Shown: one piece after another, positions 1-64,000 of the stretch | Layout of the letters: each line of letters starts with the position of its first letter | How positions within the stretch are numbered: position 1 is the stretch's first letter | From: Candidatus Nanoarchaeia archaeon | Lineage (GTDB): Archaea; Nanobdellota; Nanobdellia; Pacearchaeales; GW2011-AR1 | DNA length: 64,000 bases | Assembly (NCBI GenBank): GCA_028718805.1 | Contig: JAQUKY010000007.1 | Span: forward strand, 18,176 to 82,175 | Direction of reading: 5' to 3' | Made by a program: the position numbers and the translations under genes | Notes under the pieces: generated by a model | Told to the model about the DNA's origin: nothing | Seen by the model: the letters and a program-made list of their open reading frames with translations, nothing else | Database searches by the model: none

Positions 1-427
1 CTTTTTATTGGAGAATTTGAATATACCCCCGGAGGAATTTGCTTTAATGGGGAAGAGAATGGAACTTTTAGATAAATATGGGCTCTATACTTTCTTTAGA
101 CAAGTTTACAAGCATAACATTTCTTTATTAATGTCTGATGTGTTTCCGGAAATAGAACCCTGTATTATACGAAGGAGGAATAGATGGAAAGGGAGAGAAG
201 GAATAATGAATGCTTACTATGCAATTGGCTGGTTGGCCAGAAAAACAAAAAAACAACCCTCTGAATTGACCAGGGAAGATTTCAAAAGACATAAGCTGTT
301 ACCAATGATAAGAATTCTATTTGAAGATTCTATGAGAAACGCGATAGAATTTCGCTATCCAGGAACATATCCTGGTATGGTTGCTGAATCAAAAAAATTA
401 TGGGATACTTTTAAAGATGGTAATTGA
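1..427 (+). CDS. hypothetical protein, 5'-truncated at the window edge (frame stays open to nt 1; the track's TTG start at nt 8 is probably internal)
   Basis: Open frame with no stop back to the window edge. No recognisable motifs. Confidence 0.35.
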   Translation, partial: FLLENLNIPPEEFALMGKRMELLDKYGLYTFFRQVYKHNISLLMSDVFPEIEPCIIRRRNRWKGREGIMNAYYAIGWLARKTKKQPSELTREDFKRHKLLPMIRILFEDSMRNAIEFRYPGTYPGMVAESKKLWDTFKDGN

Positions 428-484
428 GTATGAAGATATTAATAAAAATTATCTAAATTTACAAGAGGAGGAAAAAAGAAGAAA

Positions 485-1675
485 ATGCGTTTTGCCCACT
501 TATCAGACTGCCATTTAGGAGGATGGAGACAGCCGGAATTGCAGGAATTAAATTTAGAGTCTTTCAGAATAGCTATTAAAACCTGTATTGAGGAAAAGAC
601 TGAGTTTATCCTTTTTTCAGGGGATTTATTTGATTCTGCTTTCCCTCCAATAGAGATCTTAAAAGAAACCTTCTCAGAGTTCAGGAAATTAAAGGAAGCA
701 GGAATTAAATGTTATGTAATAGCAGGAAGCCATGATTATTCTGTTTCCGGAAAAACCTTCCTGGATGTTTTGGAAAAGGGAGGTTTTTGTGAAATATGCG
801 CTTATGAAGAAAAAGGGGAACCAGTAAAAGAAATAATACTAAAACCCTGCATTCACCAGTCTTATTATATCTACGGTTATCCTGGAAAAAAATCAGGTCT
901 TGAGATACCGGATTTAAGGAAGATTAAAATAAATGAGCCATATCAGTCTAATTTCAGGATTTTAATGCTTCATACGACAATTGATGAAGTTAAGGGGGAT
1001 TTGCCAATAGATTCAATTAATTTAACAACCCTGCCTCCGGCAGATTATTACGCCTTAGGTCATATCCATATCAATTTTGAAGAAGAAATAAATAACAAAC
1101 CTGCGATTTATTCAGGGCCTTTGTTTCCAAATAATTTTAAGGAACTTGAGGAATTAAAAAATGGAAGTTTTTACATAATAGATGTAGAGGGTTACACAAA
1201 GGTGACAAAAAAAGAGATTAAATTAAAAGAAATAGTTTCAGTCAACATAGAAATAACTGATGCTATTACAGGAACAGCAAAAATTCTTTCAGAACTTGAA
1301 AAAAGAGATTTAAAAGATAAGATTCTTCTTTTAAGGATTTATGGAGAGTTGGAAAAAGGTAAAACTTCTGACATCAAATTTTCTGAAATTGAGGAATATT
1401 TAAATAAACAGCAGGTATATTCTTTTTTGAAAAATACTTCTAAGCTTGAAACACAAAGGCAGGAATTTCAAAGTCAGATAAATCCAAGTGAGATGGGAAA
1501 GGTTGAGGAGACTCTTGTGCAGAATTATAAAAAGGAAAATCCATCAGATTTTAATAGATTAATATTTGAATTAATGGATTGTCTGAATTTAGAAAAGCAG
1601 GAAGGCGAGAAATCAACCATTTTTGAGCAGAGATTATTTTTAGGGCTAAGTAAATTGTTAAAGGTTGAGCTATAA
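485..1675 (+). CDS. mre11: DNA double-strand break repair nuclease Mre11 (calcineurin-like phosphoesterase)
   Basis: Phosphoesterase motifs in order: HLSDCHLG (D-x-H), GDLFD, AGSHD, MLHTT and GHIH. Length 396 aa. Sits in the same tightly packed gene string as rad50 (guaA is in between). Confidence 0.8.
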   Translation: MRFAHLSDCHLGGWRQPELQELNLESFRIAIKTCIEEKTEFILFSGDLFDSAFPPIEILKETFSEFRKLKEAGIKCYVIAGSHDYSVSGKTFLDVLEKGGFCEICAYEEKGEPVKEIILKPCIHQSYYIYGYPGKKSGLEIPDLRKIKINEPYQSNFRILMLHTTIDEVKGDLPIDSINLTTLPPADYYALGHIHINFEEEINNKPAIYSGPLFPNNFKELEELKNGSFYIIDVEGYTKVTKKEIKLKEIVSVNIEITDAITGTAKILSELEKRDLKDKILLLRIYGELEKGKTSDIKFSEIEEYLNKQQVYSFLKNTSKLETQRQEFQSQINPSEMGKVEETLVQNYKKENPSDFNRLIFELMDCLNLEKQEGEKSTIFEQRLFLGLSKLLKVEL

Positions 1676-1676
1676 A

Positions 1677-3206
1677 ATGATAAAAATAATTGATTGCGGA
1701 AGCCAATTGACACAAAACATTGCAAGAAGAATTAGGGAATTAGGGGTTTTTACAGAAATAATACCTTTCCATACACCTGTCGATAAGATTGAAGGTGAAG
1801 ATCTTGAAGGGATTATAATTTCAGGAGGGCAGTTCAGTGTATATGATAAAGACTCTCCTGTCTATTCTAAGGAAGTTTTTAATCTTGGTGTTCCTGTTTT
1901 AGGGATTTGTTACGGGCAACAATCAATCGCGCACTTATTTGGAGGGAAGGTAGTCTCTTCCCCAAATAGAGAATATGGTGAGACAAAAATAAAATTAAAA
2001 GCAAGAAGCAGATTATTTAACCGTATTCCTTTTTCTGATGAATTTAAGGTTTGGATGAGTCATGGAGATGTTGTTGAACAATTACCTACAGGTTTTGAAA
2101 CTGTTGCTATTTCTCAGAATAATCATATTGCAGCTATGCAGATGCAAGAAAAGAACATTTACTCGGTACAATTTCATCCGGAAGTTGACCATACAAAAAA
2201 TGGAAGGGTTATATTAAATAATTTTATAGAAATTTGCAATGCTCAAAGAACCTGGGACCCTGAAAAAGAGTATGGCAGGATGATAGATGAATTAAAAATA
2301 AAATTAAAAGGAAAAGTAGGGGTTGGTGGGATTAGTGGGGGGGTTGATTCTTCAACAGTTTCTATTTTAGTTAATGAGATAGCAGGTGAAAATTATCATC
2401 CGATTTTTGTTGACAATGGACTATTAAGATTAAATGAAGCTATAAAAGTTCAGGAAAGTTTGAGCAGTTTTAATTTAAATATAAAATATGTAGATGCCAG
2501 TGATAGATTTTTGGAGAAATTAAAGGGCATAGAAGATTCTGACGAAAAAAGAAAAATAATTGGAAATGAATTTGTTGCTGTTTTTGAAGAAGAAGCTAGG
2601 AAGATACCCGGAGCTAGTTATTTAGTTCAAGGAACCTTATATCCGGATGTTATTGAAAGTGTTCCTGTTTATGGTTCTTCATCAAAAATAAAGAGACATC
2701 ATAATGTTGGTGGCTTGCCTGAGAAAATGGGATTAGAGGTCATAGAACCATTTAGAAATTTATTTAAAGATGAAGTTAGGAAAATTGCAGAGCATAGACT
2801 AAGAATGCCAAAGCATATTGTATGGAGACATCCTTTTCCAGGTCCAGGATTAGCGGTTAGAATAATCGGAGAGGTCAATGAAGAAAAGTTAAGGATAGTT
2901 AGAGAATCTGATGATATTTTTATCAGCGAACTTATGAAAGAAGGTTTATATTATCAAATAAGTCAGGCATTTGCAGGTTTTCTTGGAGGAAAAACAGTTG
3001 GTGTTATGGGTGATGCTGGAACATATGAAGGAATTGTTGGATTAAGAGCAGTTGTTACAAATGATTTTATGACTGCTGATTGGTATGATTTTAAAAAATC
3101 ATTCATGACAAAGGTTTCTAATAGAATTATAAATGAAGTAAGGGGAGTGGGAAGTACTTTTTATAACACCTCTCAAAAACCCCCAGCAACAATTGAGTTG
3201 GAGTAA
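1677..3206 (+). CDS. guaA: GMP synthase (glutamine-hydrolysing), with fused GATase and ATP-pyrophosphatase domains
   Basis: N-terminal class-I glutamine amidotransferase motif (GICYGQQ, catalytic Cys). The ATP PPase P-loop is SGGVDSS. A conserved C-terminal dimerisation domain is present. The likely ATG start is at 1677, since the track start at 1665 is a TTG. Confidence 0.85.
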   Translation: MIKIIDCGSQLTQNIARRIRELGVFTEIIPFHTPVDKIEGEDLEGIIISGGQFSVYDKDSPVYSKEVFNLGVPVLGICYGQQSIAHLFGGKVVSSPNREYGETKIKLKARSRLFNRIPFSDEFKVWMSHGDVVEQLPTGFETVAISQNNHIAAMQMQEKNIYSVQFHPEVDHTKNGRVILNNFIEICNAQRTWDPEKEYGRMIDELKIKLKGKVGVGGISGGVDSSTVSILVNEIAGENYHPIFVDNGLLRLNEAIKVQESLSSFNLNIKYVDASDRFLEKLKGIEDSDEKRKIIGNEFVAVFEEEARKIPGASYLVQGTLYPDVIESVPVYGSSSKIKRHHNVGGLPEKMGLEVIEPFRNLFKDEVRKIAEHRLRMPKHIVWRHPFPGPGLAVRIIGEVNEEKLRIVRESDDIFISELMKEGLYYQISQAFAGFLGGKTVGVMGDAGTYEGIVGLRAVVTNDFMTADWYDFKKSFMTKVSNRIINEVRGVGSTFYNTSQKPPATIELE

Positions 3207-3214
3207 AACAAAAA

Positions 3215-5263
3215 ATGCGCATAAAAAGAATACAGATAGAAAACCTGAGAAGCTATGAAAAGCAGGAAATTAATTTTCCAAGAGGTTCAACATTATTATC
3301 AGGGGATATCGGAACAGGAAAAACAAGTATTTTATTGGCAATTGAGTTTGCGTTATTTGGCCTGCAGCCGGGACAAAGAGGAACTTCTTTATTAAGGTCA
3401 GGAACTGAAAATTTAAGAGTAATTCTTGATTTTGAGATAGAAGGTCAGAATGTAACCATTGAAAGAACCTTGAAAAAAGGTAAAACGATTGCCCAGGATC
3501 ACGCTTCAATAAACATAAATGATGAAAAATTTGAAGGTTCTGTGACAGAAGTAAAAAACAAGGTGCTGGAATTGTTAGAATATCCATCTGAATTTGCTAA
3601 AAAAACAAATTTATTGTATAAATTTACAGTTTATACTCCCCAGGAAGAAATGAAGCAGATAATTCTTGAGCCTAAAGACATACGGCTTAATACTCTAAGG
3701 CATGTTTTTGGGATTGATAAATACAAAAGAATAGAAGAAAATGCCCTTCTTTTGACTTCCAGATTAAGGGAGAAAATAAGAATTAATGAAGCAATGTTGC
3801 TGGATTTAGAGTCAAACAAGGAAAATTTAAATCAAAAACAAAATTGTCTTACAATTTTAAAAGAAACCCTGAAAAAAGCAGCAGAAGATTATGAAAGAGC
3901 GACTCAATCAAGAATTAATAAAGAAAAAGAGATAAAGGAAATTCAGGAAAAGATAGATGATAAAAAGAGATTAGAAAATGAAAAATCAAAATCCTCTTTA
4001 TTAATTTCTGAGAAGAAACAGCAGATTACAACTTTTAATAATAATGTCAAAACTCTGTTATTACAAATAGAAGAAGCAAGAAAAATAACTTTCAATGAAA
4101 GCGAGTTTAATTCATTAAACAACCGGATTAAATTTCAGGAAAACAAGTATGATGAATTGCAAAGAGAATACATAAATGTAATCAGCAACCTTAAGACCCA
4201 AGAAGCAAAAAAAAGAGAGACCGAAGAGCTGAAAAATAAGATTTCCAGGCTTCAAAAATGCCCAACCTGCCTTCAGGAAGTAAGTGAAGATTATAAAAAT
4301 AATATTTTTAGAAAAGTTGAAACTGAAGTCCAGGAGATTCAGAAAAAGATCAATGAATTTAATATAAAAAAGAACCAGTTGATTGAGAAAATTGATTCAA
4401 ATAAAAAGATTTTAGATGATTTTAAAAAGCAAAAATCAGAACAGGAACTTTTAAAAATAAAATTTGAAAATCTGAAAGAGAAAGAGCAGAGGATTCTTGA
4501 AATAGAAAACCAAAAATCTTCAGTACAAAAAGATTTGGAAATCCTTGAAAAAATGATTGTTCAGTTAGATACATCAATAAAAGAATATTCTGTATATGAA
4601 AAGATTTTTATTGAAATGGGAAAACAGGCTGAAAAAGCAAAAAAAGAGGAAAATCTTGCAATCATAAAAAAAGCAGAGGTAAACAAAGAAGTTCAGTTTT
4701 CTGAACAGCAGATTTTAGAGCTTGAAAAGCAGATAAAGCAAAAAGAAAAATTAAAAGAAAGCACAGAAAGATTAAGACAGTTAGAATACTGGATTTCAGA
4801 AAAGTTTTTGGAGCTTGTTTTATTTACTGAAAAGCAAGTCATGTTTACTTTAAAAGAAGAATTCTCAAAATTATTTTCCAAATGGTTTGCAATACTTGTT
4901 TCAGATGAATTATCTGCCAAATTAGACGATAATTTCTCTCCTGTTATTGAACAGCAGGATTATGAACTGGATTATTCTTTTCTTTCAGGAGGAGAAAGAA
5001 CAGCAATTGCACTTGCTTATCGCCTCTCGCTCAATCAGGTTATAAATTCCCTGCTGTCAAAAATAAAGACAAGGAACCTTGTTATCTTGGATGAGCCAAC
5101 AGAAGGATTTTCATCTCAGCAATTGGATAAAATGAGAGATGTTTTATCCCAGTTAAAGACAGAACAGCTAATAATAGTTAGCCATGAGTCTAAGATAGAG
5201 GGTTTTGTTGATAATATAATAAAATTCACAAAAGAAGCTGGAATAACAAAGGTCGGGGAGTAA
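3215..5263 (+). CDS. rad50: Rad50 ATPase (SMC-like), compact 682-aa form
   Basis: Walker A is GDIGTGKTS. A long Lys/Glu-rich coiled coil follows, with the CPTC zinc hook mid-protein. The ABC signature is LSGGERTA, Walker B is LVILDEPTEGF and the H-loop is VSHE. Confidence 0.75.
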   Translation: MRIKRIQIENLRSYEKQEINFPRGSTLLSGDIGTGKTSILLAIEFALFGLQPGQRGTSLLRSGTENLRVILDFEIEGQNVTIERTLKKGKTIAQDHASININDEKFEGSVTEVKNKVLELLEYPSEFAKKTNLLYKFTVYTPQEEMKQIILEPKDIRLNTLRHVFGIDKYKRIEENALLLTSRLREKIRINEAMLLDLESNKENLNQKQNCLTILKETLKKAAEDYERATQSRINKEKEIKEIQEKIDDKKRLENEKSKSSLLISEKKQQITTFNNNVKTLLLQIEEARKITFNESEFNSLNNRIKFQENKYDELQREYINVISNLKTQEAKKRETEELKNKISRLQKCPTCLQEVSEDYKNNIFRKVETEVQEIQKKINEFNIKKNQLIEKIDSNKKILDDFKKQKSEQELLKIKFENLKEKEQRILEIENQKSSVQKDLEILEKMIVQLDTSIKEYSVYEKIFIEMGKQAEKAKKEENLAIIKKAEVNKEVQFSEQQILELEKQIKQKEKLKESTERLRQLEYWISEKFLELVLFTEKQVMFTLKEEFSKLFSKWFAILVSDELSAKLDDNFSPVIEQQDYELDYSFLSGGERTAIALAYRLSLNQVINSLLSKIKTRNLVILDEPTEGFSSQQLDKMRDVLSQLKTEQLIIVSHESKIEGFVDNIIKFTKEAGITKVGE

Positions 5264-5269
5264 AAGAAT

Positions 5270-6598
5270 ATGCCAAAAGAGGATTTAACTGTTTTAATAA
5301 TTGGTTCGGGTGGCAGAGAACATACTATTTCTACAGCCTATGAAAAAAGCCCAAATGTTAAAAAGATAGTTGTATCTCCTGGAAATGATTTTATAGCTTA
5401 CAAAAGAGAAAAGGAAGTGATTACTGATAAAAATTGTTCGATTAGAGATCCAAATTCAATTTTGGATGTTGCAAGAAAATATGATCCTGACTTGATTGAT
5501 GTTGCTCAAGATGATGCTTTAGCAAATGGGGCAGTAGATATTTTAGAAAAGAATGGGTTTGTTGCTTTTGGACCTAAAAAAGAAACAGCAAGAATTGAGT
5601 GGGATAAAAGATGGTCGAGAGAATTTATGCAGAGGCATGGAATTTCACATCCGCAGTTTAGATATTTTGAAGACGAATTTACTGCAGAACAATATGTTGA
5701 AGGATTATATTCTATTAATCCAAAAAGAGTTCTCTATGTAAAAGCTGCAGGTTTATGTTCCGGAAAAGGAGCTCTTAAATCTTCAAGCTTAGATGAAGCC
5801 ATTAGAAATATCAGGAAGATGAAGAACTTTCCAGATAGAGCCGGGAGAGTATTTTTAATTGAAGAAAATTTAGAGGGGGAGGAATTTTCTTATTACGCAA
5901 TAAGTGATGGTCGAACATATAAAACATTTAAATCTGCGCAGGACAACAAAACGGTTTTTAATTTTGATGAGGGAAATCAAACAGGAGGTATGGGGGCAGT
6001 TTCTCCTGCCATGGTAACTGAACCGCTAAAAAAAGAAATAGAAAAACAGCAAATTTCTAAGGCAATTAATGGCTTGTTTTTAGAACAAAATCCCTTCATA
6101 GGCATTCTTTATTTTGGTGGGATTGTCATAAATGAAAAACCTATGAACATAGAATATAATGCAAGGTGGGGTGATCCAGAATGCCAAGTAGTTTTGCCTT
6201 CCATTGAAAATGATTATTTAGAAATTGTAAGATTTTGTTTAGAAGGAAAATTAAACCGCTTAGATATTAAACAGGATAACAAAACAAGAGTCTGCTTGGT
6301 TGGAGCTTCAAGAGGTTACCCTAATGATTACTCTTCGGTTAAAGGAAAGAGAATTTTCAATATTGATGAGGCTTTTAAAATAGAAGGGGTAAATGTGTGT
6401 GGGGCAGGTATTAAGATAGTGGATAGAAAAATGTATGCAAATGGCGGCAGACTGTTTAATATTGTAGCCGAGGGCAGGGATATTTTAGAAGCAAGGCAAA
6501 AAGCTTACTCGGCAATTGCTCTTATCAGTATAGAAGGAAACAATCTTCATTATAGAACAGATATTGGTTGGAGAGATGTGGAAAGGTTTAATCAGTAA
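5270..6598 (+). CDS. purD: phosphoribosylamine--glycine ligase
   Basis: N-terminal IGSGGREH motif followed by an ATP-grasp fold. Length 442 aa. Confidence 0.85.
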   Translation: MPKEDLTVLIIGSGGREHTISTAYEKSPNVKKIVVSPGNDFIAYKREKEVITDKNCSIRDPNSILDVARKYDPDLIDVAQDDALANGAVDILEKNGFVAFGPKKETARIEWDKRWSREFMQRHGISHPQFRYFEDEFTAEQYVEGLYSINPKRVLYVKAAGLCSGKGALKSSSLDEAIRNIRKMKNFPDRAGRVFLIEENLEGEEFSYYAISDGRTYKTFKSAQDNKTVFNFDEGNQTGGMGAVSPAMVTEPLKKEIEKQQISKAINGLFLEQNPFIGILYFGGIVINEKPMNIEYNARWGDPECQVVLPSIENDYLEIVRFCLEGKLNRLDIKQDNKTRVCLVGASRGYPNDYSSVKGKRIFNIDEAFKIEGVNVCGAGIKIVDRKMYANGGRLFNIVAEGRDILEARQKAYSAIALISIEGNNLHYRTDIGWRDVERFNQ

Positions 6599-6599
6599 T

Positions 6600-7655
6600 T
6601 TAAGATATCCACTTTTTCTTCTTGAAATAAAGAATCATAGAAGATGCTATTAAGATTACTATTATCCAAAAGAAAAGATAGCCATATTTCCAGTATATTT
6701 CAGGGAAGAACTTAAAATTCATCCCATACATTCCTGCTACAAATGTTAATGGCATAAAAATAGTTGCTATTATGGTTAATACCTTCATAATCTCGTTTAA
6801 TTTATTGCTCATGCTTGAAAGATATATATCAATCATTTCAGACAGTATATCTCTTGTTGTTTCTATATTATCCATGACCTGGACTGCATTGTAATATATG
6901 TCTCTAAGGTAAATTTTTGTTGATTTTTTTATTAATGATGAGTCTCCTCTTTCCAGGCTGTTTATGACTTCTCTTAATGGCCAGACAGATCTTCTTAGCA
7001 CAATGACTTCTCTTTTTAAATCATGCAATCTTTTTATTGTTTCTGTGCTTGGATTAGAAACTAATTCTTCTTCTAAAAGTTCTATTCTCTCTCCAAGATA
7101 CTCAAGAACTGTAAAACAATTGTCTATAACAGCATCAATAATCCTGTAGACAAGATAATCTGCCCCCATTTTTCTTATTTTTCCTTTTGATTTTCTTATT
7201 TTTTCTCTTACTGATTCAAATGCATCTCCCTTTTTACCTGACTGAAAAGAAATTACGAAGTTTTTTCCAAGAATTAAACTTATCTGTTCAACTTCAACTG
7301 TCCCATCTTGCTGATTATAACTTAACATTTTAATCAGCATATAAATATAATCACCAAAGTCCTCTAATTTTGGCCTTTGATTTGTGTTTTTAATATCCTC
7401 CAGAATCAGAGGATGCAATCCAAAGCAAGCATCAAGCTGTTTTATTATTTCAGTATTTTCTGTGTTGTCTATGTCTATCCAGGTTACTGTTGAAGTATTT
7501 TTAAACCATTTACATTCGTCAATTGACTTTGCTTCTCTTTCCTTAAATTTATTCGCATCATAATCTATAATTGTAACTTTTGTATTATTCTCCTTAAAAG
7601 ACATAGATGAATTTTTAGACGAATGGCTTGAATTTTTAGATTTATTTTTAGGCAT
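6600..7655 (-). CDS. corA: CorA-family Mg2+/Co2+ transporter
   Basis: C-terminal two-TM region carrying the YGMNF (GMN) signature, preceded by a cytoplasmic alpha/beta domain. Confidence 0.8.
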   Translation of the reverse strand: MPKNKSKNSSHSSKNSSMSFKENNTKVTIIDYDANKFKEREAKSIDECKWFKNTSTVTWIDIDNTENTEIIKQLDACFGLHPLILEDIKNTNQRPKLEDFGDYIYMLIKMLSYNQQDGTVEVEQISLILGKNFVISFQSGKKGDAFESVREKIRKSKGKIRKMGADYLVYRIIDAVIDNCFTVLEYLGERIELLEEELVSNPSTETIKRLHDLKREVIVLRRSVWPLREVINSLERGDSSLIKKSTKIYLRDIYYNAVQVMDNIETTRDILSEMIDIYLSSMSNKLNEIMKVLTIIATIFMPLTFVAGMYGMNFKFFPEIYWKYGYLFFWIIVILIASSMILYFKKKKWIS

Positions 7656-7825
7656 AAGATACTGAACAGAACATTATTTATAAATTTTTAGAATTAAGTT
7701 TTTGTTTTATTTTTCATCAAAAACTTTATAAACCCTAAGTTATATGAATTATTATAAGTTCTAAGGAGATTATGTAGTTCTGGAATAAAAAGTTCATAAA
7801 AGTAAAAAGTTCATAAAAATATAAA

Positions 7826-8497
7826 ATGGATAACGAATTAAAAAACAGTATTCTTAAAACAGGAACAACTATATTGGGAATTATCTGTAAAAATGGAGTA
7901 ATTATGGCTTCGGATAGAAGAGCTACTGCAGGAAATATGGTTTTAAGTAAGAATACTAAAAAAGCAGTTAAGGTAAATGATTATCTTGTGATGTCTGGAA
8001 CAGGTAATGCTTCTGATATTGAAATGCAGAAGAAAATAATCGCGGCTCAATTAAAATTAAAAGAATTAAAATCAAAGAAAAGGCCAAGTGTAAAAGAAGC
8101 TGCAAATCTAATCGGTATGATAACCTATCAGAATATAAGACAACCAGCAATGATTCCTTCAATTGTAGGAACCTTAGTTGCGGGATTTAATGAAGACGGA
8201 ACAACTGAACTTTATACAATAGAACCAGCAGGAACAGCAATGAAAGTTGAGGATTACGATGCTAATTTTGGTTCAGGAATGCCTTTTGTTCTGGGATTAT
8301 TAGAAAGGCAGTATAAAGAAGATATGACTGTTGAAGAAGCGACTAAACTTGCTGTTGAAGCAATAAAATCTTCAACACAGAGAGATACAGGAAGCGGTTC
8401 TGGAATTGATGTTTTTATAATAACAAAAGAGGGGATTAAACAGGTAGTTGAACAAGAAATAACTGCAGAATACAAAGACAGAAAAAAAACTGCTTAA
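7826..8497 (+). CDS. psmB: proteasome beta subunit with propeptide
   Basis: TTILGIICKNGVIMASDRRAT motif with the catalytic Thr after a short propeptide. Ntn-hydrolase length. Confidence 0.85.
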   Translation: MDNELKNSILKTGTTILGIICKNGVIMASDRRATAGNMVLSKNTKKAVKVNDYLVMSGTGNASDIEMQKKIIAAQLKLKELKSKKRPSVKEAANLIGMITYQNIRQPAMIPSIVGTLVAGFNEDGTTELYTIEPAGTAMKVEDYDANFGSGMPFVLGLLERQYKEDMTVEEATKLAVEAIKSSTQRDTGSGSGIDVFIITKEGIKQVVEQEITAEYKDRKKTA

Positions 8498-8781
8498 GTC
8501 ATATTCATTTTATGAGGTGAAAGAAGATTTAGTTTTTAAAGATAACAAAAATAAATCTATATAAAAATAATACAATATTAATTTAAAATAATAATCGCTT
8601 AAGCTAATTAAATATAACCTAAAGATAGTTTATAGTATTACCAAAAAACTAAGAATAATCAATAATCAAACAACACTAAAACGCTTGGGCAATTGAAAAC
8701 AAAGCGAATAAGGATTTGATATTACCTATAATAAAGTAAATAAAAAGTTAATAAAACAAAAAAACAGAGGAGATTGTAAAA

Positions 8782-10671
8782 ATGTCAACAGATATTCTGA
8801 AAGATGTTCAAAAAGAATTACCAAAAGTTATATCTAGTGCAAACTTTGAAGGAGCAAACATAGTTCTCTACACAGACGATATGGATTTCTTTAGGGATAA
8901 TAATGGCATTATTAAAGAATTGGTTAACAAATTCAAAAAGAGAATTGAATTAAGAGCAGATGAGAAATTACTTTTAAGCCAGGAAGAAACAGAAAAAGAA
9001 ATTAAAAAAACAATACCAGAAGATGCTGGCTTAACTGATATTTTGTTTGACCCTCAAAGAAGCATTGTTGTCATAGAAGCTAAAAGGCCAGGGTTGGTTA
9101 TTGGAAAATCTGGGTTGCTTTTAAAAGAAGTTAAGGACAAAACCTTCTGGATACCTCAGGTTCAGAGAAGTCCTGCAATTAAATCCAAAATAACAGAAAA
9201 TATCAGAGATGTTTTATATCAAAATAATAACACAAGGAAAAAATTCCTTAATTCTGTTGGAAAGAAAATATACAAAGAATGGAATCCTGAAAAAATTGAA
9301 GGATGGATAAGGCTTACAATTCTCGGAGGAGGAAGGCAGGTAGGAAGAAGCTGTATCTTGCTTTCAACACCTCAATCAAAAATTTTATTAGACTGCGGGG
9401 TAGATGTGGCTGGGAGAGGACAGGATAAATTCCCTTACTTAAATGTAAGTGAATTTAAGATAAATGAATTAGATGCAATTGTATTAACTCACGCACATTT
9501 AGATCATTCAGGACTAATCCCTTATTTATTTAAAATGGGTTACAGAGGGCCTGTTTATATGACTGCTCCTACCAGAGATATTGCAGCATTGCTTGCTTTG
9601 GATTTTATTGGGGTTGCATACAAACAAGCATCAGCGCCATTATTCTCTTCGACAGATATTAAAGAGATGGTAAAGCACACAATCTGCCTGAATTTTAATG
9701 AAGTAACTGACATAGCTCCGGACATAAGAATAACTTTGTATAATTCCGGGCATGCTCTTGGTTCTGCCTTAGTCCATATTAATGTAGGGAATGGCGCACA
9801 TAATTTATTATACTCAGGAGATATGAAATTCATAAAAACAAAATTATTAGATCGGGCTATTGCTAATTTCCCAAGATTAGAGACAATGATTATAGAGTCA
9901 ACTTATGGAAGCAAAAATGATGTTCTTCCTTCCAGGCAGGAGTCAGAAGATGAACTAATAAAAACAATTAAAGAAACAATTGAGAAAAAAGGAAAGATAT
10001 TAATCCCAGAATTAGGATTAGGAAGAGCCCAAGAAACAATGCTTGTTTTGGAAGAAGCAATGAGAGAAAATAAATTACCTAAAATCCCAATTTATATAGA
10101 TGGTATGATTTGGGATATTAATGGTATTCATACAGCTTACCCAGATTTCCTTAATTCTAATGTAAGATCAGATATTTTTCAGGATAATAATCCTTTTGTT
10201 TCAGACATTTTTAAGAGAGTAGGTTCTCAATCAGAAAGAAAAGAAGTTATTGAAGGGGGGCCTTGCGTTGTTCTTGCAACTTCTGGTATGCTTGTTGGAG
10301 GTGCGTCTGTAGAATATTTTAAGCATTTTGCTTCAAATAAAAATAATAAAATTTGTTTTGTTTGTTATCAGGGTGTTGGTTCATTAGGAAGGCAGGTTCA
10401 GGATGGATTCAAACAGATTAAAATGAATATTGATGGTAAAGAAGAAATTGTAGAAATAAATATGAGTGTTATAACAATAGCAGGGTTAACAGCTCATGCA
10501 GGAAGAAATGAATTATTAGATTTTGTCAACAGATGCCAGCCACGCCCAAACAGAATTATTATAAATCATGGCGAGCAGAGCAAATGCCTGGACTTAGCAT
10601 CAAGTGTTTACAAACTTCATCACATTGAAACAAATGTTCCAAGAAATTTGGAGACGATTAGATTGAGATAA
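8782..10671 (+). CDS. aCPSF1/FttA beta-CASP ribonuclease (KH domains plus metallo-beta-lactamase)
   Basis: N-terminal KH-like region. The HAHLDHSG metallo-beta-lactamase motif is present, as are beta-CASP motifs. The size of 629 aa is typical of archaeal aCPSF1. Confidence 0.85.
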   Translation: MSTDILKDVQKELPKVISSANFEGANIVLYTDDMDFFRDNNGIIKELVNKFKKRIELRADEKLLLSQEETEKEIKKTIPEDAGLTDILFDPQRSIVVIEAKRPGLVIGKSGLLLKEVKDKTFWIPQVQRSPAIKSKITENIRDVLYQNNNTRKKFLNSVGKKIYKEWNPEKIEGWIRLTILGGGRQVGRSCILLSTPQSKILLDCGVDVAGRGQDKFPYLNVSEFKINELDAIVLTHAHLDHSGLIPYLFKMGYRGPVYMTAPTRDIAALLALDFIGVAYKQASAPLFSSTDIKEMVKHTICLNFNEVTDIAPDIRITLYNSGHALGSALVHINVGNGAHNLLYSGDMKFIKTKLLDRAIANFPRLETMIIESTYGSKNDVLPSRQESEDELIKTIKETIEKKGKILIPELGLGRAQETMLVLEEAMRENKLPKIPIYIDGMIWDINGIHTAYPDFLNSNVRSDIFQDNNPFVSDIFKRVGSQSERKEVIEGGPCVVLATSGMLVGGASVEYFKHFASNKNNKICFVCYQGVGSLGRQVQDGFKQIKMNIDGKEEIVEINMSVITIAGLTAHAGRNELLDFVNRCQPRPNRIIINHGEQSKCLDLASSVYKLHHIETNVPRNLETIRLR

Positions 10672-10844
10672 TTTAAATTCTATTCTTGTTATACTAATAA
10701 TTTATTAAACGAATTTATATGAAGCAATCATTAGTAGCTTAATTTTAATGGCCCATTAGTAAATCGTTTATAAGATTACTAAACAGATTATTAAGGTAAT
10801 TAATCTATACAAATTCTTAAATACCCTGTAATTTTATTTTAGCA

Positions 10845-11315
10845 ATGCCTCACATACATGATAAAGTTGACTTTACAGTGGAAGTTTTTATTGTTTATAA
10901 AAACAAAGTCCTCCTGCGCAAGCATGACAAATATAAAATGTGGTTAAGTGTAGGCGGGCATATTGAGCTGGATGAAGACCCAAATCAGGCAGCAGTCAGA
11001 GAAGTTAAAGAAGAAGTTGGATTGGATATAGAAATTTTCAGCAAAGACATCCCTTTATTTAATCTAAAAGATTACAAAGAATTAATACCCCCAAAATTTC
11101 TGGACAGGCACAGAATAAACCCTAACCATGAGCATGTTGTTTTAGTGTATTTTGCTAAATCTTTTACTGATAAGATTAAGCAGTCTGAAGATGAGTTAAG
11201 CGAAGAGTGTAAATGGTTTACTAAAGAAGAAATTGATAATCCATCATACGGAATTAAAGAAGATATAAGATTTTATGCTAAAAAAGCATTAGAAGAATTA
11301 GGTGTAAAAGATTAA
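10845..11315 (+). CDS. NUDIX hydrolase
   Basis: Nudix box GGHIELDEDPNQAAVREVKEEVGL, i.e. G-x5-E-x7-REVxEExGL. Confidence 0.7.
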   Translation: MPHIHDKVDFTVEVFIVYKNKVLLRKHDKYKMWLSVGGHIELDEDPNQAAVREVKEEVGLDIEIFSKDIPLFNLKDYKELIPPKFLDRHRINPNHEHVVLVYFAKSFTDKIKQSEDELSEECKWFTKEEIDNPSYGIKEDIRFYAKKALEELGVKD

Positions 11316-11451
11316 GTCTATGATAATAATCAGTAATGCCAAAATCTAAACGCTTAAGCAACTAAGAGCAAAACGGATAAGAACAGGAGATATAGAGATC
11401 AGAGGTTTATGTTTTAGAAAATGAATATTATCAAAAAATAAGAATAGATTT

Positions 11452-12021
11452 TTACCCGAACTTATCCAGTTCTGATTTTAATCTGATATATTCTTTGACT
11501 TTTCCAAGTCTCCTGTAGATTTCAAGCATTCTTCTTCTGACATCATTTCTTTCAGCGTCTGTAACAAAATGAACAAGTTTTTCATAAACTTTTAAGGCAG
11601 CAGAGCTTCTGTTTGATTTTTCAAAATTTGATGCCTCTTGCTTGTAAAACGTAACCATATTTCTTTTTATTTGAAATTTTTCTTGCTCATCAACAAGAGC
11701 CATCGCTTTTTTATATAAATAATCAGCAGGATCATACTGACCCGCCTTGGCTAATAATTCTGCTTCCTTAACAATAGCCTCTACTTTCTCTTTAGAACCG
11801 ATGCATAATTCCCCGAACTTTGCGATATATTTTGCAGCTTCTGGGTACATTATCTTCTTTTCATACAGTTCTGAAAGTTTTTTATAACAATACTTAGAGA
11901 CATTAATATCAGGAACAGCTTTTAAGCAGGATTCCAAATATTCCATTTTTAAAAAATCAGACATAGTGTTAGCCTTTGCCTCTATTTCTTCTCTTTTTTT
12001 TTCTAGGACTTGCATGAACAA
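11452..12021 (-). CDS. hypothetical alpha-helical protein
   Basis: ORF only. Helical and TPR-like in character, with no diagnostic motif. Confidence 0.35.
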   Translation of the reverse strand: MFMQVLEKKREEIEAKANTMSDFLKMEYLESCLKAVPDINVSKYCYKKLSELYEKKIMYPEAAKYIAKFGELCIGSKEKVEAIVKEAELLAKAGQYDPADYLYKKAMALVDEQEKFQIKRNMVTFYKQEASNFEKSNRSSAALKVYEKLVHFVTDAERNDVRRRMLEIYRRLGKVKEYIRLKSELDKFG

Positions 12022-12140
12022 ATGATTAATATCATATTTTTAAGCTTTGTTATGATTGTTTATATCATATTTTTACATCAGAAATATATAAACTTAAGAT
12101 AATGCTAAATAGAGCAGCTTAATCTTCCTAATCCAATATT

Positions 12141-12306
12141 AAATAAAAAGAAATCCACATCATTTATGATGTGGTGCTGATAATCGCTAATGCTGTGATT
12201 TAAACGCTTGTGGAAGCAGGTTCAATAAATTGAAGTCCACAGGGCAAAGCGGATAAGAGTAAAGATATAAGGAAGCCCACGCATTTATGCGTGGGAGGAT
12301 GTCACA
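12141..12306 (+). repeat. copy 1 of a ~165-nt structured intergenic repeat, carrying two 9-bp stem hairpins (CCACATCAT/ATGATGTGG and CCCACGCAT/ATGCGTGGG)
   Basis: Near-identical to the copies at 29313, 32069 and 63171. It has no coding capacity on either strand. Confidence 0.8.
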
Positions 12307-12441
12307 ATCGTTTATTGCATTACCAATATAACTTCTCCAAACAATTTAAAAACCTATTTCTGCTATTATAGAAAACTAAAGGTTAAATAAATAGGCTTCA
12401 AAAGGAGATTGAGGCCTTAAAGAACCTTGGTTCTTTAAGCT

Positions 12442-13371
12442 ATGAAACACAATTTAAAAATAACTGTTATTCTGATATTATTGTTTCTTATTACTCAGAT
12501 AATAGGGTTATTTGTTGTTAATTTTTATCAAAGTTCACAGATTCCATATGGAATGGAACCTCCATCAGATATTAACCCTCAAACTTCAATAATTTCAATA
12601 CTTTTTGCTTTTGCTTTGGCAATTACTTTATTTTTTATATTAACAAGGATAAATGCTGAAAAGTTTATCAGGCTTTGGTTTTTTGCAGTTACTGTAATAG
12701 CGATTGGTTTAACAATTAATTTTGTTATTATCTCTATTCTTAAAAATCCGCCAAACCCTTATGAATATCTGAGCATTATTGCTTTAATACTTGCAATACC
12801 TTTAGCATATTTTAAAATATTCAGAAAAAATATTTTGATTCATAATTTTACAGAGTTATTAATATACCCAGGAATTGCAGCTGTTTTTGTTCCTATCTTA
12901 AATGTTTTAGGGATAATCCTCCTTCTTTTGGCTATTTCTCTGTATGATATATGGGCAGTTTGGCATTCAAAATTTATGCAGAATATGGCAAAATATCAGA
13001 TTGATAAGTTAAAATTTTTCACAGGATTTTTTATTCCCTATGCTGGAAGTGAAATGAAAAATAAGATAAAATTATTAAAGCAGAAATATAAAAATAAATC
13101 TGGGAGAGTAAGGGAAGCAGCATTTGCAAAAGCAAAAATAAAAATTAATTTGGCTATTTTAGGCGGGGGGGACATTGTATTCCCGATAATCACAGCAGGA
13201 GTATTCTTTAAATATGCAGGATTAATTCCTGCATTGATAATAACAGTTTCAGCAACAATAGGTTTGTTATTCTTATTTATCTTAGCAAGAAAAGGTAAGT
13301 TTTATCCTGCAATGCCCTTTTTAACAATTGCAATGTATTTAGGAATGATGCTCAGCTGGCTGATATTTTGA
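12442..13371 (+). CDS. presenilin/signal-peptide-peptidase homologue (A22 intramembrane aspartyl protease)
   Basis: Polytopic membrane protein with the YD motif (LSLYDIW), the GxGD motif (LGGGDIVFP) and a PAL motif (IPALII) in the expected order. Confidence 0.7.
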   Translation: MKHNLKITVILILLFLITQIIGLFVVNFYQSSQIPYGMEPPSDINPQTSIISILFAFALAITLFFILTRINAEKFIRLWFFAVTVIAIGLTINFVIISILKNPPNPYEYLSIIALILAIPLAYFKIFRKNILIHNFTELLIYPGIAAVFVPILNVLGIILLLLAISLYDIWAVWHSKFMQNMAKYQIDKLKFFTGFFIPYAGSEMKNKIKLLKQKYKNKSGRVREAAFAKAKIKINLAILGGGDIVFPIITAGVFFKYAGLIPALIITVSATIGLLFLFILARKGKFYPAMPFLTIAMYLGMMLSWLIF

Positions 13372-13689
13372 ATATCCGCATTCTATTAAAACTCTGTCAA
13401 CTAAATCTTTTCCTTTTTGGGCATTTCTTAGTATTTTAGGATTAGCATATTTTAAATATTCTATATAGTCCTGTTCTATTAAAGGGGTTATAACATCTCT
13501 TGTAAATTGCCCCTCATTTTTAATTCCAACATTTTCTTTCAATTCTCGTCTCGGCAATTTCCCCCTAGAATAAAGCTCCATCAATGCTATGGCTCTGTAC
13601 ATTGTCAATCCTTCTTTTTTAAAAGCTCTTGCAATTTTTGTTCCTGTTTTTAGATATCTTAATGAATCTCTGACATTTATTTCTTTCAT
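13339..13689 (-). CDS. hypothetical protein, possibly a winged-helix DNA-binding protein
   Basis: ORF only, with a weak wHTH-like pattern. Confidence 0.3.
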   Translation of the reverse strand: MKEINVRDSLRYLKTGTKIARAFKKEGLTMYRAIALMELYSRGKLPRRELKENVGIKNEGQFTRDVITPLIEQDYIEYLKYANPKILRNAQKGKDLVDRVLIECGYSKYQPAEHHS

Positions 13690-13743
13690 TTTATGGAAAT
13701 TTTTTTAAAATTTACATGATTGAAAATTTCATAAATTTTCATT

Positions 13744-14130
13744 TTACGGATATTTAAAATCTCTGCCTGGTAGGAGAATCTCATTTCTCTTATGATGCTT
13801 TCTTGCCCGCATTTCCTCTTCTTTTCTTCTATTAAAATCATCCACAATCCATTGCAAGTCTCTTTTTTCGGGCAGTGGCCTGATTATTCCCAAAGGCAAA
13901 GGCAATTCTGTTGGGCTATCATTATTGATAGATGCCTGAGAGCAGTTCATATCATAGACTATTGAAGGCATAATATATGCATAGCCATTATCTTTATCAA
14001 TTTGTCTTAAAACCCCCCAAACAGAAGCTCCGTTGAAGGTGCTAAAACATTTAGGTTCGCCATTTATATGTGAATCCCATGGAGATTCTTGTAAATTAAA
14101 ATTTCCAAAGTTTCGGTTGTTGTCATCCAT
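13744..14130 (-). CDS. hypothetical protein
   Basis: ORF adjacent to the signal peptidase gene with a 2-nt gap, suggesting an operon. Confidence 0.3.
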   Translation of the reverse strand: MDDNNRNFGNFNLQESPWDSHINGEPKCFSTFNGASVWGVLRQIDKDNGYAYIMPSIVYDMNCSQASINNDSPTELPLPLGIIRPLPEKRDLQWIVDDFNRRKEEEMRARKHHKRNEILLPGRDFKYP

Positions 14131-14131
14131 T

Positions 14132-14626
14132 TTACCAGATAATTCCGATTGTAATAAATTTTATATCTTTAAATCTTATTTTTCCGTCATTTATAGAGTT
14201 ATTGTCCCCTTTTGTTGTGAAATAAGTTCCTTCACTATCTGTTCCTATATTTACAACTCTATGAACAATCAACATATTATCTTGTTTAAATGTTATTATA
14301 TCCCCTATATGAATATCTGCTTCAGATTTTGGAACAATTCTTATTCCATTGCTTCCTTCATCTAAAACAGGTAGCATACTTCCAGTAGCAGCATATCTGC
14401 TTATACTTGCATTTTCAACATTAATTATGATTTTATCATCATAAATCTGTATTTGATTTTCTTTCACAAAATCAAAAGGAGCAGAATTATTTCCTGAAGA
14501 AAACGAAAAGTTAGTAAATGAAAAGGGAATTTCACTTCCATAAATCAAGAATAATCCTGCGATGTTGGCGCTAAGAAAACCCAAAAGAAATATAATGCTT
14601 ACCTTGATTAACTTTTCAATGTTCAT
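14132..14626 (-). CDS. signal peptidase I (S26, Sec11/SipW type)
   Basis: N-terminal TM anchor. Box B is GSMLP (catalytic Ser), box D is GDIITF, the catalytic His lies in LIVHRV, and box E is KGDNNS. Confidence 0.7.
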   Translation of the reverse strand: MNIEKLIKVSIIFLLGFLSANIAGLFLIYGSEIPFSFTNFSFSSGNNSAPFDFVKENQIQIYDDKIIINVENASISRYAATGSMLPVLDEGSNGIRIVPKSEADIHIGDIITFKQDNMLIVHRVVNIGTDSEGTYFTTKGDNNSINDGKIRFKDIKFITIGIIW

Positions 14627-14922
14627 TTTTTTCTTTTGTGAATATTTATCTCATATAAATCCCCTTTGTTATCTTTATAAGAAGCGGTAAAACCAGATTT
14701 AGTAACAACAAGGTACTGTGGAGAATCTCCTAGAGACCGAGACTTTGTTGCATTTCTATAAGGAACATCTTTCATTATACTAGTTATAGCTTCTGCAGAG
14801 AGAACTATACTCCTAAGATTTTTTCTAATTCTGATTCTTCTTTGTTCTGTTGTTCTATTCTTTGTCATTTTACTACCAAAATATGATACTTTTGCCTTAT
14901 AAATCTTACTGTTTTGTACCAA
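14623..14922 (-). CDS. hypothetical basic protein
   Basis: ORF overlapping the signal peptidase start by 4 nt. Confidence 0.3.
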   Translation of the reverse strand: MVQNSKIYKAKVSYFGSKMTKNRTTEQRRIRIRKNLRSIVLSAEAITSIMKDVPYRNATKSRSLGDSPQYLVVTKSGFTASYKDNKGDLYEINIHKRKK

Positions 14923-15016
14923 TTACATAGTGATAACAAAAGCAAAAGATTTATAAAGGCTTTTTTATTACTTATTTTAGGTGATTTTTAGAGGTTTTAA
15001 AACATATTAAAATAAA

Positions 15017-15433
15017 ATGGATAATCAGACAATAGAAACCAATCAGATTTATAATGCATTTAAGGAAGCAGGTTTAGAAAGTGAAGCAAGGAAATTATCA
15101 ACAACCAAAAATCAAGAAGTAGTTCCTGCAATAGGACGTTATATTGTGTTAATGGAGTCTGCCTTAGAAGAAAGAGCAGATGGTGATGGTCTTCTCGATA
15201 TAGTAGATACTGATGATTCAGGTTTAGAGAGCGAGGACTCAAAAAGGCACAGAGAACTGGCAAATTCCAAATATAATGAAGCAAAAGAGGGTATCTTGGA
15301 TTATTTTAGAAGCTCTGATTATCAGATAGCAATTACAAATCTTATGAGTAAAGATAAATTACGTAAAAACGAAGATTTTTATCAGTTTGAAAATACTGTT
15401 AAAAAACTTATGGAAGTAGAAAATGATAATTAA
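15017..15433 (+). CDS. hypothetical acidic protein
   Basis: ORF overlapping the TrmB gene start, suggesting an operon. Confidence 0.35.
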   Translation: MDNQTIETNQIYNAFKEAGLESEARKLSTTKNQEVVPAIGRYIVLMESALEERADGDGLLDIVDTDDSGLESEDSKRHRELANSKYNEAKEGILDYFRSSDYQIAITNLMSKDKLRKNEDFYQFENTVKKLMEVENDN

Positions 15434-16199
15434 AAACGAACTTGTAAAACAAATAAAGGAATATTTTGGCCTGAATATTTATGAAACTAAAGTCTGGCTT
15501 TCTTTGCTTGGAAAAGGTGTTGCCTCTGCTGGAGAGATAGCAGAGATTTCAGGAGTTCCAAGAAGCAGAACCTATGATGTTCTTGAATCTTTGGAAAAAC
15601 AGGGTTTTGCAATAATAAAATTGGGAAAACCAGTTAAGTATATTGCAGTAAAGCCAAATATAATTATTGAAAAATTAAAATCAAATGCAGTAAAAAATGC
15701 AGATGAAAAAGTTAAGACTCTGGCAAAATTAAGAGATACTTCTGAATATCATGAATTAGAACAGTTGTATACAGTGGGAATACTTCCTGTAAGGCATGAA
15801 GATGTTTCAGGAGCAATAAAAGGGAAGTCAACAATATACAATCATATAAAAGATGTTTTGGAAAATGCAAAAAAAGAAGTGCTTATTTGCACCAGTGTTG
15901 ATGAACTAAAAAACAAATCAAGATTTTTCTCTTCAATTTTTGAAAGATTAAGCAAAAACGGCATTAAGATAAAAATAGCTTTATCTGGTGATGAGAGAGA
16001 AATTAGAAAAATAAACAGCAAGCACAAGTTAAAAGCAAAACACATAGATATTGATGCAAAGTTTTTTATTGCAGATAATAATCAGGTTTTATTTGCAATT
16101 TCAAATGGAAATTCTCCTGAAGAAGAATTAGCTGTCTGGCTTAATACCCCTTTCTTTACATCGGCTCTTGCTTATTTATTTGAAGAAGCGGTTAAGTAA
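15423..16199 (+). CDS. TrmB-family transcriptional regulator
   Basis: N-terminal wHTH (IAEISGVPRSRTYDVLESLEKQGF) and a TrmB-like C-terminal domain. Confidence 0.6.
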   Translation: MIIKNELVKQIKEYFGLNIYETKVWLSLLGKGVASAGEIAEISGVPRSRTYDVLESLEKQGFAIIKLGKPVKYIAVKPNIIIEKLKSNAVKNADEKVKTLAKLRDTSEYHELEQLYTVGILPVRHEDVSGAIKGKSTIYNHIKDVLENAKKEVLICTSVDELKNKSRFFSSIFERLSKNGIKIKIALSGDEREIRKINSKHKLKAKHIDIDAKFFIADNNQVLFAISNGNSPEEELAVWLNTPFFTSALAYLFEEAVK

Positions 16200-16275
16200 G
16201 ACAACAGAAAGAGGTATTAAAGATTTCTAAACAAAAAGATTTTTAAATGAAAAAGTTAGTTCTAGTATAATAAAA

Positions 16276-16629
16276 ATGGCAAATATAACAAAAAACAAAA
16301 TATTGCGTGAAAAAATTAGAAACAGCTCCAGTGTCGGAGCCAATAAGTTACACCGTTCTGTAAGAGGATACTATCATTCTTTAAGTGAAAAATTTGATGA
16401 TTTTGTTTTTATGCATATTGAAAGAGCAACAAATGGATTTAGAAGACTAACTTTAGCTGAACAATTAAATGAACTATCAGCAATAAGGCCTACAATAGAA
16501 AAAATCGCAGACTTAGATAATCCAAATCATCCCCATATCGGGGTTGCAAGAGAATTAGCAGAAGAAACTTTTTATACAATTAGGGATATATATTACCCTG
16601 CTTTAAAATATCCTAGTTTACTTATGTGA
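16276..16629 (+). CDS. hypothetical protein
   Basis: ORF only. Confidence 0.3.
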   Translation: MANITKNKILREKIRNSSSVGANKLHRSVRGYYHSLSEKFDDFVFMHIERATNGFRRLTLAEQLNELSAIRPTIEKIADLDNPNHPHIGVARELAEETFYTIRDIYYPALKYPSLLM

Positions 16630-17880
16630 TTCAATCTTCTTCACACTCATTTCTTTAATTATGCTTTTTTCCTTGGTTTTAAACATTTTAATAAACTCTT
16701 TAAAACTTAAATCATGCTTAATCTTTGCATAGGCAATATGATTTTTAATAAATGCATTTTTATGTACTTTTTTAAATCTGGTCAGGTTATTAGTATTAGT
16801 TACAGGGGGGCCTTTAATTATCTCATCTTTCTTCTTGTCTGAAACAAAATAGAAATAAGCAGTATTTTTATTATCATCATACTCAAACTCCTTTAACTTG
16901 ACCATAAATTCCCTTTCTAATTTTGATACAAAAAATTCAAAGAATTTTTTGCTTTTGCTTCCTGCAATATCTCCCGGTTGTTTGTCTGTCCTGACTTCAA
17001 CAATTTTTAAACCTTTTCCATATTTGTTGCTAAGCTCTTCTTTGGTATTTTTCTGAATAAAGAATTTTTCATTTGGATTTTTTAAGAATTTAGTGCAGAT
17101 TTCTTTAAACTTTCCAAAAGTCTCATTGCTTAATCCTGCGAGGGCATTTCTTTCTTTGAAAGTAGGGTCTATCAAAATAATCGGGCTTTGGGTTTTTGAT
17201 TCATTTAACTCTCTTAAAACCTCATTTTTATTTTTGTAAAATTTTTTATCATCTATGACTATTTTGCCCTTGCTGTTTATAGCAACTTGTTTCAGGAAAT
17301 TCAAAAAACTTCCATAATGGCATATTAATAATTCCAGGCTATACCCAGAAAATCCGTGAATATAGCTCTCTGCTCCATAGCAGTTTTGTGCATGGCAGAA
17401 TGTCTTTGCTAAAAGGATATCTTCTGCAAGTTTATTATTTTTTAATTTCTTTTTGATATAATTAACATGAAAATAAGATAAATCAGTTATATTTCTTGCT
17501 TCATTAATCCTTTTTATCTTTAAGACAGGTATTACCTCTAATATAATCCCCCTTACTATTATTTTGTAATAATCTCTTGAACCATGAATTCTTTTGGCCT
17601 TTCCATTTAATGCTTTTCCAAGCATATTTGAAATCTCATTATCCTCATATTTTTTATCAAACCTGACAAAAACATCAACATCATATTTATTCTTTTTTAT
17701 CAAAGTTCCTTTAGACAAACTTCCCCCAACAAAGACTTCTGCGCGGAAGTTTTTGGATTTCAATTTTTTTTCTAAATTTTTGATGAAATCATTTGTTGTG
17801 GCTTTAATCTCACTTAAAGTATTTCTGTCTGGCTTTATCTGTTCAATCTGCTGTTTAAGAATTTGATTAATGTTTTTCAT
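16618..17880 (-). CDS. cca: CCA-adding tRNA nucleotidyltransferase, archaeal class I
   Basis: Pol-beta nucleotidyltransferase motifs GGSLSKGT and DVDVFV. The archaeal CCA-specific GFSGYSLELL motif is present. Length 420 aa. Confidence 0.75.
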   Translation of the reverse strand: MKNINQILKQQIEQIKPDRNTLSEIKATTNDFIKNLEKKLKSKNFRAEVFVGGSLSKGTLIKKNKYDVDVFVRFDKKYEDNEISNMLGKALNGKAKRIHGSRDYYKIIVRGIILEVIPVLKIKRINEARNITDLSYFHVNYIKKKLKNNKLAEDILLAKTFCHAQNCYGAESYIHGFSGYSLELLICHYGSFLNFLKQVAINSKGKIVIDDKKFYKNKNEVLRELNESKTQSPIILIDPTFKERNALAGLSNETFGKFKEICTKFLKNPNEKFFIQKNTKEELSNKYGKGLKIVEVRTDKQPGDIAGSKSKKFFEFFVSKLEREFMVKLKEFEYDDNKNTAYFYFVSDKKKDEIIKGPPVTNTNNLTRFKKVHKNAFIKNHIAYAKIKHDLSFKEFIKMFKTKEKSIIKEMSVKKIESHK

Positions 17881-17927
17881 TTTTGTTTACATAATAAATA
17901 TAGAATTATCTTATTTAAAATATACTA

Positions 17928-18203
17928 TTAAAGGTATTCAAGGCTTTGCTTTTTAACAGTAATATATCCTTTGTCCCCTGGAGCTTCAAGCATTCTGCCA
18001 GGAAGCTTAATCAATGCTAATTCATCTTTTTCCTCTATGATTGTCACTAGCAATCCTTTGTCTTTTATGTATTCTTTTATATATTCGTCTTCAAAAAATC
18101 CGGAAGTTTCTGTGCCATCATAAGTGGTTACTTGCACTGCTTTTTCACAGGAAAACTGCCCTTTGCTTATTCTAACTGTTTTTAAATATGCTTTTTTATA
18201 CAT
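17928..18203 (-). CDS. hypothetical 91-aa protein, overlapping the end of the upstream radical SAM gene by 8 nt (downstream of it on the minus strand)
   Basis: ORF with the overlap suggesting translational coupling. Confidence 0.4.
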   Translation of the reverse strand: MYKKAYLKTVRISKGQFSCEKAVQVTTYDGTETSGFFEDEYIKEYIKDKGLLVTIIEEKDELALIKLPGRMLEAPGDKGYITVKKQSLEYL

Positions 18204-19059
18204 TTTTCCTCTTTAAAATAATCTTAGACATAAGGCACGCATTATTTTGCTGGCAGTTTCTTTTGTTGAATTCATAATCTTTCTGGAATTTTAGGTTAAC
18301 AACATCATAAGGGCACTGGATAATTTTTCCTCCGATAAGATAATTTGCAAATCTGCATTTGGTATCAGGCAGAGTTTTTGTGCTCTCAAAAACCCCTCTT
18401 TTTGATATATGAATGTTCATATTTCCCTCATATTTCTCAAGAAATTTGTGCACTAATTCCTTATATTTTAAAACCGGCATTGTTATTGCAGTATCATCAA
18501 AAAATTCCTGTCTTGGATTATCTAATTCCCTTATACTTGAGATAAAAAATGTTTTGCAGTTATAATTTTTTTCAACATGATTTGCGCTTAAAATAAGCTC
18601 GTCCAGATCTGTATCTTTTGAAACCATAAAATTTGCATCAAAAGCAAGGCTTGTCTTTGGCAAGCTACAGGCACTTTTTGTTTTTCCCTTATAGCTGTAA
18701 ATAGAGACTCTTAACTTTGCACTCTTAATATCTTCAGGCTTGTATTCTCCAATAAAATACCCATTAGTGTAAATGGTGGTCTTTATTTTATTTTCATCAT
18801 TAATCTGCAATATTTCTTTTAATTTTGGATGAAGCAAGGGCTCTCCACCAAGCAAGTTAATCTGATTTCCTCCTTTTTTCAAAAACTCTCCTATTACTAA
18901 CTGATACTCTCCTAATGTTATATCACAATTATTTTCCTTTATTGCATTTCTGGCAAAACACCCTTCACAATGCAAATTGCACTTATTTGTCATAAAAACC
19001 TGAAGAGTATTTCTTCTTTCTAAAGGAACTTCCTCATATTTATCCCATGGAAACCTCAT
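18196..19059 (-). CDS. radical SAM enzyme with a C-terminal Cys cluster
   Basis: CNLHCEGC is a CxxxCxxC motif. A GGEPLLHP motif is present. Extra C-terminal Cys residues (CRFANYLIGGKIIQCPYD...C...C) resemble a twitch/SPASM-like domain. Confidence 0.7.
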   Translation of the reverse strand: MRFPWDKYEEVPLERRNTLQVFMTNKCNLHCEGCFARNAIKENNCDITLGEYQLVIGEFLKKGGNQINLLGGEPLLHPKLKEILQINDENKIKTTIYTNGYFIGEYKPEDIKSAKLRVSIYSYKGKTKSACSLPKTSLAFDANFMVSKDTDLDELILSANHVEKNYNCKTFFISSIRELDNPRQEFFDDTAITMPVLKYKELVHKFLEKYEGNMNIHISKRGVFESTKTLPDTKCRFANYLIGGKIIQCPYDVVNLKFQKDYEFNKRNCQQNNACLMSKIILKRKNV

Positions 19060-19083
19060 TTTTTTATCACCATTTTGTATTGT

Positions 19084-19536
19084 TTAAATTATTTTTTCTA
19101 AAGTTTTTTTAGCTAAATATCTCCCAAGAGGTTTTTTTAATGAAGAATAAAATGCTTTTCTTAATTCATCTGCGGTAATATGATAATTATTAAAATGATT
19201 TATAATCTCTAAAGCAGCCTCTCTTGCCCCATATCCTTGGTCATTATCGCAAAAATTCTTTCCATCAAATACAAATTTTTTGCCTTTTTTTGAAATATAA
19301 ACATGAAAAGTTTCGTCTTGGGCTATAAACCCCCAAGCAATATATAATATTTTTTCAGGAGATTTATCTTTTTCATCCTCTTTCCATACTTCTTCATCAT
19401 CCCATAAATAAGAATATTCGTTTGAAACCTTTAATATCTCCTTAAATACCTTAGTTAATTCAATCAAATCCCTATCTCTTTTTTGCATAATAGTCGCTTT
19501 GATTAGTTCAGCCATATCCTCACTTCTTTTTGTCAT
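19084..19536 (-). CDS. hypothetical protein
   Basis: ORF only. Confidence 0.35.
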   Translation of the reverse strand: MTKRSEDMAELIKATIMQKRDRDLIELTKVFKEILKVSNEYSYLWDDEEVWKEDEKDKSPEKILYIAWGFIAQDETFHVYISKKGKKFVFDGKNFCDNDQGYGAREAALEIINHFNNYHITADELRKAFYSSLKKPLGRYLAKKTLEKII

Positions 19537-19605
19537 AACAAAGAATTATCCCAAAAATCTTATTAACCTATTGTTTAATAAAAAATAAACCAAAAAGTTT
19601 ATAAA

Positions 19606-20466
19606 ATGTTATATCATATTTACTTTATGACCTTTGAAATTTTGATGCCGGAGATAGACAACAACCCAAAAAATACTAAAGATGCAGTTATAAGCATGCT
19701 AGTAACTGAATGGCCATTAACCTTAAGGAATATTTTTTACAGGATAAAAAAGCAATATGGGTATTCTGCCACATATCAGTCAGTTTATAAGGCTGTTAAG
19801 GAGCTGTGTGATAAAAAAGTTTTGATTGAAAAAGATAAAAAATACGAGATAAATGTCGGCTGGATTAAGAAAGTCCAGTCCTTCACGGATATTGTCGAAA
19901 CTAACTACTATGCAAAGCAAAAACTGCAGAATTTTTCAGGCGTAAAAGAATCCAAATCAGGGGATAATTTAATAATTTTAAATTTTGAAACTGTTTTTGA
20001 TGCAGAAAAATATCTTTATTATTTTATGAAAACAGAATTATTTAAAAAAAAGAATGACAAGGTATGTTTTCAGCTGACTAATGAATGGAGGCCTTTATAT
20101 TATCTGAGGGCAGAGTATAATTATTATAAAAGATTGATTAAAAGAGGGCATAAATTTTATTTTGTATGTTCGGGGCAGTCCGAAATAGAAAAACAAGCAA
20201 GAGATTTTTATAATTCAATAAAAATTAATTATAAAATAATTAATGAGAATTTTCCAAATGATACCTTGATTTTTCAGGATTTTTTCATTCAGATATTCAT
20301 TCCTGAACAATTAAAGATAAAAATGCAAAAATACCTTAAGGGCAATAATAAACTAGAGTTATTAAAAGAGGTTTTGGAAATGAATTCTTCCATAAGGGTT
20401 GTGATTAACAAAGATAAAGACTTGGCAGATGAAGTTCGAAAACAAATCATAAAGAAATTTGTATGA
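19606..20466 (+). CDS. hypothetical protein with an N-terminal wHTH-like region
   Basis: ORF only. The start may be the internal Met at residue 14. Confidence 0.35.
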   Translation: MLYHIYFMTFEILMPEIDNNPKNTKDAVISMLVTEWPLTLRNIFYRIKKQYGYSATYQSVYKAVKELCDKKVLIEKDKKYEINVGWIKKVQSFTDIVETNYYAKQKLQNFSGVKESKSGDNLIILNFETVFDAEKYLYYFMKTELFKKKNDKVCFQLTNEWRPLYYLRAEYNYYKRLIKRGHKFYFVCSGQSEIEKQARDFYNSIKINYKIINENFPNDTLIFQDFFIQIFIPEQLKIKMQKYLKGNNKLELLKEVLEMNSSIRVVINKDKDLADEVRKQIIKKFV

Positions 20467-20564
20467 ATTGCTTTTTTTATCTATGATTTATCAAACGATT
20501 TAAGCTTGGATTTCTATGCTCCCCTAAGTTTTGTATATTATGGATATAGTAAATATAATTAAGC

Positions 20565-21014
20565 CTAGCCTTTATTCTCTTCAGCGTCTTTTGAGAATTG
20601 TGGCATTGCGTTAGGGTCTCTGATTTTTTTGTCGATTTCTTCTTGGCTAACCTTAAGGGAAGCAGCCAAATCAATTATATATTTTCCTTCTTCTAATTTG
20701 TAGATGAGAGGTCTTTTTTTAGAGAAAAGATTAACAATATCAATTTCAAATTTGCCAGGCCTTATTACTTTTATAGATTCTAAATCTAAGATAACAGGTT
20801 TTTCAGGTTCTTTTTCCAATCCAGTTATCTCCCTAATATCTCTTTCAATCTGGGTTTTATCAGATTTTTCTAATTCAACAATAGTATCTTTAACCTCTTC
20901 AGTAGGCATGTCTTTAATGTAGTAGAAAAAATGGCTTCCACAGCTGCACCCTTCTAATATTTCTTTGGCAGCATCAGGAAATATGTTCCCGCAATGAACG
21001 CATTGGTGAGGCAT
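20565..21014 (-). CDS. Zn-ribbon protein (archaeal DUF2072-like)
   Basis: CVHCGNIF...CSCGSHFF four-Cys ribbon at the N-terminus. Conserved neighbourhood with the GTPase below. Confidence 0.4.
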   Translation of the reverse strand: MPHQCVHCGNIFPDAAKEILEGCSCGSHFFYYIKDMPTEEVKDTIVELEKSDKTQIERDIREITGLEKEPEKPVILDLESIKVIRPGKFEIDIVNLFSKKRPLIYKLEEGKYIIDLAASLKVSQEEIDKKIRDPNAMPQFSKDAEENKG

Positions 21015-21162
21015 CTTATTATTTTAGTATCTTTCTTTTATGTTTAATTGAAAATAATGAGGAGACATTGGCATTTTTAAATTTTTAGGTATTTTATTAC
21101 CAAATTTTTGTTATTCTCCTATAAACAAACACATAGAATATATAAAGATTATTAGTCTAAAA

Positions 21163-21546
21163 CTATCTCATCATTACTTCTAATTTCTTGGGGTTTCTTT
21201 TCATCTCTTTTACAATTGTTGCAGGACCGATTATAGTAAGAGCATTCTGCTGTCCTGTAATAGCTTTTGCAATGCCAAATCTAAGTTTTTGTATAGCAGT
21301 GAGGTCATCTCCCTGTTCAATGACAGCCAACTCAACTCCCTTAAATCCCTTGATATTCCCAACCATAATCATTGTATCTTCTATTAATCTTGTTTCTTCT
21401 TCAGAACTAAGTCTTCCCTGCAAAACAACAACCTTGTTGCTTAGAATTATTTTCAATAGTTTCTTAATTCTCTCAACAGATTCTAGTCTTGCAATTTCTG
21501 AATAAGGCATAAAATGCAATGTCAATCCTTTTATCTTTTTTGCCAT
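21163..21546 (-). CDS. archaeal DUF2073-like protein
   Basis: Small conserved protein lying between the Zn-ribbon gene and the GTPase. Confidence 0.4.
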   Translation of the reverse strand: MAKKIKGLTLHFMPYSEIARLESVERIKKLLKIILSNKVVVLQGRLSSEEETRLIEDTMIMVGNIKGFKGVELAVIEQGDDLTAIQKLRFGIAKAITGQQNALTIIGPATIVKEMKRNPKKLEVMMR

Positions 21547-21729
21547 CTCTCACCCTTTTTTTTGTCTTTTACTCATTGTTGTAATGGAATATATACTTTT
21601 AAATGTTATTTATTTTATTTTTTGGTAATTTATTCAACGAATTTAAGTTGTTTTTGAGTTTTTATCAAGCTATTTTTCAGCAGCTTAATTTTCTCAATAT
21701 CATCTTATCTAGTTTTTGATATTACTGAT

Positions 21730-22371
21730 TTATGCTTGTTTTGCTAACCTAAACACAGACTCATAAAATTCATCCATGTTTTTTCCCTTTTTAGCAGATA
21801 TCGCCACCACATCATATTCTGGAAAAGCAGCCTCTATTTTTTTAATCTCTGCTTTTTTTAAATCAGATTTATTAGCAACAACCAAGACAGGTATTTTTCT
21901 TGCAACCAAGTTGCCAACTATAGTTATATTTACTTGTGAATAAGGGTTTTGAGTTGCATCTAAGACAACAATAACAGCATCCATATCATCTAGCCATTGA
22001 ATTGCTTCTATAACTCCCTTTGTTGCTTCTTTAGCTCTTTTTTGAGCCTGTTTCTTATTCATATGCATTTTAACAAAGTCTTCATAATCAATCTTTGTGG
22101 CAATTCCAGGAGTATCAACTAATTTAAATTTAAGGCTCTTTTCTTTATATTTGATTTCAACCTCTTCTTTAAACTGTACATGTCTTGTTTCATGAGGTAT
22201 ATTGCTTACCTTTCCTATTTCTTCTCCAGTCCAGTCTTTGCAAATTCTGTTCGCTAGAGTAGTTTTTCCAGCATTCGGAGGCCCATAAAAACCAAGCCTG
22301 ATTTGTTTTCTTTTTTTAAAGAAAAGGCCAAATAGCCTTCTTGTAAAATTCCTAAGTATTCTTATAGCCAT
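21730..22371 (-). CDS. small GTP-binding protein
   Basis: G1 motif GPPNAGKTT, G3 motif DTPGI and G4 motif NKSD. Confidence 0.7.
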   Translation of the reverse strand: MAIRILRNFTRRLFGLFFKKRKQIRLGFYGPPNAGKTTLANRICKDWTGEEIGKVSNIPHETRHVQFKEEVEIKYKEKSLKFKLVDTPGIATKIDYEDFVKMHMNKKQAQKRAKEATKGVIEAIQWLDDMDAVIVVLDATQNPYSQVNITIVGNLVARKIPVLVVANKSDLKKAEIKKIEAAFPEYDVVAISAKKGKNMDEFYESVFRLAKQA

Positions 22372-22520
22372 TTTTTGTTTTATATCTAATTTTGTTTATT
22401 GTACTTTTATCTGTAATATATAGCTCTATACACTTTGATTTTTGTTGTCATAATGTTTTAGTATTTTTTTATTACTAATTCTCTTTTATAATAAATCTTT
22501 ATTTGCGTTTATTAATATTT

Positions 22521-25307
22521 CTATACTCTTCTGAAACTCTGTAATGGACTCTGTGAACTGCCCCTTCTTTCAAGTTCTCTTTTAACCTGCCTATTTTCAA
22601 CCCACTTGAGTATAGGAATTTCCCACATACCTGTTCTTTTTCCTTGGAATTTATTCCAGGCATATTTTAACTGCTCATTATTCCATCCAAGATCTTTTAA
22701 TTTATCAAACACCTCTGATTTTCTCACCCCTTGATTATTTGAATTATTCATAAAATTAATAAGATTAAACAACTGATTTTTATCAGGGAATAAACGCTTT
22801 TCATAGTTTCTTTTATACCATTCCTGCAATGCAACATAAATGCAAAGAGCAATAAATAACAAAATACAGATCCATAAAACAGTGAGTCCAACAGGTTTGC
22901 AGTCGCTTCTGCAATTTGTATAATCCTCCATTAAATCTTTCTCACATTTTTTATTAAAATTACATATCCCAGGTTCTACTTGAATCTCCAAATTTCTAAA
23001 TTCAGGGGAGATACAAACAGGAAAACTTCCAACGCTAATCTTCCCAGGATATAAAAATTCTATTGTTTCCTGGCTAGTTAATTCTGAGAATATAATGGCT
23101 ACAGCATCATCATAAGATTTAACAGTCTTATCTGTATTAAATTTAATTCTATCAGGGTCTCCATTAACTAAAAAATAAACTTCTCCTAATAACTGGTCTG
23201 GTTTTGGGGTTAGAGTTACCTTAGCATAAGAAAACAAATCTCTGGTTTCATTTTTATAGTATAATGCATAGGTTTTTGACTCTATTGTCATCTGTATAGC
23301 ATTCATAAACCAGTTGGTAACTGCATTAGAATAATCTTCATTTGTTCCATCAACACTTCCTGCTCCGAAATAGTTTAATGCAGCAAGATTAATTTGATTC
23401 GGGTCTGGAAAAGTATTGGAAGGAGTTATTTTCTGACTTAAATTAAAAAATAAAGGGATGTCTAATGCAGCCAATGCTTCCATAATTTTGACATAATCTT
23501 CATCTGTGTTATATGAGCTGTCATCATACTTGTTTTTCTGGGTTTTAATTTGAGATCTTATATTATCTACATCAAATTCTTTTAATATCTCTTTTTGAAT
23601 CCATAATGGAGTTTTATTTATTTCTGCTTCAATTTTATTTAGTCTGGTAGTATAATCCTTAATTGTCGAGTTGATGTAATCTTTAGGAGATATAACAATT
23701 ACACTTATGCTTTTGCTGTAATTCCCCAACTTGTTGCTTAAGCTGACAGTAAGAGTATAATTTCCAAGCTTAGAGTAAGTATGCTCTGTTATCTTGCTGT
23801 TTGTAACCTGTTTACCTGTGTTATCTCCAAAATTCCAGGTATAAGTCAAATTAGAAGCATCTTCATCTAAAAATACCATAAACGGGTAAGAAACAAATGC
23901 AGGAACTTCTTGAGGAATTATACTTATTATTTTTGGAATATTCTTCACGCTGACCTTTTTTTCTAATATCTCGTCATCATTTAATTTTAAGACAAGAGTT
24001 TTATCGCCATAACTGGAAGGAGTTAAAAGATTAGCTTTTTCCAGGTCTAATTTTGAGAAATTAGAGCTAATCAAAACATCAGAGCTTTGAATGTCGTAGA
24101 TAGAAGATGTATCTTTTGAGATACCTGAATCATCATCATAACTTAAATATAAATCAGAAATGCTGATATCCTGATTTATCCCAGAATAAATTCTTATCGG
24201 GATTATGCATTCAGGATTGCAGGTCGTATACCTGCTGTCAATATAATCTTTGATATAATATGCTAAATCGCTTCCGGCGTCTCCATAAACTGTTTGCTGG
24301 TTAAACTGAAAATCATCAACATCATTATATTTAGCAACCTCCACAAAAATGTCAAAATCATGAAGATATGGCGGCTCATCAAATTCTGAATACCCGCAGC
24401 ATTCAGTTTGATTATCTTCCAGACATCCAACATCTTGATATCTTATCTCGTATTTTGTTGTGCCAGAAACCTTGGTTATGCAGACAGTTGCTTGTTCTGA
24501 TTCTGATAACTCTTCATCAAAAATAATCTCACATTTTGCCTTCCCGCTTGTGTTCATAAAAACAGTGCAATCTTTCGATTCTGAAGCATCAATACTCATC
24601 CTAAACTGGGCATTTCCGGTACCAATAACATTCGCACCAATTCTTAATTTCTTATTAACCGGAATTTTTATTTTTTCACAATAAAGGTTGGCTGTTTTTA
24701 TCTCGGTCTTTTCAGCAGAATCACTTGCCTTAAAACATCCTTGTGAATTTGGAATAGTGCATTCAAACAGATCAGACATGTTAATTGATTTCCATTCAAT
24801 ACTATCTCCATCTGTGCTGTCGTCTAATAAATCTATTTTAAGAGGGTTCGTGCAGCTTTTACCTGCATTTGTAGAAACATTAAACCTGAATTCAGTAATA
24901 CTTCCTATTTTGCTTGTTACCCTCAATCCGATTAATTTTTCCCGGTTATAATCCAATGAAAATGTTTTTGAAGATTGCGGTGGGTTGCTGGTAGAATATC
25001 CTTTTTCACAATTACTTGGAAAACAAGAGCAAACTGGACTTGATTCACAGTTAATGTTATTTTTGTCTAAAAAACCAATAAGCTTAATGCTGCTGTCAAA
25101 GCCAGTTAATAAAGAATCAGCAGATTCGCTTTGAAAACTTATATTTATCCATCCCTTAATTGGTTCCTCGCTAGCATATGTGGTTATTATTTCAGAAGAT
25201 TTGTTTCCTAAAACAAAACTAGCACTTATTAAATTTATTAGAAAAATGCCAATTATCAGACTTATAACTATCATCCTCTTTTTCATATTTATTACAGAGA
25301 AAACCAA
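22521..25307 (-). CDS. large secreted surface protein with a PKD domain, one TM helix and a ~115-aa cytoplasmic tail
   Basis: N-terminal signal/anchor. PKD signature WNFGDNTG...HTY...GNYTLTVSLSN. Many Cys residues and NxS/T sequons. TM segment LWICILLFIALCIYVALQEW followed by a basic tail. Confidence 0.6.
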   Translation of the reverse strand: MVFSVINMKKRMIVISLIIGIFLINLISASFVLGNKSSEIITTYASEEPIKGWINISFQSESADSLLTGFDSSIKLIGFLDKNNINCESSPVCSCFPSNCEKGYSTSNPPQSSKTFSLDYNREKLIGLRVTSKIGSITEFRFNVSTNAGKSCTNPLKIDLLDDSTDGDSIEWKSINMSDLFECTIPNSQGCFKASDSAEKTEIKTANLYCEKIKIPVNKKLRIGANVIGTGNAQFRMSIDASESKDCTVFMNTSGKAKCEIIFDEELSESEQATVCITKVSGTTKYEIRYQDVGCLEDNQTECCGYSEFDEPPYLHDFDIFVEVAKYNDVDDFQFNQQTVYGDAGSDLAYYIKDYIDSRYTTCNPECIIPIRIYSGINQDISISDLYLSYDDDSGISKDTSSIYDIQSSDVLISSNFSKLDLEKANLLTPSSYGDKTLVLKLNDDEILEKKVSVKNIPKIISIIPQEVPAFVSYPFMVFLDEDASNLTYTWNFGDNTGKQVTNSKITEHTYSKLGNYTLTVSLSNKLGNYSKSISVIVISPKDYINSTIKDYTTRLNKIEAEINKTPLWIQKEILKEFDVDNIRSQIKTQKNKYDDSSYNTDEDYVKIMEALAALDIPLFFNLSQKITPSNTFPDPNQINLAALNYFGAGSVDGTNEDYSNAVTNWFMNAIQMTIESKTYALYYKNETRDLFSYAKVTLTPKPDQLLGEVYFLVNGDPDRIKFNTDKTVKSYDDAVAIIFSELTSQETIEFLYPGKISVGSFPVCISPEFRNLEIQVEPGICNFNKKCEKDLMEDYTNCRSDCKPVGLTVLWICILLFIALCIYVALQEWYKRNYEKRLFPDKNQLFNLINFMNNSNNQGVRKSEVFDKLKDLGWNNEQLKYAWNKFQGKRTGMWEIPILKWVENRQVKRELERRGSSQSPLQSFRRV

Positions 25308-25435
25308 TTTATAAATATTGTCTTAATATTTATAATTAACTAAAAGGAACTTGAAATCATAAGTGTCTTAGGCACTCATCTGCAAAGCTAGTAATAGTTA
25401 ACATTATTGATATAGTAAAAATATAAAGAACAAAT

Positions 25436-26329
25436 TTATCTCTGCTTTTTCTTCTTTCTTTTCTTTTTAGAAATCAAATAAAGGTAATAAGTAACAACTA
25501 AAATTACAATAACTGCGATTACATTTATCCATGTGAAAAAATTTAACTTTGTTATGTCTGTGCAAGGCTTTGTTTCGGGATCAACAGCACAATTCATATC
25601 TTCATGGGGGTTTATGACTGTCCAATTCCATATAATCATTCCATTAGGTTGAGTGCACTGGCTGTCATCTACAGTTATAGCATATTGGCAGAATCCAAAA
25701 GTATAATTATCTCTGTCATTACAATCCTTTATTTTGCTTGCATCTGCCAGGCATTTTTCTTCTGTTGCATTCCATACACAACTGCAGGAAGTAAAATTAG
25801 AGCAAATTTTGATTCCGACTTCCCAGGGCTTGTCAACAGCCTTATTGCACCACCCCTCTCCGTATACACTGCTGCTTTCAATGCTTTCTATTGCTACATC
25901 AGGGACATAATTTTCACATTCATCTTCTCCATAAGAAGAACAGCTGGTTACATTTGAAATAAGGCACTTGTATTTATCATCATCAATTACATTAGGCAAT
26001 AATTGAACTGATTCTGAAAGCTGACCTGTGATTAACTGGCAGGTATTAAATGTAGAGCCTGTTTTTGGGCAGCAAGCACCCTCCCCAACAAAATCATAAC
26101 CACTCCCAAAATCCCTGCAGTCAAAAACAGGATCTGCCCCAACAGTAGCATAAGAGTTATTTGTAATTGTATCTACCCATTTAGTATGGTTATATTCTGA
26201 AGGGCAAAAAATACCCTCTTTAATAAAAACTGTGGAGCTGGTTTCTCCAAAATAATCTCCAGCAGCCAAAACTGAGATTAGGAAAATAAACAGGAAAAAT
26301 CCTAATCCAAACAATATTCCTTTTTCCAT
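25436..26329 (-). CDS. Cys-rich secreted protein with a C-terminal TM and poly-Lys tail
   Basis: Signal peptide, about 30 Cys residues, TM helix, then KKKRKKKKQR. Confidence 0.5.
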   Translation of the reverse strand: MEKGILFGLGFFLFIFLISVLAAGDYFGETSSTVFIKEGIFCPSEYNHTKWVDTITNNSYATVGADPVFDCRDFGSGYDFVGEGACCPKTGSTFNTCQLITGQLSESVQLLPNVIDDDKYKCLISNVTSCSSYGEDECENYVPDVAIESIESSSVYGEGWCNKAVDKPWEVGIKICSNFTSCSCVWNATEEKCLADASKIKDCNDRDNYTFGFCQYAITVDDSQCTQPNGMIIWNWTVINPHEDMNCAVDPETKPCTDITKLNFFTWINVIAVIVILVVTYYLYLISKKKRKKKKQR

Positions 26330-26340
26330 TTTTCTTTTTT

Positions 26341-26410
26341 TACCAGTAATGTCAAACTCTATTTCGCTTTGTAGATGAGCTGATTAAGCTTACTCTTCTC
26401 ACCAATCGCG
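26341..26410 (-). promoter_or_regulatory. conserved upstream/leader element, instance C, upstream of the 25436 Cys-rich gene
   Basis: taagcttaatcagctcatctacaaagcgaaatagagtttgacattactgg. Confidence 0.45.
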
Positions 26411-26466
26411 TTTTAGTGTTTTTTTGTTACTGATTTTTATATTTATTATTAATATATAGTTTTAAT

Positions 26467-28305
26467 TTAAGTGGTATATTTTGTTTTTAAATTTAATGCG
26501 TGTTTTCCAGGCTCATTAAAGACCTTTATGAATTCAACAACATCACTATGATTAGTGCCATATTTTCCATTTAATTTAGTAGGGCTATTATCAAATGTCC
26601 ATTCCATATCTATTTTATTTTGATTTGTTGATTCTCCTGCCATCAAATAACAATAAATTCCTTCTTTTGTTATTGTATCATTTACTACATAACAAGAAGG
26701 GCTAGAAGCCGAGCATTCACTTAAAGTATAACTGCAGTTAACAACATGAGTTGCACTTGCATTTACCTTAACAAACCTGCCGCTAATCTGCTGCATTTGG
26801 TCAGGGTTAGGATCTGTTATAATTGCAAATACATTTATTCCTTTTCCATAAACATAAACTTCTGTTGCATCATAAGCAGATTGTGTTTCAGTAGGTGTTC
26901 TCGGAGGAGACATTTCGCTTGCAGTCAGTTTTATAGACTTGGTTCCAGAAGTTGTGTAAGAATGAGTTGTGTTTCCTAATCCAGTGGCTATAATATTATT
27001 AAAAGAGGTTATATTGCTGTCCCCAAACTCCCAGGTTAATTTCAAATCATCATCAGAATCAGAACTTGTTTGTTCAAATGGGATGTCAACAGTTTCCAAT
27101 GTTATTTTATTGATAACATAAATATCTTTATACAAAGGACTTTTTATCTGAGTTGTTGGGGGGGCATTATTATAAATACCTTTTTTTACAACCAGATATT
27201 CTGAAGTTTTTCCATCAGCCATAAAATAAAATTCTTCTTCACTTCCCTCTATTTCCAGACCATCTCCTAAGTCAAAATCACTTTGGGTAATTGTCCACTT
27301 TGCAGCAATTTTTCCGTTAAGATTAAAAGTGTTTGTTACTGTTCTAATATCCTCGTCTATAAGAAGTTCAATAAGGTCGTCATATTCTTTTATATTAAAT
27401 TCATTCCCGCCTGTTTCTGAAATCATTAACACAGTTTCTCCTATTTCAGCAGTGGTTATAGGATTCCCGTTCATATCAGCCCAGTAAACATCAGTCACAG
27501 CAGATTTACAGCAGATTTTTATTGGATAATTTGTATCAGAAGCATTTGAAATATGAGAATTGTTATTTTGGTATAATCTTACTACAATCTCTCCTTCGTT
27601 AGTGCATGTATTCCCTCCAGTTGTATCAGCTTCACAACTTAAATCACCATAACAAACATCATAATTGTAAGGAAAAGGCCCATTTGCTGTTTGAGCATGA
27701 GAATTTGTAGATTGATATAACTCAATAATTTTGTTTGTTCCAGTACAAGAATGAGGATTTACTCCTGCATAAGAAGTACCAAAAATTGTAGAATAACAAA
27801 TATCTTGAATATAACTTTGATTCCACAAAGCGCAATGAGAATTTGTTGCAGAATAAAGTTTCATTATTATTTGATTTTGAGGGCAGGGAGGAGGGGCAGG
27901 AGACCCGGAAAAAAACTCATTCGAAAGGTTATATATTGAACTAATCCCTCCGCAACCACTGCAATTACAATCACTTGCCTGAACAGGAACATTTCCATTT
28001 CTTGCGTAACTAGGGCATTCAGACCATCCTGAAATATTAGATTGAGCACAATCTCCAGTGCCAGGAGTGTCACAATCAGAAGGAGAATAAAGAATATAAT
28101 AATCTTCACTTACTCCTCCAGTGCACCCACCCACATCAGAAAACCATCCTCCAGGATTGCTGACAAAAATTGCACCACAAGCATTTGTACAAGTTGGTGT
28201 TTGTGGCTCACAACCCGCAATTCCTGCATTCGCAATCCCGATTAAACTTGCAAATAATCCAAAAGCTAAAACTATTAAAACTAAAAATTTCCAGCCTCTT
28301 TTCAT
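26467..28305 (-). CDS. secreted Cys-rich PKD-domain surface protein
   Basis: Signal peptide. PKD signature WEFGDSN...HSYTTSGTKSIKLTASE. Confidence 0.55.
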   Translation of the reverse strand: MKRGWKFLVLIVLAFGLFASLIGIANAGIAGCEPQTPTCTNACGAIFVSNPGGWFSDVGGCTGGVSEDYYILYSPSDCDTPGTGDCAQSNISGWSECPSYARNGNVPVQASDCNCSGCGGISSIYNLSNEFFSGSPAPPPCPQNQIIMKLYSATNSHCALWNQSYIQDICYSTIFGTSYAGVNPHSCTGTNKIIELYQSTNSHAQTANGPFPYNYDVCYGDLSCEADTTGGNTCTNEGEIVVRLYQNNNSHISNASDTNYPIKICCKSAVTDVYWADMNGNPITTAEIGETVLMISETGGNEFNIKEYDDLIELLIDEDIRTVTNTFNLNGKIAAKWTITQSDFDLGDGLEIEGSEEEFYFMADGKTSEYLVVKKGIYNNAPPTTQIKSPLYKDIYVINKITLETVDIPFEQTSSDSDDDLKLTWEFGDSNITSFNNIIATGLGNTTHSYTTSGTKSIKLTASEMSPPRTPTETQSAYDATEVYVYGKGINVFAIITDPNPDQMQQISGRFVKVNASATHVVNCSYTLSECSASSPSCYVVNDTITKEGIYCYLMAGESTNQNKIDMEWTFDNSPTKLNGKYGTNHSDVVEFIKVFNEPGKHALNLKTKYTT

Positions 28306-28428
28306 ATTCTACAAAGAAAAAACAAGTTTATAAATATTGTCTTATTCTTAACCCTTATTCTTATTTGTTTTTATTGCATTAAGAATAAACTAATACTATA
28401 ATAAAAGATTAAGACAAAATAAAAAAAT

Positions 28429-28455
28429 TTATCATCTGCAAGGCTTAAAATAGTT
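28429..28455 (+). promoter_or_regulatory. same core motif upstream of paralogue A, followed by a TTTAAATA TATA box at about 28474
   Basis: atcatctgcaaggcttaaaatag. Confidence 0.4.
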
Positions 28456-28511
28456 TAATAAATCATTAAAAACATTTAAATATGGCCATTCATTAATAAC
28501 AGTAGAAAAAG

Positions 28512-29309
28512 ATGGTGTCATTAAAAGTTAATATTCATAAAAAAGATTTATGGCTTTTGTCTGCCATAGTTGTATTTCTGGTCGGAGTTGCTTATGTTAT
28601 TGCATATAATCCTAACTGGCAGACATCTCCAGGAAATCCTGCTGTGATGGGACACACTCCTGATGAGATTGAAGGGGGAGGGTGGGTTCATAGTGGGGCT
28701 GTAATATTTAGTGGTGATTGTCCTTCTAATTGGACATCATTAAACACTGGAATTGGAAAAAGAACTTTGGTTATGTTAAAGGTAGAAAATAATCAAGCAA
28801 CTAGTCATGTTATGTATGATTTTAAGCCAAAAGGAGAAAGCAGAAATCTTGGACCTACAGGCAGTTATTCAGGGCAGGTTTCTTCTGCCTTTGTATTTGC
28901 AAGTGATATAGGTTATTTTATGGTTGAAACAGATGCAAATGGTGAATTAGAATGGAGGGGTACTCCTCCTAGTCTCGCAACAGCTATCACTTTGATGGGA
29001 TATTTAAATTCTGGTGGAGGTTCTGGAACAGGTGGAGCACAGATAAAAACAGGAACTTATACTGGAAATGACGGAATCCAGGAGATTAATGTTGGGTTTA
29101 TGCCTGATAGTGTTACGTTTATAAATCATGGGAGTAGTTGGGTTAGCCATAAGACAAAGTATATGCCTAGTGCTTATGCCAAATATGCAGATGCTTATGC
29201 AGATAATTTAGTTAGCTTAACTACTAATGGTTTTAGGCTTGAATCAGGACAAAGTTCTTTTAATGGAAATGGCCAAACCTATTCTTACACAGCAATGAAA
29301 GACGGTTAA
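28512..29309 (+). CDS. signal-anchored surface protein, paralogue A (first 32 aa identical to the 31572 gene)
   Basis: N-terminus MVSLKVNIHKKDLWLLSAIVVFLVGVAYVIAY is shared exactly with paralogue B. The bodies diverge but keep a PxNPAV-GHT-E-EG motif. Confidence 0.5.
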   Translation: MVSLKVNIHKKDLWLLSAIVVFLVGVAYVIAYNPNWQTSPGNPAVMGHTPDEIEGGGWVHSGAVIFSGDCPSNWTSLNTGIGKRTLVMLKVENNQATSHVMYDFKPKGESRNLGPTGSYSGQVSSAFVFASDIGYFMVETDANGELEWRGTPPSLATAITLMGYLNSGGGSGTGGAQIKTGTYTGNDGIQEINVGFMPDSVTFINHGSSWVSHKTKYMPSAYAKYADAYADNLVSLTTNGFRLESGQSSFNGNGQTYSYTAMKDG

Positions 29310-29312
29310 ATT

Positions 29313-29493
29313 AAATAAAAAGAAATCCACATCATTTATGATGTGGTGCTGATAATCGCTAATGCTGTGATTTAAACGCTTGTGGAAGCAGGTTCAATAA
29401 ATTGAAGTCCACAGAGCAAAGCGGATAAGAGTAAAGATATAAGGAAGCCCACGCATTTATGCGTGGGAGGATGTCACATGTATGAAAATCTAT
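29313..29493 (+). repeat. copy 2 of the ~165-nt structured repeat (extended 3' identity with copy 3)
   Basis: Starts 3 nt after the stop codon of paralogue A. Confidence 0.8.
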
Positions 29494-29569
29494 AAAAACA
29501 AAACTATTTCTGCCATATTCAATTATCTTCTTTAGAATTAAAAGCTTAATTCATTTTCTAAAAACCTTT

Positions 29570-30946
29570 TCACCCTTTCATAACAGCAATAGGAATCAAT
29601 TTTGCGACTAAATTTCCAATTCCTGCTTCGTGGCTTACTCTTACAACTTCGTCAATATCCTTGTACATCTGAGGAGCTTCTTCGCTTAATCCTTTCCAGC
29701 TTCCAGCTTCAACATCAATACCCTTTTCATTTAATTGTTTTTTTACATCTTCTCCCCTCACAGATTTTCTTGCAGAAGTTCTTGAGGCAACTCTTCCTGC
29801 ACCGTGGGCAGTGCTTCCAAATGAGACTTCCATTGCTTTTTCTGTTCCGATTAAGACATAGCTTGCGGTTCCCATGCTTCCTGGAATTAAAACAGGCTGG
29901 TTGGGAAAACTTCTTGTAGCTCCCTTTCTCATAACTAAAATTTCTTTTTCTTTTCCATCAATAATGTGTTTTTCAATTTTAGCAATATTATGGCAGACTT
30001 CATAAACAACATCGATTTTAACATTTTTAAAATAATGTTTAAATTGCTCTCTCACCCAGTGAGTTATAATCTGCTTGTTTGCAAATGCAAAATTTGCAGC
30101 ACAATTCATAGCAGAAAAATATTTTTTTCCTAATTCGCTTTTAATAGGAGCATTTATAAGCTCTCTGTCATATTCAGGCCAGCCATATTTATCTTCCATT
30201 AATTTAATATAATCACTTGCAACTTGATGTCCAAGCCCGCGACTTCCACAATGAATCATAATTGTAATCTGGTCTTTCTCTAATCCAAGTTTTTTTGCGG
30301 TTTCAAGATCAAAAATCTTCTCAACTTTTTGGATTTCAAGAAAATGATTTCCAGCTCCAAGAGTTCCCAGCTGCCCGATTCCTCTTTGCCTTGCTCTTTT
30401 TGAAACATCATCTGGATTGCAGGGATTTAAATTTCCATTTTCTTCCAAATGTTTTAAATCTTCTTTATAACCATAACCTTTTTCAACAGCCCATTTTGCC
30501 CCTTTTTTTAAAACTTCATCAAGCTCTTTATAAGTTATATTAACATTGCCCCCTCTTCCAACACCAGAAGGAACTGCCCTGAACAAAGAATGAAGAATCT
30601 CTTTTTTCTTTTTATCATTTAAATCACCAGCTTTTAAGTTTGTTTTTAATAAGCGAACTGAGCAGTCAATATCATATCCAACTCCTCCAGGAGAGATAAT
30701 TCCTTTATCTAAATCAAATGCAGCAACCCCCCCTATACTAAATCCGTAGCCTTGGTGAGCGTCCATAAGAGCAATACTATATTTCAAAATTCCAGGCAAA
30801 GTTGCAACATTTTTAACTTGCTCTAAAGTTTTATCTTCTTTCATTTTTTCCATAAGCTTCTCACTAGCAAAAATCTTCCCAGGGACTAGCATTTTCCCTT
30901 CCTTAGGAATTTCCCATTCATTTTCTGATATTTTTTTTAGTTTCAT
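29570..30946 (-). CDS. rtcB: RtcB RNA 3'-phosphate ligase (tRNA-splicing ligase)
   Basis: Conserved RtcB motifs, for example HQGYGFSIGGVAAFD. Length 458 aa. No intein. Confidence 0.9.
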   Translation of the reverse strand: MKLKKISENEWEIPKEGKMLVPGKIFASEKLMEKMKEDKTLEQVKNVATLPGILKYSIALMDAHQGYGFSIGGVAAFDLDKGIISPGGVGYDIDCSVRLLKTNLKAGDLNDKKKKEILHSLFRAVPSGVGRGGNVNITYKELDEVLKKGAKWAVEKGYGYKEDLKHLEENGNLNPCNPDDVSKRARQRGIGQLGTLGAGNHFLEIQKVEKIFDLETAKKLGLEKDQITIMIHCGSRGLGHQVASDYIKLMEDKYGWPEYDRELINAPIKSELGKKYFSAMNCAANFAFANKQIITHWVREQFKHYFKNVKIDVVYEVCHNIAKIEKHIIDGKEKEILVMRKGATRSFPNQPVLIPGSMGTASYVLIGTEKAMEVSFGSTAHGAGRVASRTSARKSVRGEDVKKQLNEKGIDVEAGSWKGLSEEAPQMYKDIDEVVRVSHEAGIGNLVAKLIPIAVMKG

Positions 30947-31350
30947 ACATCCACCACAACTTGTATTGTGTATTTATCTTTTTCCTTTTTCACAAACATC
31001 TCGCTGTAGGTTATAGCCTTTACATTATTGCTGAATTTATAACTTTCAGCATCATCTCCGATAACTTCTGCGATTAATTTGTTATTTTTAATCTTTATAT
31101 CTTTTATCTTTGATAATAAAAAATCTTCCGCATCTGATAAATATAAAAATTCCTCAAGGAAATTGTATAACAATCTTTCATTATTCTTTCCGCTAATTTC
31201 AAATTTTTTGTTTATTCTGCTTTTAACTTTTATCCCTCTGGTCATTATTTCTTTTAAAGCCAAAGCCGCATTTACAAAAACTTCTTCCAAACTTTTTCCA
31301 AATGCCTGAAATTTTATGTCTGCCGTATGTTCTAAAAATTTGAATTTCAT
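30943..31350 (-). CDS. archease (RtcB cofactor)
   Basis: N-terminal FLEHTADIKF archease motif. The 4-nt overlap with rtcB suggests translational coupling. The probable start is the Met of MKFKF. Confidence 0.8.
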   Translation of the reverse strand: MKFKFLEHTADIKFQAFGKSLEEVFVNAALALKEIMTRGIKVKSRINKKFEISGKNNERLLYNFLEEFLYLSDAEDFLLSKIKDIKIKNNKLIAEVIGDDAESYKFSNNVKAITYSEMFVKKEKDKYTIQVVVDV

Positions 31351-31448
31351 AAATAACATAGAAAATAATGATATTTATAATTAACTAAGATTAATAATGA
31401 AATAAAATGAGCTAATCTATAATAAAAAAAAGAATAAAGCTATGAAAG

Positions 31449-31490
31449 AGAAGCTTAATCTGCTCATCTGCAAGTCTTATTGTAATTGCT
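31449..31490 (+). promoter_or_regulatory. same core motif upstream of paralogue B
   Basis: aagcttaatctgctcatctgcaagtcttattg. Confidence 0.4.
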
Positions 31491-31571
31491 TCTGTTCTAG
31501 AGGCTCTAAACTTTTAGGCCGTATATTAAAAACATTTAAATATGGCCATTCATTAATAACAGTAGAAAAAG

Positions 31572-32021
31572 ATGGTGTCATTAAAAGTTAATATTCATAA
31601 AAAAGATTTATGGCTTTTGTCTGCCATAGTTGTATTTCTGGTCGGAGTTGCTTATGTTATTGCTTATGGCTCAAGCCCTGCAAACCCTGCTGTTTTTGGG
31701 CACACTGCAAATGAAGTTGAAGGGGTGAATAATGCATGGGTTAAATTTAATGGTAGTGCTTCTGTGAGTGGAAGCAGAATATTAGGAAGTAAGGGTGTTT
31801 CATCTGTAACTCATGATGGTGCCGGGATGTATAATATAACCTGGGAAACTCCCTTTGCAAGTTCTAACTATTTAGTTATTGTAGACCCCGGATATATAGA
31901 TGAAGGATCAACGCAATCAGTTACTCCGAATAATGTTGTTGTATGGGTGCATAATAACGGGGGAGCAAGTGGAGGAACCTGGGCAGATACTGATATTGTT
32001 TATGTCATGGCGTCAGAATAA
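31572..32021 (+). CDS. signal-anchored surface protein, paralogue B
   Basis: N-terminal 32 aa and upstream 140 bp are identical to paralogue A. The body diverges. Confidence 0.5.
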   Translation: MVSLKVNIHKKDLWLLSAIVVFLVGVAYVIAYGSSPANPAVFGHTANEVEGVNNAWVKFNGSASVSGSRILGSKGVSSVTHDGAGMYNITWETPFASSNYLVIVDPGYIDEGSTQSVTPNNVVVWVHNNGGASGGTWADTDIVYVMASE

Positions 32022-32068
32022 TAAATTATTATAATCTAATTAATTTAGATCAAAATTTCCTTTTTATT

Positions 32069-32249
32069 AAATAAAAAGAAATCCACATCATTTATGATGT
32101 GGTGCTGATAATCGCTAATGCTGTGATTTAAACGCTTGTGGAAGCAGGTTCAATAAATTGAAGTCCACAGAGCAAAGCGGATAAGAGTAAAGATATAAGG
32201 AAGCCCACGCATTTATGCGTGGGAGGATGTCACATGTATGAAAATCAAT
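32069..32249 (+). repeat. copy 3 of the ~165-nt structured repeat
   Basis: Lies 47 nt after the stop of paralogue B. Its 3' extension gatgtcacatgtatgaaaatc matches copy 2. Confidence 0.8.
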
Positions 32250-32253
32250 ATTT

Positions 32254-32685
32254 TCATTTCATCCAGACAAAAAATCTTAGTTTTTTTGGATTATAATATG
32301 TAAGATTAGAGGTTACTAAAACTTCTGTTGCATAAATATTTTTTTCATATAAAGATGAGTCAGAAGCATATGCAGGGTTATCACATATATCATTTATATT
32401 ACAGATATTGGTTGTAAAGTTCCAGCTATTGGGTATTATCTTAGAAATAGCCTCATTAACTCTTGTATTGCTGTTAATGATTATATCATTTCTTAGGCTG
32501 TCATTCTTGCTTATAATATCTAAAATTTGTCTTTGCTCCTTGTAAATCGAATCAGAGATATCTGTTTCAGGAGCTTTTCTGGAAATGATAACTAACATAG
32601 AACCTACTATGAGTAATATGGCTAGAAACACTTCTAAGATTCTTATCCAAGCTTTCCTGTCTATTTTACTTATTCTTTTCTCCAT
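32254..32685 (-). CDS. pilin-like protein with a putative class III signal peptide
   Basis: DRKA/WIRILEVFLAILLIVG resembles a prepilin cleavage site plus hydrophobic stretch. Confidence 0.4.
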   Translation of the reverse strand: MEKRISKIDRKAWIRILEVFLAILLIVGSMLVIISRKAPETDISDSIYKEQRQILDIISKNDSLRNDIIINSNTRVNEAISKIIPNSWNFTTNICNINDICDNPAYASDSSLYEKNIYATEVLVTSNLTYYNPKKLRFFVWMK

Positions 32686-32700
32686 CTTTTTATTTTTTGT

Positions 32701-32775
32701 CTATAATTTCACTCTTTTTCCGCTTTGCAGATGAGTAGCAAATCTTATTTCTCTCATGCATAACTTACTTCGTCT
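32701..32775 (-). promoter_or_regulatory. conserved upstream/leader element, instance B, upstream of the 32254 pilin-like gene
   Basis: See instance A. Confidence 0.5.
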
Positions 32776-32834
32776 TTGTTTATTACCCACATTCACTTTT
32801 TATTATAAATTAAATAGTGTTATATCTTTTGTAT

Positions 32835-33482
32835 TTACCACACTCTTATATTTAATATTAATTCCTGGATCTGCCCGTTATTGTTGATAACTCTTACTGG
32901 AATATCCCTTGATTCAACATCAATCCCCTGAGGGATGTTTCTGTCAACACTTAGCTCAGCAGTTTCATTTTCAAGCAAATCTCTTGTCTTAAACAAAAAA
33001 TCATTTGTTATTCCTAAATTTTCTTTCAAATTATCATAACTATCATCACTCATTTCATAACTCGTTTTTAATTTTTTAAGATTATCTTCTAAAATCATTT
33101 CTTCTTTGGAATAGACTCCCAATGTATAATTTGTTTGATTACAATTAATATTTTTTATAGTGGCATTATTATTAAAAATATCATTAAAATAAATAGTATA
33201 TTTTATATTGCTCTCTTGAACTTCTTGATAATCCCCATCATAATCTGCTTCATTAAAATAATAACAAGTTCCGTTTACATTTAAAATTATAGAGAGTTTT
33301 CCAACACTATCACTTATGTTATTGATTATTCCCTTCTGAGCATTATCCATAATGTAATTCGGTTCTTCTGTCTTGGCAAAAGGGTTCAGAAAAATAAATG
33401 TAAATATCAGAAATCCAATAAAAATCACAAATGAAATCATAACTTCCACATGCCCCTGTGCGCGTTTTTCTTTTTTTCTCAT
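32835..33482 (-). CDS. pilin-like protein with a putative class III signal peptide
   Basis: KRAQG/HVEVMISFVIFIGFLIF. Confidence 0.45.
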   Translation of the reverse strand: MRKKEKRAQGHVEVMISFVIFIGFLIFTFIFLNPFAKTEEPNYIMDNAQKGIINNISDSVGKLSIILNVNGTCYYFNEADYDGDYQEVQESNIKYTIYFNDIFNNNATIKNINCNQTNYTLGVYSKEEMILEDNLKKLKTSYEMSDDSYDNLKENLGITNDFLFKTRDLLENETAELSVDRNIPQGIDVESRDIPVRVINNNGQIQELILNIRVW

Positions 33483-33496
33483 TTTTATTCTCCCCG

Positions 33497-36400
33497 TTAA
33501 TTTTTATATCTTTTTTTGCTTTTGATTATTGTCAAAGCAATAGCAGCAATTATGATAATAACAATAATATAAATCCAGTATTTCTTCAATAAACTTTCAG
33601 TCTTTCCAGTTGTATATTCTGTCATGTTTTCAGTATTGTTAATTAATGCATTCTGTCCTTCTTCTGTTTCAATCTTTTCATAAACGCTTTTTAACGTTAA
33701 ATTAGCCAGGTTGCTTGTTATGCTGTTTAATTTAACATAAAGGTCATAATAAGAATCATTAGTTAATTCAACTTTCCACTCTTCTCCAGCACTCATTAGT
33801 TTTTCCTGCTTTTCACTTGAAATGCTTATCAGTGCAGTTTTGCTTGTGTAATTGATATCTTTGACTTTCAGTTCATGACTTTTGTTATTAATATTAAAAT
33901 TAAATTTCCAGTTTTCTCCTAGTGATTTTGTATATCCATTAGATAAGCTCTCTTTATTAATAGTATAAACTGGCAGTCCTCCTCCGCCAGAAAGACTTGT
34001 TGCAGGCGTAGGGATATCAATTGAAAAACTGACATTCATTGTATCATTTCTGTTTCCTGCTGTATCATTGCAGTAAAACTTAGCAGTATAGCTTCCATCT
34101 CCCAAAGATTTAGTATAATTAAAATTTCTATTATCTGTTGTGTTCATTGTATAATTCGTAATCCCTGAATCAGTTGAATATAAGCAAGTTCCATTGTCAT
34201 CTAAAGTCACATTAAATAATGTTTGGGAAGTTGTGTATGTTGTTGCAGTTGGAGAGTTGATTGTTACTGATGGTGCAATTGTATCAATCAACAGCTGGTT
34301 GCTTCCAGATGCGGTTTCTATACCAGATATATTTAATGTCAAAAGATTTGTTGTTGTGTTATAGTTATATTCTGATGAAGAATAAGTTTTGTTATATGCT
34401 CCTGTATGTGAAGTGAATCTAGGTGAAGAAGGAATTACCGAGGTGTTTATAATTACTGTTAGATTATTTATAGTATCTGTCAAGTTGCTAGAAATATTTC
34501 TTATATTCCCATCAGAATAACTAAACCAGACAGGGGATTTCTCCCTCGAAGTTCCTTCTGTCATATTAAAGTTGTCTAAAACATAGGAATAATTGCTTGG
34601 TGTTAAGGTGATGTTTATGTCTCCATCATTTGAGTTTATATTTGAACTTCCTGCTATTGAATTATTTGAATAATAAATTAATGCATTCGTTAAATTATAA
34701 ATCTGCAACATATAACTATCTGTCGAGTTTGTATTATTAAGCAGAATATATGTTTCTGTTGTTGGATTATATTTATTAAAGAAAAGATTTACCCAAGAAT
34801 AAAGATACTTGCTTGAAGGTGTGAATACTCCTGTTAAGAGATTTATTGTGTAATCTGCTGTTTCTGCCAGAGTTATATTTATACCATCATTTACCCAGGC
34901 AGGACTAGCTGTCGTGCTTCCTAAACTTCCATTATGCAAACCCCCCCCTGAAGAATCATAAGCTATTGTTCCATTATTCTCATTGAATTTATATCTCAAA
35001 ATTAAATTAGTTGCATTTAAATAAGTCATAATGGAATTGTATGTTTGATTAGTATATCCAGTATAAGAAGGAGCATTATTTGCTGGATTAACAACCCCCC
35101 CATGCCACATGTGAATATAATCATCATTTCCTGTTAAGTTATATAAAAATGTTGGTCTATACAAGCCAACATCCCAGCCAGAATTAGGAGCTTCCATTAC
35201 AAAATTAGAATAAGCAGTAAAATACAGAGGATTTGAAGTTGATGCATTAGCAAAACGAATCCCGCCGTTTCCATTATACATCATCCAATATTCATTTTTG
35301 CTTGGAACTTCTATAACATCTAAATGCCACAAACCAAAAGGATGTACTGAGAATGTTACATTATTTATTAAGGTCCAGTTTAATCCGTCTGTGGAATTAT
35401 AATACATAACTAATTGCGATGCATTCCTGTTTTGGCACCACATGCGCCAGATATTATCACTACCATCTATAATTGAACAGGACCTGCTTGAATCTCCTTG
35501 AGAAAGATTCCATGATGCTGTCAGTATTTCATAATTCCAGGTAATTCCATCTGAAGAATTTTGCGAAAGAAGTGTTATGATAGAACCATTAGTCTCAAAA
35601 TAATATGCCCTTAACATATCATTTGTAGAATCATAAACAATATCGATATCTGCATGATAATTTCCAGCAGAAGTTGAATTTATTGGGTTTGTTAACCCAG
35701 CCGGAACCTGCCATCGGGTAGTCGGGCTTAAGCAGGAATCATTGCATACAAATATTGATGGATTTTCAACTTTAGAACTTCCATCTGCAAGCGGCGTATT
35801 TCCCATCCAGTATTTCCATCCATTCCATGTATTTGCAAAATACAATATAGATGGATGTATTGTTTGATTGCTCCCATCATAAGTTGGGATAAAAGTATGA
35901 TCTGTCTGATTTGGGAAAGTGTAACTTTTAGAAATAAATCCTCCAATTTCTGCAGAAGAATTAGTATATAATTGAGATATTTGCGCAGAAGTTAAAACAC
36001 TATTCCAAAAGCGAAAATCTCTTACGGAACCGTTAAAATATACCCCCAACAAAGGATTACCGCCAATAGTGGAATTATAGTTATATGAAGCGGGGAATTT
36101 TGGGGGGCAGGAAGTAGTCACATTCAAGTTTCCATCAAAAAAAATGCTTATATTAGTCAAATCCCAGGTTACAACTGCATTATGCCATTTAGTTGTCTCA
36201 GTCAAAACTTCATCTGCAGAAATTGCACAGTCTCCGTAGGAGCTGGCAAAATAAAATTGCAAGTCATTTTCATCTGCAAATGCTGTCCTTAAAACATAAG
36301 CATAAGAACTGGCTGCTGAACTCCTGTAAAAAATTGGCTTGGATTTCTCGATTTTATTCAGTTTAAACCACACTGAGAAAGTTGCAGCATGATAACTTAA

Positions 36401-36694
36401 ATCAAGGTCATAACGAGCATCACTTTTAGTATTAACAAAATCATTAGTGCCATCAAAACTAAGCCAAGTTGTATTTTTAACAATAGCAGAAAAATTGCCT
36501 ATATAATTCTGGCCTAGATTATTTGTAGAATTTGTTACGAAACTGCTCGAAAAATTAGATATATTGACATTGGAGGTTACATATTTTAATGCATTATTAT
36601 CATCAGAATAAATTGTCACAGTACTAGTAACAATAACTGATAAGAATGAAACTGCAACAAAAAACATTCCCAATAAAATCAATATTTTTTTCAT
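33497..36694 (-). CDS. giant (1065 aa) secreted surface protein with a C-terminal TM anchor
   Basis: Signal peptide. The body is rich in Asn, Ser and Thr with many NxS/T sequons. A conserved membrane-proximal domain is followed by a TM helix and a KSKKRYKN tail. Confidence 0.55.
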   Translation of the reverse strand: MKKILILLGMFFVAVSFLSVIVTSTVTIYSDDNNALKYVTSNVNISNFSSSFVTNSTNNLGQNYIGNFSAIVKNTTWLSFDGTNDFVNTKSDARYDLDLSYHAATFSVWFKLNKIEKSKPIFYRSSAASSYAYVLRTAFADENDLQFYFASSYGDCAISADEVLTETTKWHNAVVTWDLTNISIFFDGNLNVTTSCPPKFPASYNYNSTIGGNPLLGVYFNGSVRDFRFWNSVLTSAQISQLYTNSSAEIGGFISKSYTFPNQTDHTFIPTYDGSNQTIHPSILYFANTWNGWKYWMGNTPLADGSSKVENPSIFVCNDSCLSPTTRWQVPAGLTNPINSTSAGNYHADIDIVYDSTNDMLRAYYFETNGSIITLLSQNSSDGITWNYEILTASWNLSQGDSSRSCSIIDGSDNIWRMWCQNRNASQLVMYYNSTDGLNWTLINNVTFSVHPFGLWHLDVIEVPSKNEYWMMYNGNGGIRFANASTSNPLYFTAYSNFVMEAPNSGWDVGLYRPTFLYNLTGNDDYIHMWHGGVVNPANNAPSYTGYTNQTYNSIMTYLNATNLILRYKFNENNGTIAYDSSGGGLHNGSLGSTTASPAWVNDGINITLAETADYTINLLTGVFTPSSKYLYSWVNLFFNKYNPTTETYILLNNTNSTDSYMLQIYNLTNALIYYSNNSIAGSSNINSNDGDINITLTPSNYSYVLDNFNMTEGTSREKSPVWFSYSDGNIRNISSNLTDTINNLTVIINTSVIPSSPRFTSHTGAYNKTYSSSEYNYNTTTNLLTLNISGIETASGSNQLLIDTIAPSVTINSPTATTYTTSQTLFNVTLDDNGTCLYSTDSGITNYTMNTTDNRNFNYTKSLGDGSYTAKFYCNDTAGNRNDTMNVSFSIDIPTPATSLSGGGGLPVYTINKESLSNGYTKSLGENWKFNFNINNKSHELKVKDINYTSKTALISISSEKQEKLMSAGEEWKVELTNDSYYDLYVKLNSITSNLANLTLKSVYEKIETEEGQNALINNTENMTEYTTGKTESLLKKYWIYIIVIIIIAAIALTIIKSKKRYKN

Positions 36695-36824
36695 TTTGGT
36701 TTTCCCTATTTTTTGATTTATTTTATTCCTAGTAATTTATTAAACTATTTAAGTTTTATTAATCATATTTTGCTTAACTCTTAGTGATATTTGTCTTTGT
36801 ATATTATCCATCTTTATTTATTTT

Positions 36825-37718
36825 TCATCCTATAAGAACCTTGGCACCCGTACTGATTAATACTGCCAATGCAACTAATATAAACGAATGTTTTAATCCT
36901 GCCATCATTTTCCCTTCAGCTAATTTTCCTATTACTAATCCTGCAAAAAACCCCTGGGCTATTAAAAGCCATAAGAAAGGTTGTGCTAGTTGCTGTGCTG
37001 TTGCAATATCCCCCCTTGTCCCTAGATTGAATCCTGGAATTCCTTCTGCACCTGAACCCATTCCGCTCCCCAAACCCGAAGCAATAGGCAATATCTTAAA
37101 CTGCATAACCAGCATTATTATAATAAATATAAAGAAAATAATATATCCCTGCACCATTAAAGTATACATAGCAGCCCTTCTTTCTTTTTTCAATTTTTCA
37201 ACTTGAGACACAGATTTCGCAACAGCTTCAAGGATATCATCTATTTTCCCTCCTGCTTTTTCAGCTTCGCTTATAATTGTAACAGCTCTGGTGACTGTTA
37301 GGCTGTTAACATCTCGTGAAAATGTTTCTAATGCGCTTTTAACTGGTATTCCAAGAGCAATCTGATTTGCCAACTTATTGATGTGGGGATTTAACTTGCC
37401 ATAATCTTTTTTCCTGACATTTAATATGCTTTTGCTTATAGGAGTTCCTGCTTTAACATTTTCAACAAGGTTTCTTGCAAACTCCAAAAACATCTCTTCC
37501 CTTTCTCTTTCCGCGCTTGTTGTCAAAATTATAGAGACAAAAAACGGAAACATAGCAATAACTATTGCTAATCCAAGGACAAAATAAAATATATCTGTCT
37601 CTTTTAGAAAGATAATTGATAAAACTATCGTAGTAATTGCCACGATTAACCCAACTATCTGCCCCTTGTTTGGCTTGTATCTTCTCCAGTCTATGTTTTG
37701 CAAAAAGTCCATTTCCAT
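36825..37718 (-). CDS. type IV pilus platform protein, TadB/GspF-like half (single T2SSF domain)
   Basis: TM, then a cytoplasmic helical domain, then TMs. This is the typical single T2SSF-domain architecture. Confidence 0.55.
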   Translation of the reverse strand: MEMDFLQNIDWRRYKPNKGQIVGLIVAITTIVLSIIFLKETDIFYFVLGLAIVIAMFPFFVSIILTTSAEREREEMFLEFARNLVENVKAGTPISKSILNVRKKDYGKLNPHINKLANQIALGIPVKSALETFSRDVNSLTVTRAVTIISEAEKAGGKIDDILEAVAKSVSQVEKLKKERRAAMYTLMVQGYIIFFIFIIIMLVMQFKILPIASGLGSGMGSGAEGIPGFNLGTRGDIATAQQLAQPFLWLLIAQGFFAGLVIGKLAEGKMMAGLKHSFILVALAVLISTGAKVLIG

Positions 37719-37740
37719 TTTTTGTTTTGTTTATTTTTAT

Positions 37741-37800
37741 TCTATCTATAATCTCAAACTTTTATTCGCTTTGTTATGATTGCTCAAGCGTTTTAGTTTG
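37741..37800 (-). promoter_or_regulatory. related upstream element, upstream of the TadB-like gene
   Basis: aaacgcttgagc...acaaagcgaataaaagtttgagattatag. Confidence 0.4.
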
Positions 37801-37985
37801 AGTTTTACGGATTATGTTTTTTATTAATTTGTTAAACGATTTAAGCTTTGCAGATTATTTCATTAAGCCTTTTTTTATAGCTTTATGTTGTTCTGTCTTA
37901 GCTTATCGTCTTCTGATATTATTGATTTAGTTTTATTTTTAGTATTTGTTTATTACCGATTTTTATATTTATTTTGATTATCATT

Positions 37986-39347
37986 TTAAAATATTGGTTG
38001 TTTTAATCTTAGGAATAATAAAAATCCTACATTTAAGATTACTAAGCACAATATAATTAATACCGCCATTATTTCGGTTGTTAATCCCAAGAAAAACATT
38101 CCAGTGCTTCCCATTATTATAAACAACATTAATAAAATCATTGGGGCCGCAATAGAAATGCTTATATAAATATCCATCAGGGTTTCAGCTGTTTTGGTGT
38201 ATCTTTCCCTTTCTAGTCTATAATCAAATAATAATCCTTCTGCATGTTTATCTAAAAATTCATGCAAATCCCCACCAGAAGTTATTGTTGTAGCTAGGCC
38301 GTCAAGCAATTCTCTTAATTTTGATGAAGGGCTTGAACCAGCAACTCTCTTCAATGCAGTTACAAGGTCATAACCCTGAAAGTTTATAAGATTAAGAAGT
38401 TTTCTGAACTCCAACCTTGTGTTTTTATATTCTTCACTTTTTATAATAATCTCAAATATTGTTGTAGGTTCAATTCCAGAAGTTGCTATTGCAGACATAT
38501 GAATTGCAACAAAAGGCAGTTCCTGATCTATTTTTGCGCTTATGTTTCTGCCCTCGCTCTTAGGGTAGAAATACATAAACATGCCGGTTCCTATTGGAAT
38601 TGCTAAAACAACCCAGAATATATTAAAAAATCTTAATAATAAAGGTTCATCAATAGGAGTTATGCCGCCAAGGCTTATTTTATAAAATAATAAAAATACC
38701 ATCAAAAGTATGCTAAATATTGCAGCCAGCATCATTGTAAACAGGATCATCGAAGCATAGGTTCCAACAACAAAAGGAGAGTTCATCCTTCTCAAATCTT
38801 TATTTAATGGTTCTAAATAACCTTTCATTAGCAGCTTGTTTGAAGTGTTTCTGAAAAATTTGTTGGATGTTTTAGCATAAAAACTAGGCTTTCCAAAGGA
38901 AGCAATTGGCCTTTCAACAGAGAATTTGTTTTTAAGCTGATTAATAGTCAGGTTGCTTTTGCTTAGATTTTCGAGGAATTCTCTCCTGTCTTTTTCACTA
39001 ATTGTTATTTCGACCTTTTCTTTATTAATACTTGGTCGATATTTAATTTGTACAAGCTCTTTTTTAGCTTCGGTTTTATGAACTTCAGGAATCCCCTCAG
39101 ATACTGTTAACTTTTTATAGAACATCACATCTCCTATCAGTTCCGGGATTGATTTGTTTAATATTTTTAACTGAACCATAAGTGAATCAATCGCATCATT
39201 TAGAAGCTTTTTCTCTCTGAGGTTTATAACAATCTTGCTTGTAGCTTCAAGATTTTTGATTAAATTTAACTGATTTGTGAATACATACATTTCTCTGATT
39301 ATTTCCTTCATTCTAAGCATGTTTTGTCTTAATGCATCTGTGCTCAT
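37986..39347 (-). CDS. type IV pilus platform protein, TadC/GspF-like half (single T2SSF domain)
   Basis: N-terminal cytoplasmic region, TMs, a T2SSF-like cytoplasmic domain, then further TMs. Confidence 0.55.
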   Translation of the reverse strand: MSTDALRQNMLRMKEIIREMYVFTNQLNLIKNLEATSKIVINLREKKLLNDAIDSLMVQLKILNKSIPELIGDVMFYKKLTVSEGIPEVHKTEAKKELVQIKYRPSINKEKVEITISEKDRREFLENLSKSNLTINQLKNKFSVERPIASFGKPSFYAKTSNKFFRNTSNKLLMKGYLEPLNKDLRRMNSPFVVGTYASMILFTMMLAAIFSILLMVFLLFYKISLGGITPIDEPLLLRFFNIFWVVLAIPIGTGMFMYFYPKSEGRNISAKIDQELPFVAIHMSAIATSGIEPTTIFEIIIKSEEYKNTRLEFRKLLNLINFQGYDLVTALKRVAGSSPSSKLRELLDGLATTITSGGDLHEFLDKHAEGLLFDYRLERERYTKTAETLMDIYISISIAAPMILLMLFIIMGSTGMFFLGLTTEIMAVLIILCLVILNVGFLLFLRLKQPIF

Positions 39348-39350
39348 TTT

Positions 39351-39523
39351 TAATTCACCTCCGTGATCTCCGAGATTCTCTGATAAAAGTCAAAAATAAC
39401 TTTTTTAGCCTTTTCAAAATTCTCACTGTCATTATCCTGGTAAGCTCTTTCTAGTCTGTTTATTGCTACTTCCATGCTGTCTATCAACTGGGCTAATAGT
39501 TGTAAATGTTCTAAATCCGCCAT
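39351..39523 (-). CDS. small ORF (57 aa) between the ATPase and the platform gene
   Basis: Missed by the ORF track because of its size. Its stop overlaps the start region of the platform gene. Confidence 0.3.
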
Positions 39524-39640
39524 TTTTTTGTTTGTATAAATTGAACTTTATTCAGTAATCTATCAAACGATTTAATATGAGGCAATCATCTTCTTGCTTA
39601 ATTGCTCCTTATTGATTCGTATTTGAAGTTACCAATACAG

Positions 39641-39805
39641 TTAAATTTTTATTTTGTTATTTTTAACCTCCTCTTCTATTTTCTCTAAAACAGCAATATT
39701 AACAAATTGCCTGGCATTTGAATATTTAATTTTCATAGAACCATCTTTGATTAATTTCTTTATTTTCTTCAGTAATTCCTCATCTATCTTTACTACATCT
39801 GTCAT
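39641..39805 (-). CDS. small ORF (54 aa), possibly a ribbon-helix-helix protein
   Basis: MTDVVKIDEELLKKIKKLI... has an RHH-like pattern. It is preceded by the conserved leader element. Confidence 0.3.
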   Translation of the reverse strand: MTDVVKIDEELLKKIKKLIKDGSMKIKYSNARQFVNIAVLEKIEEEVKNNKIKI

Positions 39806-39810
39806 TTTTT

Positions 39811-39890
39811 GTCAGTAATTTCACTCTTTTTCAGCTTTGCAGATGAGTTCGTTAAGCTTAATCTTCCCATCCATAACTTATTTCGTTTTT
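39811..39890 (-). promoter_or_regulatory. conserved ~70-nt upstream/leader element, instance A, upstream of the small RHH ORF and platform genes
   Basis: Shares cgaaRtaagttatgSatg...taagcttaa...ctcatctgcaaagcKgaaaaagagtgaaatta with instance B, with 1 mismatch over the 33-nt core. Confidence 0.5.
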
Positions 39891-39995
39891 ATTTATTACT
39901 AATCCTTTAAACTGTTTATATCTAGTTACTAAAAATAACTTTAAATAACTATCAATAACTTATAGTAACCTATATTTAAAAATCTTGCTGTTCTG

Positions 39996-42900
39996 TCAAT
40001 AAGCCTGTTCATATGCAGGATTTTCATACTCCGGAGGGGCACTTTCTGTTTCAAATGGTATTCCAAATGCCTTTAATACTGCAACCGGATCTTTATGATA
40101 TTCATTGAATATCTTCTGATTCTGATTGAAATCAAAAATTCTCCTTTTTTGCATTTCGTATAGCAGCTTTGTCCTGAACTCAAATTCTTTGCCTAATTCT
40201 TCCAAGGTTAAACCATATCTTTCTGCAATTTTCTCAAAAACCTTACTGTCTTTTTTAAAATAAAAAACATCTTCTCTGGCATTCCATACAAAAGGAGTGT
40301 TTGTTAAAGCAATTCCTTTAGGGTCAACATTTATAATTTCAACAATCTCTCTTAATCTTCTTGTTTGCTGTTTGTTTACAATAGCATGGGTCATGACTGC
40401 AACACAATCTAATGTATTCAAAAGAGTAGGAGATAGTTCTATTGGAGGCGTTTCCAGTCTTTTAACTAATGTATCCACAGAATCTGCATGCATTGTGCTT
40501 ATAGATGAATGTCCCGAAGCCATTCCCTGGAACAGTACAAATGCTTCTTTTCCTCTGACTTCTCCTACAATTACATAATCTGGATTTTGCCTAAAAGAGT
40601 TTTTTAGTAAGCTAAACAAGTCAACTTCCCCGAAATTGCCTAATCCTAATGAGGTTCTTGAAACACTTGGCAGCCAGTTTTCTCTTGGAAGATTAATTTC
40701 CCTGGTATTATGGACAAAGATATTATCAACAATAAATTTCTCATGATCTGGTATGCTTAAGTCAAAAACCTCTGTTTCTTTAGGTTCTATTTTATTTATT
40801 TTTTTAACTCTATCCCAAAATATATCTGAATGTGACAAATCATTAAACAATGAGCCAGGTATTGCTATTTTCTGCAGGTAATCTCTTCCAATATTTTGCA
40901 TTCCCTGCAAATAAGGCCAGGATAATATCTTATTTGTATTAACATCTTTTAGCTGGTTTATGCTTAAAGGAACTATATCTGAATGGGTGTGCCAAGATTT
41001 TTTTCTTAACATTTCTATTACTTTTTCATTCTTTCTTTCCTGCAGAAATCCAATATCCGTGAATTTACTAATATTAGCAGAATCGGAAATTGACATGTTA
41101 ATACATTTATCTTTCCTGTCAAAATCATTGATTCTTGATATTATCCCAAATCTTAGAAGTAATGTCTGCAAGGTTTCAAGAATGTTTATACTTTGAGATG
41201 CGCAGGAAACTTCTGATTTTTTTGCACAGCCATCAGCACTAAAATACCCTCTTATAAAATGTTTTACCTGCTCATTTGAAAGCCCAAATATAAAATCAGG
41301 AATTTTTTTTGAATTTGAGCATCCATCAAATCTAAGGACATTTTTCATAAATTTATAGAAAATAGTGCTGTGTATTCTTAATGAAACTCCTCCGTCATTC
41401 ATCTCGGAATATCCTGCTTTAAGATATTCAGCCACATTTTTTAAAACATTTCTGCATTCTTCATCAATATTAGATAATATAACTGAATTTCCATTGTAGT
41501 TATCATAACTTCCATCTCCAAGCCATAGCCCGCAAAATTCTAGGAAATTATTACTTACATTAAAAATCACAGGTATTGAAGAGGTATTTTTGCTTTTTAT
41601 TCTTAGCTCTTTCAACTCATCATATGAAAAATTCTCCCTAATTTTTTTGAAATCCTCAATTTTTATAATATCATGTTCTTTCCACCATCTATATTTTTCT
41701 TTTTCAACTTTAAAGTCCTTTAATTTATATTTTTCAAAGATTTTTTTTATAGGTTTTCCAGCCAAGAAATCACCTTCAAAATATTCTAAATAACTCATTA
41801 AATTTATTTCTTTTATATTCTGCCCTTCAATTGGAAGTGCTCTTGGAACTGCTATAAACGATTCTCCTTCCTTGAGTTCAGTTGGTTTTATCTCTATTAA
41901 TCCATTTTCACCTAAGGAAAACAGGGAATGGTCTTGAGTTACTTTAACTTTTCTCCCTGTGCGAGTTAAAATTTCATAAATATCTTTTTTAACAGTGTGT
42001 TTTATATGGGAATAGGGTTTGACAAATATTATTTTCCCATTTTCATTTAAGGTCATTACTTCAGCATCTATTTTATTGTCTACAAATTCTTTTATTGTAA
42101 TATTCCTTATTTTTTCATTTTCTTTAATAATTATTTTTGAATCTCCTGTAACACTGTCTTCAATTGAAACAACTCTTGATTCTGGAGGGATAAAAAAAGC
42201 AATAGCATTCAACAAAGTTGTTTTTCCAGAGGCTGTTCCTCCTGAAATCAAAATGTTTGATTTATGTTCAAGCAAAATCCAAAAATAAGCAAGCATCTCG
42301 GGAGAAATTGTTTTCATGCTTAACAATTGAATTGGCGTCCATGGAACTTTTGTAAACTTTCTTATTGTAAATGTAGGTCCTCTCGAGGTTACGTCTACTG
42401 TGTAAGTTGCGTTTACTCTTGAGCCATCAGGCAAACTTCCATCCAGAATAGGGGATGCATAGGAAATATACTTCCCGCATCTTTGTGCTATTTTTTCAAC
42501 AAAACTTGATATTTTATCCATAGAATCAAATTTAATATTGGTTTTCATGTTTCTGTATAATCTATGGACAATGAAGATAGGGGTATTGATTCCGTTGCAT
42601 TCTATATCTTCTATAAAAAAGTCTCTCATTAAAGGCTCAATTTCATTTAACCCTACAAAATTTCTAAACAAATAATAAAATATTTTTTTATAAGATTCCT
42701 CACCAACAGTTAGAGCAAGCTCTTCAATCAACAATCTTGAAGTTTTGTCTATATAGTCTATCATGGCCTCTTTTGTTTTTTCAACAAGAATATTAACATT
42801 AATCATTTCTTCCAGGCTTCTTTCTAACACAACAAGCAAGGATTTCTCATTGTCGCTCAAAACCGGTTCCTCAATATTATAGAGAAGTTCTCCTACTCTT

Positions 42901-43028
42901 TGATCCCAATAAATATGGACGCTAACATAGGGAGAAATAAGGACATACCTGACATTAATTTTTGTTTTGTCCTCCATTTTAGGCAGGGCAGGTATTGTGG
43001 GGTTTAAATTTATTTCTATGCGTTGCAT
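39996..43028 (-). CDS. FlaI/TadA/VirB11-family secretion ATPase interrupted by an intein (527-aa extein)
   Basis: Walker A GGTASGKTT. The Asp box reads IED, then the intein, then TREINLP in place of IEDTPEL. Downstream His-box and VirB11-like motifs are present. Confidence 0.8.
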   Translation of the reverse strand: MQRIEINLNPTIPALPKMEDKTKINVRYVLISPYVSVHIYWDQRVGELLYNIEEPVLSDNEKSLLVVLERSLEEMINVNILVEKTKEAMIDYIDKTSRLLIEELALTVGEESYKKIFYYLFRNFVGLNEIEPLMRDFFIEDIECNGINTPIFIVHRLYRNMKTNIKFDSMDKISSFVEKIAQRCGKYISYASPILDGSLPDGSRVNATYTVDVTSRGPTFTIRKFTKVPWTPIQLLSMKTISPEMLAYFWILLEHKSNILISGGTASGKTTLLNAIAFFIPPESRVVSIEDSVTGDSKIIIKENEKIRNITIKEFVDNKIDAEVMTLNENGKIIFVKPYSHIKHTVKKDIYEILTRTGRKVKVTQDHSLFSLGENGLIEIKPTELKEGESFIAVPRALPIEGQNIKEINLMSYLEYFEGDFLAGKPIKKIFEKYKLKDFKVEKEKYRWWKEHDIIKIEDFKKIRENFSYDELKELRIKSKNTSSIPVIFNVSNNFLEFCGLWLGDGSYDNYNGNSVILSNIDEECRNVLKNVAEYLKAGYSEMNDGGVSLRIHSTIFYKFMKNVLRFDGCSNSKKIPDFIFGLSNEQVKHFIRGYFSADGCAKKSEVSCASQSINILETLQTLLLRFGIISRINDFDRKDKCINMSISDSANISKFTDIGFLQERKNEKVIEMLRKKSWHTHSDIVPLSINQLKDVNTNKILSWPYLQGMQNIGRDYLQKIAIPGSLFNDLSHSDIFWDRVKKINKIEPKETEVFDLSIPDHEKFIVDNIFVHNTREINLPRENWLPSVSRTSLGLGNFGEVDLFSLLKNSFRQNPDYVIVGEVRGKEAFVLFQGMASGHSSISTMHADSVDTLVKRLETPPIELSPTLLNTLDCVAVMTHAIVNKQQTRRLREIVEIINVDPKGIALTNTPFVWNAREDVFYFKKDSKVFEKIAERYGLTLEELGKEFEFRTKLLYEMQKRRIFDFNQNQKIFNEYHKDPVAVLKAFGIPFETESAPPEYENPAYEQAY
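40707..42155 (-). mobile_element. intein (483 aa) with a LAGLIDADG homing-endonuclease domain
   Basis: Block A is SVTGDSKI with Ser1. Block B contains VTQDH. The two LAGLIDADG motifs are LWLGDGSYD and IRGYFSADG. The C-terminal HN is followed by Thr+1. Junction codons were checked against the DNA. Confidence 0.75.
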
Positions 43029-43188
43029 TTTTCCTCTTTTTTGTTTTATCAGTAATCTATAAAACGAGGCAGTATGTACCTGAGTAGATTAAGATGTTAT
43101 TCATAAGCTTACTGCCGATTGCTCCTTATTTCCTCGTTTTTTGCATTACTGGTTTAGTTTTTATTTATATCTTAATATCCTTTTATAT

Positions 43189-43722
43189 TTAAATTATGCT
43201 AAATTCAATATTTGTATTTTGTCCTGGGCTAGAAGTTTCTTTATTCTGCATTACTATTTTATAAGGGGTTGTTCCTGCCTGCAAGGTTTTTATCCCTCCG
43301 TCCCCGTTTTTATTAGTTATGTCCAGGTTTGGATAATTCATTGTTAAGATTATTCTAAATCTTGCAGGCATTTTTTCAGTTCTGAGAACAATATTCCCCT
43401 GAGTAATATTTTCCCCAATTTCAGACAATTCTAGTTTAGTATCCTCTAAGGTGTATTTTATTAAATTGTTGTCAGCATCAATATCCAATCTCCCTTTAGA
43501 TATACCTAATTCAACAACTCTTGAATTGCCAGGCGCTTGTTCAACTTCTGAAATCTTTTTATCCAGGATATTAAGAGCAGTTACAGTTTGTTCTATTAAT
43601 GCCTTGTCCTTGGATTTTTCAATTTGAGGCAAAGCCATTGATAAAATTATTGCGATTACTGTTAATCCAATTAAAGTATAGACAACAGTTTCCACCCAGA
43701 TTTGGCCTTTTTTTCTAAACAT
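43189..43722 (-). CDS. type IV pilin-like protein (class III signal peptide)
   Basis: Start taken as the internal Met: MFRKKG/QIWVETVVYTLIGLTVIAI. Confidence 0.5.
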   Translation of the reverse strand: MFRKKGQIWVETVVYTLIGLTVIAIILSMALPQIEKSKDKALIEQTVTALNILDKKISEVEQAPGNSRVVELGISKGRLDIDADNNLIKYTLEDTKLELSEIGENITQGNIVLRTEKMPARFRIILTMNYPNLDITNKNGDGGIKTLQAGTTPYKIVMQNKETSSPGQNTNIEFSII

Positions 43723-44260
43723 TTGGACATCTTTGGAAAGCAGAGCAATCTTCAATAACAGTTGCTGTATCAGAAGCATCACATGCCTTACCGCCTTTTA
43801 AAATAGGATATACTCTTATTATATTAGGTTTAGTAGCAGTAATCACATAAGTTCTTTCTGTATTATCACTTAGAGGAAGCTCAATAGTTGTGCTTCCGTT
43901 ACACATAGAAACTCCGGTTATATTATTTCCGTTTTTTATCTTGTAACTATCAGTAGATGCTCCTCCCAGCTCAATGGAAACTCCTTCGATTAAATCTCTT
44001 ATTTCTAAAACATGAACCTGAACCTGCATTGCAGTGCCATTCCAGCAGGTATAACCAGAACTTATCTCTATTTTTCCTGTAACATCCAGGCAATCTCCTG
44101 AATTAAGTTTGTTCTTAACAAAGGGGATTACAAAAGCGATTATTAGCATTGCTGCAATTATTACGATTAAGATTAATAATACTGATGATATAATCTCAGA
44201 CTGTGCATTTGATTTTGAAAGTTTCGAATTTGTTTTCATTTTAAGCTTCCCACAAAACAA
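43715..44260 (-). CDS. type IV pilin-like protein
   Basis: KSNA/QSEIISSVLLILIVIIAAMLI. The start may instead be the Met at residue 8. Confidence 0.45.
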   Translation of the reverse strand: MFCGKLKMKTNSKLSKSNAQSEIISSVLLILIVIIAAMLIIAFVIPFVKNKLNSGDCLDVTGKIEISSGYTCWNGTAMQVQVHVLEIRDLIEGVSIELGGASTDSYKIKNGNNITGVSMCNGSTTIELPLSDNTERTYVITATKPNIIRVYPILKGGKACDASDTATVIEDCSAFQRCPNV

Positions 44261-44705
44261 AAGCAGCCTGTTCAGGACAGGTAAATTCTTTTATTCCCCC
44301 TTCTTTATTTTTTCCAAGAAGAATAGGTATTATTTTAACTTCAGTAGTAGTTGTAGGATCTATTGCTTCAACACTTAATTTTGTAGAGAGCCCGATATCT
44401 ACTTGCCCATTTTTAGTTTGGTCAGCACGAACAATTCTGGAATTCCCGCCCTCACTTATCTTCACATCAACTGCATATATTGGGACATTTCCAATGTTAG
44501 TAAATCCATAAGTATAATCTTCATTAACAAAAGTTTTAATACTTACCTCACTGCAGACATTTTCAATAGGCTTGTCAAATTTCAAAAGCTTTTCTTTAAT
44601 AAATCCCTGGCTCCATAACAAGATTATAATTGCGATTATAATCACAATCATAATTAAAAGAACTGTTGCAATAACAGGACTAACTCCCTTTTTACCTCTT
44701 TTCAT
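44241..44705 (-). CDS. type IV pilin (class III signal peptide)
   Basis: MKRGKKG/VSPVIATVLLIMIVIII is a canonical prepilin site. Confidence 0.6.
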   Translation of the reverse strand: MKRGKKGVSPVIATVLLIMIVIIIAIIILLWSQGFIKEKLLKFDKPIENVCSEVSIKTFVNEDYTYGFTNIGNVPIYAVDVKISEGGNSRIVRADQTKNGQVDIGLSTKLSVEAIDPTTTTEVKIIPILLGKNKEGGIKEFTCPEQAAFVLWEA

Positions 44706-44743
44706 ATTATTATCTTGTTTTTTTAATTTAAATATTTATTGTT

Positions 44744-45427
44744 TTAAACTGTGCATAAAGAAGTATTGAAAGTGCATTCTAGAGGGTCTTCCTGCGGATA
44801 GCATGATAATGTCCCTCCTGTGAATCCTCCAGGGATTGTTGTACAATTATTCCCATTTAAGTCACTTCCGTCACATAATTCAGTTCCATTTATTATATTA
44901 TCCCCGCAATATGAAAGTATCCCGCATCCGCTAACATCCTGCTTGATCAAGGCCTGTTCGCAGACAATTATTTTTCCTTTTTCATTTATTATATATGGTT
45001 GTATCTGGATAATTTCAATAAATCCTTCTTTTGTAAAACTAATCTCTCTTGGTTCATCACTTGGTTTAAATGTAGTATTAAAATCATAATAGCCTGGTGT
45101 AGTGGGAATTGCTCCATCCGGATATATTGCAGAAAGTTTTGTTGTAGGAATTCTGTTAATATCATCGCTTGCAAGAATTATGAATCCATTAACATTAAAA
45201 TTACCATTATTTTTGAGTTTAATTGTAATTATATTTGAATTGCAGGTAACATCATCTATCCTTAAAGAAGTTCCATCTCTGCAGTCAATTTTAGGATTTA
45301 CATTAGCTAAATCCTTTAACCATATAAAAACCCCAATTGAAATCCCAATTGCAATTGCAATTAAGATTACATAAGAAATCATCTCACTTACTCCTTTCTT
45401 ATTCATTCCTATTCTTTTTAATTTCAT
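44744..45427 (-). CDS. type IV pilin (class III signal peptide)
   Basis: NKKG/VSEMISYVILIAIAI. Confidence 0.55.
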   Translation of the reverse strand: MKLKRIGMNKKGVSEMISYVILIAIAIGISIGVFIWLKDLANVNPKIDCRDGTSLRIDDVTCNSNIITIKLKNNGNFNVNGFIILASDDINRIPTTKLSAIYPDGAIPTTPGYYDFNTTFKPSDEPREISFTKEGFIEIIQIQPYIINEKGKIIVCEQALIKQDVSGCGILSYCGDNIINGTELCDGSDLNGNNCTTIPGGFTGGTLSCYPQEDPLECTFNTSLCTV

Positions 45428-45574
45428 CTCTTTTTTGTTTATCTTTTGGTAATCTGTTAAGCGATTTTAATATGTTCTTGAGTAGCATAAGCTTCTCATA
45501 CATAGCTTATTTCATTTTTGTTTGTTATTAATGTTCACTTTTTTTATTAATTATATAAATTTATGTTAACTTTT

Positions 45575-46111
45575 TTAATTTCTCTCAATATAAACTTCTC
45601 CTTCTTTTTCCTGGGTTATAAGGAAATAAAACATTTCATTATTTCTGATTTCAAATTCAAAATTTCTGTTTAAGATTGTGACATTAATTGTTTCTCCAAA
45701 ACCGGTCAATCTTGTTCTATTGGCATAGATAGTTATTTCATTCCATGAAGGTGAAGCCCCCCCCAAAGTAGCATAAACATCTCCGGTATGTTCAGGTTTA
45801 TATTGGACAGAATATAATTCATCTGCATCACCATAAATAAAGACTATGCTTGTATTATCTGTTTTTTTTAAAAAATAGGGTGCAAATTCAGAATCAGTAA
45901 AATTATTCAAAACTCTTGTTAAATTATCCTTTGAATAAACCCCATAATCAACAATTCTAACAGTTTCTTCTCTTAATTCGCTTCCAATATCCTGTATTTT
46001 TCTTGGTTCTGATTTTACAGAAGCATAAGTTTTAACACTGGCAATTCCAGATACCGCCAGGATAATTATTATTGCTGCAACTAAGTAGTACTGCCCCTTT
46101 TTATTTCTCAT
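45575..46111 (-). CDS. type IV pilin (class III signal peptide)
   Basis: MRNKKG/QYYLVAAIIIILAV. Confidence 0.55.
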   Translation of the reverse strand: MRNKKGQYYLVAAIIIILAVSGIASVKTYASVKSEPRKIQDIGSELREETVRIVDYGVYSKDNLTRVLNNFTDSEFAPYFLKKTDNTSIVFIYGDADELYSVQYKPEHTGDVYATLGGASPSWNEITIYANRTRLTGFGETINVTILNRNFEFEIRNNEMFYFLITQEKEGEVYIERN

Positions 46112-46164
46112 TTTATAAATAAATCAAGTAATTTAACATATATAAATATTTAGAAATAAAGTGC

Positions 46165-46440
46165 AGACCCGGGAGTTTGCTTCATATCTATCAAAAAGCT
46201 ACCTCAGTACATTCTCGGAATTGCTACCCCTCAAGCATCTTAAACTAATGTTTAGGGCTGCTCCGATCAAGGCCTGACCCATTTCGCAATAGCAAGATCA
46301 AGAAGGACAAAACTTCAACGTTTGTATAGAGACTTAATGACAAATATGTCACTTACCCCCTTGCAGCTTGCTTAAAGCTCACTAGCAAATGGCAGAGAGC
46401 TACACTGCCAGCCTAGTCTGCAGAAATCATAAGAATTAAC
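46165..46440 (-). ncRNA. ffs: signal recognition particle RNA (7S/SRP RNA), putative
   Basis: A GC-rich ~270-nt non-coding island in an AT-rich genome. The minus strand reads GGUCAGGCC..GGAGCAGCC, matching the conserved SRP54-binding (helix 8) motif GGUCAGG..GGAAGCAGCC. Terminal complementary segments (cugcagac/gucugcag) can close a helix. Confidence 0.55.
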
Positions 46441-46445
46441 TGTTT

Positions 46446-46655
46446 TTAAGGTTTGTGATTTAAACTGTTAATTATTTTATCAATGTGTAATCCTTCGCCT
46501 TGTGAATTACAAGCCCTCAATAATGCTTCAATACTCTCTGCCTGGTCATCTTGTATTTCCATTGTCTTAGTCCCGCCAAATAATCCTGCTAATAAAGGTT
46601 CTTCAACTATTCCTGTTACATATCCTTGTGGATTTGTCTGTACATATTTTGTCAT
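46446..46655 (-). CDS. hypothetical small protein (69 aa)
   Basis: ORF only. Confidence 0.25.
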   Translation of the reverse strand: MTKYVQTNPQGYVTGIVEEPLLAGLFGGTKTMEIQDDQAESIEALLRACNSQGEGLHIDKIINSLNHKP

Positions 46656-46734
46656 TTTAATTTATCAGAACTCAATTTCCCTGGGTAATAAATCTAAAAA
46701 ATACCCCTATTTAAAACTTACTTTCCAGCCTATT

Positions 46735-48294
46735 TCATCTCATTATCAAAAAAACAATAAGAATTAAGATTAAAATTATAATTATAATCAAAAAACCAAG
46801 CAGGAACTTGTTTGTATAACCTGGACTTTTTGAATCCCCCAGGACATCTGATTTTTCAGAAGTACTATTAAGGCTTATAGCCCAGCCCTGATTCTGGCTG
46901 TTTAATTCTGAGTCTAATCCTAATAAAATTGACTGATGAGTTGAAGAAGAATCATCAAACTCCTTGCATCTGTCATGAGTGTAATAATATTCACTGCATT
47001 CCTCATCATAACAGCATCTGTGCTTATTTTCCTTATCATCCTCTTCTTCACTAGCGCATACTCCATCTTCACAACCATTGTCACATTCTTTAACAAGCTC
47101 TTTTACATTGCTTGAAGAACATGCTCCATTTGCACATCCTGGGATTATATGGTCTTTGTAAACATCCCCGTTATAACAATAATTATCAGAATAACTTTCA
47201 TTTCCGCAGTCCTGGAACAATTTCTGGATTACATTAATCACACATGTTTCATTTCCTCCGCAGGACCAGTCATTTAAATTCCAGTAAACATCACTATTAT
47301 AGCAGTATTTGTCAGAATATGAATCATTAGGACATTGTTCATCTGAACAGCAGGGTATAATCTCAATCTTGCATTCAGAGGAGCATCCATCTCCATTAAC
47401 ATTATTTCCGTCATCACACTCTTCACCTGCTTGGTTTACAAAGCTATCACCGCAGTGATGTTCAGGTTCAGGCGCGCAATTTCCGTCTTCACATCCATAA
47501 GTACAGTTTTCAACAAATTCATTCTTATAATCAGGAGTGGTAAAGCATGATGCACCAGAACATCCTCTTAAAACATCTGTCTTGTTTTTCCATACTTCTT
47601 TTCCTATGCAGTAATTATCCCAGGCCCCATATGAATTGCTTCCGCAATTCTCAAATAATTGAGGGGTTATGTTAAGAAGGCAATTTCCATCCTCGCAAAA
47701 ATGATTTATGAAATCATGGTAAATATTATTGCTAATACAGTATTTATCGCTATAAGTATCAATAGGGCACTGTGTGTCTGAGCAACATCCTTCACTTTCA
47801 ATTATGCAAAATTCATTGCATCCATCTCCATTTACTAAATTTTCATCATCGCATTCCTCTCCTGCATCTAGATTTCCATCACCACACTCAGGCTCTGGTT
47901 CATCAACACATTCTCCATTAAAACAGCCATATTCACACTCTTTTTTTAAGACGGAATTTATGTCCATATGGCAATAGCTGTCAAGTTCTCCTGGATTCTT
48001 GCATTCAAATGTTTTATACATCTGGTAAACATCATTATTATAGCAGTAAGGGCTTAAAATCAGACCAGAATCTCCGCAGTCAGAATTTGAAGAGCATATT
48101 GGCTCAAAACAGTTAAATCCAAAGCTGCTGCAGTTAAATTCAAAATTACAGAAATCACATTCAAAATCATCAAAATTAAACCCAAAATCATCAAAATTAA
48201 AACCGCATCCAGTATCGCATGCGCTGACAAGACTTATTAACATGACAGTTAATAATCCAAATATTCCAAAAAGCAATATATTTTTTGTATTCAT
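46735..48294 (-). CDS. Cys-rich secreted modular protein with a C-terminal TM anchor
   Basis: Signal peptide. Repeated CGDGxxxxGEECDDGNxVNGDGC and CCSDxQCPxDxYSDKYC modules also occur in the 53304 gene. C-terminal TM. Confidence 0.55.
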   Translation of the reverse strand: MNTKNILLFGIFGLLTVMLISLVSACDTGCGFNFDDFGFNFDDFECDFCNFEFNCSSFGFNCFEPICSSNSDCGDSGLILSPYCYNNDVYQMYKTFECKNPGELDSYCHMDINSVLKKECEYGCFNGECVDEPEPECGDGNLDAGEECDDENLVNGDGCNEFCIIESEGCCSDTQCPIDTYSDKYCISNNIYHDFINHFCEDGNCLLNITPQLFENCGSNSYGAWDNYCIGKEVWKNKTDVLRGCSGASCFTTPDYKNEFVENCTYGCEDGNCAPEPEHHCGDSFVNQAGEECDDGNNVNGDGCSSECKIEIIPCCSDEQCPNDSYSDKYCYNSDVYWNLNDWSCGGNETCVINVIQKLFQDCGNESYSDNYCYNGDVYKDHIIPGCANGACSSSNVKELVKECDNGCEDGVCASEEEDDKENKHRCCYDEECSEYYYTHDRCKEFDDSSSTHQSILLGLDSELNSQNQGWAISLNSTSEKSDVLGDSKSPGYTNKFLLGFLIIIIILILILIVFLIMR

Positions 48295-48429
48295 GTGGTT
48301 GATTGTACCTCGCTAATCACCCCAGAGTACTAAAAAAGAATAGATTATTTGTTTATAAACAAACTTATTCTTTTGAATATACTTTATTTTATCACTGATA
48401 TGTGAAACACTAATATCCCCAAAATAAGA

Positions 48430-48708
48430 TTATTTAACTTCATTAAAGAAGTAGTTTGGGTCTGTCATAGTTATGCTATATCCACAACTACATTCAACTA
48501 CATATTGCGGCGGAAGTGATTCAAGAGTGTTTGTAACTTTAAGACCGCTGTGTCTCTTGTCAAATAAACATGCTTCAGGGATTTCTCCATCTGCTTGAAG
48601 CCTTGTTATTATACCATCCACTTCGGCTTCTAATTGAAAAACTGGTTTTTTTTCACTTTCACTGCCTTCTGGCATAGTATTTTTAAAAACTTTTCCTGTT
48701 AGTTTCAT
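48430..48708 (-). CDS. hypothetical small protein with a possible Zn ribbon
   Basis: ORF with Cys pairs CLFDKRH ... CSCGYS. Confidence 0.3.
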   Translation of the reverse strand: MKLTGKVFKNTMPEGSESEKKPVFQLEAEVDGIITRLQADGEIPEACLFDKRHSGLKVTNTLESLPPQYVVECSCGYSITMTDPNYFFNEVK

Positions 48709-48772
48709 TTTAATTTCCTCCTTTCATCTTTATTAATAAAAGGATAATTTCTTCTTTTATCTAATGCAAATT

Positions 48773-49018
48773 TTAACCCCTGATAATCTTCACACTTTTA
48801 ATTAGCTTAGCTTTATCGCCTATGGTTTTGATTAACCTCTCAATTTCATCAGGCCTGAACTCTATTAACCCAGAAGTTGAGTTATTCCTAAATGCTATTT
48901 CAAATTTTTCATTTTTAGGATTCACCATATCCTCATTAATCATAATCTCTTCAATATGGACCTGATTTTTTACTTTTCTTGGCCCATTTCCTGTTTTGTA
49001 TTTTGTTTTTATTATCAT
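48773..49018 (-). CDS. hypothetical small protein
   Basis: ORF whose end sits against the start of the giant gene upstream. Confidence 0.3.
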   Translation of the reverse strand: MIIKTKYKTGNGPRKVKNQVHIEEIMINEDMVNPKNEKFEIAFRNNSTSGLIEFRPDEIERLIKTIGDKAKLIKSVKIIRG

Positions 49019-52000
49019 TTTTTATTGTTAAAACCTCCTTTTAAGATAAATAAAATTGCAGTAAGAGCAAGAAGTATGGTAAGTATAGGTATAATAACAC
49101 GGGCTTTATTTGCGGTATTGCCGGTTTTTGCTTCTGTATTGCCTGTTTGCAATGAAATTTTTTCTATTTCAGAAATATTTTCTTCAATCTGCTTGCATTC
49201 AACAGTTAGAGTTTTTGTGACAGAATCATCTCTCCCTCCAAAATAAGCTGTTATCTCAATTTCATAATTTCCTTCTTCTGCATTTTCTGGAATGTTAATG
49301 CTGAGAGTTTTAGTTTCAGTATCATCTTCATCATATTTTTCTAGTTCAAATTTCTCAGTTTTCTCGCTTATATTTAAATCAGGATTTTCAACAAGCAAAT
49401 AAACATCTTCGTCTTTGCTTCCTATGTTTTTAACCTTTATTTTTGCATTAAAATAGCCGCCGCATGTGGCTTTAGAATCAATATCTGCCTTTTGGATAAT
49501 AACATCATACTTTTCTCTTTCAATATTAATAGGAATGTAATCTTGATTGCAGTTATTTTCATCCTCATCTATTACTTTTACAAAAAGAGCATATTCATCT
49601 TTCTCATCTAAATCATCAGGAATTGTAATTTCAAAATCTAAATTTTCATTCTCTCCTTCATCAGCAGAAATCGAATCTTCATAATTTTCAATTTCTTCGT
49701 CATTTGTAATATCATATAAATAGACATTTACATCAAAATCTAAATCCTCATTCAGATCATTTTCTACTCTTATTTCTCCGGTAATTATGTCTCCAATGAT
49801 AAACTCATCATTTTCATCAGGATTTTCAATCTCGAATTTTAATTTATTGCTCAAATTCTCGCATCTGTCGACACTTGAAAATTTAGGCTGTCCTGCAATT
49901 GAACAGCATGTAATTAAATTGGAGTCAGAAGTTCCAAGCAAATCTCCCAAGCAAATTTGATTTTCCCTGGTTATATATCCATCAACTTCCTGGCACGTAA
50001 AGTCAGAAATATCACCGACAAATACATTCCAGATATGTTCATCTTCAAATTCATTATCAGTGAGTATTGCTTTAATCTCATAATTTCCTTTTGTATTATT
50101 AAAAATATAATCCTTCCCGCTTCCTGACTCATTTCCATCAACAAACCAGGTAATGTCTAATTCATCACCATCCACATCAAAAACATTTATTGAAAATTCA
50201 TAATCTGTGTTTTCCATCAATTTTGGAGTTCTAAGAGGACTGTAACTTCTTATTTTCGGAGCATCATTAACAGGGGTAATATTCACATTTAACAAATATT
50301 CATCATATCCATTTGCGTCACTAGCAATTAGATTGCAGTTTGCCTCTCCGTTATAGTTTAATTCAGAAGAATAAGTTAATTCATTTCCGTTTATATTGCA
50401 ATTTAAATTATTTTTGTCACCAACGGTGAATTCAATGCTGTCATTTTCAAAATCACTTGCATTTAATATGCAGGTATACTCAGTATCTTCATCAATATCC
50501 AATTGACAATCTATCAAGGCAAATTCAGGAGACTCATTCATATCATTAACTGTTATATTAACTTCATTTGAATTTCTTGTTTCTGTCCCATCAGATGCTG
50601 AAAAACTGACAATCTCACTTCCCCACCAGTCAGCATCTGGAATAAAGCTGGCTAATCCATTATCAATTATAACATTAATATGATTATTCCCAGTAACGTC
50701 AAATGTCAGTTCATCTTCATCTGCATCATAAAAATAATCATTTAAATCAAAATAATCAGTTTTATTAGTGTCTTCATCAAAATTTATATCACCAATATTT
50801 CCAATAAATCTCGGAGCATCATTTACAGAATTAACTACTAGGGTAACATTATTTGATATCAGATCTATGTCTTTTGCTTCATCATGTACCCCAAAGATAA
50901 CCCAATCATTTTCATGCCAGTCTTTATCAGATGAGAAGTTAAATATGCCATTTTCCATAATATCAACAGAGATATATTTGTCTTCAGAAGTGTCATAAAT
51001 ATAATATATTAATTCACTGCTTCCAGGATTCCAGATATAAGATGATAAATCAAAGCTTTTTGTTTCATCTTCATTCCATTCTATATTATTAATTTCAGAA
51101 ATCCATTCAATAGCATTATCACAATTGCTGTCGGTCATATCATACTGCATTTCTTCTGCATCAGGATTTATTTCATTATTTGAATCATTGCAGTCAATAT
51201 TATCATTTACATAATTCTCAGGAGCATCACAGGCTCTTTGCGATAACAGAGGATTTCCATAACCATCAGTATCAGAATCTAGATATTTTAACAGATCACA
51301 ATCCAAATTGCATGAAGCTGCTGAATCATCGCAATCACCATCAATATCTGAGTATCCAGCAATAAGCTCATCCCCAGAACAAACATCCAATAAACTTCCT
51401 GTTCCATAACCATCTTCATCATTATCAACATAACCTTCAAACAACTGCCATTTATTATTATCAGCGTCATTGCAATCTCCACCAATATCAGAATAACCTG
51501 CAGGAAGGCTGTATCCAGAACAAACCTGTAATAACCCTCCAGCCCCATATCCATCTTTATCGCTGTCTAAATAACCTTCTAGTAATTGCCATTTATATTT
51601 ATTTGAATCATTGCAATCACCATCAATTTCAGAATATCCTTCAAGCAGATTCTCTCCAGAACAGACATCCAGTAAACTTCCGCTTCCATATCCATCCCCA
51701 TCATTATCAGCATATCCTGGAAGATTCTGCCATGTTTGATTGTTATTATCATTGCAATCATCATCATAATGATATCCATCTTCATCTTTATCCTCTCCAT
51801 ATAAAATCCATTCAATTGAATTCAAGAATAAGGTGTTTGCATCATCATTCCACAAGCTTGCTTTTGACAATCCAAAAAACAGGTTTCTTTCAGATATAGA
51901 AACATTTTTTTTAAGGCAATTTCCATCATTTAATAATAAAGCATTTTTTTCTAAGAGTAAAATTGCACTGTTGGCAGTGTCGCTTCTGTAAGCAAGGCTC

Positions 52001-52464
52001 TGAGAATTTAATGCTTTGCATCCTGTGAGATAGCCTATGTTATCTATATTATTATAAACAGTCAAGTCTCCTAATAAAAATCCTTCTGTTATTAAATAAT
52101 TATTGCTTGAAATTGTTATTTTGCTATTTGTGGTAACCCCCTGATATTTTGCAAGTCCTGCATTTTTAGCAGCCTCCTGGCTTAGAAAAATAGTTTTATG
52201 ATTTTTATTATCAAATATTCCAGATGTGCTTGTTACATCTTCTCCAACAATGATTATATCATATAAATTAGGATTAAACAGGATATCATCTAATAAGCTG
52301 ACTGTATGCCCATTTTCTTCTAAAATATTTATTATAGTAGTTTCGTCAGCATTAATAGGATAAGGTGTTTTGACAATGTAACCTATATTTGCAGCAGATA
52401 CAAAACAAACAACAAAAATAAGAAACAAAAATGCAGATAAAACTAAAAATGATTTCTTAAACAC
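49015..52464 (-). CDS. giant (1149 aa) acidic surface protein
   Basis: Signal peptide. Three tandem ~40-aa Asp-rich DGYGxGxLLDVCSG...GYSDIDGDCND repeats. VNDAP motifs in a cadherin/Big-like region. C-terminal TM followed by a KK tail. Confidence 0.55.
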   Translation of the reverse strand: MFKKSFLVLSAFLFLIFVVCFVSAANIGYIVKTPYPINADETTIINILEENGHTVSLLDDILFNPNLYDIIIVGEDVTSTSGIFDNKNHKTIFLSQEAAKNAGLAKYQGVTTNSKITISSNNYLITEGFLLGDLTVYNNIDNIGYLTGCKALNSQSLAYRSDTANSAILLLEKNALLLNDGNCLKKNVSISERNLFFGLSKASLWNDDANTLFLNSIEWILYGEDKDEDGYHYDDDCNDNNNQTWQNLPGYADNDGDGYGSGSLLDVCSGENLLEGYSEIDGDCNDSNKYKWQLLEGYLDSDKDGYGAGGLLQVCSGYSLPAGYSDIGGDCNDADNNKWQLFEGYVDNDEDGYGTGSLLDVCSGDELIAGYSDIDGDCDDSAASCNLDCDLLKYLDSDTDGYGNPLLSQRACDAPENYVNDNIDCNDSNNEINPDAEEMQYDMTDSNCDNAIEWISEINNIEWNEDETKSFDLSSYIWNPGSSELIYYIYDTSEDKYISVDIMENGIFNFSSDKDWHENDWVIFGVHDEAKDIDLISNNVTLVVNSVNDAPRFIGNIGDINFDEDTNKTDYFDLNDYFYDADEDELTFDVTGNNHINVIIDNGLASFIPDADWWGSEIVSFSASDGTETRNSNEVNITVNDMNESPEFALIDCQLDIDEDTEYTCILNASDFENDSIEFTVGDKNNLNCNINGNELTYSSELNYNGEANCNLIASDANGYDEYLLNVNITPVNDAPKIRSYSPLRTPKLMENTDYEFSINVFDVDGDELDITWFVDGNESGSGKDYIFNNTKGNYEIKAILTDNEFEDEHIWNVFVGDISDFTCQEVDGYITRENQICLGDLLGTSDSNLITCCSIAGQPKFSSVDRCENLSNKLKFEIENPDENDEFIIGDIITGEIRVENDLNEDLDFDVNVYLYDITNDEEIENYEDSISADEGENENLDFEITIPDDLDEKDEYALFVKVIDEDENNCNQDYIPINIEREKYDVIIQKADIDSKATCGGYFNAKIKVKNIGSKDEDVYLLVENPDLNISEKTEKFELEKYDEDDTETKTLSINIPENAEEGNYEIEITAYFGGRDDSVTKTLTVECKQIEENISEIEKISLQTGNTEAKTGNTANKARVIIPILTILLALTAILFILKGGFNNKK

Positions 52465-53125
52465 GCTTTTTCACTTTCTTTTTTAGTTTAGTTTTCACAA
52501 CCTTTTCTTTTTCAATTTTTTCATCTCCATTCTTAATTTTTTTCTTGGGTCTATAATAAATAATCAGCACAACAATAAAAACTAAAGCAACAATCAAAGT
52601 TGTTCCCAATGCAATCATATTTTTGTCTAATTTTCCAATAACATTTCCAGTAATCCCTGTTGAAGAGCTATTGGTATGGTCATTAGAATTGCCAGTATTG
52701 GTATCTGCGTTAGTATCCTCTCCGTCATTAACGTCTTCCCCGCTTGCAACAACAATAATAGTAGAGCTTAATCCAGCCCCGTTCTTTCCATCAACAGGTG
52801 TGAATTGGACATTTATCTTGCTTTCTGTTTCTCCTGCTTTTTTTACCTTAATTGTGAAAAAAGCTTTTTTCTCCTCTCCTGCATTTAAGGTAAAATTATC
52901 ATCTTTAATTTTTATATCCTCTGCTAAATCTCCTGTAGCGAACAATTTTATTTTTACTGCAACATCATTTGTATTCTTAACAGCAATTGACCTTTCAATA
53001 GTATCCCCAGTTTTGGCATCATCCAGAATCATTCTAGCATTTCCAATACTTGCGGTTATGGCAAGAACACTGCCAATAAGCATAAGAGTCATCAATAAGC
53101 CAATAAGCACAAATTTTTTGTCCAT
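52457..53125 (-). CDS. membrane-anchored surface protein
   Basis: Signal peptide, beta-rich domain, STGITGNVIG motif, TM, Lys-rich tail. Confidence 0.45.
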   Translation of the reverse strand: MDKKFVLIGLLMTLMLIGSVLAITASIGNARMILDDAKTGDTIERSIAVKNTNDVAVKIKLFATGDLAEDIKIKDDNFTLNAGEEKKAFFTIKVKKAGETESKINVQFTPVDGKNGAGLSSTIIVVASGEDVNDGEDTNADTNTGNSNDHTNSSSTGITGNVIGKLDKNMIALGTTLIVALVFIVVLIIYYRPKKKIKNGDEKIEKEKVVKTKLKKKVKKRV

Positions 53126-53303
53126 TTTTTAGTCAATCTTTACAGGATTACTACGAAGTTACAGCATTTTTTTAATATTTAAACATTATTATGTTAAGAA
53201 GTATATTAACTAAAATAAGTTATAAGTTGTCCTTATAATCGACGATAAAATAATGATTAACAACAAAACTAAATAATAAGAAGCAATTAACATTACCAGA
53301 TTT

Positions 53304-56300
53304 TTAGATAGGCTCTCCCCAGAAGTATATATTCCCATCTTCGAAATTTCCATTGCATGGTTCTGGCATATTCAGTTTGAATGTCAGTGACATTTCAGAG
53401 CCTGGAGTCAATACATTACCAACATTGTTTGCAATATGTGTACTGTATCCTTCTGTACCGATTATCTCCTTAGCTTCTTTTATGTCATCTCCATATGGAA
53501 TTTCAGAATAACCTTCATCATCTATGTTATAAGGACCTGCTCCACCAACATTTGCTGTTGAGTAGTATCCGTTTGTAGCAAAGTATCTGAAGTTTTTCAG
53601 GTCAAGAACATTGCTTGTCGGGCACATTGCACCTGAATGTGATGAATCAAAGAAGTTTGTACCTGCGATATACATTTCAAGTCTAACTCCAGAGTTTTCA
53701 TCAGCATCATTTTCAATAGTTATTGTTGAATAAGCAGTTGTTCCTGGCATAATAATATCATCGCCAAACGACAAATCTCCCTCAATATTTAGGTTAATAA
53801 GAGGGTTAAAAAACCAGTATTCATTTTCATCCATTGTTCCTGATAATCCGCTTAAGTCATCTGCTTCAACAGTCACCCAGTATTGTCCATACATGCTCTC
53901 AGCTGTTTCTACATTTAAAGTACATTCATAATAACCAGCTACCTGGGACAGATCTCTGCCTGTTAAATTCTCTTCTCCTATCCTTGCATTACAGCTTTCA
54001 TCAACTTCTGTTGCTGTTCCGATAAAATGGCAATTAGATTCTATATCATTTCCTTCTCCTTGTTCATCCCCAATTGTAACAAAAACATCCCCCATCTTTT
54101 CAATACCATTCTTATCCATTACAAGGACTTTCCATTTTATCTGCTCTCCTTCAAAAGCATAGTTCTGTTGTCTTTCAATAAGCTCTTCTCCTGGTGTTGT
54201 TCCGGGTTGCCATTGGTCATCATAAACAACTCTGCTGTCGCACATCCAGACTATGGGAGGGAAACCTTCTTTTTTGCATTTAGAAGAGCATCCGTCTTTG
54301 CTTACATTATTTCCGTCATCGCACTGCTCTCCAGAATCTAAAATATTATCTCCACATTTAGGCAATATACAATTATTTCTACATTCATCAAAATTATTTA
54401 AATTCCCATCGTCACATTGTTCAGAAATCTGGTTTACAATTCCATCTCCACAATAGGGTTCAATGCATGATCCATTAATACAGGCATATCCGCATATCTG
54501 AAATTCTTTTTCTGCATGAGAGCTGTTGAAACAGCTTCCTGATGAACATCCCTTGTCATAACATGTTCTTAGCCTTGTCTTATTTTTTCCATCGCAAAAA
54601 TATTCTCCCCAATCATCACACCCATCTTCTCCACACTCTTGAATATTTTCTGTTATATTTTCAAAAAAACATTCTCCATCTGAGCATCCAGGGATTAAAT
54701 GATTTCTTACAACATCTTCCTCTTTGCAGTAATTATCAGAATAACTTTCATTCCCGCAATTCTTTACAAAAGTTTCATTTACAAAAGAATTATTAAAACA
54801 TCCTCCTAATTCACATCCTCTGTCATAACAAGTCTGGTTTTTGTAAACATCAATGCCTTTGCAATACTGGTTTCCAAAATTATCGCAGCTGTCATTTCCA
54901 CAATTCTCAAATAATTGGGAAGTTATATTAAACATGCAATTTCCGTCTTTACAGAAATAATCAGTTAGGTTTCTATAAACATTATTGTTTATACAATAAT
55001 TATCAGAATATGAATCATTAGGGCAATCTCCGTCTGCACAGCATTCTTTTATAATTATTTTTCTCTTAGCATAATTATCACTCATATTACAATCTGTTTC
55101 ATTAATCTTCTCGGCATAAACACTGATGTTGTGTTCTCCAAGCAAACTTGAAGTGCTTATATTAATAGATTTTGAATGTTCATGATCTATTGGAGAATTA
55201 TAATCTGCAATAATAGTTTCATCTATTTTCACAATAACATGTATATTATTTGTTGTGTTAGCTATTTTATTATCTATATAATATTTTATAGTATAATTTT
55301 TCCCCTTTATCAGTTCAACAGGGTCATGCAGCCAGGTTCCATTTGTAAGCCCTATAGCAATTCCTGTTTCAAATGAGTTTCCGTAAGAATATCTTATTCC
55401 AACATCATGTTCGCATCCCGTACAATTTCCATTCTTACATCCAAATTCACAAACACTCACATTTTCATTTTGATAATCAGGAGTAGTATAACATGATGCA
55501 TCAGAACATCCTCTTAAAATATCTGTCTTGTTTCTCCAGACCTCTTTTCCAATGCAGTAATAGTTCTCTGTTCCATATGAATTTTCACCGCAATCTTCAA
55601 AAAGGCTTTTGTTTACAAAAGAATTATTAAAACATCCTCCTAATTCACATCCTCTGTCATAGCAAGTCTGGTTTTTATAAACATCATTATTTTCACAATA
55701 GTTTATAGGGGCATCACAGCTGTCATTTCCGCAATCCTGAACAAGGATTTTGCTTATATTAAACAAGCATTCTCCATCATCACAGAAATAATCAGTTAAG
55801 TTCCAGTAAATGTCATTGTTATAACAGTATTCATCAGAATAAGAGTCATTAAGGCAGTCGCCATCATCACAGCATTCATCTACACAGCTTCCGTCTTCAC
55901 ATCCATAAGTGCAGTTTTCAACAAATTCATTTTTATAATCAGGAGTGGTAAAGCATGATGTACCAGAACATCCTCTTAAAACATCTGTTTTGTTTCTCCA
56001 TACTTCTTTTCCAATGCAGTATTTATTCCATGTTCCTTCTTCATCTTCTCCACATTCATCACTCTTTTCACTTGTAAAATCATGAGAATGAGTGCAGCTT
56101 CCTGCCTCGCATCCTCTTAATTCCTCAGTGATATTTTTCCATACATCATTATCATAGCAATATTCTACTTCTTCATGTGAATCTTCCCCGCAATTCTGGA
56201 CAAATGTATCATTTAAAATAGAATTATTAAAGCAAACTCCTGTGCCTAATACACATCCTCTGTCATAGCAAGTTTGCTTTGTCCATAAATCATTCTCTTT

Positions 56301-57680
56301 GCAATAATCTTCCCATTCTGTACAGCTGTCTTTCCCGCAATCTTGTTTTATTTTTAATTCAGTTGAATTAGTGCAATAAGAGTCTGCTGTTCCAGGATTT
56401 TCACATTCAAATTCATTCCAGAAATCCCAGATATTTTTAGTGCATACACAGCGGTCCTGATTTACCCATCCATCTTCTCCGCAATCTGAATTCTCATCGC
56501 AGGTTATTGTCATGCAGTCTGCATCACAGGTTGAAGTGTTAGGAGGTTCGCACTCTTCATCATCATTTACAATTCCATCTCCGCATTCAGATTCTGTGCA
56601 GTTTCCATCAACGCACTCATAGTCGCATGTTGTTATAAATTCATTTTTATAATCCTCATCTTCAAAACATCCTTCTTCATTGCATCCTCTTAAAACATCT
56701 GTCTTGTTTTTCCATACCTCTTTTCCTATGCAGTATTTATTCCATGCTCCTTCTGAATTGCTTCCGCATTCGTCAGACAATTCAGGAACCACATCAAAAA
56801 GGCAATTTCCATCATCACAGAAATAATCAGTTAAATTCCAGTAAACATCATTGTTATAACAGTATTCATCAGAATGAAAATCTTTAGGACAATCAGTGTC
56901 ATTGCAGCATTCTGGTTCTTCAATGCATATGCAGGCATTGCAAGTATAGCCTTCATCGCAGTCATCATTTATTTCACATTCCTCATCACCTTCTTTAACT
57001 CCATCACCACATTCAGGCTCTTGTGTCTCATTATATCCGCAGAAAATAATATAATCTATTTCTTTTCCGTTTATTTTCCCTAAAATTCCGCTTGTTCCAT
57101 TAACAGTTACAAATTTCAATCCACCTTTTGCAATAATCCCATCAGCTCCGCTTGTTCCAGCATTCCAGGTTGCATTGCTGCAGCATCCTGTAACTGAACT
57201 TCCTGGATATTTTTGCTCTTTTAAAACCCAGCTGCCCCATCCACAGCATGTTCCAAAGCATTCCCATTTAGCAACACCAAAATCAAAACCATAATCTCTG
57301 CATTCTTTATCAATATTTATGCCGCATCCGCTCCAGCACATAGTAGAAAGGTCTGGAGAAGAATCATGATGTGATGAGCCAGAAGAATGTGAAGAGGATG
57401 AACTTGAAGAAGAGCTTGTGATTATATTATCATCCATTATATTGTTCTCGTCTAAGAGAGTATTAACATAAGCATTTTCAGTTGAACTTGTTGTTGCAAT
57501 ATTCCTTAAAACATCAGTTTTATCTCCTGTTGATATTGGAATTACAAGATAAACTGCAATAATCACAAGATTTACAATTAAAAATAATATTAGGACAGTT
57601 AATAATACCCCTTTGCTGTTATTTGCGTTATAATCCCCTTTTGATGGCATATTTTTTGTTATATGTTTACTAGCCATCAC
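53304..57680 (-). CDS. giant (1458 aa) Cys-rich modular surface protein with an N-terminal signal anchor
   Basis: N-terminal TM, then a poly-Ser stretch, then at least 8 repeats of a ~45-aa Cys module (CCxDxDCPxDxYSDxYCxNNDVYxNLTDYFCxDGNC) interleaved with CGxNSxGxWNKYCIGKEVWxNKTDxLRGC modules. Confidence 0.55.
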   Translation of the reverse strand: MMASKHITKNMPSKGDYNANNSKGVLLTVLILFLIVNLVIIAVYLVIPISTGDKTDVLRNIATTSSTENAYVNTLLDENNIMDDNIITSSSSSSSSSHSSGSSHHDSSPDLSTMCWSGCGINIDKECRDYGFDFGVAKWECFGTCCGWGSWVLKEQKYPGSSVTGCCSNATWNAGTSGADGIIAKGGLKFVTVNGTSGILGKINGKEIDYIIFCGYNETQEPECGDGVKEGDEECEINDDCDEGYTCNACICIEEPECCNDTDCPKDFHSDEYCYNNDVYWNLTDYFCDDGNCLFDVVPELSDECGSNSEGAWNKYCIGKEVWKNKTDVLRGCNEEGCFEDEDYKNEFITTCDYECVDGNCTESECGDGIVNDDEECEPPNTSTCDADCMTITCDENSDCGEDGWVNQDRCVCTKNIWDFWNEFECENPGTADSYCTNSTELKIKQDCGKDSCTEWEDYCKENDLWTKQTCYDRGCVLGTGVCFNNSILNDTFVQNCGEDSHEEVEYCYDNDVWKNITEELRGCEAGSCTHSHDFTSEKSDECGEDEEGTWNKYCIGKEVWRNKTDVLRGCSGTSCFTTPDYKNEFVENCTYGCEDGSCVDECCDDGDCLNDSYSDEYCYNNDIYWNLTDYFCDDGECLFNISKILVQDCGNDSCDAPINYCENNDVYKNQTCYDRGCELGGCFNNSFVNKSLFEDCGENSYGTENYYCIGKEVWRNKTDILRGCSDASCYTTPDYQNENVSVCEFGCKNGNCTGCEHDVGIRYSYGNSFETGIAIGLTNGTWLHDPVELIKGKNYTIKYYIDNKIANTTNNIHVIVKIDETIIADYNSPIDHEHSKSINISTSSLLGEHNISVYAEKINETDCNMSDNYAKRKIIIKECCADGDCPNDSYSDNYCINNNVYRNLTDYFCKDGNCMFNITSQLFENCGNDSCDNFGNQYCKGIDVYKNQTCYDRGCELGGCFNNSFVNETFVKNCGNESYSDNYCKEEDVVRNHLIPGCSDGECFFENITENIQECGEDGCDDWGEYFCDGKNKTRLRTCYDKGCSSGSCFNSSHAEKEFQICGYACINGSCIEPYCGDGIVNQISEQCDDGNLNNFDECRNNCILPKCGDNILDSGEQCDDGNNVSKDGCSSKCKKEGFPPIVWMCDSRVVYDDQWQPGTTPGEELIERQQNYAFEGEQIKWKVLVMDKNGIEKMGDVFVTIGDEQGEGNDIESNCHFIGTATEVDESCNARIGEENLTGRDLSQVAGYYECTLNVETAESMYGQYWVTVEADDLSGLSGTMDENEYWFFNPLINLNIEGDLSFGDDIIMPGTTAYSTITIENDADENSGVRLEMYIAGTNFFDSSHSGAMCPTSNVLDLKNFRYFATNGYYSTANVGGAGPYNIDDEGYSEIPYGDDIKEAKEIIGTEGYSTHIANNVGNVLTPGSEMSLTFKLNMPEPCNGNFEDGNIYFWGEPI

Positions 57681-57956
57681 CTCTTGCTTATATCACCCCT
57701 AACCAATTAAAACATATAGGTTTTCTTTATAAACAAAATTAAGATTTGAAATATATCTCTTATTTTCCCAATACAAGAAGTATATTTTCTTGAATATGAT
57801 TAGTGTGATTACTTTTTTTTGATGAAACTTTTAAAAAAGTAATTAGGTTTGTGATGAAAATTCATCTGATAAAAGTAGTAAATTAGGTTTATATATCAAA
57901 GAATATTATCCATCATAGATATTAGACAATATATTATAAAAAGAAGGTGATAACGT

Positions 57957-58508
57957 ATGAAAAGAGAAATTAAATTAATTTTAAGTCTTTTAATCTTTGT
58001 TGCGTCTATAATCCCAATAATCCATGCACAGCCATATTCAATTAATGTGGAATTTAATGGTAATTTCATAAATGGAACAACCCTTTATAGTGATGTGTAT
58101 ATCATTGATGGGTATCTTTATGGCAAGGATGTTTATCCAATAAGAGACTCAAGCCAAAACCAAAGGCAAAAAATATGCGAAATCTATTACAAAAATAAAA
58201 CAAAGGCAGAGTGTACATGGTTGCCGGGCCCAAAAAGGATATGTACTAAAATACCTTATGTAAAAGAATACCAAAAGTGTAAATGGATAATAATAAATCC
58301 GGTTAAAATAGCATGTAATAACACAATTAAAGGTTATAAAAATCAGCTTAAACTGGAGAATTTTAAATACAGTCTTGATAACTCAACTTGGCAGGAAATT
58401 CCCTATCATGAAATCAGCATTAATTCAACTTCAGTTTATTTTAAATTGGATATCCCTCAATTATGTTCTCCAGAATATTATATGAACAAAGCTATTTTTA
58501 TTAGGTAG
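57957..58508 (+). CDS. small secreted Cys-containing protein
   Basis: Signal peptide MKREIKLILSLLIFVASIIPIIHA. Confidence 0.4.
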   Translation: MKREIKLILSLLIFVASIIPIIHAQPYSINVEFNGNFINGTTLYSDVYIIDGYLYGKDVYPIRDSSQNQRQKICEIYYKNKTKAECTWLPGPKRICTKIPYVKEYQKCKWIIINPVKIACNNTIKGYKNQLKLENFKYSLDNSTWQEIPYHEISINSTSVYFKLDIPQLCSPEYYMNKAIFIR

Positions 58509-58533
58509 AAATCACATTTAAAAATTATTCTTT

Positions 58534-59991
58534 CTAGCCCTTTCTGACGTTATAAGAAATTAATGCTAATATTGCAATTATAATAACAAATCCTAATGCA
58601 ACAGGTATTTTGTTATTCTTAGCAAATCCAATAGCGTTTCCAGTAATTCCAGATAAACTGCTTTGGTCCTGGGTTGTTAATTCATTTGTTTCAATTTTAT
58701 TTTCAGTTTCTTTTGAGCTTGAGCTTGAAGTCTTTCCTAAGATAACTTCTGAAATTCCTTTGACTGTAACTTTTGCCTTGCTGCCTGTTATGCTTTCTAA
58801 TTTAACTGATAAGTCATAGGTATTATCACCATTAACATCTACTTTCTTTTGATCTCCTGCATTAAGAGTAAATGTCTGAGGTGTGCTTGATACTGTTATT
58901 GAAGCATTTGTTTTTGTCATGCTGTTTACAGTTACATAGTGAGTTTGGTTTGCAATTTTAAAACTGAATTTTGCTCCTTTTGTCATGTCTTTTGTTGCTC
59001 CATCATTTAATTGAGTCTGAGTTAAAATATAAACAGAGCCTCCTCCGCCCCCGCCTCCACCTCCTCCACCTCCTCCGCCACCCCCGCCTCCGCCGCCATT
59101 ATTATTTCCTCCATTATCAGCAGCAGGTTCACTTATTGTTAAATTTCTTGATTCAGATAAAATAGTGCTTGTCCCCTTTGTACATTCTATTTTCCAGGCG
59201 TGATTTCCAACAGGAACAGATTGTGTTATTGTATTGTCAGCATTTATGCTTGTTATTGCTGTTAATTGATCATTTAGATTTAAATTACACTGGCTTATTC
59301 CTGTTAAATTCCCAGAAATACTGAATCCAAAAGCTATGTCCTGTTGTCCTGTAGCAGAATAGGCATTTGCAGGGCTTGTTAAAGTTATTGTATTTCCAGT
59401 ATCACCTTGTCCGCTTTCTGTGATTGTGAAACTTCTAGAATCTGAAAATATTACATTTCCCCCAGAACCGGATTTTTGCGTACATTTTATCTTCCATATA
59501 TAAATTCCAGGTATTGCATTATAATATAATTTTTGAGTAGTACTGCCTACTGGAGCATTTTTTGTCGCAACACTATCCCCATTAACAAGTAACTCGCATT
59601 TTTGAACTTCAGAGCTTTTTGTAACTTTAAATGTGAATTCTAGTTTTATAGGATCTTCAGATTCTACTGAGAATTTATCCAAAGGATTGAATAATGTTAT
59701 TACAGGAAGGTCTACGGGAGGAGGCAGTGGTTCTTCATATAAATAAGTGCATTCCCCGATTTCATTGCATGAGTTAATGCCTGTAGGGCAATAAACTTCA
59801 TTAGAAACTTCATTAACGCATAACTGGCATTTTGTTGTATCACATGTGTAATCTGATATCTCTTCATTACACTCAGAAAAATGTATTATCTCTCCTTGCC
59901 TCAAACAGATTAATGATTGTGCGCTAACAATGCTAAACACGCTTAATAATAAAAACAATCCAGTAATACCTAGTGTTATTTCTTTTTTCAT
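58534..59991 (-). CDS. secreted surface protein with a 22-residue poly-Gly linker and a C-terminal SGITGNAIG motif plus TM anchor
   Basis: The start is taken as the internal Met of [24 protein letters not shown], a signal peptide. The upstream 56 codons of the track ORF carry no signal. Confidence 0.5.
   Translation of the reverse strand: [485 protein letters not shown]
59041..59097 (-). repeat. GC-rich GGN codon run encoding Gly x22
   Basis: A ~57-nt tccDccNcc low-complexity tract inside the CDS. Local GC is above 70% in a ~30% GC genome. Confidence 0.7.
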
Positions 59992-60149
59992 ATCATTACT
60001 TCCCAGTAATTCTTTATAAACAAATTTGTAATCCAAAATCAGTAATGAAAAATCTATAATATGAAAATATATAATAGTAAATAAGAAATTATTTGTTACT
60101 TCTTTTGACAAAGATTGAATTAAAAGAAATCTGCATACTTCAGTATAAC

Positions 60150-60220
60150 TGATAATCAATAATGCTGTAATTTAAGCGATTTAGCAACAGAAGATTAAGC
60201 GGGTGAGTTTATATGTTATT
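60150..60220 (+). repeat. degenerate partial relic of the 165-nt repeat family
   Basis: ctgataatcaataatgctgtaatttaagcgatttagcaac matches ctgataatcgctaatgctgtgatttaaacgcttgtggaag at 33 of 40 positions. This is followed by aagcgggtgagtttatatg, which resembles aagcggataagagtaaagatata. Confidence 0.5.
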
Positions 60221-60249
60221 AGAAAGTTAACAAATTTAGTAGTAGAATG

Positions 60250-60477
60250 TTAAACTCTTTCTTCAATGATCCGGGAAATAGGTTTCCCTGTTTTTTCCTT
60301 GAGTTTTTTTAATTTGTTTATAGTTTCAACAGAGAGAGTTACATCTATTCTCTTCCTTTGGAAAGGCAATTCATGAGTTTTATCATAATTTTCAAGAGCT
60401 TCAAATACATCTTTGTATTTTTTCAATATTTTTTTTGTTTGTGTCTGTTTCATTTTATACAACTTTTTAATCTCCAT
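60250..60477 (-). CDS. ribbon-helix-helix protein, candidate antitoxin partner of Doc
   Basis: C-terminal KRIDVTLSVETINKLKKLKEKTGKPISRIIEE has an RHH pattern. Overlaps the Doc gene by 28 nt. Confidence 0.4.
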   Translation of the reverse strand: MEIKKLYKMKQTQTKKILKKYKDVFEALENYDKTHELPFQRKRIDVTLSVETINKLKKLKEKTGKPISRIIEERV

Positions 60478-60791
60478 TCAATTTGTCTGATATTAGTTAT
60501 GTTTTTACTTGCAATAGATAAGACATGATGAACAATTAATTCCCTGTCTATTTGTTTTTGGTTTTCTTCTGCGAATTTTAAAGCAAAAAATGTTGCAGTT
60601 CTCTTGTTTCCATCTGAAAATGGATGATCAACAAGTATAGCTCTCCATAAATAAGCTAATTTCTTATAATCTCCAAGCTTTTCATTTTCCTGCATTTCAA
60701 TAGCAAAATCAATGCTTGAATCGCTTCTTAAGTTTCCTCCAAATCCATCATTTATTCTTAGTAGATCTTCCTTACTAATTTTCATACACAT
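60450..60791 (-). CDS. doc: Doc (death-on-curing) / Fic-family toxin
   Basis: HPFSDGNKRTA matches the Doc variant of the Fic motif, HxFx(D/N)GNKR. Length 113 aa. Confidence 0.6.
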   Translation of the reverse strand: MCMKISKEDLLRINDGFGGNLRSDSSIDFAIEMQENEKLGDYKKLAYLWRAILVDHPFSDGNKRTATFFALKFAEENQKQIDRELIVHHVLSIASKNITNIRQIEWRLKSCIK

Positions 60792-60871
60792 AAATAATGG
60801 TAAGCAGTATTTAAATCTTTCTATCTCGCAATCACAACAATGATTATATAATCTTCATGCTTTAATTCAGG

Positions 60872-61303
60872 ATGCCCAGACAGATACAGACCCTGATGCT
60901 TAAAGAGCATGAGAGGATAAGCAGATTTCTTGGACAGCTTGAAAAAGAAATAGACAATTATGACAGGACAAAAATTAACTTTAACAAGTTTAAATGGAAC
61001 CTGGAAAAGCATTTTTTTGTGGAGGAAAAGGTAATATTCAATATGTTTGTGAATATTTCAGGAAAAGAAACAACAGACACCTTCCATCTTCTGAGCGATC
61101 ATGTCAGGATAATTGGCATGATAAATAATGTAGATGAAAAGCTGAGAAAAAAGATAAGACCTGATCTGTCCAGGCTGAAAGAGGTGCTGACTGCTCATAA
61201 AGATTTTGAAGACCATTATTTTTATCCAAGGTTAGATGAAAGATTAACTCTTGATCAGAAAAAGGAAATCTCAGAAAGAATTCAGGAAATCATTCCTGGG
61301 TAA
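60872..61303 (+). CDS. hemerythrin-like (HHE cation-binding) protein
   Basis: Spaced H/E pairs: LKEHERI, LEKHFFVEE, LSDHVRI, LTAHKDFEDH. Confidence 0.45.
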   Translation: MPRQIQTLMLKEHERISRFLGQLEKEIDNYDRTKINFNKFKWNLEKHFFVEEKVIFNMFVNISGKETTDTFHLLSDHVRIIGMINNVDEKLRKKIRPDLSRLKEVLTAHKDFEDHYFYPRLDERLTLDQKKEISERIQEIIPG

Positions 61304-61490
61304 GATAGCCTTTATCTCAAACTTCTGATAATATTGGCATAAGTCGTCAGGTTTATTTTAAGGAAGTCAGCAAGTGAAGTTAAAATAAATAAGCCCAAAA
61401 CAGCAATCAGCAAAATGATTACAACCCTGATACTGTTTGATTTGTGTTTCATCTTTTTATTCTCTTGTTTTTAATATTCATCTTCCTTTT

Positions 61491-61811
61491 TTAAGGCCAG
61501 TGATTATGAGCAAATCCTTCATAAAATCTTCTTGGATCCTGGGGGCATGTTCTTTGGACACCCATAAGAAAGTCATATGTTTCAGCATGAGGTTCAGAAG
61601 CATCAATTCTTTTGCCAACCATTATTTCCATAGAACTCCAGCCATTATTTTCATTTTGTAAAACCAAAGCAGCTTCTAATCTTTGTCTTCTTGTTGGATT
61701 TTCTAAATCAACCTTAATATTATGTTTTTTAACAGCCCGTTCTAATAATCCTCTTACATAACCATCAACTGGCTGAACTTCATCTAATGGGTTTATTATT
61801 TGTTTATTCAT
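61491..61811 (-). CDS. hypothetical protein
   Basis: ORF only. Confidence 0.3.
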   Translation of the reverse strand: MNKQIINPLDEVQPVDGYVRGLLERAVKKHNIKVDLENPTRRQRLEAALVLQNENNGWSSMEIMVGKRIDASEPHAETYDFLMGVQRTCPQDPRRFYEGFAHNHWP

Positions 61812-62197
61812 TTTTTGTGTTTTTTTACCTTTTTCTGAACAGTATAATCAAGCTTTTTGCACAGCGCGCTATGTTCGGTCTTAAATTCATTGAGATATTT
61901 TAGTAGATCTCTCGCTACGCTATGGTCCCCATAATTTTTTCTTATTTGTCTTATCATTTTTTCAGTTTCATTACCGGTGGTATAAGATGAATCAAGAAGA
62001 TCAGTTATACTGCTTCTTCCATAGCTTGAAGGATGTTCTGTTATATTTTTAATTTTCGTTGTTGCCATTCTAATTCCAAAATACATCATGCCGGCATTAC
62101 ATCCTAATGAAAGCGCCTTAGAAACTTCTGCTTTAGCTAAAGCGTTAGTTAAATCTTTATGAGAATAAGTTTTTTTAGTGTATGTTTTCTTTGCCAT
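61808..62197 (-). CDS. hypothetical basic protein
   Basis: ORF overlapping the downstream gene by 4 nt. Confidence 0.3.
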   Translation of the reverse strand: MAKKTYTKKTYSHKDLTNALAKAEVSKALSLGCNAGMMYFGIRMATTKIKNITEHPSSYGRSSITDLLDSSYTTGNETEKMIRQIRKNYGDHSVARDLLKYLNEFKTEHSALCKKLDYTVQKKVKKHKK

Positions 62198-62221
62198 TTT
62201 TAATCTTTTAGAAATAATTTA

Positions 62222-62962
62222 TTAAATACTTTCCCTCTCTGTAATCGCCTTTCTCTTTCTGATAAACCTGACAATCAAGGATAAAACTAATATCCCAACA
62301 ATAAATACAATAATTACAACCCAGCCTGTTCCTAATGTTCCGACAACAGCCCCTGTAATTCTTGATACTCCCCCAAGGGTTGTAGTCTGGTTATTCCCTG
62401 TTAAAGTTTGTGTTTCATTGTTTGAACTTTCATCTCCGTTTCCGGCATTCTGGCTTGGTTCACCCGTTATATTATTATTTATGAAGATCTTGCAGTCTCT
62501 TGGGCATGTAGTTACGCTCTCTCCCGAGTCGCATTTATCATTTCCGCATAAATAATATCTATTGTTTCCTCCGTTATTATGATTAGTAGTTTGTTTGGGC
62601 TTAATGGCTAGGTTTATGATTGAAACAAATCCTTCTGCGCAATCACCCCTATCATTGCATTCAATTACAACCCCTGAATCAGAGCCATACAGGCTTCCTT
62701 TTGCACCCTCTGCATTAACATTAGCACCTTCTCCACACTCATCAACATCAAACCTTACTGCATATGTTCCGTCGTCAAGGCTGTCTGTCTCTAAGACATG
62801 AGAATTGCATGTTACTGTAACATCAGCATCTGAAATAATATCAGAATATTCAGAATTGTATATTTTTCCTGCAACAAGAGTCTGTGCAGATGTGATACTG
62901 ATTAAAAATACAAATAAAAATAATCCGGCAATCAATAATCCTGATGTCTTTGCGGTTTTCAT
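62222..62962 (-). CDS. secreted Cys-containing surface protein with a C-terminal RITGAVVG motif, TM and basic tail
   Basis: Signal peptide. Shares the C-terminal motif family with the 52457 and 58534 proteins. Confidence 0.45.
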   Translation of the reverse strand: MKTAKTSGLLIAGLFLFVFLISITSAQTLVAGKIYNSEYSDIISDADVTVTCNSHVLETDSLDDGTYAVRFDVDECGEGANVNAEGAKGSLYGSDSGVVIECNDRGDCAEGFVSIINLAIKPKQTTNHNNGGNNRYYLCGNDKCDSGESVTTCPRDCKIFINNNITGEPSQNAGNGDESSNNETQTLTGNNQTTTLGGVSRITGAVVGTLGTGWVVIIVFIVGILVLSLIVRFIRKRKAITERESI

Positions 62963-63170
62963 TTTTTGTTTTGTTTATCGTTCCTTTTCAGGCCTCAAAA
63001 CCTCTAAACCACCTCAGAACACCCCAACACCTCTCTTTTTTTAACACGTTTGTCCCCTAGAAGAATCTTCTCCTAGTATAATAAAAATATGAATAAATGC
63101 CCATATTTAAACCTTACTGTTGTATTAATTTTAAAGTAACAAATTTTAATATTTATTTGTTACAAATATT

Positions 63171-63339
63171 AAATAAAAAGAAATCCACATCATTTATGAT
63201 GTGGTGCTGATAATCGCTAATGCTGTGATTTAAACGCTTGTGGAAGCAGGTTCAATAAATTGAAGTCCACAGGGCAAAGCGGCGGATAAGAGTAAAGATA
63301 TAAGGAAGCCCACGCATTTATGCGTGGGAGGATGTCACA
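63171..63339 (+). repeat. copy 4 of the ~165-nt structured repeat (3-nt gcg insertion)
   Basis: Near-identical to copies 1 to 3. Confidence 0.8.
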
Positions 63340-63346
63340 ATAATAA

Positions 63347-64000
63347 TTATATCCCAAATATTACTTTAAGAATTTTCCTTAAAAATGAATCTTCGTTTTC
63401 AGAATTTATAACTCCCCCTGTTACTACTACATTTTCTCCTCCTCCCCCGCTGCTTTCACTTCCGCCCCCACTTCCAGAATCTCCATTGCTACCTGAATCT
63501 ATAACTACATTACTTCCTCCGCCCCCACTGCTTCCACTTCCGCCACTATCTCCCACAATCCCTTGTGGCCCTGAATCTACATCATTATCAACTGTGTTTG
63601 GAGCAGGTGATACATCTTCATTTTCTTTATCCATTGAAGGTTTATCAATATCATTATTTTCATTATCCATACTTGGCTCTTGTAGATCTATTGTTCTAAT
63701 AGCATTATCTATAACATCAATTTCCTGCTTTATTTCATCTGCTCTTCCTAAATCCTGCCCAGTTTCCTGAGATTTTTTTTCAGAATCATCTGCAATTTTT
63801 TCAATCTGCTCCGGGTTAATATAATCAACTTTTCCATTTTCATCAACAATAATTTTTTCTCCGTTTTTTATTCTCTCTTCATTAACTCTTCCTGCAATCA
63901 TCTTGCAATCAGTAACATCAGAAACACCCATCTGCATGCATTCTTTTGGCAGGGTTACTTCTTCATATCCTCCAGATTCTTCTTCACAAGTTTCTCCTTC
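63347..64000 (-). CDS. Gly/Ser/Asp-rich hypothetical protein, 5' end beyond the window
   Basis: The frame stays open past the track's Met at 63937 to the window edge. Low-complexity SGGSGSSGGGGS segments. Confidence 0.35.
   Translation of the reverse strand, partial: EGETCEEESGGYEEVTLPKECMQMGVSDVTDCKMIAGRVNEERIKNGEKIIVDENGKVDYINPEQIEKIADDSEKKSQETGQDLGRADEIKQEIDVIDNAIRTIDLQEPSMDNENNDIDKPSMDKENEDVSPAPNTVDNDVDSGPQGIVGDSGGSGSSGGGGSNVVIDSGSNGDSGSGGGSESSGGGGENVVVTGGVINSENEDSFLRKILKVIFGI

Follow-up and report, generated by a model that had tools for sequence, protein, structure and literature searches.

Palindrome-associated elements in archaea and bacteria

IS200/IS605 is the commonest IS family in archaea (PMC13343696). 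Palindrome-associated transposable elements (PATEs) are defined by the lack of terminal inverted repeats, direct repeats and any ORF (PMC3119063). In Haloquadratum walsbyi, PATEs such as the 'homogeneous' HqIRS46 are non-coding and too short for a transposase, have no inverted termini and show no target duplications. Similar palindromes lie near their two ends, at a greater distance on the 5′ side than on the 3′ side, and a 4-5-nt targeting sequence adjoins the 5′ side. Families of copies that are >90% identical occur together with heterogeneous, decayed ones (PMC3119063). IS608 of Helicobacter pylori is a full autonomous bacterial IS with tnpA and tnpB (PMC5934647). Its subterminal hairpins are recognised on one strand, its 4-nt guides lie 5′ of the hairpin feet with A at guide position 3, and it inserts 3′ of the left motif without duplication (PMC3201880, PMC5934647). 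The ISGst PATE-like elements of Geobacillus stearothermophilus are gene-less and retain only IS200/IS605-type ends, which are common to the resident tnpA, tnpB and iscB elements. They have a clade-specific TAM/TEM, and their mobilisation in trans is presumed (Meers et al. 2023, PMC10055086).

We describe here a repeat that is probably a PATE, that is, a non-autonomous IS200/IS605 derivative without transposase, and that looks recently active within a very small Pacearchaeota (DPANN) genome. All of the traits listed above for H. walsbyi, another archaeon, are found in it. The two have no sequence similarity, however, and the hosts differ, a streamlined DPANN Pacearchaeote here and a haloarchaeon rich in IS605-type transposons there. 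A related IS605/IS1341 element or transposase was not seen here, and our element additionally has a central, third hairpin and a promoter module like those of the host. The minimal Geobacillus elements resemble it in gene content, ends and TAM/TEM. With IS608 it shares the position of the guides, the A at guide position 3 and, as predictions, the one-strand recognition and the insertion without duplication, although it is a gene-less segment of 163 nt. The element type is already known, and this repeat is a further member with a copy of a host-type promoter.

Copies and their boundaries

There are five near-identical copies within 73 kb. Four are in the window (the whole stretch of 64,000 nt that was analysed) and a fifth, which extends the set of the initial annotation, is on another contig (L009) of the same MAG. 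The invariant blocks below come from a five-way alignment, and the element proper is the part between the two predicted cleavage points.

12139-12306, plus strand: copy 1, invariant block; element proper 12143..12305 (163 nt)
29311-29478, plus strand: copy 2, invariant block; element proper 29315..29477
32067-32234, plus strand: copy 3, invariant block; element proper 32071..32233
63169-63339, plus strand: copy 4, invariant block; element proper 63173..63338 (166 nt, with a GCG insertion)
L009 3074-3241: copy 5, outside the window, 6 kb to its left

The five copies are 99-100% identical and all on one strand. A 92-nt core matched four times in the window with 0 mismatches, and shuffled sequences are expected to give 0 matches. 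The block common to the five runs from TTAAAT to GTCACA. The sole differences are one G/A position (G in copies 1 and 4, A in copies 2, 3 and 5) and the GCG insertion in copy 4. In the alignment, TTAA and TCAC+A marked abrupt ends of identity, and the sequences 5′ of TTAA were unrelated. The copies are no assembly artefact, because three separate NCBI contigs of GCA_028713455.1 contain copies 2, 3 and 5 with their flanks; a Logan contig is broken within copy 4.

Most of what had been read directly from the sequence was confirmed: four near-identical plus-strand copies, the one G/A change and 3-nt insertion, the lack of an encoded peptide and the rejection of a CRISPR array. We found no ORF inside the element. 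The longest reading frame extends into the flank, and its translation had no homologue among 5.8 billion proteins. The earlier ends of copies 2 and 3 (29493 and 32249), by contrast, include about 13-15 nt of flank that the two copies have in common. This 13-nt right flank, ATGTATGAAAATC (29478..29490 and 32234-32246, plus strand), is missing beside copies 1, 4 and 5. Copies 2 and 3 were therefore not independent clean insertions, and flank transduction or recombination could have produced the shared flank. A clean TnpA event would not predict this sharing, which counts against a PATE.

No terminal inverted repeats were present (terminal matches were only 3/10 and 5/20), and no consistent direct repeat or target duplication was found at the copy ends. 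The repeat had been called MITE-like. Because inverted repeats and target-site duplications are lacking, it is not a strict MITE, but a recently active non-autonomous mobile element is favoured by the sharp boundaries, the near-identical copies, the relatives without the element and a copy in an operon spacer of otherwise ~33 nt. A PATE, whose anatomy it has, was not among the readings proposed initially.

Dispersed, near-identical, non-coding copies in unrelated flanks might also be left by another kind of mobile or duplicative element: a classical MITE, a RAYT-mobilised REPIN, a rolling-circle (IS91/Helitron-like) fragment or leftovers of segmental duplication. At least one copy must have been duplicated together with its flank, as the flank common to copies 2 and 3 shows. 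The repeat shares with Helitrons a 3′ subterminal hairpin that lies ~10 nt from the end, but its ends are not 5′-TC…CTRR-3′ and its target is not A|T. The missing inverted repeats and target duplications speak against a MITE. In a REP or REPIN the hairpins should be inverted, whereas they are direct here and there is no GTAG-type head. Segmental duplication would not yield five copies with identical, base-sharp ends in unrelated flanks. We consider such an origin very unlikely.

End anatomy and the guide rule

Each copy is laid out as TTAA|ATAAAAAG-AAAT-(CCACATCA TTTA TGATGTGG)…GAAG-(CCCACGCA TTTA TGCGTGGG)-AGGATG-TCAC|A, with the hairpins in parentheses. In copy 1 the ends comprise:

12139..12142, plus strand: TTAA, predicted target and left cleavage motif (C_L, TAM), from the alignment and the guide rule
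12151..12174, plus strand: left end, guide G_L AAAT (12151-12154) and hairpin CCACATCA-TTTA-TGATGTGG (12155-12174)
12272..12305, plus strand: right end, guide G_R GAAG (12272-12275), hairpin CCCACGCA-TTTA-TGCGTGGG (12276-12295), linker AGGATG and right cleavage motif TCAC (12302-12305)

In all copies the invariant block begins with this TTAA (at 29311, 32067 and 63169 in copies 2-4 and at L009 3074 in copy 5). The two 20-nt palindromes, CCACATCAT-TT-ATGATGTGG and CCCACGCAT-TT-ATGCGTGGG, are alike. They are perfect, as had been described, but effectively form 8-bp stems with TTTA loops and not the loops given at first. Both carry the TTTA loop on the plus strand, and they are therefore in direct orientation. 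The left hairpin has its foot 12 nt from the left cleavage point; on the right, the distance from the foot to the 3′ end of TCAC is exactly 10 nt, the left linker being the longer.

In IS608, the guide G_L AAAG pairs with C_L TTAC and G_R GAAT with C_R TCAA, such that g1 pairs with c2 and g2 with c1, while the A at g3 is flipped out and c1 makes contact with c3 (PMC5934647, PMC3201880). From both ends of IS608 we infer an additional pair, g4:c4. When this rule was applied to the repeat, AAAT predicted TTAA and GAAG predicted TCAC, both exactly at the copy boundaries, which had been fixed from the copy alignment before the rule was applied. The pairs g1:c2, g2:c1 and g4:c4 are common to IS608 and, by prediction, the present element. 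The boundary motifs are T-N-A-N in both (TTAC/TCAA in IS608, TTAA/TCAC here). In both, the right motif extends to 10 nt beyond the hairpin foot and AG directly follows this foot (PMC3201880). The left linker, however, is 19 nt in IS608 and 12 nt here, and the hairpins of IS608 are imperfect palindromes whereas ours are perfect. Among ~318 other hairpins of the window, 2% satisfied the three guide pairs of the right end and 0.3% did so with g3 = A and c3 = A added. By composition, the chance of TTAA at the left boundary is ~1.3%. Between an older copy at 60115-60253 (G_R AAAG, motif TTAA) and the young copies, g1:c2 shows a compensatory change from A:T to G:C.

We propose a single-strand 'peel-and-paste' transposition in which a Y1 HUH transposase (TnpA) supplied in trans would bind both subterminal hairpins on the single-stranded plus (top) strand, where the four bases 5′ of the hairpin feet would act as DNA guides, AAAT with TTAA and GAAG with TCAC. 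Cuts 3′ of TTAA and 3′ of TCAC would release the 163-nt element as a single-stranded circle with the predicted RE-LE junction …AGGATGTCAC/ATAAAAAGAAATCC…. The circle would then re-insert 3′ of another TTAA (A is next in every case seen), leaving neither inverted terminal repeats nor a target duplication. Mobility, the existence of a cognate TnpA, each of these biochemical steps and the promoter activity considered below are what we infer for the repeat. Pfam searches and gene tables revealed no gene for TnpA or TnpB in the 73 kb, nor did crude motif scans of all compared loci, and the sequences searched contained no parent IS with these ends.

Interior, relatives and genomic context

The interior of the element and its relatives in the window are as follows.

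12180..12271, plus strand: interior cargo of copy 1, with box ATAATCGCTAATGC, TATA-like TTTAAACGCTTG, a central long hairpin and 3′ module GCAAAGCGGATAAGAGTAAAGATATAAGG
12205-12251: central long hairpin within this interior
60115..60253, plus strand: diverged full-length family member, left end TTGA|ATTAAAAG-AAAT and tail AGAATG-TTAA recognisable
11312..11440, plus strand: decayed copy, starting directly after a TTAA that contains the NUDIX stop codon
8639..8785, plus strand: core-only relative without hairpins, upstream of FttA (8782)
37713..37844, minus strand: core-only relative upstream of the T2SSF-like pilus gene 36825-37718(-)

In reverse, TTTAAACGCTTG (CAAGCG-TTTAAAT) resembles the BRE/TATA consensus of the genome. 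The 3′ module GCAAAGCGGATAAGAGTAAAGATATAAGG has ~80% similarity to stretches that lie 25-60 nt before the start codons of four genes, 32254-32685(-), 36825-37718(-), 25436-26329(-) and 8782-10671(+). The motif CTCATCTGCAAAGCGGAAAAAGAGTGAAATTATAGAC, ~80% similar to the 3′ third, is situated 13-40 nt upstream of at least six genes of the pilus locus. The resemblance to promoter regions of pilus and surface genes, already noticed in the initial annotation, is thus real. Most simply, the interior is a remnant of the promoter region of the parent element after the coding part was lost. As it resembles the genome's own pilin-gene promoters, it may fire outward. For the same reason, the earlier proposal of a portable promoter or leader cassette survives as a description of the cargo, although it fails to explain the spread. 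Correia elements of Neisseria are also short dispersed intergenic repeats that can place promoter-like sequence and hairpins beside genes. Their termini are inverted and they duplicate TA, neither of which is seen here, and their route of movement differs.

Folding of the element was stronger than that of shuffled sequence on both strands (RNA z = -3.5 and -3.9; DNA z = -5.1), almost wholly from three palindromes. Together with the internal TATA-like boxes, this would suit a multicopy gene for a trans-acting small RNA, each copy giving a structured RNA of ~100-160 nt with three hairpins. A DNA role explains these palindromes equally well. No Rfam family matched the window at gathering thresholds, and on copy 1 only noise appeared at E≤10. 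The copies are identical and hence offer no covariation to score, in the diverged members hairpin 2 and the central hairpin are lost rather than compensated, and no relative shows conservation. The small RNA proposed earlier is therefore unsupported, and we regard it as the least probable reading. PATEs elsewhere 'often encode omega-RNAs', in Geobacillus with expression data (PMC10055086). A transcript ending in the right flank could accordingly serve a TnpB, which is compatible with a PATE.

The first three relatives listed had been recognised as relics, but they are longer than stated, and the fourth had been missed. The shorter relics are decayed family members; that at 8639-8785 could be an old copy or, alternatively, a host promoter built in the same way. 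In 60115-60253, which is 87% identical over 56 nt to the metagenome contig L004, a weak hairpin replaces hairpin 1, hairpin 2 has decayed and the central hairpin is missing. The relic at 11312-11440 fills a 136-nt spacer between convergent genes that is ~22 nt in the syntenic relative L022. Upstream of FttA the spacer measures 285 nt, whereas most relatives have ~50 nt.

The core pattern had 0 matches in 185,579 GTDB representative genomes. The element and its core were both absent from 80 Pacearchaeota loci with synteny around FttA (529 kb in total) and from homologous pilin loci. Only two decayed copies appeared among 241 M metagenome records. The young copies are confined to one genome in one sample, and neither an empty site nor an excision junction nor a polymorphic insertion was observed.

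Two divergent genes, 11452-12021(-) and SPP 12442-13371(+), flank copy 1, and just downstream of it the conserved promoter of SPP is intact. The TTAA of copy 2 starts 2 nt past the stop codon of the pilin-like gene 28512-29309(+), and the copy lies between this gene and the convergent RtcB gene. A paralogous pilin-like gene, 31572-32021(+), precedes copy 3, which is separated by 19 nt from the stop of 32254-32685(-). Copy 4 has a minus-strand gene on either side, and the stop of one of them, 63347-63937(-), is 7 nt away. Copy 5 fills a gap, otherwise ~33 nt, between two co-oriented genes, with the Shine-Dalgarno intact. The contexts of copy 5, the 11312 relic and copy 1 look insertion-like.

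Four of the five copies are within 2-47 nt of a stop codon, a T-run follows hairpin 1 on the minus strand, and hairpin-less relatives are spaced from FttA, T2SSF and a gene in L003 as promoters would be. The likeness of these relatives and of the interior, including the ~80% similarity of its 3′ third to CTCATCTGCAAAGCGGAAAAAGAGTGAAATTATAGAC, to host promoters leaves room for a regulatory reading: a host cassette of promoter plus hairpins, the latter serving as terminators, RNA stabilisers or insulators like bacterial REP/BIME, spread by recombination, with gene conversion or selection holding the copies alike. Recombination or conversion does operate here, as shown by the additional flank common to copies 2 and 3 and by the identical 5′ ends of the genes upstream of them (family D10). 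However, such a cassette explains neither the exact stops of identity at TTAA and TCAC nor the match of these boundary motifs to the bases 5′ of the hairpins. Most copies have no co-oriented downstream gene, and copies 2-5 point into convergent or antisense genes. Archaeal termination is not known to require hairpins. The absence from all related genomes examined, syntenic loci included, is also unexpected for a conserved device. We think this explanation unlikely and prefer a PATE of IS200/IS605 type.

All copies point the same way, although near 12 kb both the orientation of genes and the GC skew change over. An argument against a PATE, weak in archaea, can be drawn from this switch: IS608 reportedly has a lagging-strand template bias, and if the switch marks replication direction, the copies to its right would be on the wrong template strand for a bias of that type.

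Copies and boundaries of the element

The four near-identical plus-strand copies listed in the initial annotation were recovered in a pattern scan of the window. The 92-nt core was matched exactly four times on that strand with 0 mismatches, and shuffled sequences are expected to give none. The repeat finder lists the same four copies as family D1. There is also a fifth copy outside the window, 6 kb to its left, on contig JAQTOG010000023 of MAG GCA_028713455.1 (locus L009).

Copies of the element
12139-12306 (+), copy 1
29311-29478 (+), copy 2
32067-32234 (+), copy 3
63169-63339 (+), copy 4
L009 3074-3241, copy 5, outside the window

In the five-way alignment, the invariant block TTAAAT…GTCACA comprised 168 nt (171 nt in copy 4). 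At one position the five copies have either G or A, and copy 4 carries an inserted GCG; they do not differ otherwise, as had been claimed for the first four. The GCG is a triplet duplication (AAAGCGGCGGATAAG) at 63275-63283, within the promoter-like module, and is the sole length variant among the copies. The 163-nt element has no internal ORFs, and no protein homologue of the longest frame through it was found among 5.8 billion proteins, in agreement with the earlier view that it encodes no peptide. The copies in the window are 17.2, 2.8 and 31.1 kb apart, a density of about one copy per 15 kb. A CRISPR array, already dismissed in the initial annotation, was rejected on this irregular kb-scale spacing and the 163-nt length of the repeat. 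Every copy has one orientation, and gene orientation and GC skew flip near 12 kb. At a wider scale, gene orientation and cumulative GC skew flip near 12-16 kb with the genes converging, which is unlike an origin. No Orc1/Cdc6 gene was found in the window. OapC- and OapB-like "origin-associated" proteins are encoded at 20565-22371(-), and the adjoining GTPase gene is OapA-like by position only.

Copies 2, 3 and 5, with their flanks, are in the interior of three separate NCBI contigs; therefore, the repeat is not an assembly artefact. Copy 4 is interrupted by the end of a Logan contig, so at least one assembly break coincides with the repeat. The NCBI contigs break at another repeat, a 143-nt stretch of the pilin-like genes, and not at the element. 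Repeats of this kind, the element and the 143-nt stretch, provide a strain-level marker.

The flanks of the copies are unrelated, except for 13 further right-hand bases common to copies 2 and 3. The pilin-like genes upstream of these two copies have 143-nt 5′ ends that are 99% identical (family D10). The common 13 nt past TCAC and the common gene 5′ ends imply that at least one of copies 2 and 3 arose together with its flank, either by recombination or by an aberrant right-end cut. The two genes (265 aa and 149 aa) carry the 143-nt stretch at 28465-28607 and 31525-31667. It covers the promoter and the first 32 codons, and the gene bodies differ. Both genes end in the same element plus 13 nt, and the RtcB-archease operon lies between them. 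The pair looks as if a surface-protein gene had been replaced cassette-style or had undergone gene conversion.

End anatomy and probable relation to IS200/IS605 elements

Read on the plus strand, each copy starts with TTAA, followed by the left cut, ATAAAAAG, AAAT, hairpin 1 (CCACATCA-TTTA-TGATGTGG), TG, CTGATAATCGCTAATGC, TGTG and ATTTAAACGCTT. It continues with a central hairpin (GTGGAAGCAGGTTCAATAAATTGAAGTCCAC), AGGGC, AAAGCGGATAAGAGTAAAGATATAAGG, AAG, hairpin 2 (CCCACGCA-TTTA-TGCGTGGG), AGGATG and TCAC, and an A follows the right cut. A 12-nt linker separates hairpin 1 from the left cut (16 nt if counted from the start of TTAA), against 10 nt between hairpin 2 and the right cut, so that the left linker is the longer one. 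The two terminal palindromes, 120 nt apart, have in common the foot CCAC/GTGG, the closing CA/TG and the loop TTTA, and the interior 100 nt are unrelated. As the TTTA loop has the same sense in both, the palindromes are direct and not inverted copies. Folded as single-stranded DNA, the element had a z of -5.1 against shuffles.

The element had been described as a recently active MITE-like mobile element. A mobile element that left relics behind is the best supported reading; the MITE part did not stand. Terminal inverted repeats are absent: the first 10, 20 and 30 nt match the reverse-complemented last ones at 3, 5 and 8 positions, and at no offset does the terminal complementarity over 14 nt exceed 6. 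Target-site duplications are absent as well: direct repeats next to the ends reach 2-4 nt at most and vary between copies in both position and sequence. A classical MITE was rejected for lack of both features. What is constant is the TTAA before and the A after the element, in 5/5 copies. REP and REPIN sequences are short palindromes that are paired in inverted orientation and start with a conserved tetranucleotide at the 5′ head. A RAYT-mobilised REP/REPIN was rejected, since the terminal palindromes are direct and 120 nt apart.

Archaeal transposase-less relatives of IS605-type transposons were defined by Dyall-Smith et al. as palindrome-associated transposable elements, PATEs (PMC3119063). 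PATEs lack inverted ends and duplications, have similar palindromes inside both ends with a left linker longer than the right one, and have a constant short motif on the left (PMC3119063). The present element shares this design: it is free of terminal inverted repeats and target-site duplications, has direct subterminal palindromes with the longer distance on the 5′ side and a fixed short target motif, and is too short for a transposase. It also shows the guide pairing of IS608. Against the PATE reading stand the perfect palindromes of its hairpins, a left linker shorter than that of IS608, the 13 nt past TCAC common to copies 2 and 3, and the single orientation of all copies.

The guide pairing could be examined base by base. 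In IS608, the cleavage motifs are read by the four bases 5′ of each hairpin foot and not by TnpA: the left guide AAAG pairs with the left motif TTAC, and the right guide GAAT with the right motif TCAA (PMC3201880, PMC5934647). In these complexes A+16 pairs with T-3, A+17 pairs with T-4, T-4 contacts A-2, and one A per guide flips into the protein; the right motif has its end 10 nt past the right foot on the 3′ side, and the foot itself is followed directly by A and G (PMC3201880, PMC5934647). We applied the rule as pairing of the first guide base with the second motif base (g1:c2) and of the second with the first (g2:c1), with A as the third base of both; the g4:c4 pair was our own extension from both IS608 ends. 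The element boundaries had been set by copy alignment before the rule was applied. Under the rule, the guides AAAT (left) and GAAG (right) call for TTAA and TCAC. The invariant block opens with precisely this TTAA. The last base of TCAC is exactly 10 nt past the right foot, one base short of the end of identity, and AG follows the foot. All three pairs were present at both ends, together with the A at g3 and at c3.

As a comparison, the remaining perfect hairpins in the window (about 318 on both strands, with stems of 6 bp or more) were examined at the right-end position: 2% of them had the three pairs, and in 0.3% these were accompanied by the A at g3 and c3. From base composition, the probability of TTAA at a fixed position is about 1.3%. 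The joint guide/motif match is thus of the order of 10^-4 by chance, and chance is an unlikely explanation. In IS200/IS605 elements, the +1 base is reported to influence the choice of target (PMC5934647), and the invariant A that follows TCAC is in keeping with this. It is also possible that the two motifs are five bases long, TTAAA and TCACA. The predicted junction of a circle joining right to left end would read …GGGAGGATGTCAC followed directly by ATAAAAAGAAATCCAC…. The readable pairs (TTAA, TCAC) make a concrete and cheap biochemical prediction, base by base, and they hint that the community may also hold a TnpB/omega-RNA system with TTAA as its TAM.

An IS200/IS605-type PATE, rather than a MITE, is therefore the best supported identity of the element. 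The 73 kb read yielded no TnpA, TnpB or other transposase, no integrase and no reverse transcriptase. Crude regex scans of the loci of relatives revealed no TnpA (HUH/Y1) or TnpB motifs, and no parent IS with matching ends was found in the GTDB and IMG/VR scans. IS200/IS605 is the commonest archaeal IS family (PMC13343696). In the literature we found no prior description of such an element in Pacearchaeota or DPANN. Streamlining and a scarcity of mobile DNA are the usual description of Pacearchaeota genomes. In this very small genome the element looks recently active, which would indicate recent single-strand transposition of the IS200/IS605 type in a Pacearchaeote.

Diverged members, insertion-like contexts and distribution

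A search of the window with a family profile (nhmmer) returned the known members and no others. Besides the four copies, these are as follows.

Diverged members in the window
60115-60253 (+), diverged full-length copy; left end TTGA followed by ATTAAAAG-AAAT, and tail AGAATG-TTAA, both recognisable
11312-11440 (+), decayed copy, starting directly past the TTAA that holds the NUDIX stop codon
8639-8785 (+), hairpin-less member upstream of FttA
37713-37844 (-), hairpin-less member upstream of a T2SSF gene

By profile and anatomy, the first two are diverged or decayed copies, as the initial annotation had held. The relic at 60115-60253 has a decayed hairpin 2 and lacks the central hairpin. Its right guide is AAAG and its motif TTAA, so that the step from this relic to the young copies (g1:c2 from A:T to G:C) reads as a compensatory change. 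Two metagenome contigs (L003 and L004) have decayed copies that resemble the 60115 relic, with 87% identity over 56 nt. The relic on L004 starts right after a TTAA stop. Like it, the 11312 relic begins right after TTAA; the 60115 relic begins after TTGA. The two hairpin-less members may be copies of great age, or else promoters of the host that follow the same design. At 60250-60791(-), a toxin of the Doc (Fic/DOC) type is encoded together with an RHH antitoxin, and the antitoxin stop overlaps the right-end TTAA of the 60115-60253 relic.

The gene order proteasome-FttA-(NUDIX-p189)-SPP, where SPP is the presenilin-type signal-peptide peptidase and p189 the gene before it, is widely conserved. 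In relatives without the element, the syntenic spacers are shorter. The spacer between the convergent NUDIX and p189 genes is about 22 nt in the syntenic relative L022 vs 136 nt in the window, where the 11312 relic occupies it, and the spacer upstream of FttA is about 50 nt vs 285 nt. As the relatives are 65-88% identical at the protein level, they offer no base-exact empty site. Just past copy 1, the conserved SPP promoter CAAACAATTTAAAAAC is intact. Copy 5 fills nearly the whole gap between two co-oriented genes, which would be about 33 nt apart without it, and the AGGAGG before the start of the downstream gene is intact. In L022, the p189-SPP spacer (~6075-6110) holds a different structured insert, an imperfect palindrome CTTGAGTGGCTTTCGCCAACTCAAG followed by T7. 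Insertions or regulatory sequences thus seem to recur in this spacer.

The core pattern had 0 matches in 185,579 GTDB representative genomes, and both element and core were absent from 80 Pacearchaeota loci around FttA (529 kb; FttA 69-87% identical). The JGI metagenome scan with the core gave four matches, namely the two real decayed copies on L003 and L004 and two chance-like ones (L002 and L005). The IMG/VR scan with the core gave one chance match, inside a gene; scans with the hairpin, right end and left end gave one raw match in a giant-virus MAG, one confirmed chance match, 75 raw low-complexity ones and no others. BLASTN against plasmid and phage records found no match to the element, and none was present downstream of pilin-gene homologues in other Nanoarchaeia (L011, L170-L175). 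A paralogue search with one Cys-rich surface protein retrieved nothing beyond the cluster of the query itself in this organism.

The window is archaeal, with 29-36% G+C, and FttA relatives place the organism among Pacearchaeota. Its genes include FttA/aCPSF1, RtcB and archease, the presenilin-type signal-peptide peptidase, proteasome subunits, OapB/OapC-like proteins, the Doc/RHH pair, large Cys-rich surface proteins and a type IV pilus-like locus with an intein-bearing T2SSE, two T2SSF genes and pilin-like genes. The intein of the T2SSE/archaeal pilus ATPase gene (39996-43028(-)) has a LAGLIDADG homing-endonuclease domain in precomputed Pfam. The very large Cys-rich repeat surface proteins (DUF4215, Big_9, cadherin-like) are encoded at 46735-57680(-); their repeats, internal and between genes, are 72-87% identical in nucleotides (families D2-D8, D11-D15). 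Long poly-Gly or Gly/Ser runs of two surface or unknown proteins, C-rich on the plus strand, are located at 59039-59113 and 63438-63557 (family D9).

The promoter-like interior and other readings

Upstream regions in the window suggested a consensus promoter, about AAAGC-TTTAAATA, with many start codons following at a distance of 22-25 nt. At least six pilus or surface genes are preceded by a locus-specific motif, CTCATCTGCAAAGC(G/T)GAAAAAGAGTGAAATTAYWGAC, which often has GCTTAA before it.

Locus-specific motif, 13-150 nt upstream of genes
25377 (+)
26377 (-)
28433 (+)
32733 (-)
37856 (-)
39845 (-)

In the 529 kb of relatives' FttA regions this motif occurred once, with one mismatch. Probably, the motif is a promoter or a regulator site particular to this locus. 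The 3′ module of the element, GCAAAGCGGATAAGAGTAAAGATATAAGG, is about 80% similar to it, which upholds the kinship earlier proposed between the 3′ third of the element and the promoter motif of the pilus and surface genes. The spacing from the TATA-like box of the element to the ATG of the hairpin-2 loop is that of real boxes to real starts, and the short ORFs after this ATG are copy-specific (7-14 codons). Judged from these signals, the interior may fire outward; transcription from the putative promoter would start about 22-25 nt past AAAGATATAAGG and read out of the right end. In addition, TTTAAACGCTTG reversed gives CAAGCG-TTTAAAT, which resembles the promoter consensus and points left. The simplest account would be that the interior is the promoter region left when the parent IS lost its gene, and "core deletion" is a described route to PATEs (PMC3119063). 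Promoter-like cargo may matter for gene expression. As the promoters of FttA and T2SSF, essential or pilus genes, adjoin decayed members, it can be asked whether they were donated by elements or copied into them.

An RNA identity was also considered. Rfam 15, which may include curated transposon-associated RNAs, gave 0 matches at gathering score in the whole window. The Rfam search of the element itself that the initial annotation had called for was run on copy 1 ±100 nt at E<=10 and matched no family, with only two noise matches (E = 3.6 and 7.6). The tRNA/tmRNA search found none. A C/D-box sRNA was dropped because of wrong box spacing, attC/integron cassettes because the copies are dispersed and there is no integrase, and a DGR template repeat because there is no reverse transcriptase and the copies are identical and noncoding. 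A model of divergent promoters only was dropped as the gene arrangement does not suit it. Archaeal dif sites, ORB sites and a BHB intron were considered and dropped.

A more far-reaching reading, which we regard as improbable, is that the element is a mobile, outward-firing pilin-type host promoter used by the genome of an ultra-small symbiont without resident transposase, with TnpA supplied by a virus, a plasmid or the host cell. If so, the element would rewire transcription, sense toward SPP and antisense into RtcB and surface-protein genes. It would also supply a guide RNA for TnpB in trans (TAM TTAA). Finally, it would provide the homology at which pilin-like genes exchange their variable bodies, an idea that arises because copies 2 and 3 and the common 143-nt 5′ ends bracket two different gene bodies.

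Follow-up and report, generated by a model that had tools for sequence, protein, structure and literature searches.

The pilus and surface-protein genes of a Candidatus Nanoarchaeia archaeon (contig JAQUKY010000007.1) raise the question of whether a short sequence repeated upstream of them marks a common regulon. In the window, which is the whole 64-kb stretch of DNA analysed here, the core of this sequence, CTCATCTGCAARGC, occurs eight times with two or fewer mismatches against 0.73 expected, and none of 100 shuffles contained eight occurrences. Seven of the eight core copies are located between 25.3 and 39.9 kb. A sequence-only reading of this region had described a conserved promoter/leader element of 60–75 nt as a putative signature of co-regulated pilus and surface operons.

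Three minus-strand copies, A, B and C, are homologues of approximately 90 nt, with nhmmer E values against a joint profile of 1e-25, 4e-24 and 6e-22 (extents 39813-39895, 32703-32782 and 26344-26423, respectively). The full-length copy A (39811-39901, TAGTAAT...ATTACTG; CM 77.2 bits, E 1e-12) ends 5–8 nt before the ATG of a 54-aa RHH-like ORF and forms a weak hairpin (z -0.8). Copy B, also full-length (32699-32788; CM 55.3 bits; fold z -2.5), lies upstream of a 143-aa pilin-like gene (32254-32685), and copy C, full-length with variant-b arms (26343-26432; CM 79.7 bits), folds into a long hairpin (z -4.4 to -4.7) upstream of a 297-aa Cys-rich gene (25436-26329). Over 91 nt, copy A shares 80% identity with copy B (A/C 74%, B/C 65%), and the near-identity of A and B, which had been thought to extend over about 70 nt, is limited to the 3' ~45 nt.

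The spacer between the T2SSF1 and T2SSF2 genes carries two minus-strand elements. Copy D1 (37816-37910, also delimited as 37822-37903) has the core ATAATCTGCAAAGC (CM 28.2 bits, E 0.014; hairpin z -5.2), whereas D2 (37746-37804) is a short hairpin variant without the CTCATCTGC core, recognized by an nhmmer match to the 3' module; its stems are CTCAAAC/GTTTGAG and CGCTT/AAGCG (z -5.6), and it adjoins the TadB-like T2SSF2 gene on the upstream side. Only the coreless element had been reported before the TadB-like gene (37741-37800). The core also precedes both paralogous surface genes on the plus strand, as the same reading had stated. Copy E (28431-28473), which consists of the core (one mismatch) and 3' arm only (nhmmer E 0.06 for the core and 0.14 for the 3' module), is located upstream of the canonical TATA of the surface gene 28512-29309. 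Copy F (31417-31500) combines the 5' arm, loop and a matching core (CM 37.6 bits, E 1.5e-4) upstream of the surface gene 31572-32021, with a canonical TATA, AAAAACATTTAAATA, downstream of the copy. The partial plus-strand copy G (25365-25412; exact core and 3' arm, also found by nhmmer) has no plus-strand gene downstream and faces the 3' end of a gene. Copies G and E have the same divergent position relative to a PKD gene, so that G probably remains from a segmental duplication; the segments 25251-25330 and 28270-28349 form the repeat D18.

The remaining copies associated with this region are all on the minus strand. Copy H (45447-45530; CM 30.1 bits, E 0.0056; 5' module E 0.0012; fold z -2.9) has a diverged core and lies upstream of a pilin-like gene (44744-45427). 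Two copies represent a 'GGAGCAAT' subfamily: the weakly supported copy I (43050-43151; CM 21.7 bits, E 0.3; 3' module E 0.028) upstream of the pilus ATPase (39996-43028), and copy J (39553-39634; CM 22.8 bits, E 0.18; 3' module E 0.017) between the RHH-like ORF and a 57-aa ORF. The 3'-arm module alone is found upstream of the LamG gene 33497-36694 (36727-36753; nhmmer E 0.05), and an orphan 3'-arm module of repeat family D20 lies in a convergent intergenic region (20474-20507; nhmmer E 0.019). Every copy named in the sequence-only reading is present at its position, but that list lacked copies G, H, I and J as well as the diverged copies at housekeeping genes described below.

The repeated unit is longer than first proposed, and its palindromic form had been overlooked. 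It is an imperfect palindrome of ~85–100 nt, typically about 90 nt, with the ends (C)AGTAAT...ATTACT(G) and four stem segments (AGTAAT/ATTACT, AAACG/CGTTT, TAAGCT/AGCTTA and GGATGAG/CTCATCT) closing a loop of ~18 nt that holds AAGCTTAATC. What had been described as the core is the loop and the inner 3' arm of this palindrome. Folding of the leaders, suggested earlier as a search for a conserved structure, yielded a hairpin with co-varying arms across 53 copies. The family consensus forms a single long hairpin (z -5.4), and the full-length copies have a mean z of -2.0, with 24 of 55 below -2 and of the same architecture. In a MAFFT alignment, 81% of the cells were paired compared to 36–44% with slid partners, with 15 double-sided changes against 8.3 ± 2.2 in shuffles. 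The CM alignment of 53 copies, which leans to the supplied structure and was seeded with 18 copies hand-picked by canonical length, gave the best figures: 78.6% paired against 35–46%, 66 double-sided changes against 34 ± 5, and a covariation of 0.187 against 0.122, reached in none of 500 shuffles, although shuffle controls overstate significance here because the copies share descent. RNAalifold alone recovered only a 4-bp stem, and the sense and antisense strands fold equally. Conservation is asymmetric, with the loop and 3' arm far better kept than the 5' arm, an uncommon pattern for a palindrome that is purely selfish, and a hint of a sequence-specific role.

The proposal that these copies are DNA operators, upstream activating sites or RNA sites for a regulator of the attachment apparatus, such as the neighbouring RHH-like protein, draws on their local enrichment. 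In the window, the element is present in 10 of 18 upstream regions of pilus and surface genes and in 4 of 30 others (Fisher p = 0.003, with genes divided according to our own classification); the seven strong core copies all fall within 25–40 kb, and the pilus-locus homologues L083 and L123 also have many copies. Restriction of the motif to surface and pilus genes is, however, contradicted in the same genome, where a core-bearing copy precedes RNase J. Within the window, a diverged minus-strand member (21623-21727; CM 24.8 bits, E 0.069) precedes the non-surface OapB-like gene 21163-21546 (Pfam OapB), and a decayed minus-strand copy (22411-22477; CM 19.9 bits, E 0.73), which retains the ends TAGTAAT...ATATTAC and has lost the core, precedes a GTPase gene (21730-22371). 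A weakly supported plus-strand short hairpin (8660-8727; CM 19.3 bits, E 0.97), assigned to the D2 type by eye, lies upstream of FttA/aCPSF1 (8782-10671; Pfam KH_TffA and Beta-Casp), and a diverged copy or 3' module (10695-10781; CM E 0.2 on the minus and 0.93 on the plus strand; plus-strand 3' module nhmmer E 0.032) lies upstream of a NUDIX gene (10845-11315). In close relatives, the majority of copies stand before housekeeping genes; the genes downstream of copies there include those for aIF2-gamma, S6e, S27a, Glu/Gln-tRNA synthetase, an SSB-like OB-fold protein, MinD/ParA, CDP-alcohol phosphatidyltransferase, GNAT and UPF0047 proteins. Furthermore, neither nhmmer nor the CM found the element at the large surface-protein genes in the 46–60 kb part of the window. 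Known operator arrays of an appendage regulator, the EarA sites upstream of archaellum operons (10.64898/2026.02.03.703544, PMC13286277), resemble this family in being repeated upstream of surface-appendage operons. In contrast to them, the family described here is about 90 nt long and palindromic, is located on the downstream side of the TATA in the RHH-like operon, extends beyond appendage genes and is not maintained at orthologous promoters. Because the repeat precedes housekeeping as well as pilus genes, it is not a pilus/surface regulon signature; the gene contexts largely refute such a regulon, which we consider very unlikely despite the local enrichment.

The promoter region of the RHH-like operon also bears on this question. 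Upstream of copy A, the minus strand has a canonical BRE/TATA, GATTTTTAAATA (39973-39984), and after it three direct repeats of AGTTATT (39925-39961). This block (39925-39984), which is not part of the element, is conserved in the relatives L085, L083, L003 and L005, and is likely to be the true promoter and operator of the operon. In L085, L005 and L003, the RHH ATG directly follows the TATA/operator block or is within 8 nt of it, and copy A is absent from the orthologous site downstream of the same TATA and operator. The AGTTATT repeats, conserved out to relatives with 65% identity, are a better operator candidate than the element, and the assignment of the 54-aa ORF to the RHH family is itself sub-threshold (RHH_1 E 0.1). 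Copy A, which had been thought to span the TATA region, lies downstream of a conserved canonical TATA and operator-like repeats and hence is not the promoter of the RHH-like gene. The description of a conserved, sense-oriented element just before start codons, probably within the transcribed leader, holds, but that of a shared promoter does not.

The element could instead be a portable promoter cassette, in which the 5' arm GTAATAAATAAAAC would act as a TATA box and a conserved TATG as the start site. In that case, insertions would give rise to new transcription units with leaders of ~75 nt and would split operons into separately expressed genes. This would suit the sense orientation of the copies, their insertion exactly at gene starts within a once-compact operon and an A/T-rich octamer, TAATAAAT, 23–24 nt upstream of the TATG, but the canonical TATA-to-ATG spacing in this genome is 27–30 nt. 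The 5'-half blocks AGTAAT, AAACG, TAAGCT and TATGGATGAG are complements of better-conserved 3'-half blocks, so that promoter function is unnecessary to explain their conservation, and an untranscribed 5' arm would leave the covariation of the arms purposeless. Given also the canonical promoter that relatives use without copy A, the canonical TATA downstream of copies E and F, and a natural variant without the 5' half in L082, a promoter cassette appears improbable.

Comparison of relatives revealed gain and loss of copies. The family is present in close relatives (T2SSF 80–90% identical) and in about 42 metagenome contigs of GC 0.25–0.32, whereas none were found in 77 more distant Pacearchaeota-type pilus loci (T2SSF at most 65% identical), a further point against a pilus regulon, as are the empty or decayed orthologous sites in close relatives. 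The number of copies at one junction varies among 0, 1, 2 and 3. The T2SSF1/T2SSF2 spacer has a length of 268 nt in the window, compared with 130 nt in L085 and 355 nt in L083, whereas L080 and 18 of the 20 more distant loci have none; on this comparison of loci, the spacer was inserted secondarily into an operon that was originally compact. In L003 the RHH and 57-aa ORFs overlap, and in L005 they are separated by 26 nt. Core-type copies occur in L080, L085 and L083 at sites orthologous to copy J, and the core is intact at the L119 site orthologous to 22411-22477; relative to the L080, L085 and L119 orthologues, the window copies at 39553-39634 and 22411-22477 have lost it. One copy shared by L080 and L082 has a 35-nt deletion in L082.

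The position of copies relative to genes is strongly biased. Sense-upstream of a gene start are 42 copies and four face a 3' end (p = 5e-9), no copies were found inside ORFs, and the start codon follows 14–45 nt downstream, within about 50 nt. Of 55 copies, 46 have runs of at least five T on the antisense strand and eight have them on the sense strand. One explanation is that the element is retained as a useful mRNA-borne hairpin, whose long stem and invariant loop (AAGCUUAAUC..CUCAUCUGCAAAGC) would either be bound by a global RNA-binding protein or stabilise the 5' end against 5'-to-3' exonucleases; such a role would imply a broad post-transcriptional regulon, not a pilus-specific one. The strict orientation and distance to start codons, the compensatory changes in the stems and the better-kept loop and 3' arm agree with this explanation. 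Several element-bearing genes have an SD-like GAGG/GGAG and no TATA at -27 to -30, which indicates that their transcripts have leaders, in contrast to this genome's canonical leaderless genes. On the sense strand, G-U type pairs outnumber A-C type pairs (137 vs 74), but this excess is mostly inherited from the consensus. Orthologous copies are decayed, deleted or replaced, folding is poor in many copies, A among them (z -0.3 to -0.8), the antisense folds as well as the sense strand, the downstream genes share no functional theme, and no Rfam family matches. We therefore regard a functional leader hairpin as possible but rather unlikely.

Still less credible is a leader peptide, in which a conserved ATG would open a uORF of 12–17 codons (M..KLNxLICKA*) regulating the downstream gene. 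Among 33 copies with an ATG 15–40 nt before the core, 19 have the KLNxLICKA frame with a stop at the TAA/TAG of the 3' arm. Yet these 19 are the only intact ORFs among 56 copies, since 23 have no ATG and 14 have other frames, and the frame in copy B differs from that in copy A. Variation within the core is greatest at the second base of the Cys codon (TGC/TTC/TCC/TAC), as would suit a site in an internal loop rather than a selected codon, and the preference for multiple-of-3 spacing rests on very few independent indels.

Taken together, the element is probably a lineage-specific, MITE/ERIC-like palindromic repeat in transcribed leaders, neither a promoter nor a pilus-specific control site. Small palindromic repeats in transcribed intergenic DNA include ERIC/IRU of enterobacteria, Correia of Neisseria, and RUP and BOX of Streptococcus pneumoniae. 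These are multi-copy, AT-rich imperfect palindromes of about 100 nt, strictly intergenic and co-transcribed with their neighbours, which were at first taken to regulate the genes near which they had been discovered, BOX being the classic case. The archaeal family shares with them subfamilies, modular or mosaic forms, and presence/absence between close strains. It differs in its DPANN host, in its near-uniform orientation and closeness to the downstream gene, and in that its best-conserved part is the loop and one arm, not the termini; no duplication of a TA or other target was found for it. REP/BIME elements (REPs of about 35 nt, usually inverted doublets) and PATEs of several hundred nt are likewise hairpin-forming intergenic repeats, as are REPINs with RAYT. 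In contrast to IS200/IS605-derived elements, the family showed no conserved target tetranucleotide. The pilus locus of L080 adjoins an IS200-type Y1 transposase gene, which is not flanked by the family. A prokaryote-wide census reported the highest archaeal MITE densities in DPANN genomes (Ca. Altiarchaeum and a Woesearchaea genome), with 100–146 per Mb (PMC11602168). Like archaeal MITEs, the family is small, non-coding, intergenic, taxon-specific and dense (about 15 copies in 74 kb here), with terminal inverted repeats. Neither a parent IS nor a transposase whose ends match was found, and some insertion boundaries exceed the inverted repeats, as at the RHH junction, where the inserted segment overruns them by 23 nt and 7 nt. 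A search for target site duplications gave a flank similarity of 5.19 compared to 4.85 ± 0.22 in permutations (p about 0.1), with a duplicated AAAATGRA at one junction only. Membership of the family among MITEs is thus not proven.

As a palindromic repeat of this kind, the family would have undergone insertion, tandem duplication, exchange between subfamilies and deletion within the intergenic spacers of one small DPANN (Pacearchaeota-like) clade, entering junctions of an ancestrally spacer-free pilus operon and sites between existing promoters or operators and start codons. We infer that survival was nearly confined to the orientation with the A-rich strand as sense, because oligo-T runs in the opposite orientation would halt the archaeal RNA polymerase; function could equally explain the strong polarity and the proximity to start codons. 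The element would then form part of 5' leaders and of the mRNA between cistrons, where it could fold as a long hairpin, adding spacer and possibly a protective 5' structure.

The intergenic spacers of the window contain about 14 copies of an imperfect palindrome of 85-110 nt. Its core, which comprises the loop and the inner 3' arm (CTCATCTGCAARGC), occurs eight times with up to two mismatches in the 64-kb window versus 0.73 expected. The copies at 39813-39895 (copy A, upstream of a 54-aa RHH-like ORF), 32703-32782 (copy B) and 26344-26423 (copy C) share a common profile (E 1e-25 to 6e-22), confirming the repeated upstream motif proposed in the sequence-only reading. Copies A and B had been described as nearly identical over about 70 nt, but they share 80% identity across 91 nt. 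The related element reported before the TadB-like gene is present, although this spacer contains two copies (D1 and D2) rather than one. All listed copies are real, but the window also carries others that had not been listed.

In total, 49 distinct copies were collected from 43 sources. The element is small, non-coding, multi-copy and dispersed, with no consistent ORF and a size well within the MITE range (< ~500 bp). A candidate upstream ORF or leader peptide (M..KLNxLICKA*) was rejected, as it is intact and in frame in just 19 of 56 copies. Contigs with 80-90% identical platform proteins (L080-L085) carry the element, always sense-oriented and in intergenic spacers, with two or three tandem modules per spacer in L083. 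A degenerate pattern of loop and core (AAGCTTRAYNNNYTCATCTNNAAAGC) matched 54 metagenome stretches, mostly from groundwater and sediment, about 42 of which are true family members (GC 0.25-0.32, nhmmer E < 1e-6). A viral origin was discarded, since the six IMG/VR pattern matches reached at most 19 bits; five were weak pattern-only matches at best, and one was unmatched by the profile. Our literature search found no specific published description of the motif, or of a DPANN promoter or leader motif like it.

On either strand, the family consensus forms one long hairpin (z -5.4), and full-length copies have a mean z of -2.0 (z < -2 in 24 of 55) with one common architecture. The stem consists of AGTAAT/ATTACT, AAACG/CGTTT, TAAGCT/AGCTTA and GGATGAG/CTCATCT around a loop with AAGCTTAATC. 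As in MITEs, the ends form terminal inverted repeats, (C)AGTAAT...ATTACT(G), whose outer helix has 88-95% of its positions paired and shows compensatory changes in two of its pairs. Two variants of the 3' arm, AGCTTAAATCGTTT and AGCGAAATAGAGTTTG, are paired by eye with matching variants of the 5' arm. Folding of the leaders, proposed earlier as a check for conserved structure, gave a mixed outcome in the window: the fold is strong in copies C, D1 and D2 (z -4.4 to -5.6), moderate in copy B and poor in copy A.

In a MAFFT alignment of 18 copies, 81% of the cells assigned to pairs were paired versus 36-44% with slid partners, and 15 double-sided changes were counted versus 8.3 ± 2.2 in shuffles. 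A covariance-model alignment of 53 copies, which is biased towards the given structure, gave 78.6% paired cells versus 35-46%, 66 double-sided changes versus 34 ± 5, and a covariation of 0.187 versus 0.122 (reached in 0 of 500 shuffles). The seed copies for these counts were chosen by hand, the copies share descent, and RNAalifold by itself recovers no more than 4 bp. On alignments that had been extended or truncated, RNAalifold returned either no structure or a stem of 4 bp, folds of single copies from TATG onward gave z near 0, and the inner stem by itself was 71% paired with no compensatory change; these early tests were negative or misleading because the outer 5' arm had been omitted. Every conserved block of the 5' half, including TATG, reads as the complement of a better-conserved 3' block, which makes a promoter or start-codon role for these blocks unnecessary.

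The main rival identity, a functional 5' RNA hairpin, would account for this covarying stem, and on the sense strand G-U type pairs outnumber A-C type pairs (137 versus 74), an excess largely inherited from the consensus. However, the covariation is also expected of a DNA palindrome, many copies fold poorly, and both strands fold equally well, leaving the folding energy uninformative for RNA versus DNA. No Rfam family matched the element at the gathering threshold in the window or, apart from an SRP RNA elsewhere in that interval, at E <= 1 over 25000-46500, and by eye the loop showed no complementary match to the 3' end of the 16S rRNA. We consider a functional RNA hairpin unlikely. A tRNA-like reading was dropped, as no tRNAs were found in the window, and C/D-box sRNA and K-turn readings did not fit by eye in box spacing and G-A pairs.

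The SRP RNA lies at 46161-46423 (minus strand) and matches RF01857 over its full length (68.6 bits, E 1e-13), a score below the gathering score of 96.5, so the default scan missed it.

Comparison of related loci shows the element to be a derived, unstable insertion. The window (32% GC) encodes an archaeal type IV pilus locus on its minus strand, with two T2SSF platform genes (37986-39347 and 36825-37718), a T2SSE ATPase gene containing a LAGLIDADG intein (39996-43028), pilin-like genes with class III signal peptides (43189-45427), and LamG and PKD surface proteins. An NCBI protein with the same sequence as the larger platform protein carries the label 'Candidatus Nanoarchaeia archaeon', and its relatives come from Pacearchaeota/Woesearchaeota MAGs. 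No spacer separates the two platform genes in L080 or in 18 of 20 more distant loci, where they abut or overlap; the gap is 130 nt in L085, 268 nt in the window and 355 nt in L083. In these three, a remnant of the old start (TAAAATGRA) is found at the left of the spacer and a new AAAAAATG start at the right. The RHH-like ORF and the following 57-aa ORF overlap in L003 and are 26 nt apart in L005, while in the window clade a spacer of ~117-150 nt is occupied by a copy of the element.

Filled and empty sites, the insertion polymorphism expected of MITEs, occur between related genomes at both the T2SSF junction and the RHH leader. Turnover is also seen within copies: a 35-nt deletion that removes the 5' half of one copy separates L082 from L080, and the core has been lost from the window copies at 39553-39634 and 22411-22477 but is retained in their orthologues in L080, L085 and L119.

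Upstream of the 54-aa ORF, which is weakly RHH-like (RHH_1 E 0.1), a canonical BRE/TATA GATTTTTAAATA is followed by three AGTTATT direct repeats with ~10-11-nt spacing (39925-39984, minus strand). This arrangement is kept in L085, L083, L003 and L005, out to a 65% identical platform protein. The ATG follows it directly in L085 and L005 and 8 nt later in L003, all three lacking copy A; in the window, a leader of 117 nt including copy A is inserted between the repeats and the ATG. Since BRE/TATA and the repeats serve the RHH ATG without the element in relatives, copy A would not be the promoter of this operon, contrary to the earlier proposal. Together with BRE/TATA, the AGTTATT repeats are a good candidate for an autoregulatory operator of the pilus operon.

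In L004 (~9680-9817; 60% identical platform protein), the RHH-like and 57-aa ORFs are 137 nt apart and a small hairpin of another kind, GAGGTAAAAGCTTAAGCTACTCCTC, lies between them; analogous diverged repeat families may occupy this junction in other lineages. The T2SSE orthologue of L083 also contains a LAGLIDADG homing endonuclease intein, which the L080 orthologue (528 aa) lacks. The RNase J-like gene of the L111 locus, judged from its sequence, seems to be split by an intein in the same way.

The genes downstream of the element argue against a pilus and surface regulon. Metagenome copies usually have a housekeeping gene 14-45 nt downstream; those confirmed by Pfam encode aIF2-gamma, S6e, S27a, a class I Glu/Gln-tRNA synthetase, an SSB-like OB-fold protein, MinD/ParA, a CDP-alcohol phosphatidyltransferase, GNAT and UPF0047 proteins, and pilus genes follow the element in some loci. 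In the same genome, a core-bearing copy precedes the RNase J gene in L146 (99.9% identical to window 1-9795, extending the window by 9 kb), and diverged window copies precede FttA/aCPSF1, a NUDIX gene, an OapB-like gene and a GTPase gene. No copy precedes the large Cys-rich surface-protein genes at 46-60 kb. Within the window the element is enriched upstream of pilus and surface genes (10 of 18 upstream regions versus 4 of 30 for other genes under our own classification; Fisher p=0.003). This enrichment is local, but housekeeping genes predominate downstream in relatives, and the motif is not restricted to surface and pilus genes. Nor is it conserved at orthologous promoters: a profile search found it in 0 of 77 homologous pilus loci (GTDB species representatives, platform protein <=65% identical), and it is absent or decayed at the orthologous sites of close relatives. 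The identity of the downstream genes largely refutes the interpretation as a promoter or regulon signature.

The OapC-like, OapB-like and small GTPase genes lie consecutively at 20565-22371 (minus strand; Pfam OapC, OapB and MMR_HSR1). As this trio accompanies the replication origin in haloarchaea, an origin may be located nearby.

With moderate confidence, the element is most likely a palindromic repeat that is specific to this clade and resides in gene leaders. Its closest known kinds are MITEs and the ERIC, Correia, RUP and BOX palindromic repeats of transcribed intergenic DNA. A test for flanking target-site duplication gave a longest common flank substring of 5.19 versus 4.85 ± 0.22 in permutations (p about 0.1, n=21), with AAAATGRA on both sides at one junction. 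The one candidate examined as a cognate transposase, an IS200-type Y1 gene (114 aa, L080 13994-14338, minus strand), adjoins the pilus locus of an 82%-identical relative and is missing from the window; it was rejected, as its flanks are unlike the element. With no target-site duplication detected and the one transposase examined unlinked to the element, we do not claim strict MITE membership and describe the element as a palindromic intergenic repeat of that kind. A published census reports the highest archaeal MITE densities for DPANN genomes, including a Woesearchaea genome (PMC11602168). An inversion switch formed by the inverted copies G and C around the gene at 25436-26329 was also considered, but the arrangement would be better explained as a remnant of the duplication of a divergent region (repeat D18).

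Among copies with a determinable neighbour, 42 face the start of the downstream gene, four face a gene 3' end and none lies inside an ORF (p=5e-9). Such near-absolute sense orientation and start-codon proximity are unusual for repeats of this kind. The sense strand is 47% A, and runs of at least five T are found on the antisense strand in 46 of 55 copies versus eight of 55 on the sense strand. Archaeal RNA polymerase terminates at oligo-T, so a reverse-oriented copy in a leader or operon would be polar and would be purged by selection, which could explain the bias in orientation with no need to posit a function.

Canonical genes here have TTTATAAA/TTTAAATA 27-30 nt upstream of the ATG and are therefore probably leaderless. 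Element-bearing genes appear to be leadered, since they lack a box at this distance and several have an SD-like GAGG/GGAG. The distance from the 5'-arm TAATAAAT to the conserved ATG is 23-24 nt versus the canonical 27-30 nt, and at copies E and F, upstream of the paralogous surface genes, a canonical TATA lies downstream of a partial element.

A further reading, which we regard as somewhat less probable still than the RNA hairpin, is a mobile 5'-leader module in functional use by this DPANN clade, or one mobilised by an orientation-specific mechanism. A dedicated RNA- or ssDNA-binding factor would then recognise the invariant loop and 3' arm, and the module would act as a genome-wide post-transcriptional control or stabilising signal pasted before start codons; alternatively, the mechanism would target A-rich sequence at start codons.

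A second repeat, ~185 nt long, has at least five copies, at 12138-12322, 29310-29494, 32066-32250 and 63168-63352 (plus strand) in the window and at 3066-3251 in L146. Four copies are 94-99% identical, and the 63168 copy is 72% identical ungapped or 97.7% by BLAST. The repeat folds with z -3.6 and carries a strong hairpin at each end (CCACATCATTTATGATGTGG and CCCACGCATTTATGCGTGGG); its middle is similar to the variant-b 3' arm of the palindromic element, and its 3' end, GGAGGATGTCACAT, is found again in the metagenome locus L103. It has no Rfam match, and could be an ncRNA gene or another mobile repeat. It lies directly 3' of both paralogous surface genes (28512-29309 and 31572-32021), which share a 143-nt stretch with 99% identity (28465-28607 and 31525-31667, plus strand) spanning promoter, leader and N-terminus; beyond it they are wholly divergent up to their ends, where each meets a copy of the ~185-nt repeat. 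Such a cassette-like layout suggests that recombination swaps the C-termini of surface proteins. Several families of internal direct repeats (50-260 nt) at 47-57 kb (minus strand) lie in very large Cys-rich surface-protein genes (46735-48294 and 53304-57680) and are repeated protein modules.

These results remove the tempting but wrong inference of a 'pilus regulon motif'. The family can serve as a strain or clade marker, and in metagenome-assembled genomes it causes assembly breaks and leads to wrongly called promoters. Its orientation and position provide a natural experiment on the limits that oligo-T termination in archaea, and translation with or without a leader, set on the sites open to selfish DNA. 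If the element were a leader module, the pasted signal would have uncoupled genes that once belonged to compact operons. Even a reduced DPANN genome harbours a proliferating palindromic repeat, which has enlarged the spacers in a type IV pilus operon that was ancestrally compact.

Follow-up and report, generated by a model that had tools for sequence, protein, structure and literature searches.

The window, that is the whole 64,000-nucleotide stretch of DNA analysed here, contains between positions 32254 and 46111 a series of genes that all lie on the minus strand, as do the other features given below with coordinates unless stated otherwise. Read in the direction of transcription these are five pilin-like genes (pil1 to pil5), the gene of a T2SSE-family assembly ATPase with an intein, two small ORFs of 54 and 57 aa, two platform genes (platN and platC), the gene of a 1065-aa surface protein and a final pair of pilin-like genes (pil6 and pil7). 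The core parts are recognised by curated HMMs (T2SSE, T2SSF twice, Intein_splicing, LAGLIDADG_3, and TIGR02537 for pil3), and no frameshifts or internal stops were found in the operon genes. A preliminary description of the same DNA had listed the common strand, the intein-containing ATPase, the two small ORFs, two membrane genes with a single T2SSF domain each, the 1065-aa secreted protein and the two last pilin-like genes, and had noted that flaF, flaG and flaH are missing and that the system is not an archaellum; all of this was confirmed, the lack of the three fla genes among the window ORFs scanned. As a type IV pilus-like cluster the locus is genuine but unremarkable, and its owner is a tiny symbiotic archaeon (DPANN, Pacearchaeota type).

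Seven pilin-like genes were counted and not eight, as had been announced in the preliminary description, whose own list also gives seven. The five successive short proteins encoded at 43189-46111 do have a single N-terminal hydrophobic helix after [KR]-[G/A], but the claim that all five carry canonical class III signals is backed by a curated HMM for pil3 alone, which is also the only one of the seven to pass such a threshold (TIGR02537, 34.3 bits; cut-off 20). Three others gave sub-threshold matches only (Pilin_N, UpsA, ComGE), and the HMM check that had been proposed matched T2SSE and both T2SSF domains but, with the Pfam class III signal model, no pilin at E<=0.1. A loose class III rule is fitted by 8 of the 54 non-overlapping window ORFs of at least 100 aa, and since seven of those eight are in the locus the clustering is not due to chance. 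In all seven pilin families the predicted -1 position is nearly always G, A or S. On the plus strand a 149-aa ORF (31572-32021) was considered as an eighth pilin and found unconvincing, with K-K-D instead of G/A before its helix.

A single N-terminal transmembrane (TM) helix is predicted for pil1, pil6 and pil7, for which the HMM searches gave no match. The motif of pil1 (45575..46111, 178 aa; MRNKKG/QYYLVAAIII..., the slash marking the predicted cut), [KR]G/QF[YF], is kept in 32 orthologues, that of pil6 (32835..33482, 215 aa; RAQG/HVEVMISFVIF...), Q[GAS]/H[VI]E, in 50, and that of pil7 (32254..32685, 143 aa; DRKA/WIRILEVFLAIL...), [KR][GA]/W[ILV][KR]I[IVF]E, in 57. The modular pil2 (44744..45427, 227 aa; NKKG/VSEMISYVIL...) has an UpsA-like N-terminus (E=0.0018, sub-threshold) with the motif [KR][GA]/[VIL]S[EL] kept in orthologues, and an extra 57-aa Cys-rich C-terminal module, a tail that resembles the DUF4215-type repeats of the adjoining surface proteins. 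Its orthologues are usually 160-200 aa long and 395-596 aa in some genomes, and no published description of such add-on modules was found. The best candidate for a major pilin is pil3 (44241..44705, 154 aa; GKKG/VSPVIATVLLI...), where TIGR02537, the archaellin/type IV pilin N-terminal domain, is joined by a match to UpsA (E=4e-9) and by a motif kept in 60 orthologues. The pilin-like pil4 (43715..44239, 174 aa; KSNA/QSEIISSVLL...) stays below threshold with Pilin_N (16.7 bits) and TIGR02537 (17.5 bits), and its motif [GAS]/Q[SA][EQD] is kept in 52 orthologues. The most conserved pilin, present in 70 of 85 related loci, is pil5 (43189..43722, 177 aa; RKKG/QIWVETVVYTLIGL...), and its AF2 model (pLDDT 91) has a 60-residue N-terminal helix and a 10-strand beta domain, for which no significant structural match was found among PDB structures.

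The ATPase gene (39996..43028) encodes a precursor of the T2SSE/VirB11 family of 1010 aa, or 527 aa once spliced, with Pfam scores of 94.9 (T2SSE), 91.2 (Intein_splicing) and 60.1 bits (LAGLIDADG_3). Walker A (GGTASGKTT), Asp box (SIED/TREI, here split by the intein), Walker B (DYVIVGEVRG) and His box (GHSSISTMHA) can be read, and the spliced protein keeps all four of these nucleotide-binding motifs. It scores 379 bits against the archaeal AfGspE (2e-112 against 2OAP), 279 against FlaI and 161 against the bacterial CpaF. The intein (40707..42155; residues 292-774, 483 aa) is of class 1, with Ser1, block B TQDH, a final His-Asn and Thr+1, and holds a LAGLIDADG homing-endonuclease domain (motifs LWLGDGS and FSADGC). 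It is a clean insertion in comparison with the intein-free orthologues of two related loci (L001 and L003), and it is poorer in GC (0.289) than the exteins (0.34-0.35). Inteins in this ATPase are common among related genomes: all 120 best-scoring homologues have one at the same Asp-box site, and intein-free ATPases were found in at least 80 other species. The archaeal secretion-type ATPase KlbA of Methanocaldococcus and Thermococcales, which is VirB11-like and of this general kind, also contains an intein. The KlbA inteins are however of class 2, with Ala1 and Cys+1 (PMC2807308), in contrast to the 483-aa class 1 intein with its LAGLIDADG domain, and a PDB search gave no sequence match between the latter and the KlbA intein structure.

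The first platform gene, platN (37986..39347), encodes 453 aa with one T2SSF domain (51.4 bits), TM helices and a cytoplasmic extension of about 190 aa. Set against the ArlJ/FlaJ model of 555 positions, it covers 43-248 and is the N-half; platC (36825..37718), 297 aa with one T2SSF domain (64.9 bits), covers 277-550 and is the C-half. The two are only distant paralogues (20% identity with hhalign), and the cytoplasmic domain in the AF2 model of platC superposes on EpsF/OutF (TM-score 0.75, rmsd 2.9 Å, probability 1.0). The 120 listed of 3848 platC homologues are nearly all 275-323 aa long, with one of 246 aa. An AT-rich spacer of 267 nt (37719..37985), in which we found neither an ORF nor a coding-sequence remnant, separates the halves. 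The gap is mostly about 1 nt in relatives (exactly 1 nt in 36 of 73), and in the closest ones the spacer is long too, with 358 nt in L005 and 483 nt in L006. All 73 related DPANN loci have a split platform, and the split is therefore a lineage trait.

Only 2 nt before platN ends the gene sm57 (39350..39523), coding for a small cytoplasmic helical protein of 57 aa. In 71 of 75 loci the N-half gene is immediately preceded by an equivalent ORF of 50-70 aa, and these proteins keep the pattern LAQL...LE.AY...D.E.F...KKEIL..Q.KI. Two distant loci have the protein as well, with 68 aa in L086 and 83 aa in L087. No Pfam or PDB relative of sm57 was found, nor any published description of a conserved helical protein of about 54 aa before the platform genes. 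The 54-aa ORF (39641..39805) is instead a lineage-specific addition that no more than 6 of the 85 related loci share; a Pfam HMM search gave no match, and by eye it possibly resembles a small ribbon-helix-helix-like protein.

Dozens of genomes that bear the label Pacearchaeota, Woesearchaeota or Nanoarchaeota repeat the most frequent gene order, which is pil1-5, ATPase, small ORF, platN, platC and pil6-7. Contigs that are clearly archaeal retain the core, made up of pilins, ATPase, small ORF and both platform halves, at 33-37% identity. We consider it probable, at roughly 0.7, that the operon assembles a type IV pilus-like structure (a type IV filament) in a Pacearchaeota/Woesearchaeota-type DPANN archaeon and is kin to the archaeal Clade 2 adhesive pili, of the AfGspE or Haloferax PilB-PilC kind. 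AfGspE belongs to Clade 2 (arCOG01817; Makarova, Koonin & Albers 2016), and the pili of Haloferax volcanii (PilB/PilC and PilA) share with our locus the VirB11-family ATPase, the TadC/FlaJ-type platform, class III-signal pilins encoded beside the motor, and the lack of archaellum accessory genes. In Clade 2 the platform is often encoded twice over ("many ... have two tadC like genes", PMC4858521), whereas the DPANN platform always consists of two single-domain halves, the N-half with its extra cytoplasmic region, and is preceded by the conserved small helical protein. Seven fixed pilin families and the many ATPase alleles with an intein also set the DPANN loci apart. Characterised members of Clade 2 mediate adhesion.

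Since the Asp box is interrupted, the ATPase should be inactive when made as the 1010-aa precursor, and the class 1 intein would then splice itself out and join ...SIED to TREI..., which would yield an ordinary hexameric motor of 527 aa. The N-half and the C-half would associate in the membrane, probably joined by the helical protein of about 54 aa, and rebuild the usual platform with two T2SSF domains. The seven prepilins would be inserted into the membrane and cut after the conserved G/A/S by a prepilin peptidase encoded elsewhere; this processing is assumed, since no prepilin peptidase (peptidase A24) was found within the window, nor among the conserved neighbours in the 85 related loci. 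Motor and platform would lift the pilins into a filament, with pil3 as the likely major subunit, pil5 and others as low-abundance initiating or tip subunits, and pil2 with its variable C-terminal modules possibly presenting adhesive domains. Most likely the filament would serve attachment or cell-to-cell contact with a host, and we infer that such a role is plausible. It is a reasonable one because pili-like appendages and strong host attachment have been reported in Pacearchaeota-containing communities, where cryo-TEM revealed pili-like links from ultrasmall cells to hosts and size fractions with host-attached cells were enriched in Pacearchaeota (PMC7906910). The bacterial T4aP-type machine (PilB/PilT and a two-domain PilC) of the Saccharibacteria, CPR episymbionts with ultrasmall host-dependent cells, is an analogue in function but no homologous subtype. 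Their conserved type IV pili mediate host binding (PMC12206443).

Adhesion is however not the sole reading of seven different pilin-like genes whose set and order are strictly kept. Such a set is typical also of the short pseudopili of type II secretion and competence, and the filament could be a non-adhesive one that takes up DNA or secretes proteins and so supplies a metabolically reduced symbiont; the organism is a reduced DPANN archaeon. The bacterial-type features of pil5 point the same way: Glu at +5, an invariant Pro, sub-threshold similarity to ComGE (E=2.8e-5), weak PilA similarity, homologues named PulG by JGI, and a profile whose matches in the PDB are weak, with bacterial type IV pilins as the top four and as six of the eight listed. 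We nevertheless regard a pseudopilus as rather unlikely, as genes for a ComEC-like channel, a nuclease or a secretion substrate were not found among the scanned window ORFs, the nearest characterised relatives, which are Clade 2 pili known from Haloferax and Halobacterium, serve adhesion (PMC4858521), and the variable surface modules gained by pil2 fit display on an external filament.

The split platform had been taken in the preliminary description for a bacterial Tad-like trait, unusual for archaea, and the two single-T2SSF genes do recall TadB/TadC, just as some database records call the ATPase homologues "Flp pilus assembly ATPase TadA". The halves are however collinear with archaeal FlaJ/UpsF, whose models match them best, and the ATPase is nearest to AfGspE, far from CpaF, and reaches 121.8 bits with the TadA model TIGR03819 (cut-off 373). 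The Epd pilus of Methanococcus maripaludis and the bacterial Tad/Flp (type IVc) pili also have two platform genes with one T2SSF domain each, read as the fission of a two-domain ancestor, and the bacterial Tad split has itself been argued to derive from archaea (Denise, Abby & Rocha 2019, PMC6668835). Their order, tadA-tadB(C-half)-tadC(N-half), differs from ATPase, N-half, C-half here (PMC6668835), and the DPANN locus has no second ATPase of the TadZ/FlaH type and, instead of short Flp-type pilins, pilins of 143-227 aa; adhesion is counted as a shared function, for the DPANN locus by inference. The genomic surroundings of all related loci are archaeal, and a Tad-like system or a platform acquired from bacteria is highly improbable. 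The split and the intein-interrupted ATPase are common to many related genomes, and neither is a mark of import from bacteria.

An archaellum, the rotary swimming organelle, has a homologous ATPase and platform of the same superfamily (FlaI/ArlI, FlaJ/ArlJ), and FlaI and ArlJ/FlaJ are the best NCBIfam matches here, with JGI labelling homologues "flagellar protein FlaJ". This reading is scarcely credible, as the scores are far under the equivalog cut-offs (FlaI 357 against 550; FlaJ 60-91 for the halves against 400-570), AfGspE beats FlaI as ATPase match, the platform is split, no subunit of archaellin length is present, and FlaF/G/H and FlaC/D/E/X were found neither among the scanned window ORFs nor in the conserved neighbourhood of related loci. 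That the locus is decaying and non-functional, its platform broken by a stop or frameshift with a spacer in between and its ATPase hit by a selfish insertion, is already refuted by conservation, as both separate halves are full-length with 60-91% identity among the homologues listed, and the intein is in frame with Ser1, HN and Thr+1 invariant in 101 of 101 homologous inteins.

Large surface proteins are encoded in and around the type IV pilus-like operon. The 1065-aa protein (33497..36694), with an N-terminal signal/anchor, Laminin_G_3, an Ig-like Big_13 domain and a C-terminal TM, is a lineage-specific insertion missing here in most relatives, and L005 has a 415-aa LamG protein in its place. 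Upstream (46735..57680), besides small ORFs, there are proteins of 519 aa (DUF4215), 1149 aa (Big_9/cadherin-like) and 1458 aa (DUF4215), with predicted signal peptides and C-terminal TMs, and downstream others of 612 and 928 aa; at 519-1458 aa these flanking proteins, with Big_9/cadherin-like, DUF4215 and PKD domains, are large rather than giant, as they had been called. Such Ig/cadherin/PKD/LamG proteins on both sides were counted as context for the pilus reading. A GC-rich hairpin 30 nt past pil7 (32204..32223), CCCACGCATAAATGCGTGGG, is by consensus match a terminator-like site and a possible end of the transcription unit. RtcB and archease (29570..31359; Pfam 531.6 and 128.7 bits) adjoin the operon also in L001, L003 and about 27 other loci, and are conserved neighbours with no evident functional link to it.

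Every gene within 32254-46111 is on the minus strand of the AT-rich window (about 32% GC), and in transcription order the locus starts with five genes for short proteins with a single N-terminal hydrophobic helix, here called pil1 (45575-46111), pil2 (44744-45427), pil3 (44241-44705), pil4 (43715-44239) and pil5 (43189-43722). They are followed by the gene for a T2SSE ATPase of 1010 aa (39996-43028), an ORF of 54 aa (39641-39805), one of 57 aa (sm57, 39350-39523) and two membrane protein genes, platN (453 aa, 37986-39347) and platC (297 aa, 36825-37718), which are separated by an AT-rich spacer of 267 nt. Next comes a surface protein of 1065 aa (33497-36694) that carries the domains Laminin_G_3 and Big_13, then two more pilin-like genes, pil6 (32835-33482) and pil7 (32254-32685), and in the same direction a GC-rich hairpin at 32204-32223. 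The gene set and order agree with the preliminary description, except that it counted eight pilin-like genes where there are seven, and that the flanking surface proteins it called giant are large, not giant. Neither tRNAs nor Rfam RNAs were found within the window, and the matches of a sigma-70 promoter scan of it, a model that is not applicable to archaea, were not above shuffled expectation.

The layout is widely conserved. The modal order in the 85 related DPANN loci that we fetched is pil1 to pil5, ATPase, small ORF, platform N-half, platform C-half and pil6-pil7, often with archease and RtcB next after pil6-pil7. The 54-aa ORF and the 1065-aa LamG protein are present in a few close relatives only, and are thus recent additions. 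In the window archease and RtcB, a tRNA ligase, lie at 29570-31359, and they adjoin the pilus operon downstream in L001, L003 and about 27 other loci, a conserved adjacency without any obvious functional link. The pair is flanked by the two copies of a perfect direct repeat of 139 nt (28465-28603 and 31525-31663), consisting of 47 nt upstream and the first 92 coding nt of two plus strand paralogues (28512-29309, 265 aa, and 31572-32021, 149 aa) with the common N-terminus MVSLKVNIHKKDLWLLSAIVVFLVGVAYVIAY.

With a T2SSE ATPase, two T2SSF domains and a class III signal in pil3, the locus belongs to the type IV filament superfamily. Clade 2 archaeal type IV pili, as defined by Makarova 2016, are marked by an ATPase of the arCOG01817 or AfGspE type, by the signature minor pilin arCOG02911 and by a PilA-family major pilin. 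The ATPase here is of this type, an assignment made by similarity and not from a tree; AfGspE itself has been placed in Clade 2, arCOG01817 (Makarova 2016, PMC4858521). Among solved structures in the PDB, the best relative of the spliced ATPase is AfGspE of Archaeoglobus (2OAP, 2e-112, 379 bits, residues 17-501), compared with 279 bits for Sulfolobus FlaI and 161 bits for the Tad ATPase CpaF. The two platform genes with a single T2SSF domain each are shared with Epd-like and Tad (type IVc) systems, and the preliminary description took them for a bacterial Tad-like split, which is contradicted by the relationship of the ATPase to AfGspE, by the identity of the two proteins as FlaJ halves and by the occurrence of the split in 73 of 73 loci. 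The TadA model TIGR03819 gives 121.8 bits against a cut-off of 373, so the ATPase is not of the TadA/CpaF type. In Epd and Tad systems, moreover, an adjacent gene encodes a second, TadZ/FlaH-like ATPase, the pilins are short and of Flp type, and the genes are ordered platform-platform-ATPase or tadA-tadB-tadC (PMC6668835), whereas the pilins here are 143-227 aa long and the order is ATPase, N-half, C-half; a second ATPase of TadZ, FlaH, MinD or KaiC type was found neither in the window nor among the families recurring near the operon in the 85 loci. The first reading of the locus also took it not to be an archaellum, and this agrees with the scores, as the FlaI model gives 357 bits (cut-off 550) and the FlaJ models 60-91 bits (cut-offs 400-570), with no accessory genes (FlaF, FlaG, FlaH) or archaellin-length subunits found in the window and no accessory gene recurring near the operon.

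The presence of two separate membrane genes with one T2SSF domain each was borne out by the HMM check (51.4 bits for platN, 64.9 bits for platC). In the FlaJ and UpsF models they correspond to the N- and C-halves, and in NCBIfam platN matches positions 43-248 and platC positions 277-550 of one ArlJ/FlaJ model of 555 positions. Judged from these alignments, platN and platC together make up a normal archaeal platform, the one as its N-half and the other as its C-half, and they are encoded collinearly. They are only distant paralogues (20% identity by hhalign), which speaks for fission and not for a recent duplication. As sequence queries against the PDB the halves gave nothing useful; in the AlphaFold model of platC (pLDDT 75) the cytoplasmic helical domain superposes on EpsF/OutF of type II secretion with a TM score of 0.75. 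In all 73 related loci with both halves, the two ORFs are separate, share a strand and run from N-half to C-half, as a rule with about 1 nt between them. There are 3848 detectable homologues of platC, the best 120 of which are 275-323 aa long, except one of 246 aa, and in a library-wide search relatives of split size were found down to about 30% identity; two distant loci in clearly archaeal contigs keep the same core order. The split is therefore an old trait of the lineage, neither a defect nor a bacterial import, and together with the intein-bearing ATPase it is ordinary for this lineage. Two tadC-like genes have been recorded before in archaeal Clades 1, 2 and 4B (PMC4858521), and the bacterial TadB/TadC split has been argued to derive from an archaeal fission (PMC6668835). 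Proteins of 600-870 aa with a C-terminal part matching platC, two of them from Thermoplasmata and Diapherotrites, were considered as fused N+C forms but are not claimed as such, since their N-terminal parts were detected neither by phmmer nor by a platN HMM built from 77 sequences. The family of sm57, small proteins of about 54 aa with a conserved two-helix pattern, lies immediately 5' of the N-half gene in 71 of 75 loci. Neither Pfam nor the PDB has a relative of it, and in the PDB its profile matches only designed helical bundles, which is uninformative.

The ATPase (Pfam T2SSE, 94.9 bits) contains an intein, as had been proposed, seen both from Pfam matches (91.2 and 60.1 bits) and from a precise insertion of 483 residues (residues 292-774, nt 40707-42155) between ...RVVSIED and TREINLP..., with bounds set by alignment with the intein-free ATPase orthologues of L001 and L003. 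The intein-free allele reads ...TCIATIGAAGAT/ACI... at the insertion site, marked by the slash. The intein starts with Ser292 and ends with His-Asn (HN774), has Thr775 at +1, and carries a block B TQDH and two LAGLIDADG motifs, LWLGDGS and FSADGC. These motifs mark a standard class 1 intein with a LAGLIDADG homing-endonuclease domain, for which both splicing and endonuclease activity are predicted. A KlbA-type intein was rejected, being of a different class and without sequence similarity. Once the intein is removed, leaving 527 aa, the Walker A, Asp box, Walker B and His box are all readable. As the intein sits inside the Asp box, the precursor should, from what is generally known of T2SSE ATPases, be inactive until spliced.

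An intein is present at the same site in all of the best-scoring 120 ATPase homologues. In the 101 homologous inteins examined the length is 481-485 aa, and Ser1, His-Asn and Thr+1 are invariant (101/101). Their identity to the window's intein is 56-88%, with the LAGLIDADG domain included, against 50-90% for the exteins, and in one homologue (P0124) the intein is more similar than the extein (88% against 78%). That the intein is as conserved as its host ATPase points either to active homing from lineage to lineage or to selection acting on the intein. Uninterrupted ATPase genes are found in at least 80 species-level genomes, one of them with 83% extein identity, and the intein is thus a presence/absence polymorphism and is not special to the genome of the window. 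A second intein occurs in some relatives, placed at extein residue ~203 (LPDG/S...HN/SR), ~220 (GPTF/C.../TIRKF) or ~355 (FQGMA/S...HN/SGH), which gives ATPases of 1442-1557 aa (P0125, P0138, P0144, P0154, P0166, P0176, P0197, P0229, P0232, P0234 and P0235). Four insertion sites in all make the ATPase family a hot spot for inteins.

The window has 54 non-overlapping ORFs of 100 aa or more; eight of them follow a loose class III rule, and seven of these eight are inside the pilus locus. The class III signals claimed for the pilins were upheld by the HMM check for pil3 alone (TIGR02537, 34.3 bits against a cut-off of 20), which also matches UpsA (E=4e-9). The other six gave no match above threshold to the class III signal, Pilin_N or archaellin models of Pfam and NCBIfam, the sub-threshold ones being pil2 to UpsA, pil4 to Pilin_N and pil5 to ComGE, and the Pfam class III signal model matches none of the seven. 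In all seven families, dozens of orthologues share one layout: a basic residue precedes a small one (G, A or S, rarely another), and after it come a +1 residue typical of the family and a hydrophobic helix. With a slash before the +1 residue, the motifs are [KR]G/QFY in pil1, [KR][GA]/VS[EL] in pil2, [KR][GA]/VSPV in pil3, [GAS]/QSE in pil4, [GAS]/QIWVE in pil5, Q[GAS]/HVE in pil6 and [KR][GA]/W..I.E in pil7. The most conserved of the seven is pil5, modelled (pLDDT 91) as an N-terminal helix of 60 residues followed by a ten-strand beta domain, for which Foldseek finds no solved match. Its sequence profile gives only weak matches; six of the eight listed, among them the top four, are to bacterial type IV pilins, and the alignments run through the N-terminal helix, including its conserved proline. 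Most pil2 orthologues end near residue 170 and some relatives extend to 395-596 aa, while pil2 of the window adds a Cys-rich tail of 57 aa, related to repeats of the neighbouring 519-aa and 1458-aa surface proteins: pil2 is a modular protein.

The prepilin peptidase of systems like type IV pili is a peptidase A24, i.e. PibD, FlaK or EppA. None was found in the window or among the families recurring near the operon in the 85 loci. At 12442-13371 there is a presenilin-type signal-peptide peptidase (Pfam SPP, 53.9 bits), an intramembrane aspartyl protease of another family than A24.

What is directly established is the parts list and its conservation, that the motifs for catalysis and for splicing are intact, and that the platform halves complement each other. 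From these parts we envisage that the intein would splice out and so activate the motor, that the N-half and C-half would build the platform together with the small helical protein, and that the prepilins would be trimmed by a peptidase encoded elsewhere; pil3 would then make the shaft, the remaining pilins would initiate or cap it, and pil2 would show variable binding modules. The pilus locus is surrounded by large surface proteins of Ig, cadherin, PKD and LamG type, and imaging has revealed pili-like links of ultrasmall cells to their hosts, in a study where the host-attached size fractions were enriched in Pacearchaeota (PMC7906910); for these two reasons the most likely role is adhesion or host contact. 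The same genes may, read by sequence, encode a pseudopilus for DNA uptake or secretion instead. A bolder proposal is that the Pacearchaeota/Woesearchaeota system is a distinct, so far undescribed class of archaeal type IV filament, a dedicated device of DPANN symbionts for host contact or trafficking and not a generic adhesion pilus. It would combine a three-piece platform (the ~54-aa helical protein, an extended N-half and the C-half) that arose by a fission independent of Epd/Tad, a fixed set of seven pilins with a bacterial-like Glu5/Pro pilin and a modular pilin swapping adhesive heads, and a motor gated post-translationally by one or more inteins conserved like the host protein; taken jointly, we consider this unlikely. 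A pilus for adhesion or host contact is a machine of a known kind, and one to be expected in this lineage.

DPANN archaea rely on physical contact with a host, and how this contact is made is poorly known. The pilus operon is among the most conserved surface-structure loci of the Pacearchaeota/Woesearchaeota group, which recommends it for study by cryo-ET, metaproteomics and heterologous work. The small helical protein coupled to the split platform may show how the halves of such a platform come together, a question that bears on Tad pili too, and pil2, with C-terminal modules that differ by lineage, may determine the binding target of the filament. The motor ATPase has up to four intein sites in relatives, and the conservation of the Asp-box intein equals that of the enzyme itself. 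Systems of this kind and split platforms are already known, as is the idea that DPANN archaea attach by means of pili; in the literature searched we found no description of such a DPANN operon architecture, nor of inteins in DPANN pilus ATPases.

Elsewhere in the window are the genes of the origin-associated proteins OapC (20565-21014) and OapB (21163-21546). The cumulative GC skew has its maximum near 14-16 kb, where gene orientation turns from mostly plus to mostly minus, and a replication origin or terminus may lie there (region ~12000-16000). Two small ORFs with Fic/DOC-related matches, at 60450-60791 and 13339-13689 (Fic, 33 bits; Fic-like_C, 21.6 bits and sub-threshold), may be toxin-like or AMPylation-related. 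One of the compared records, L006 (JAUUWR010000006.1), is titled 'MAG: bacterium isolate CSMAG_44' and holds an archaeal pilus operon with an ATPase 83% identical to that of the window; it is probably mislabelled as a bacterium.
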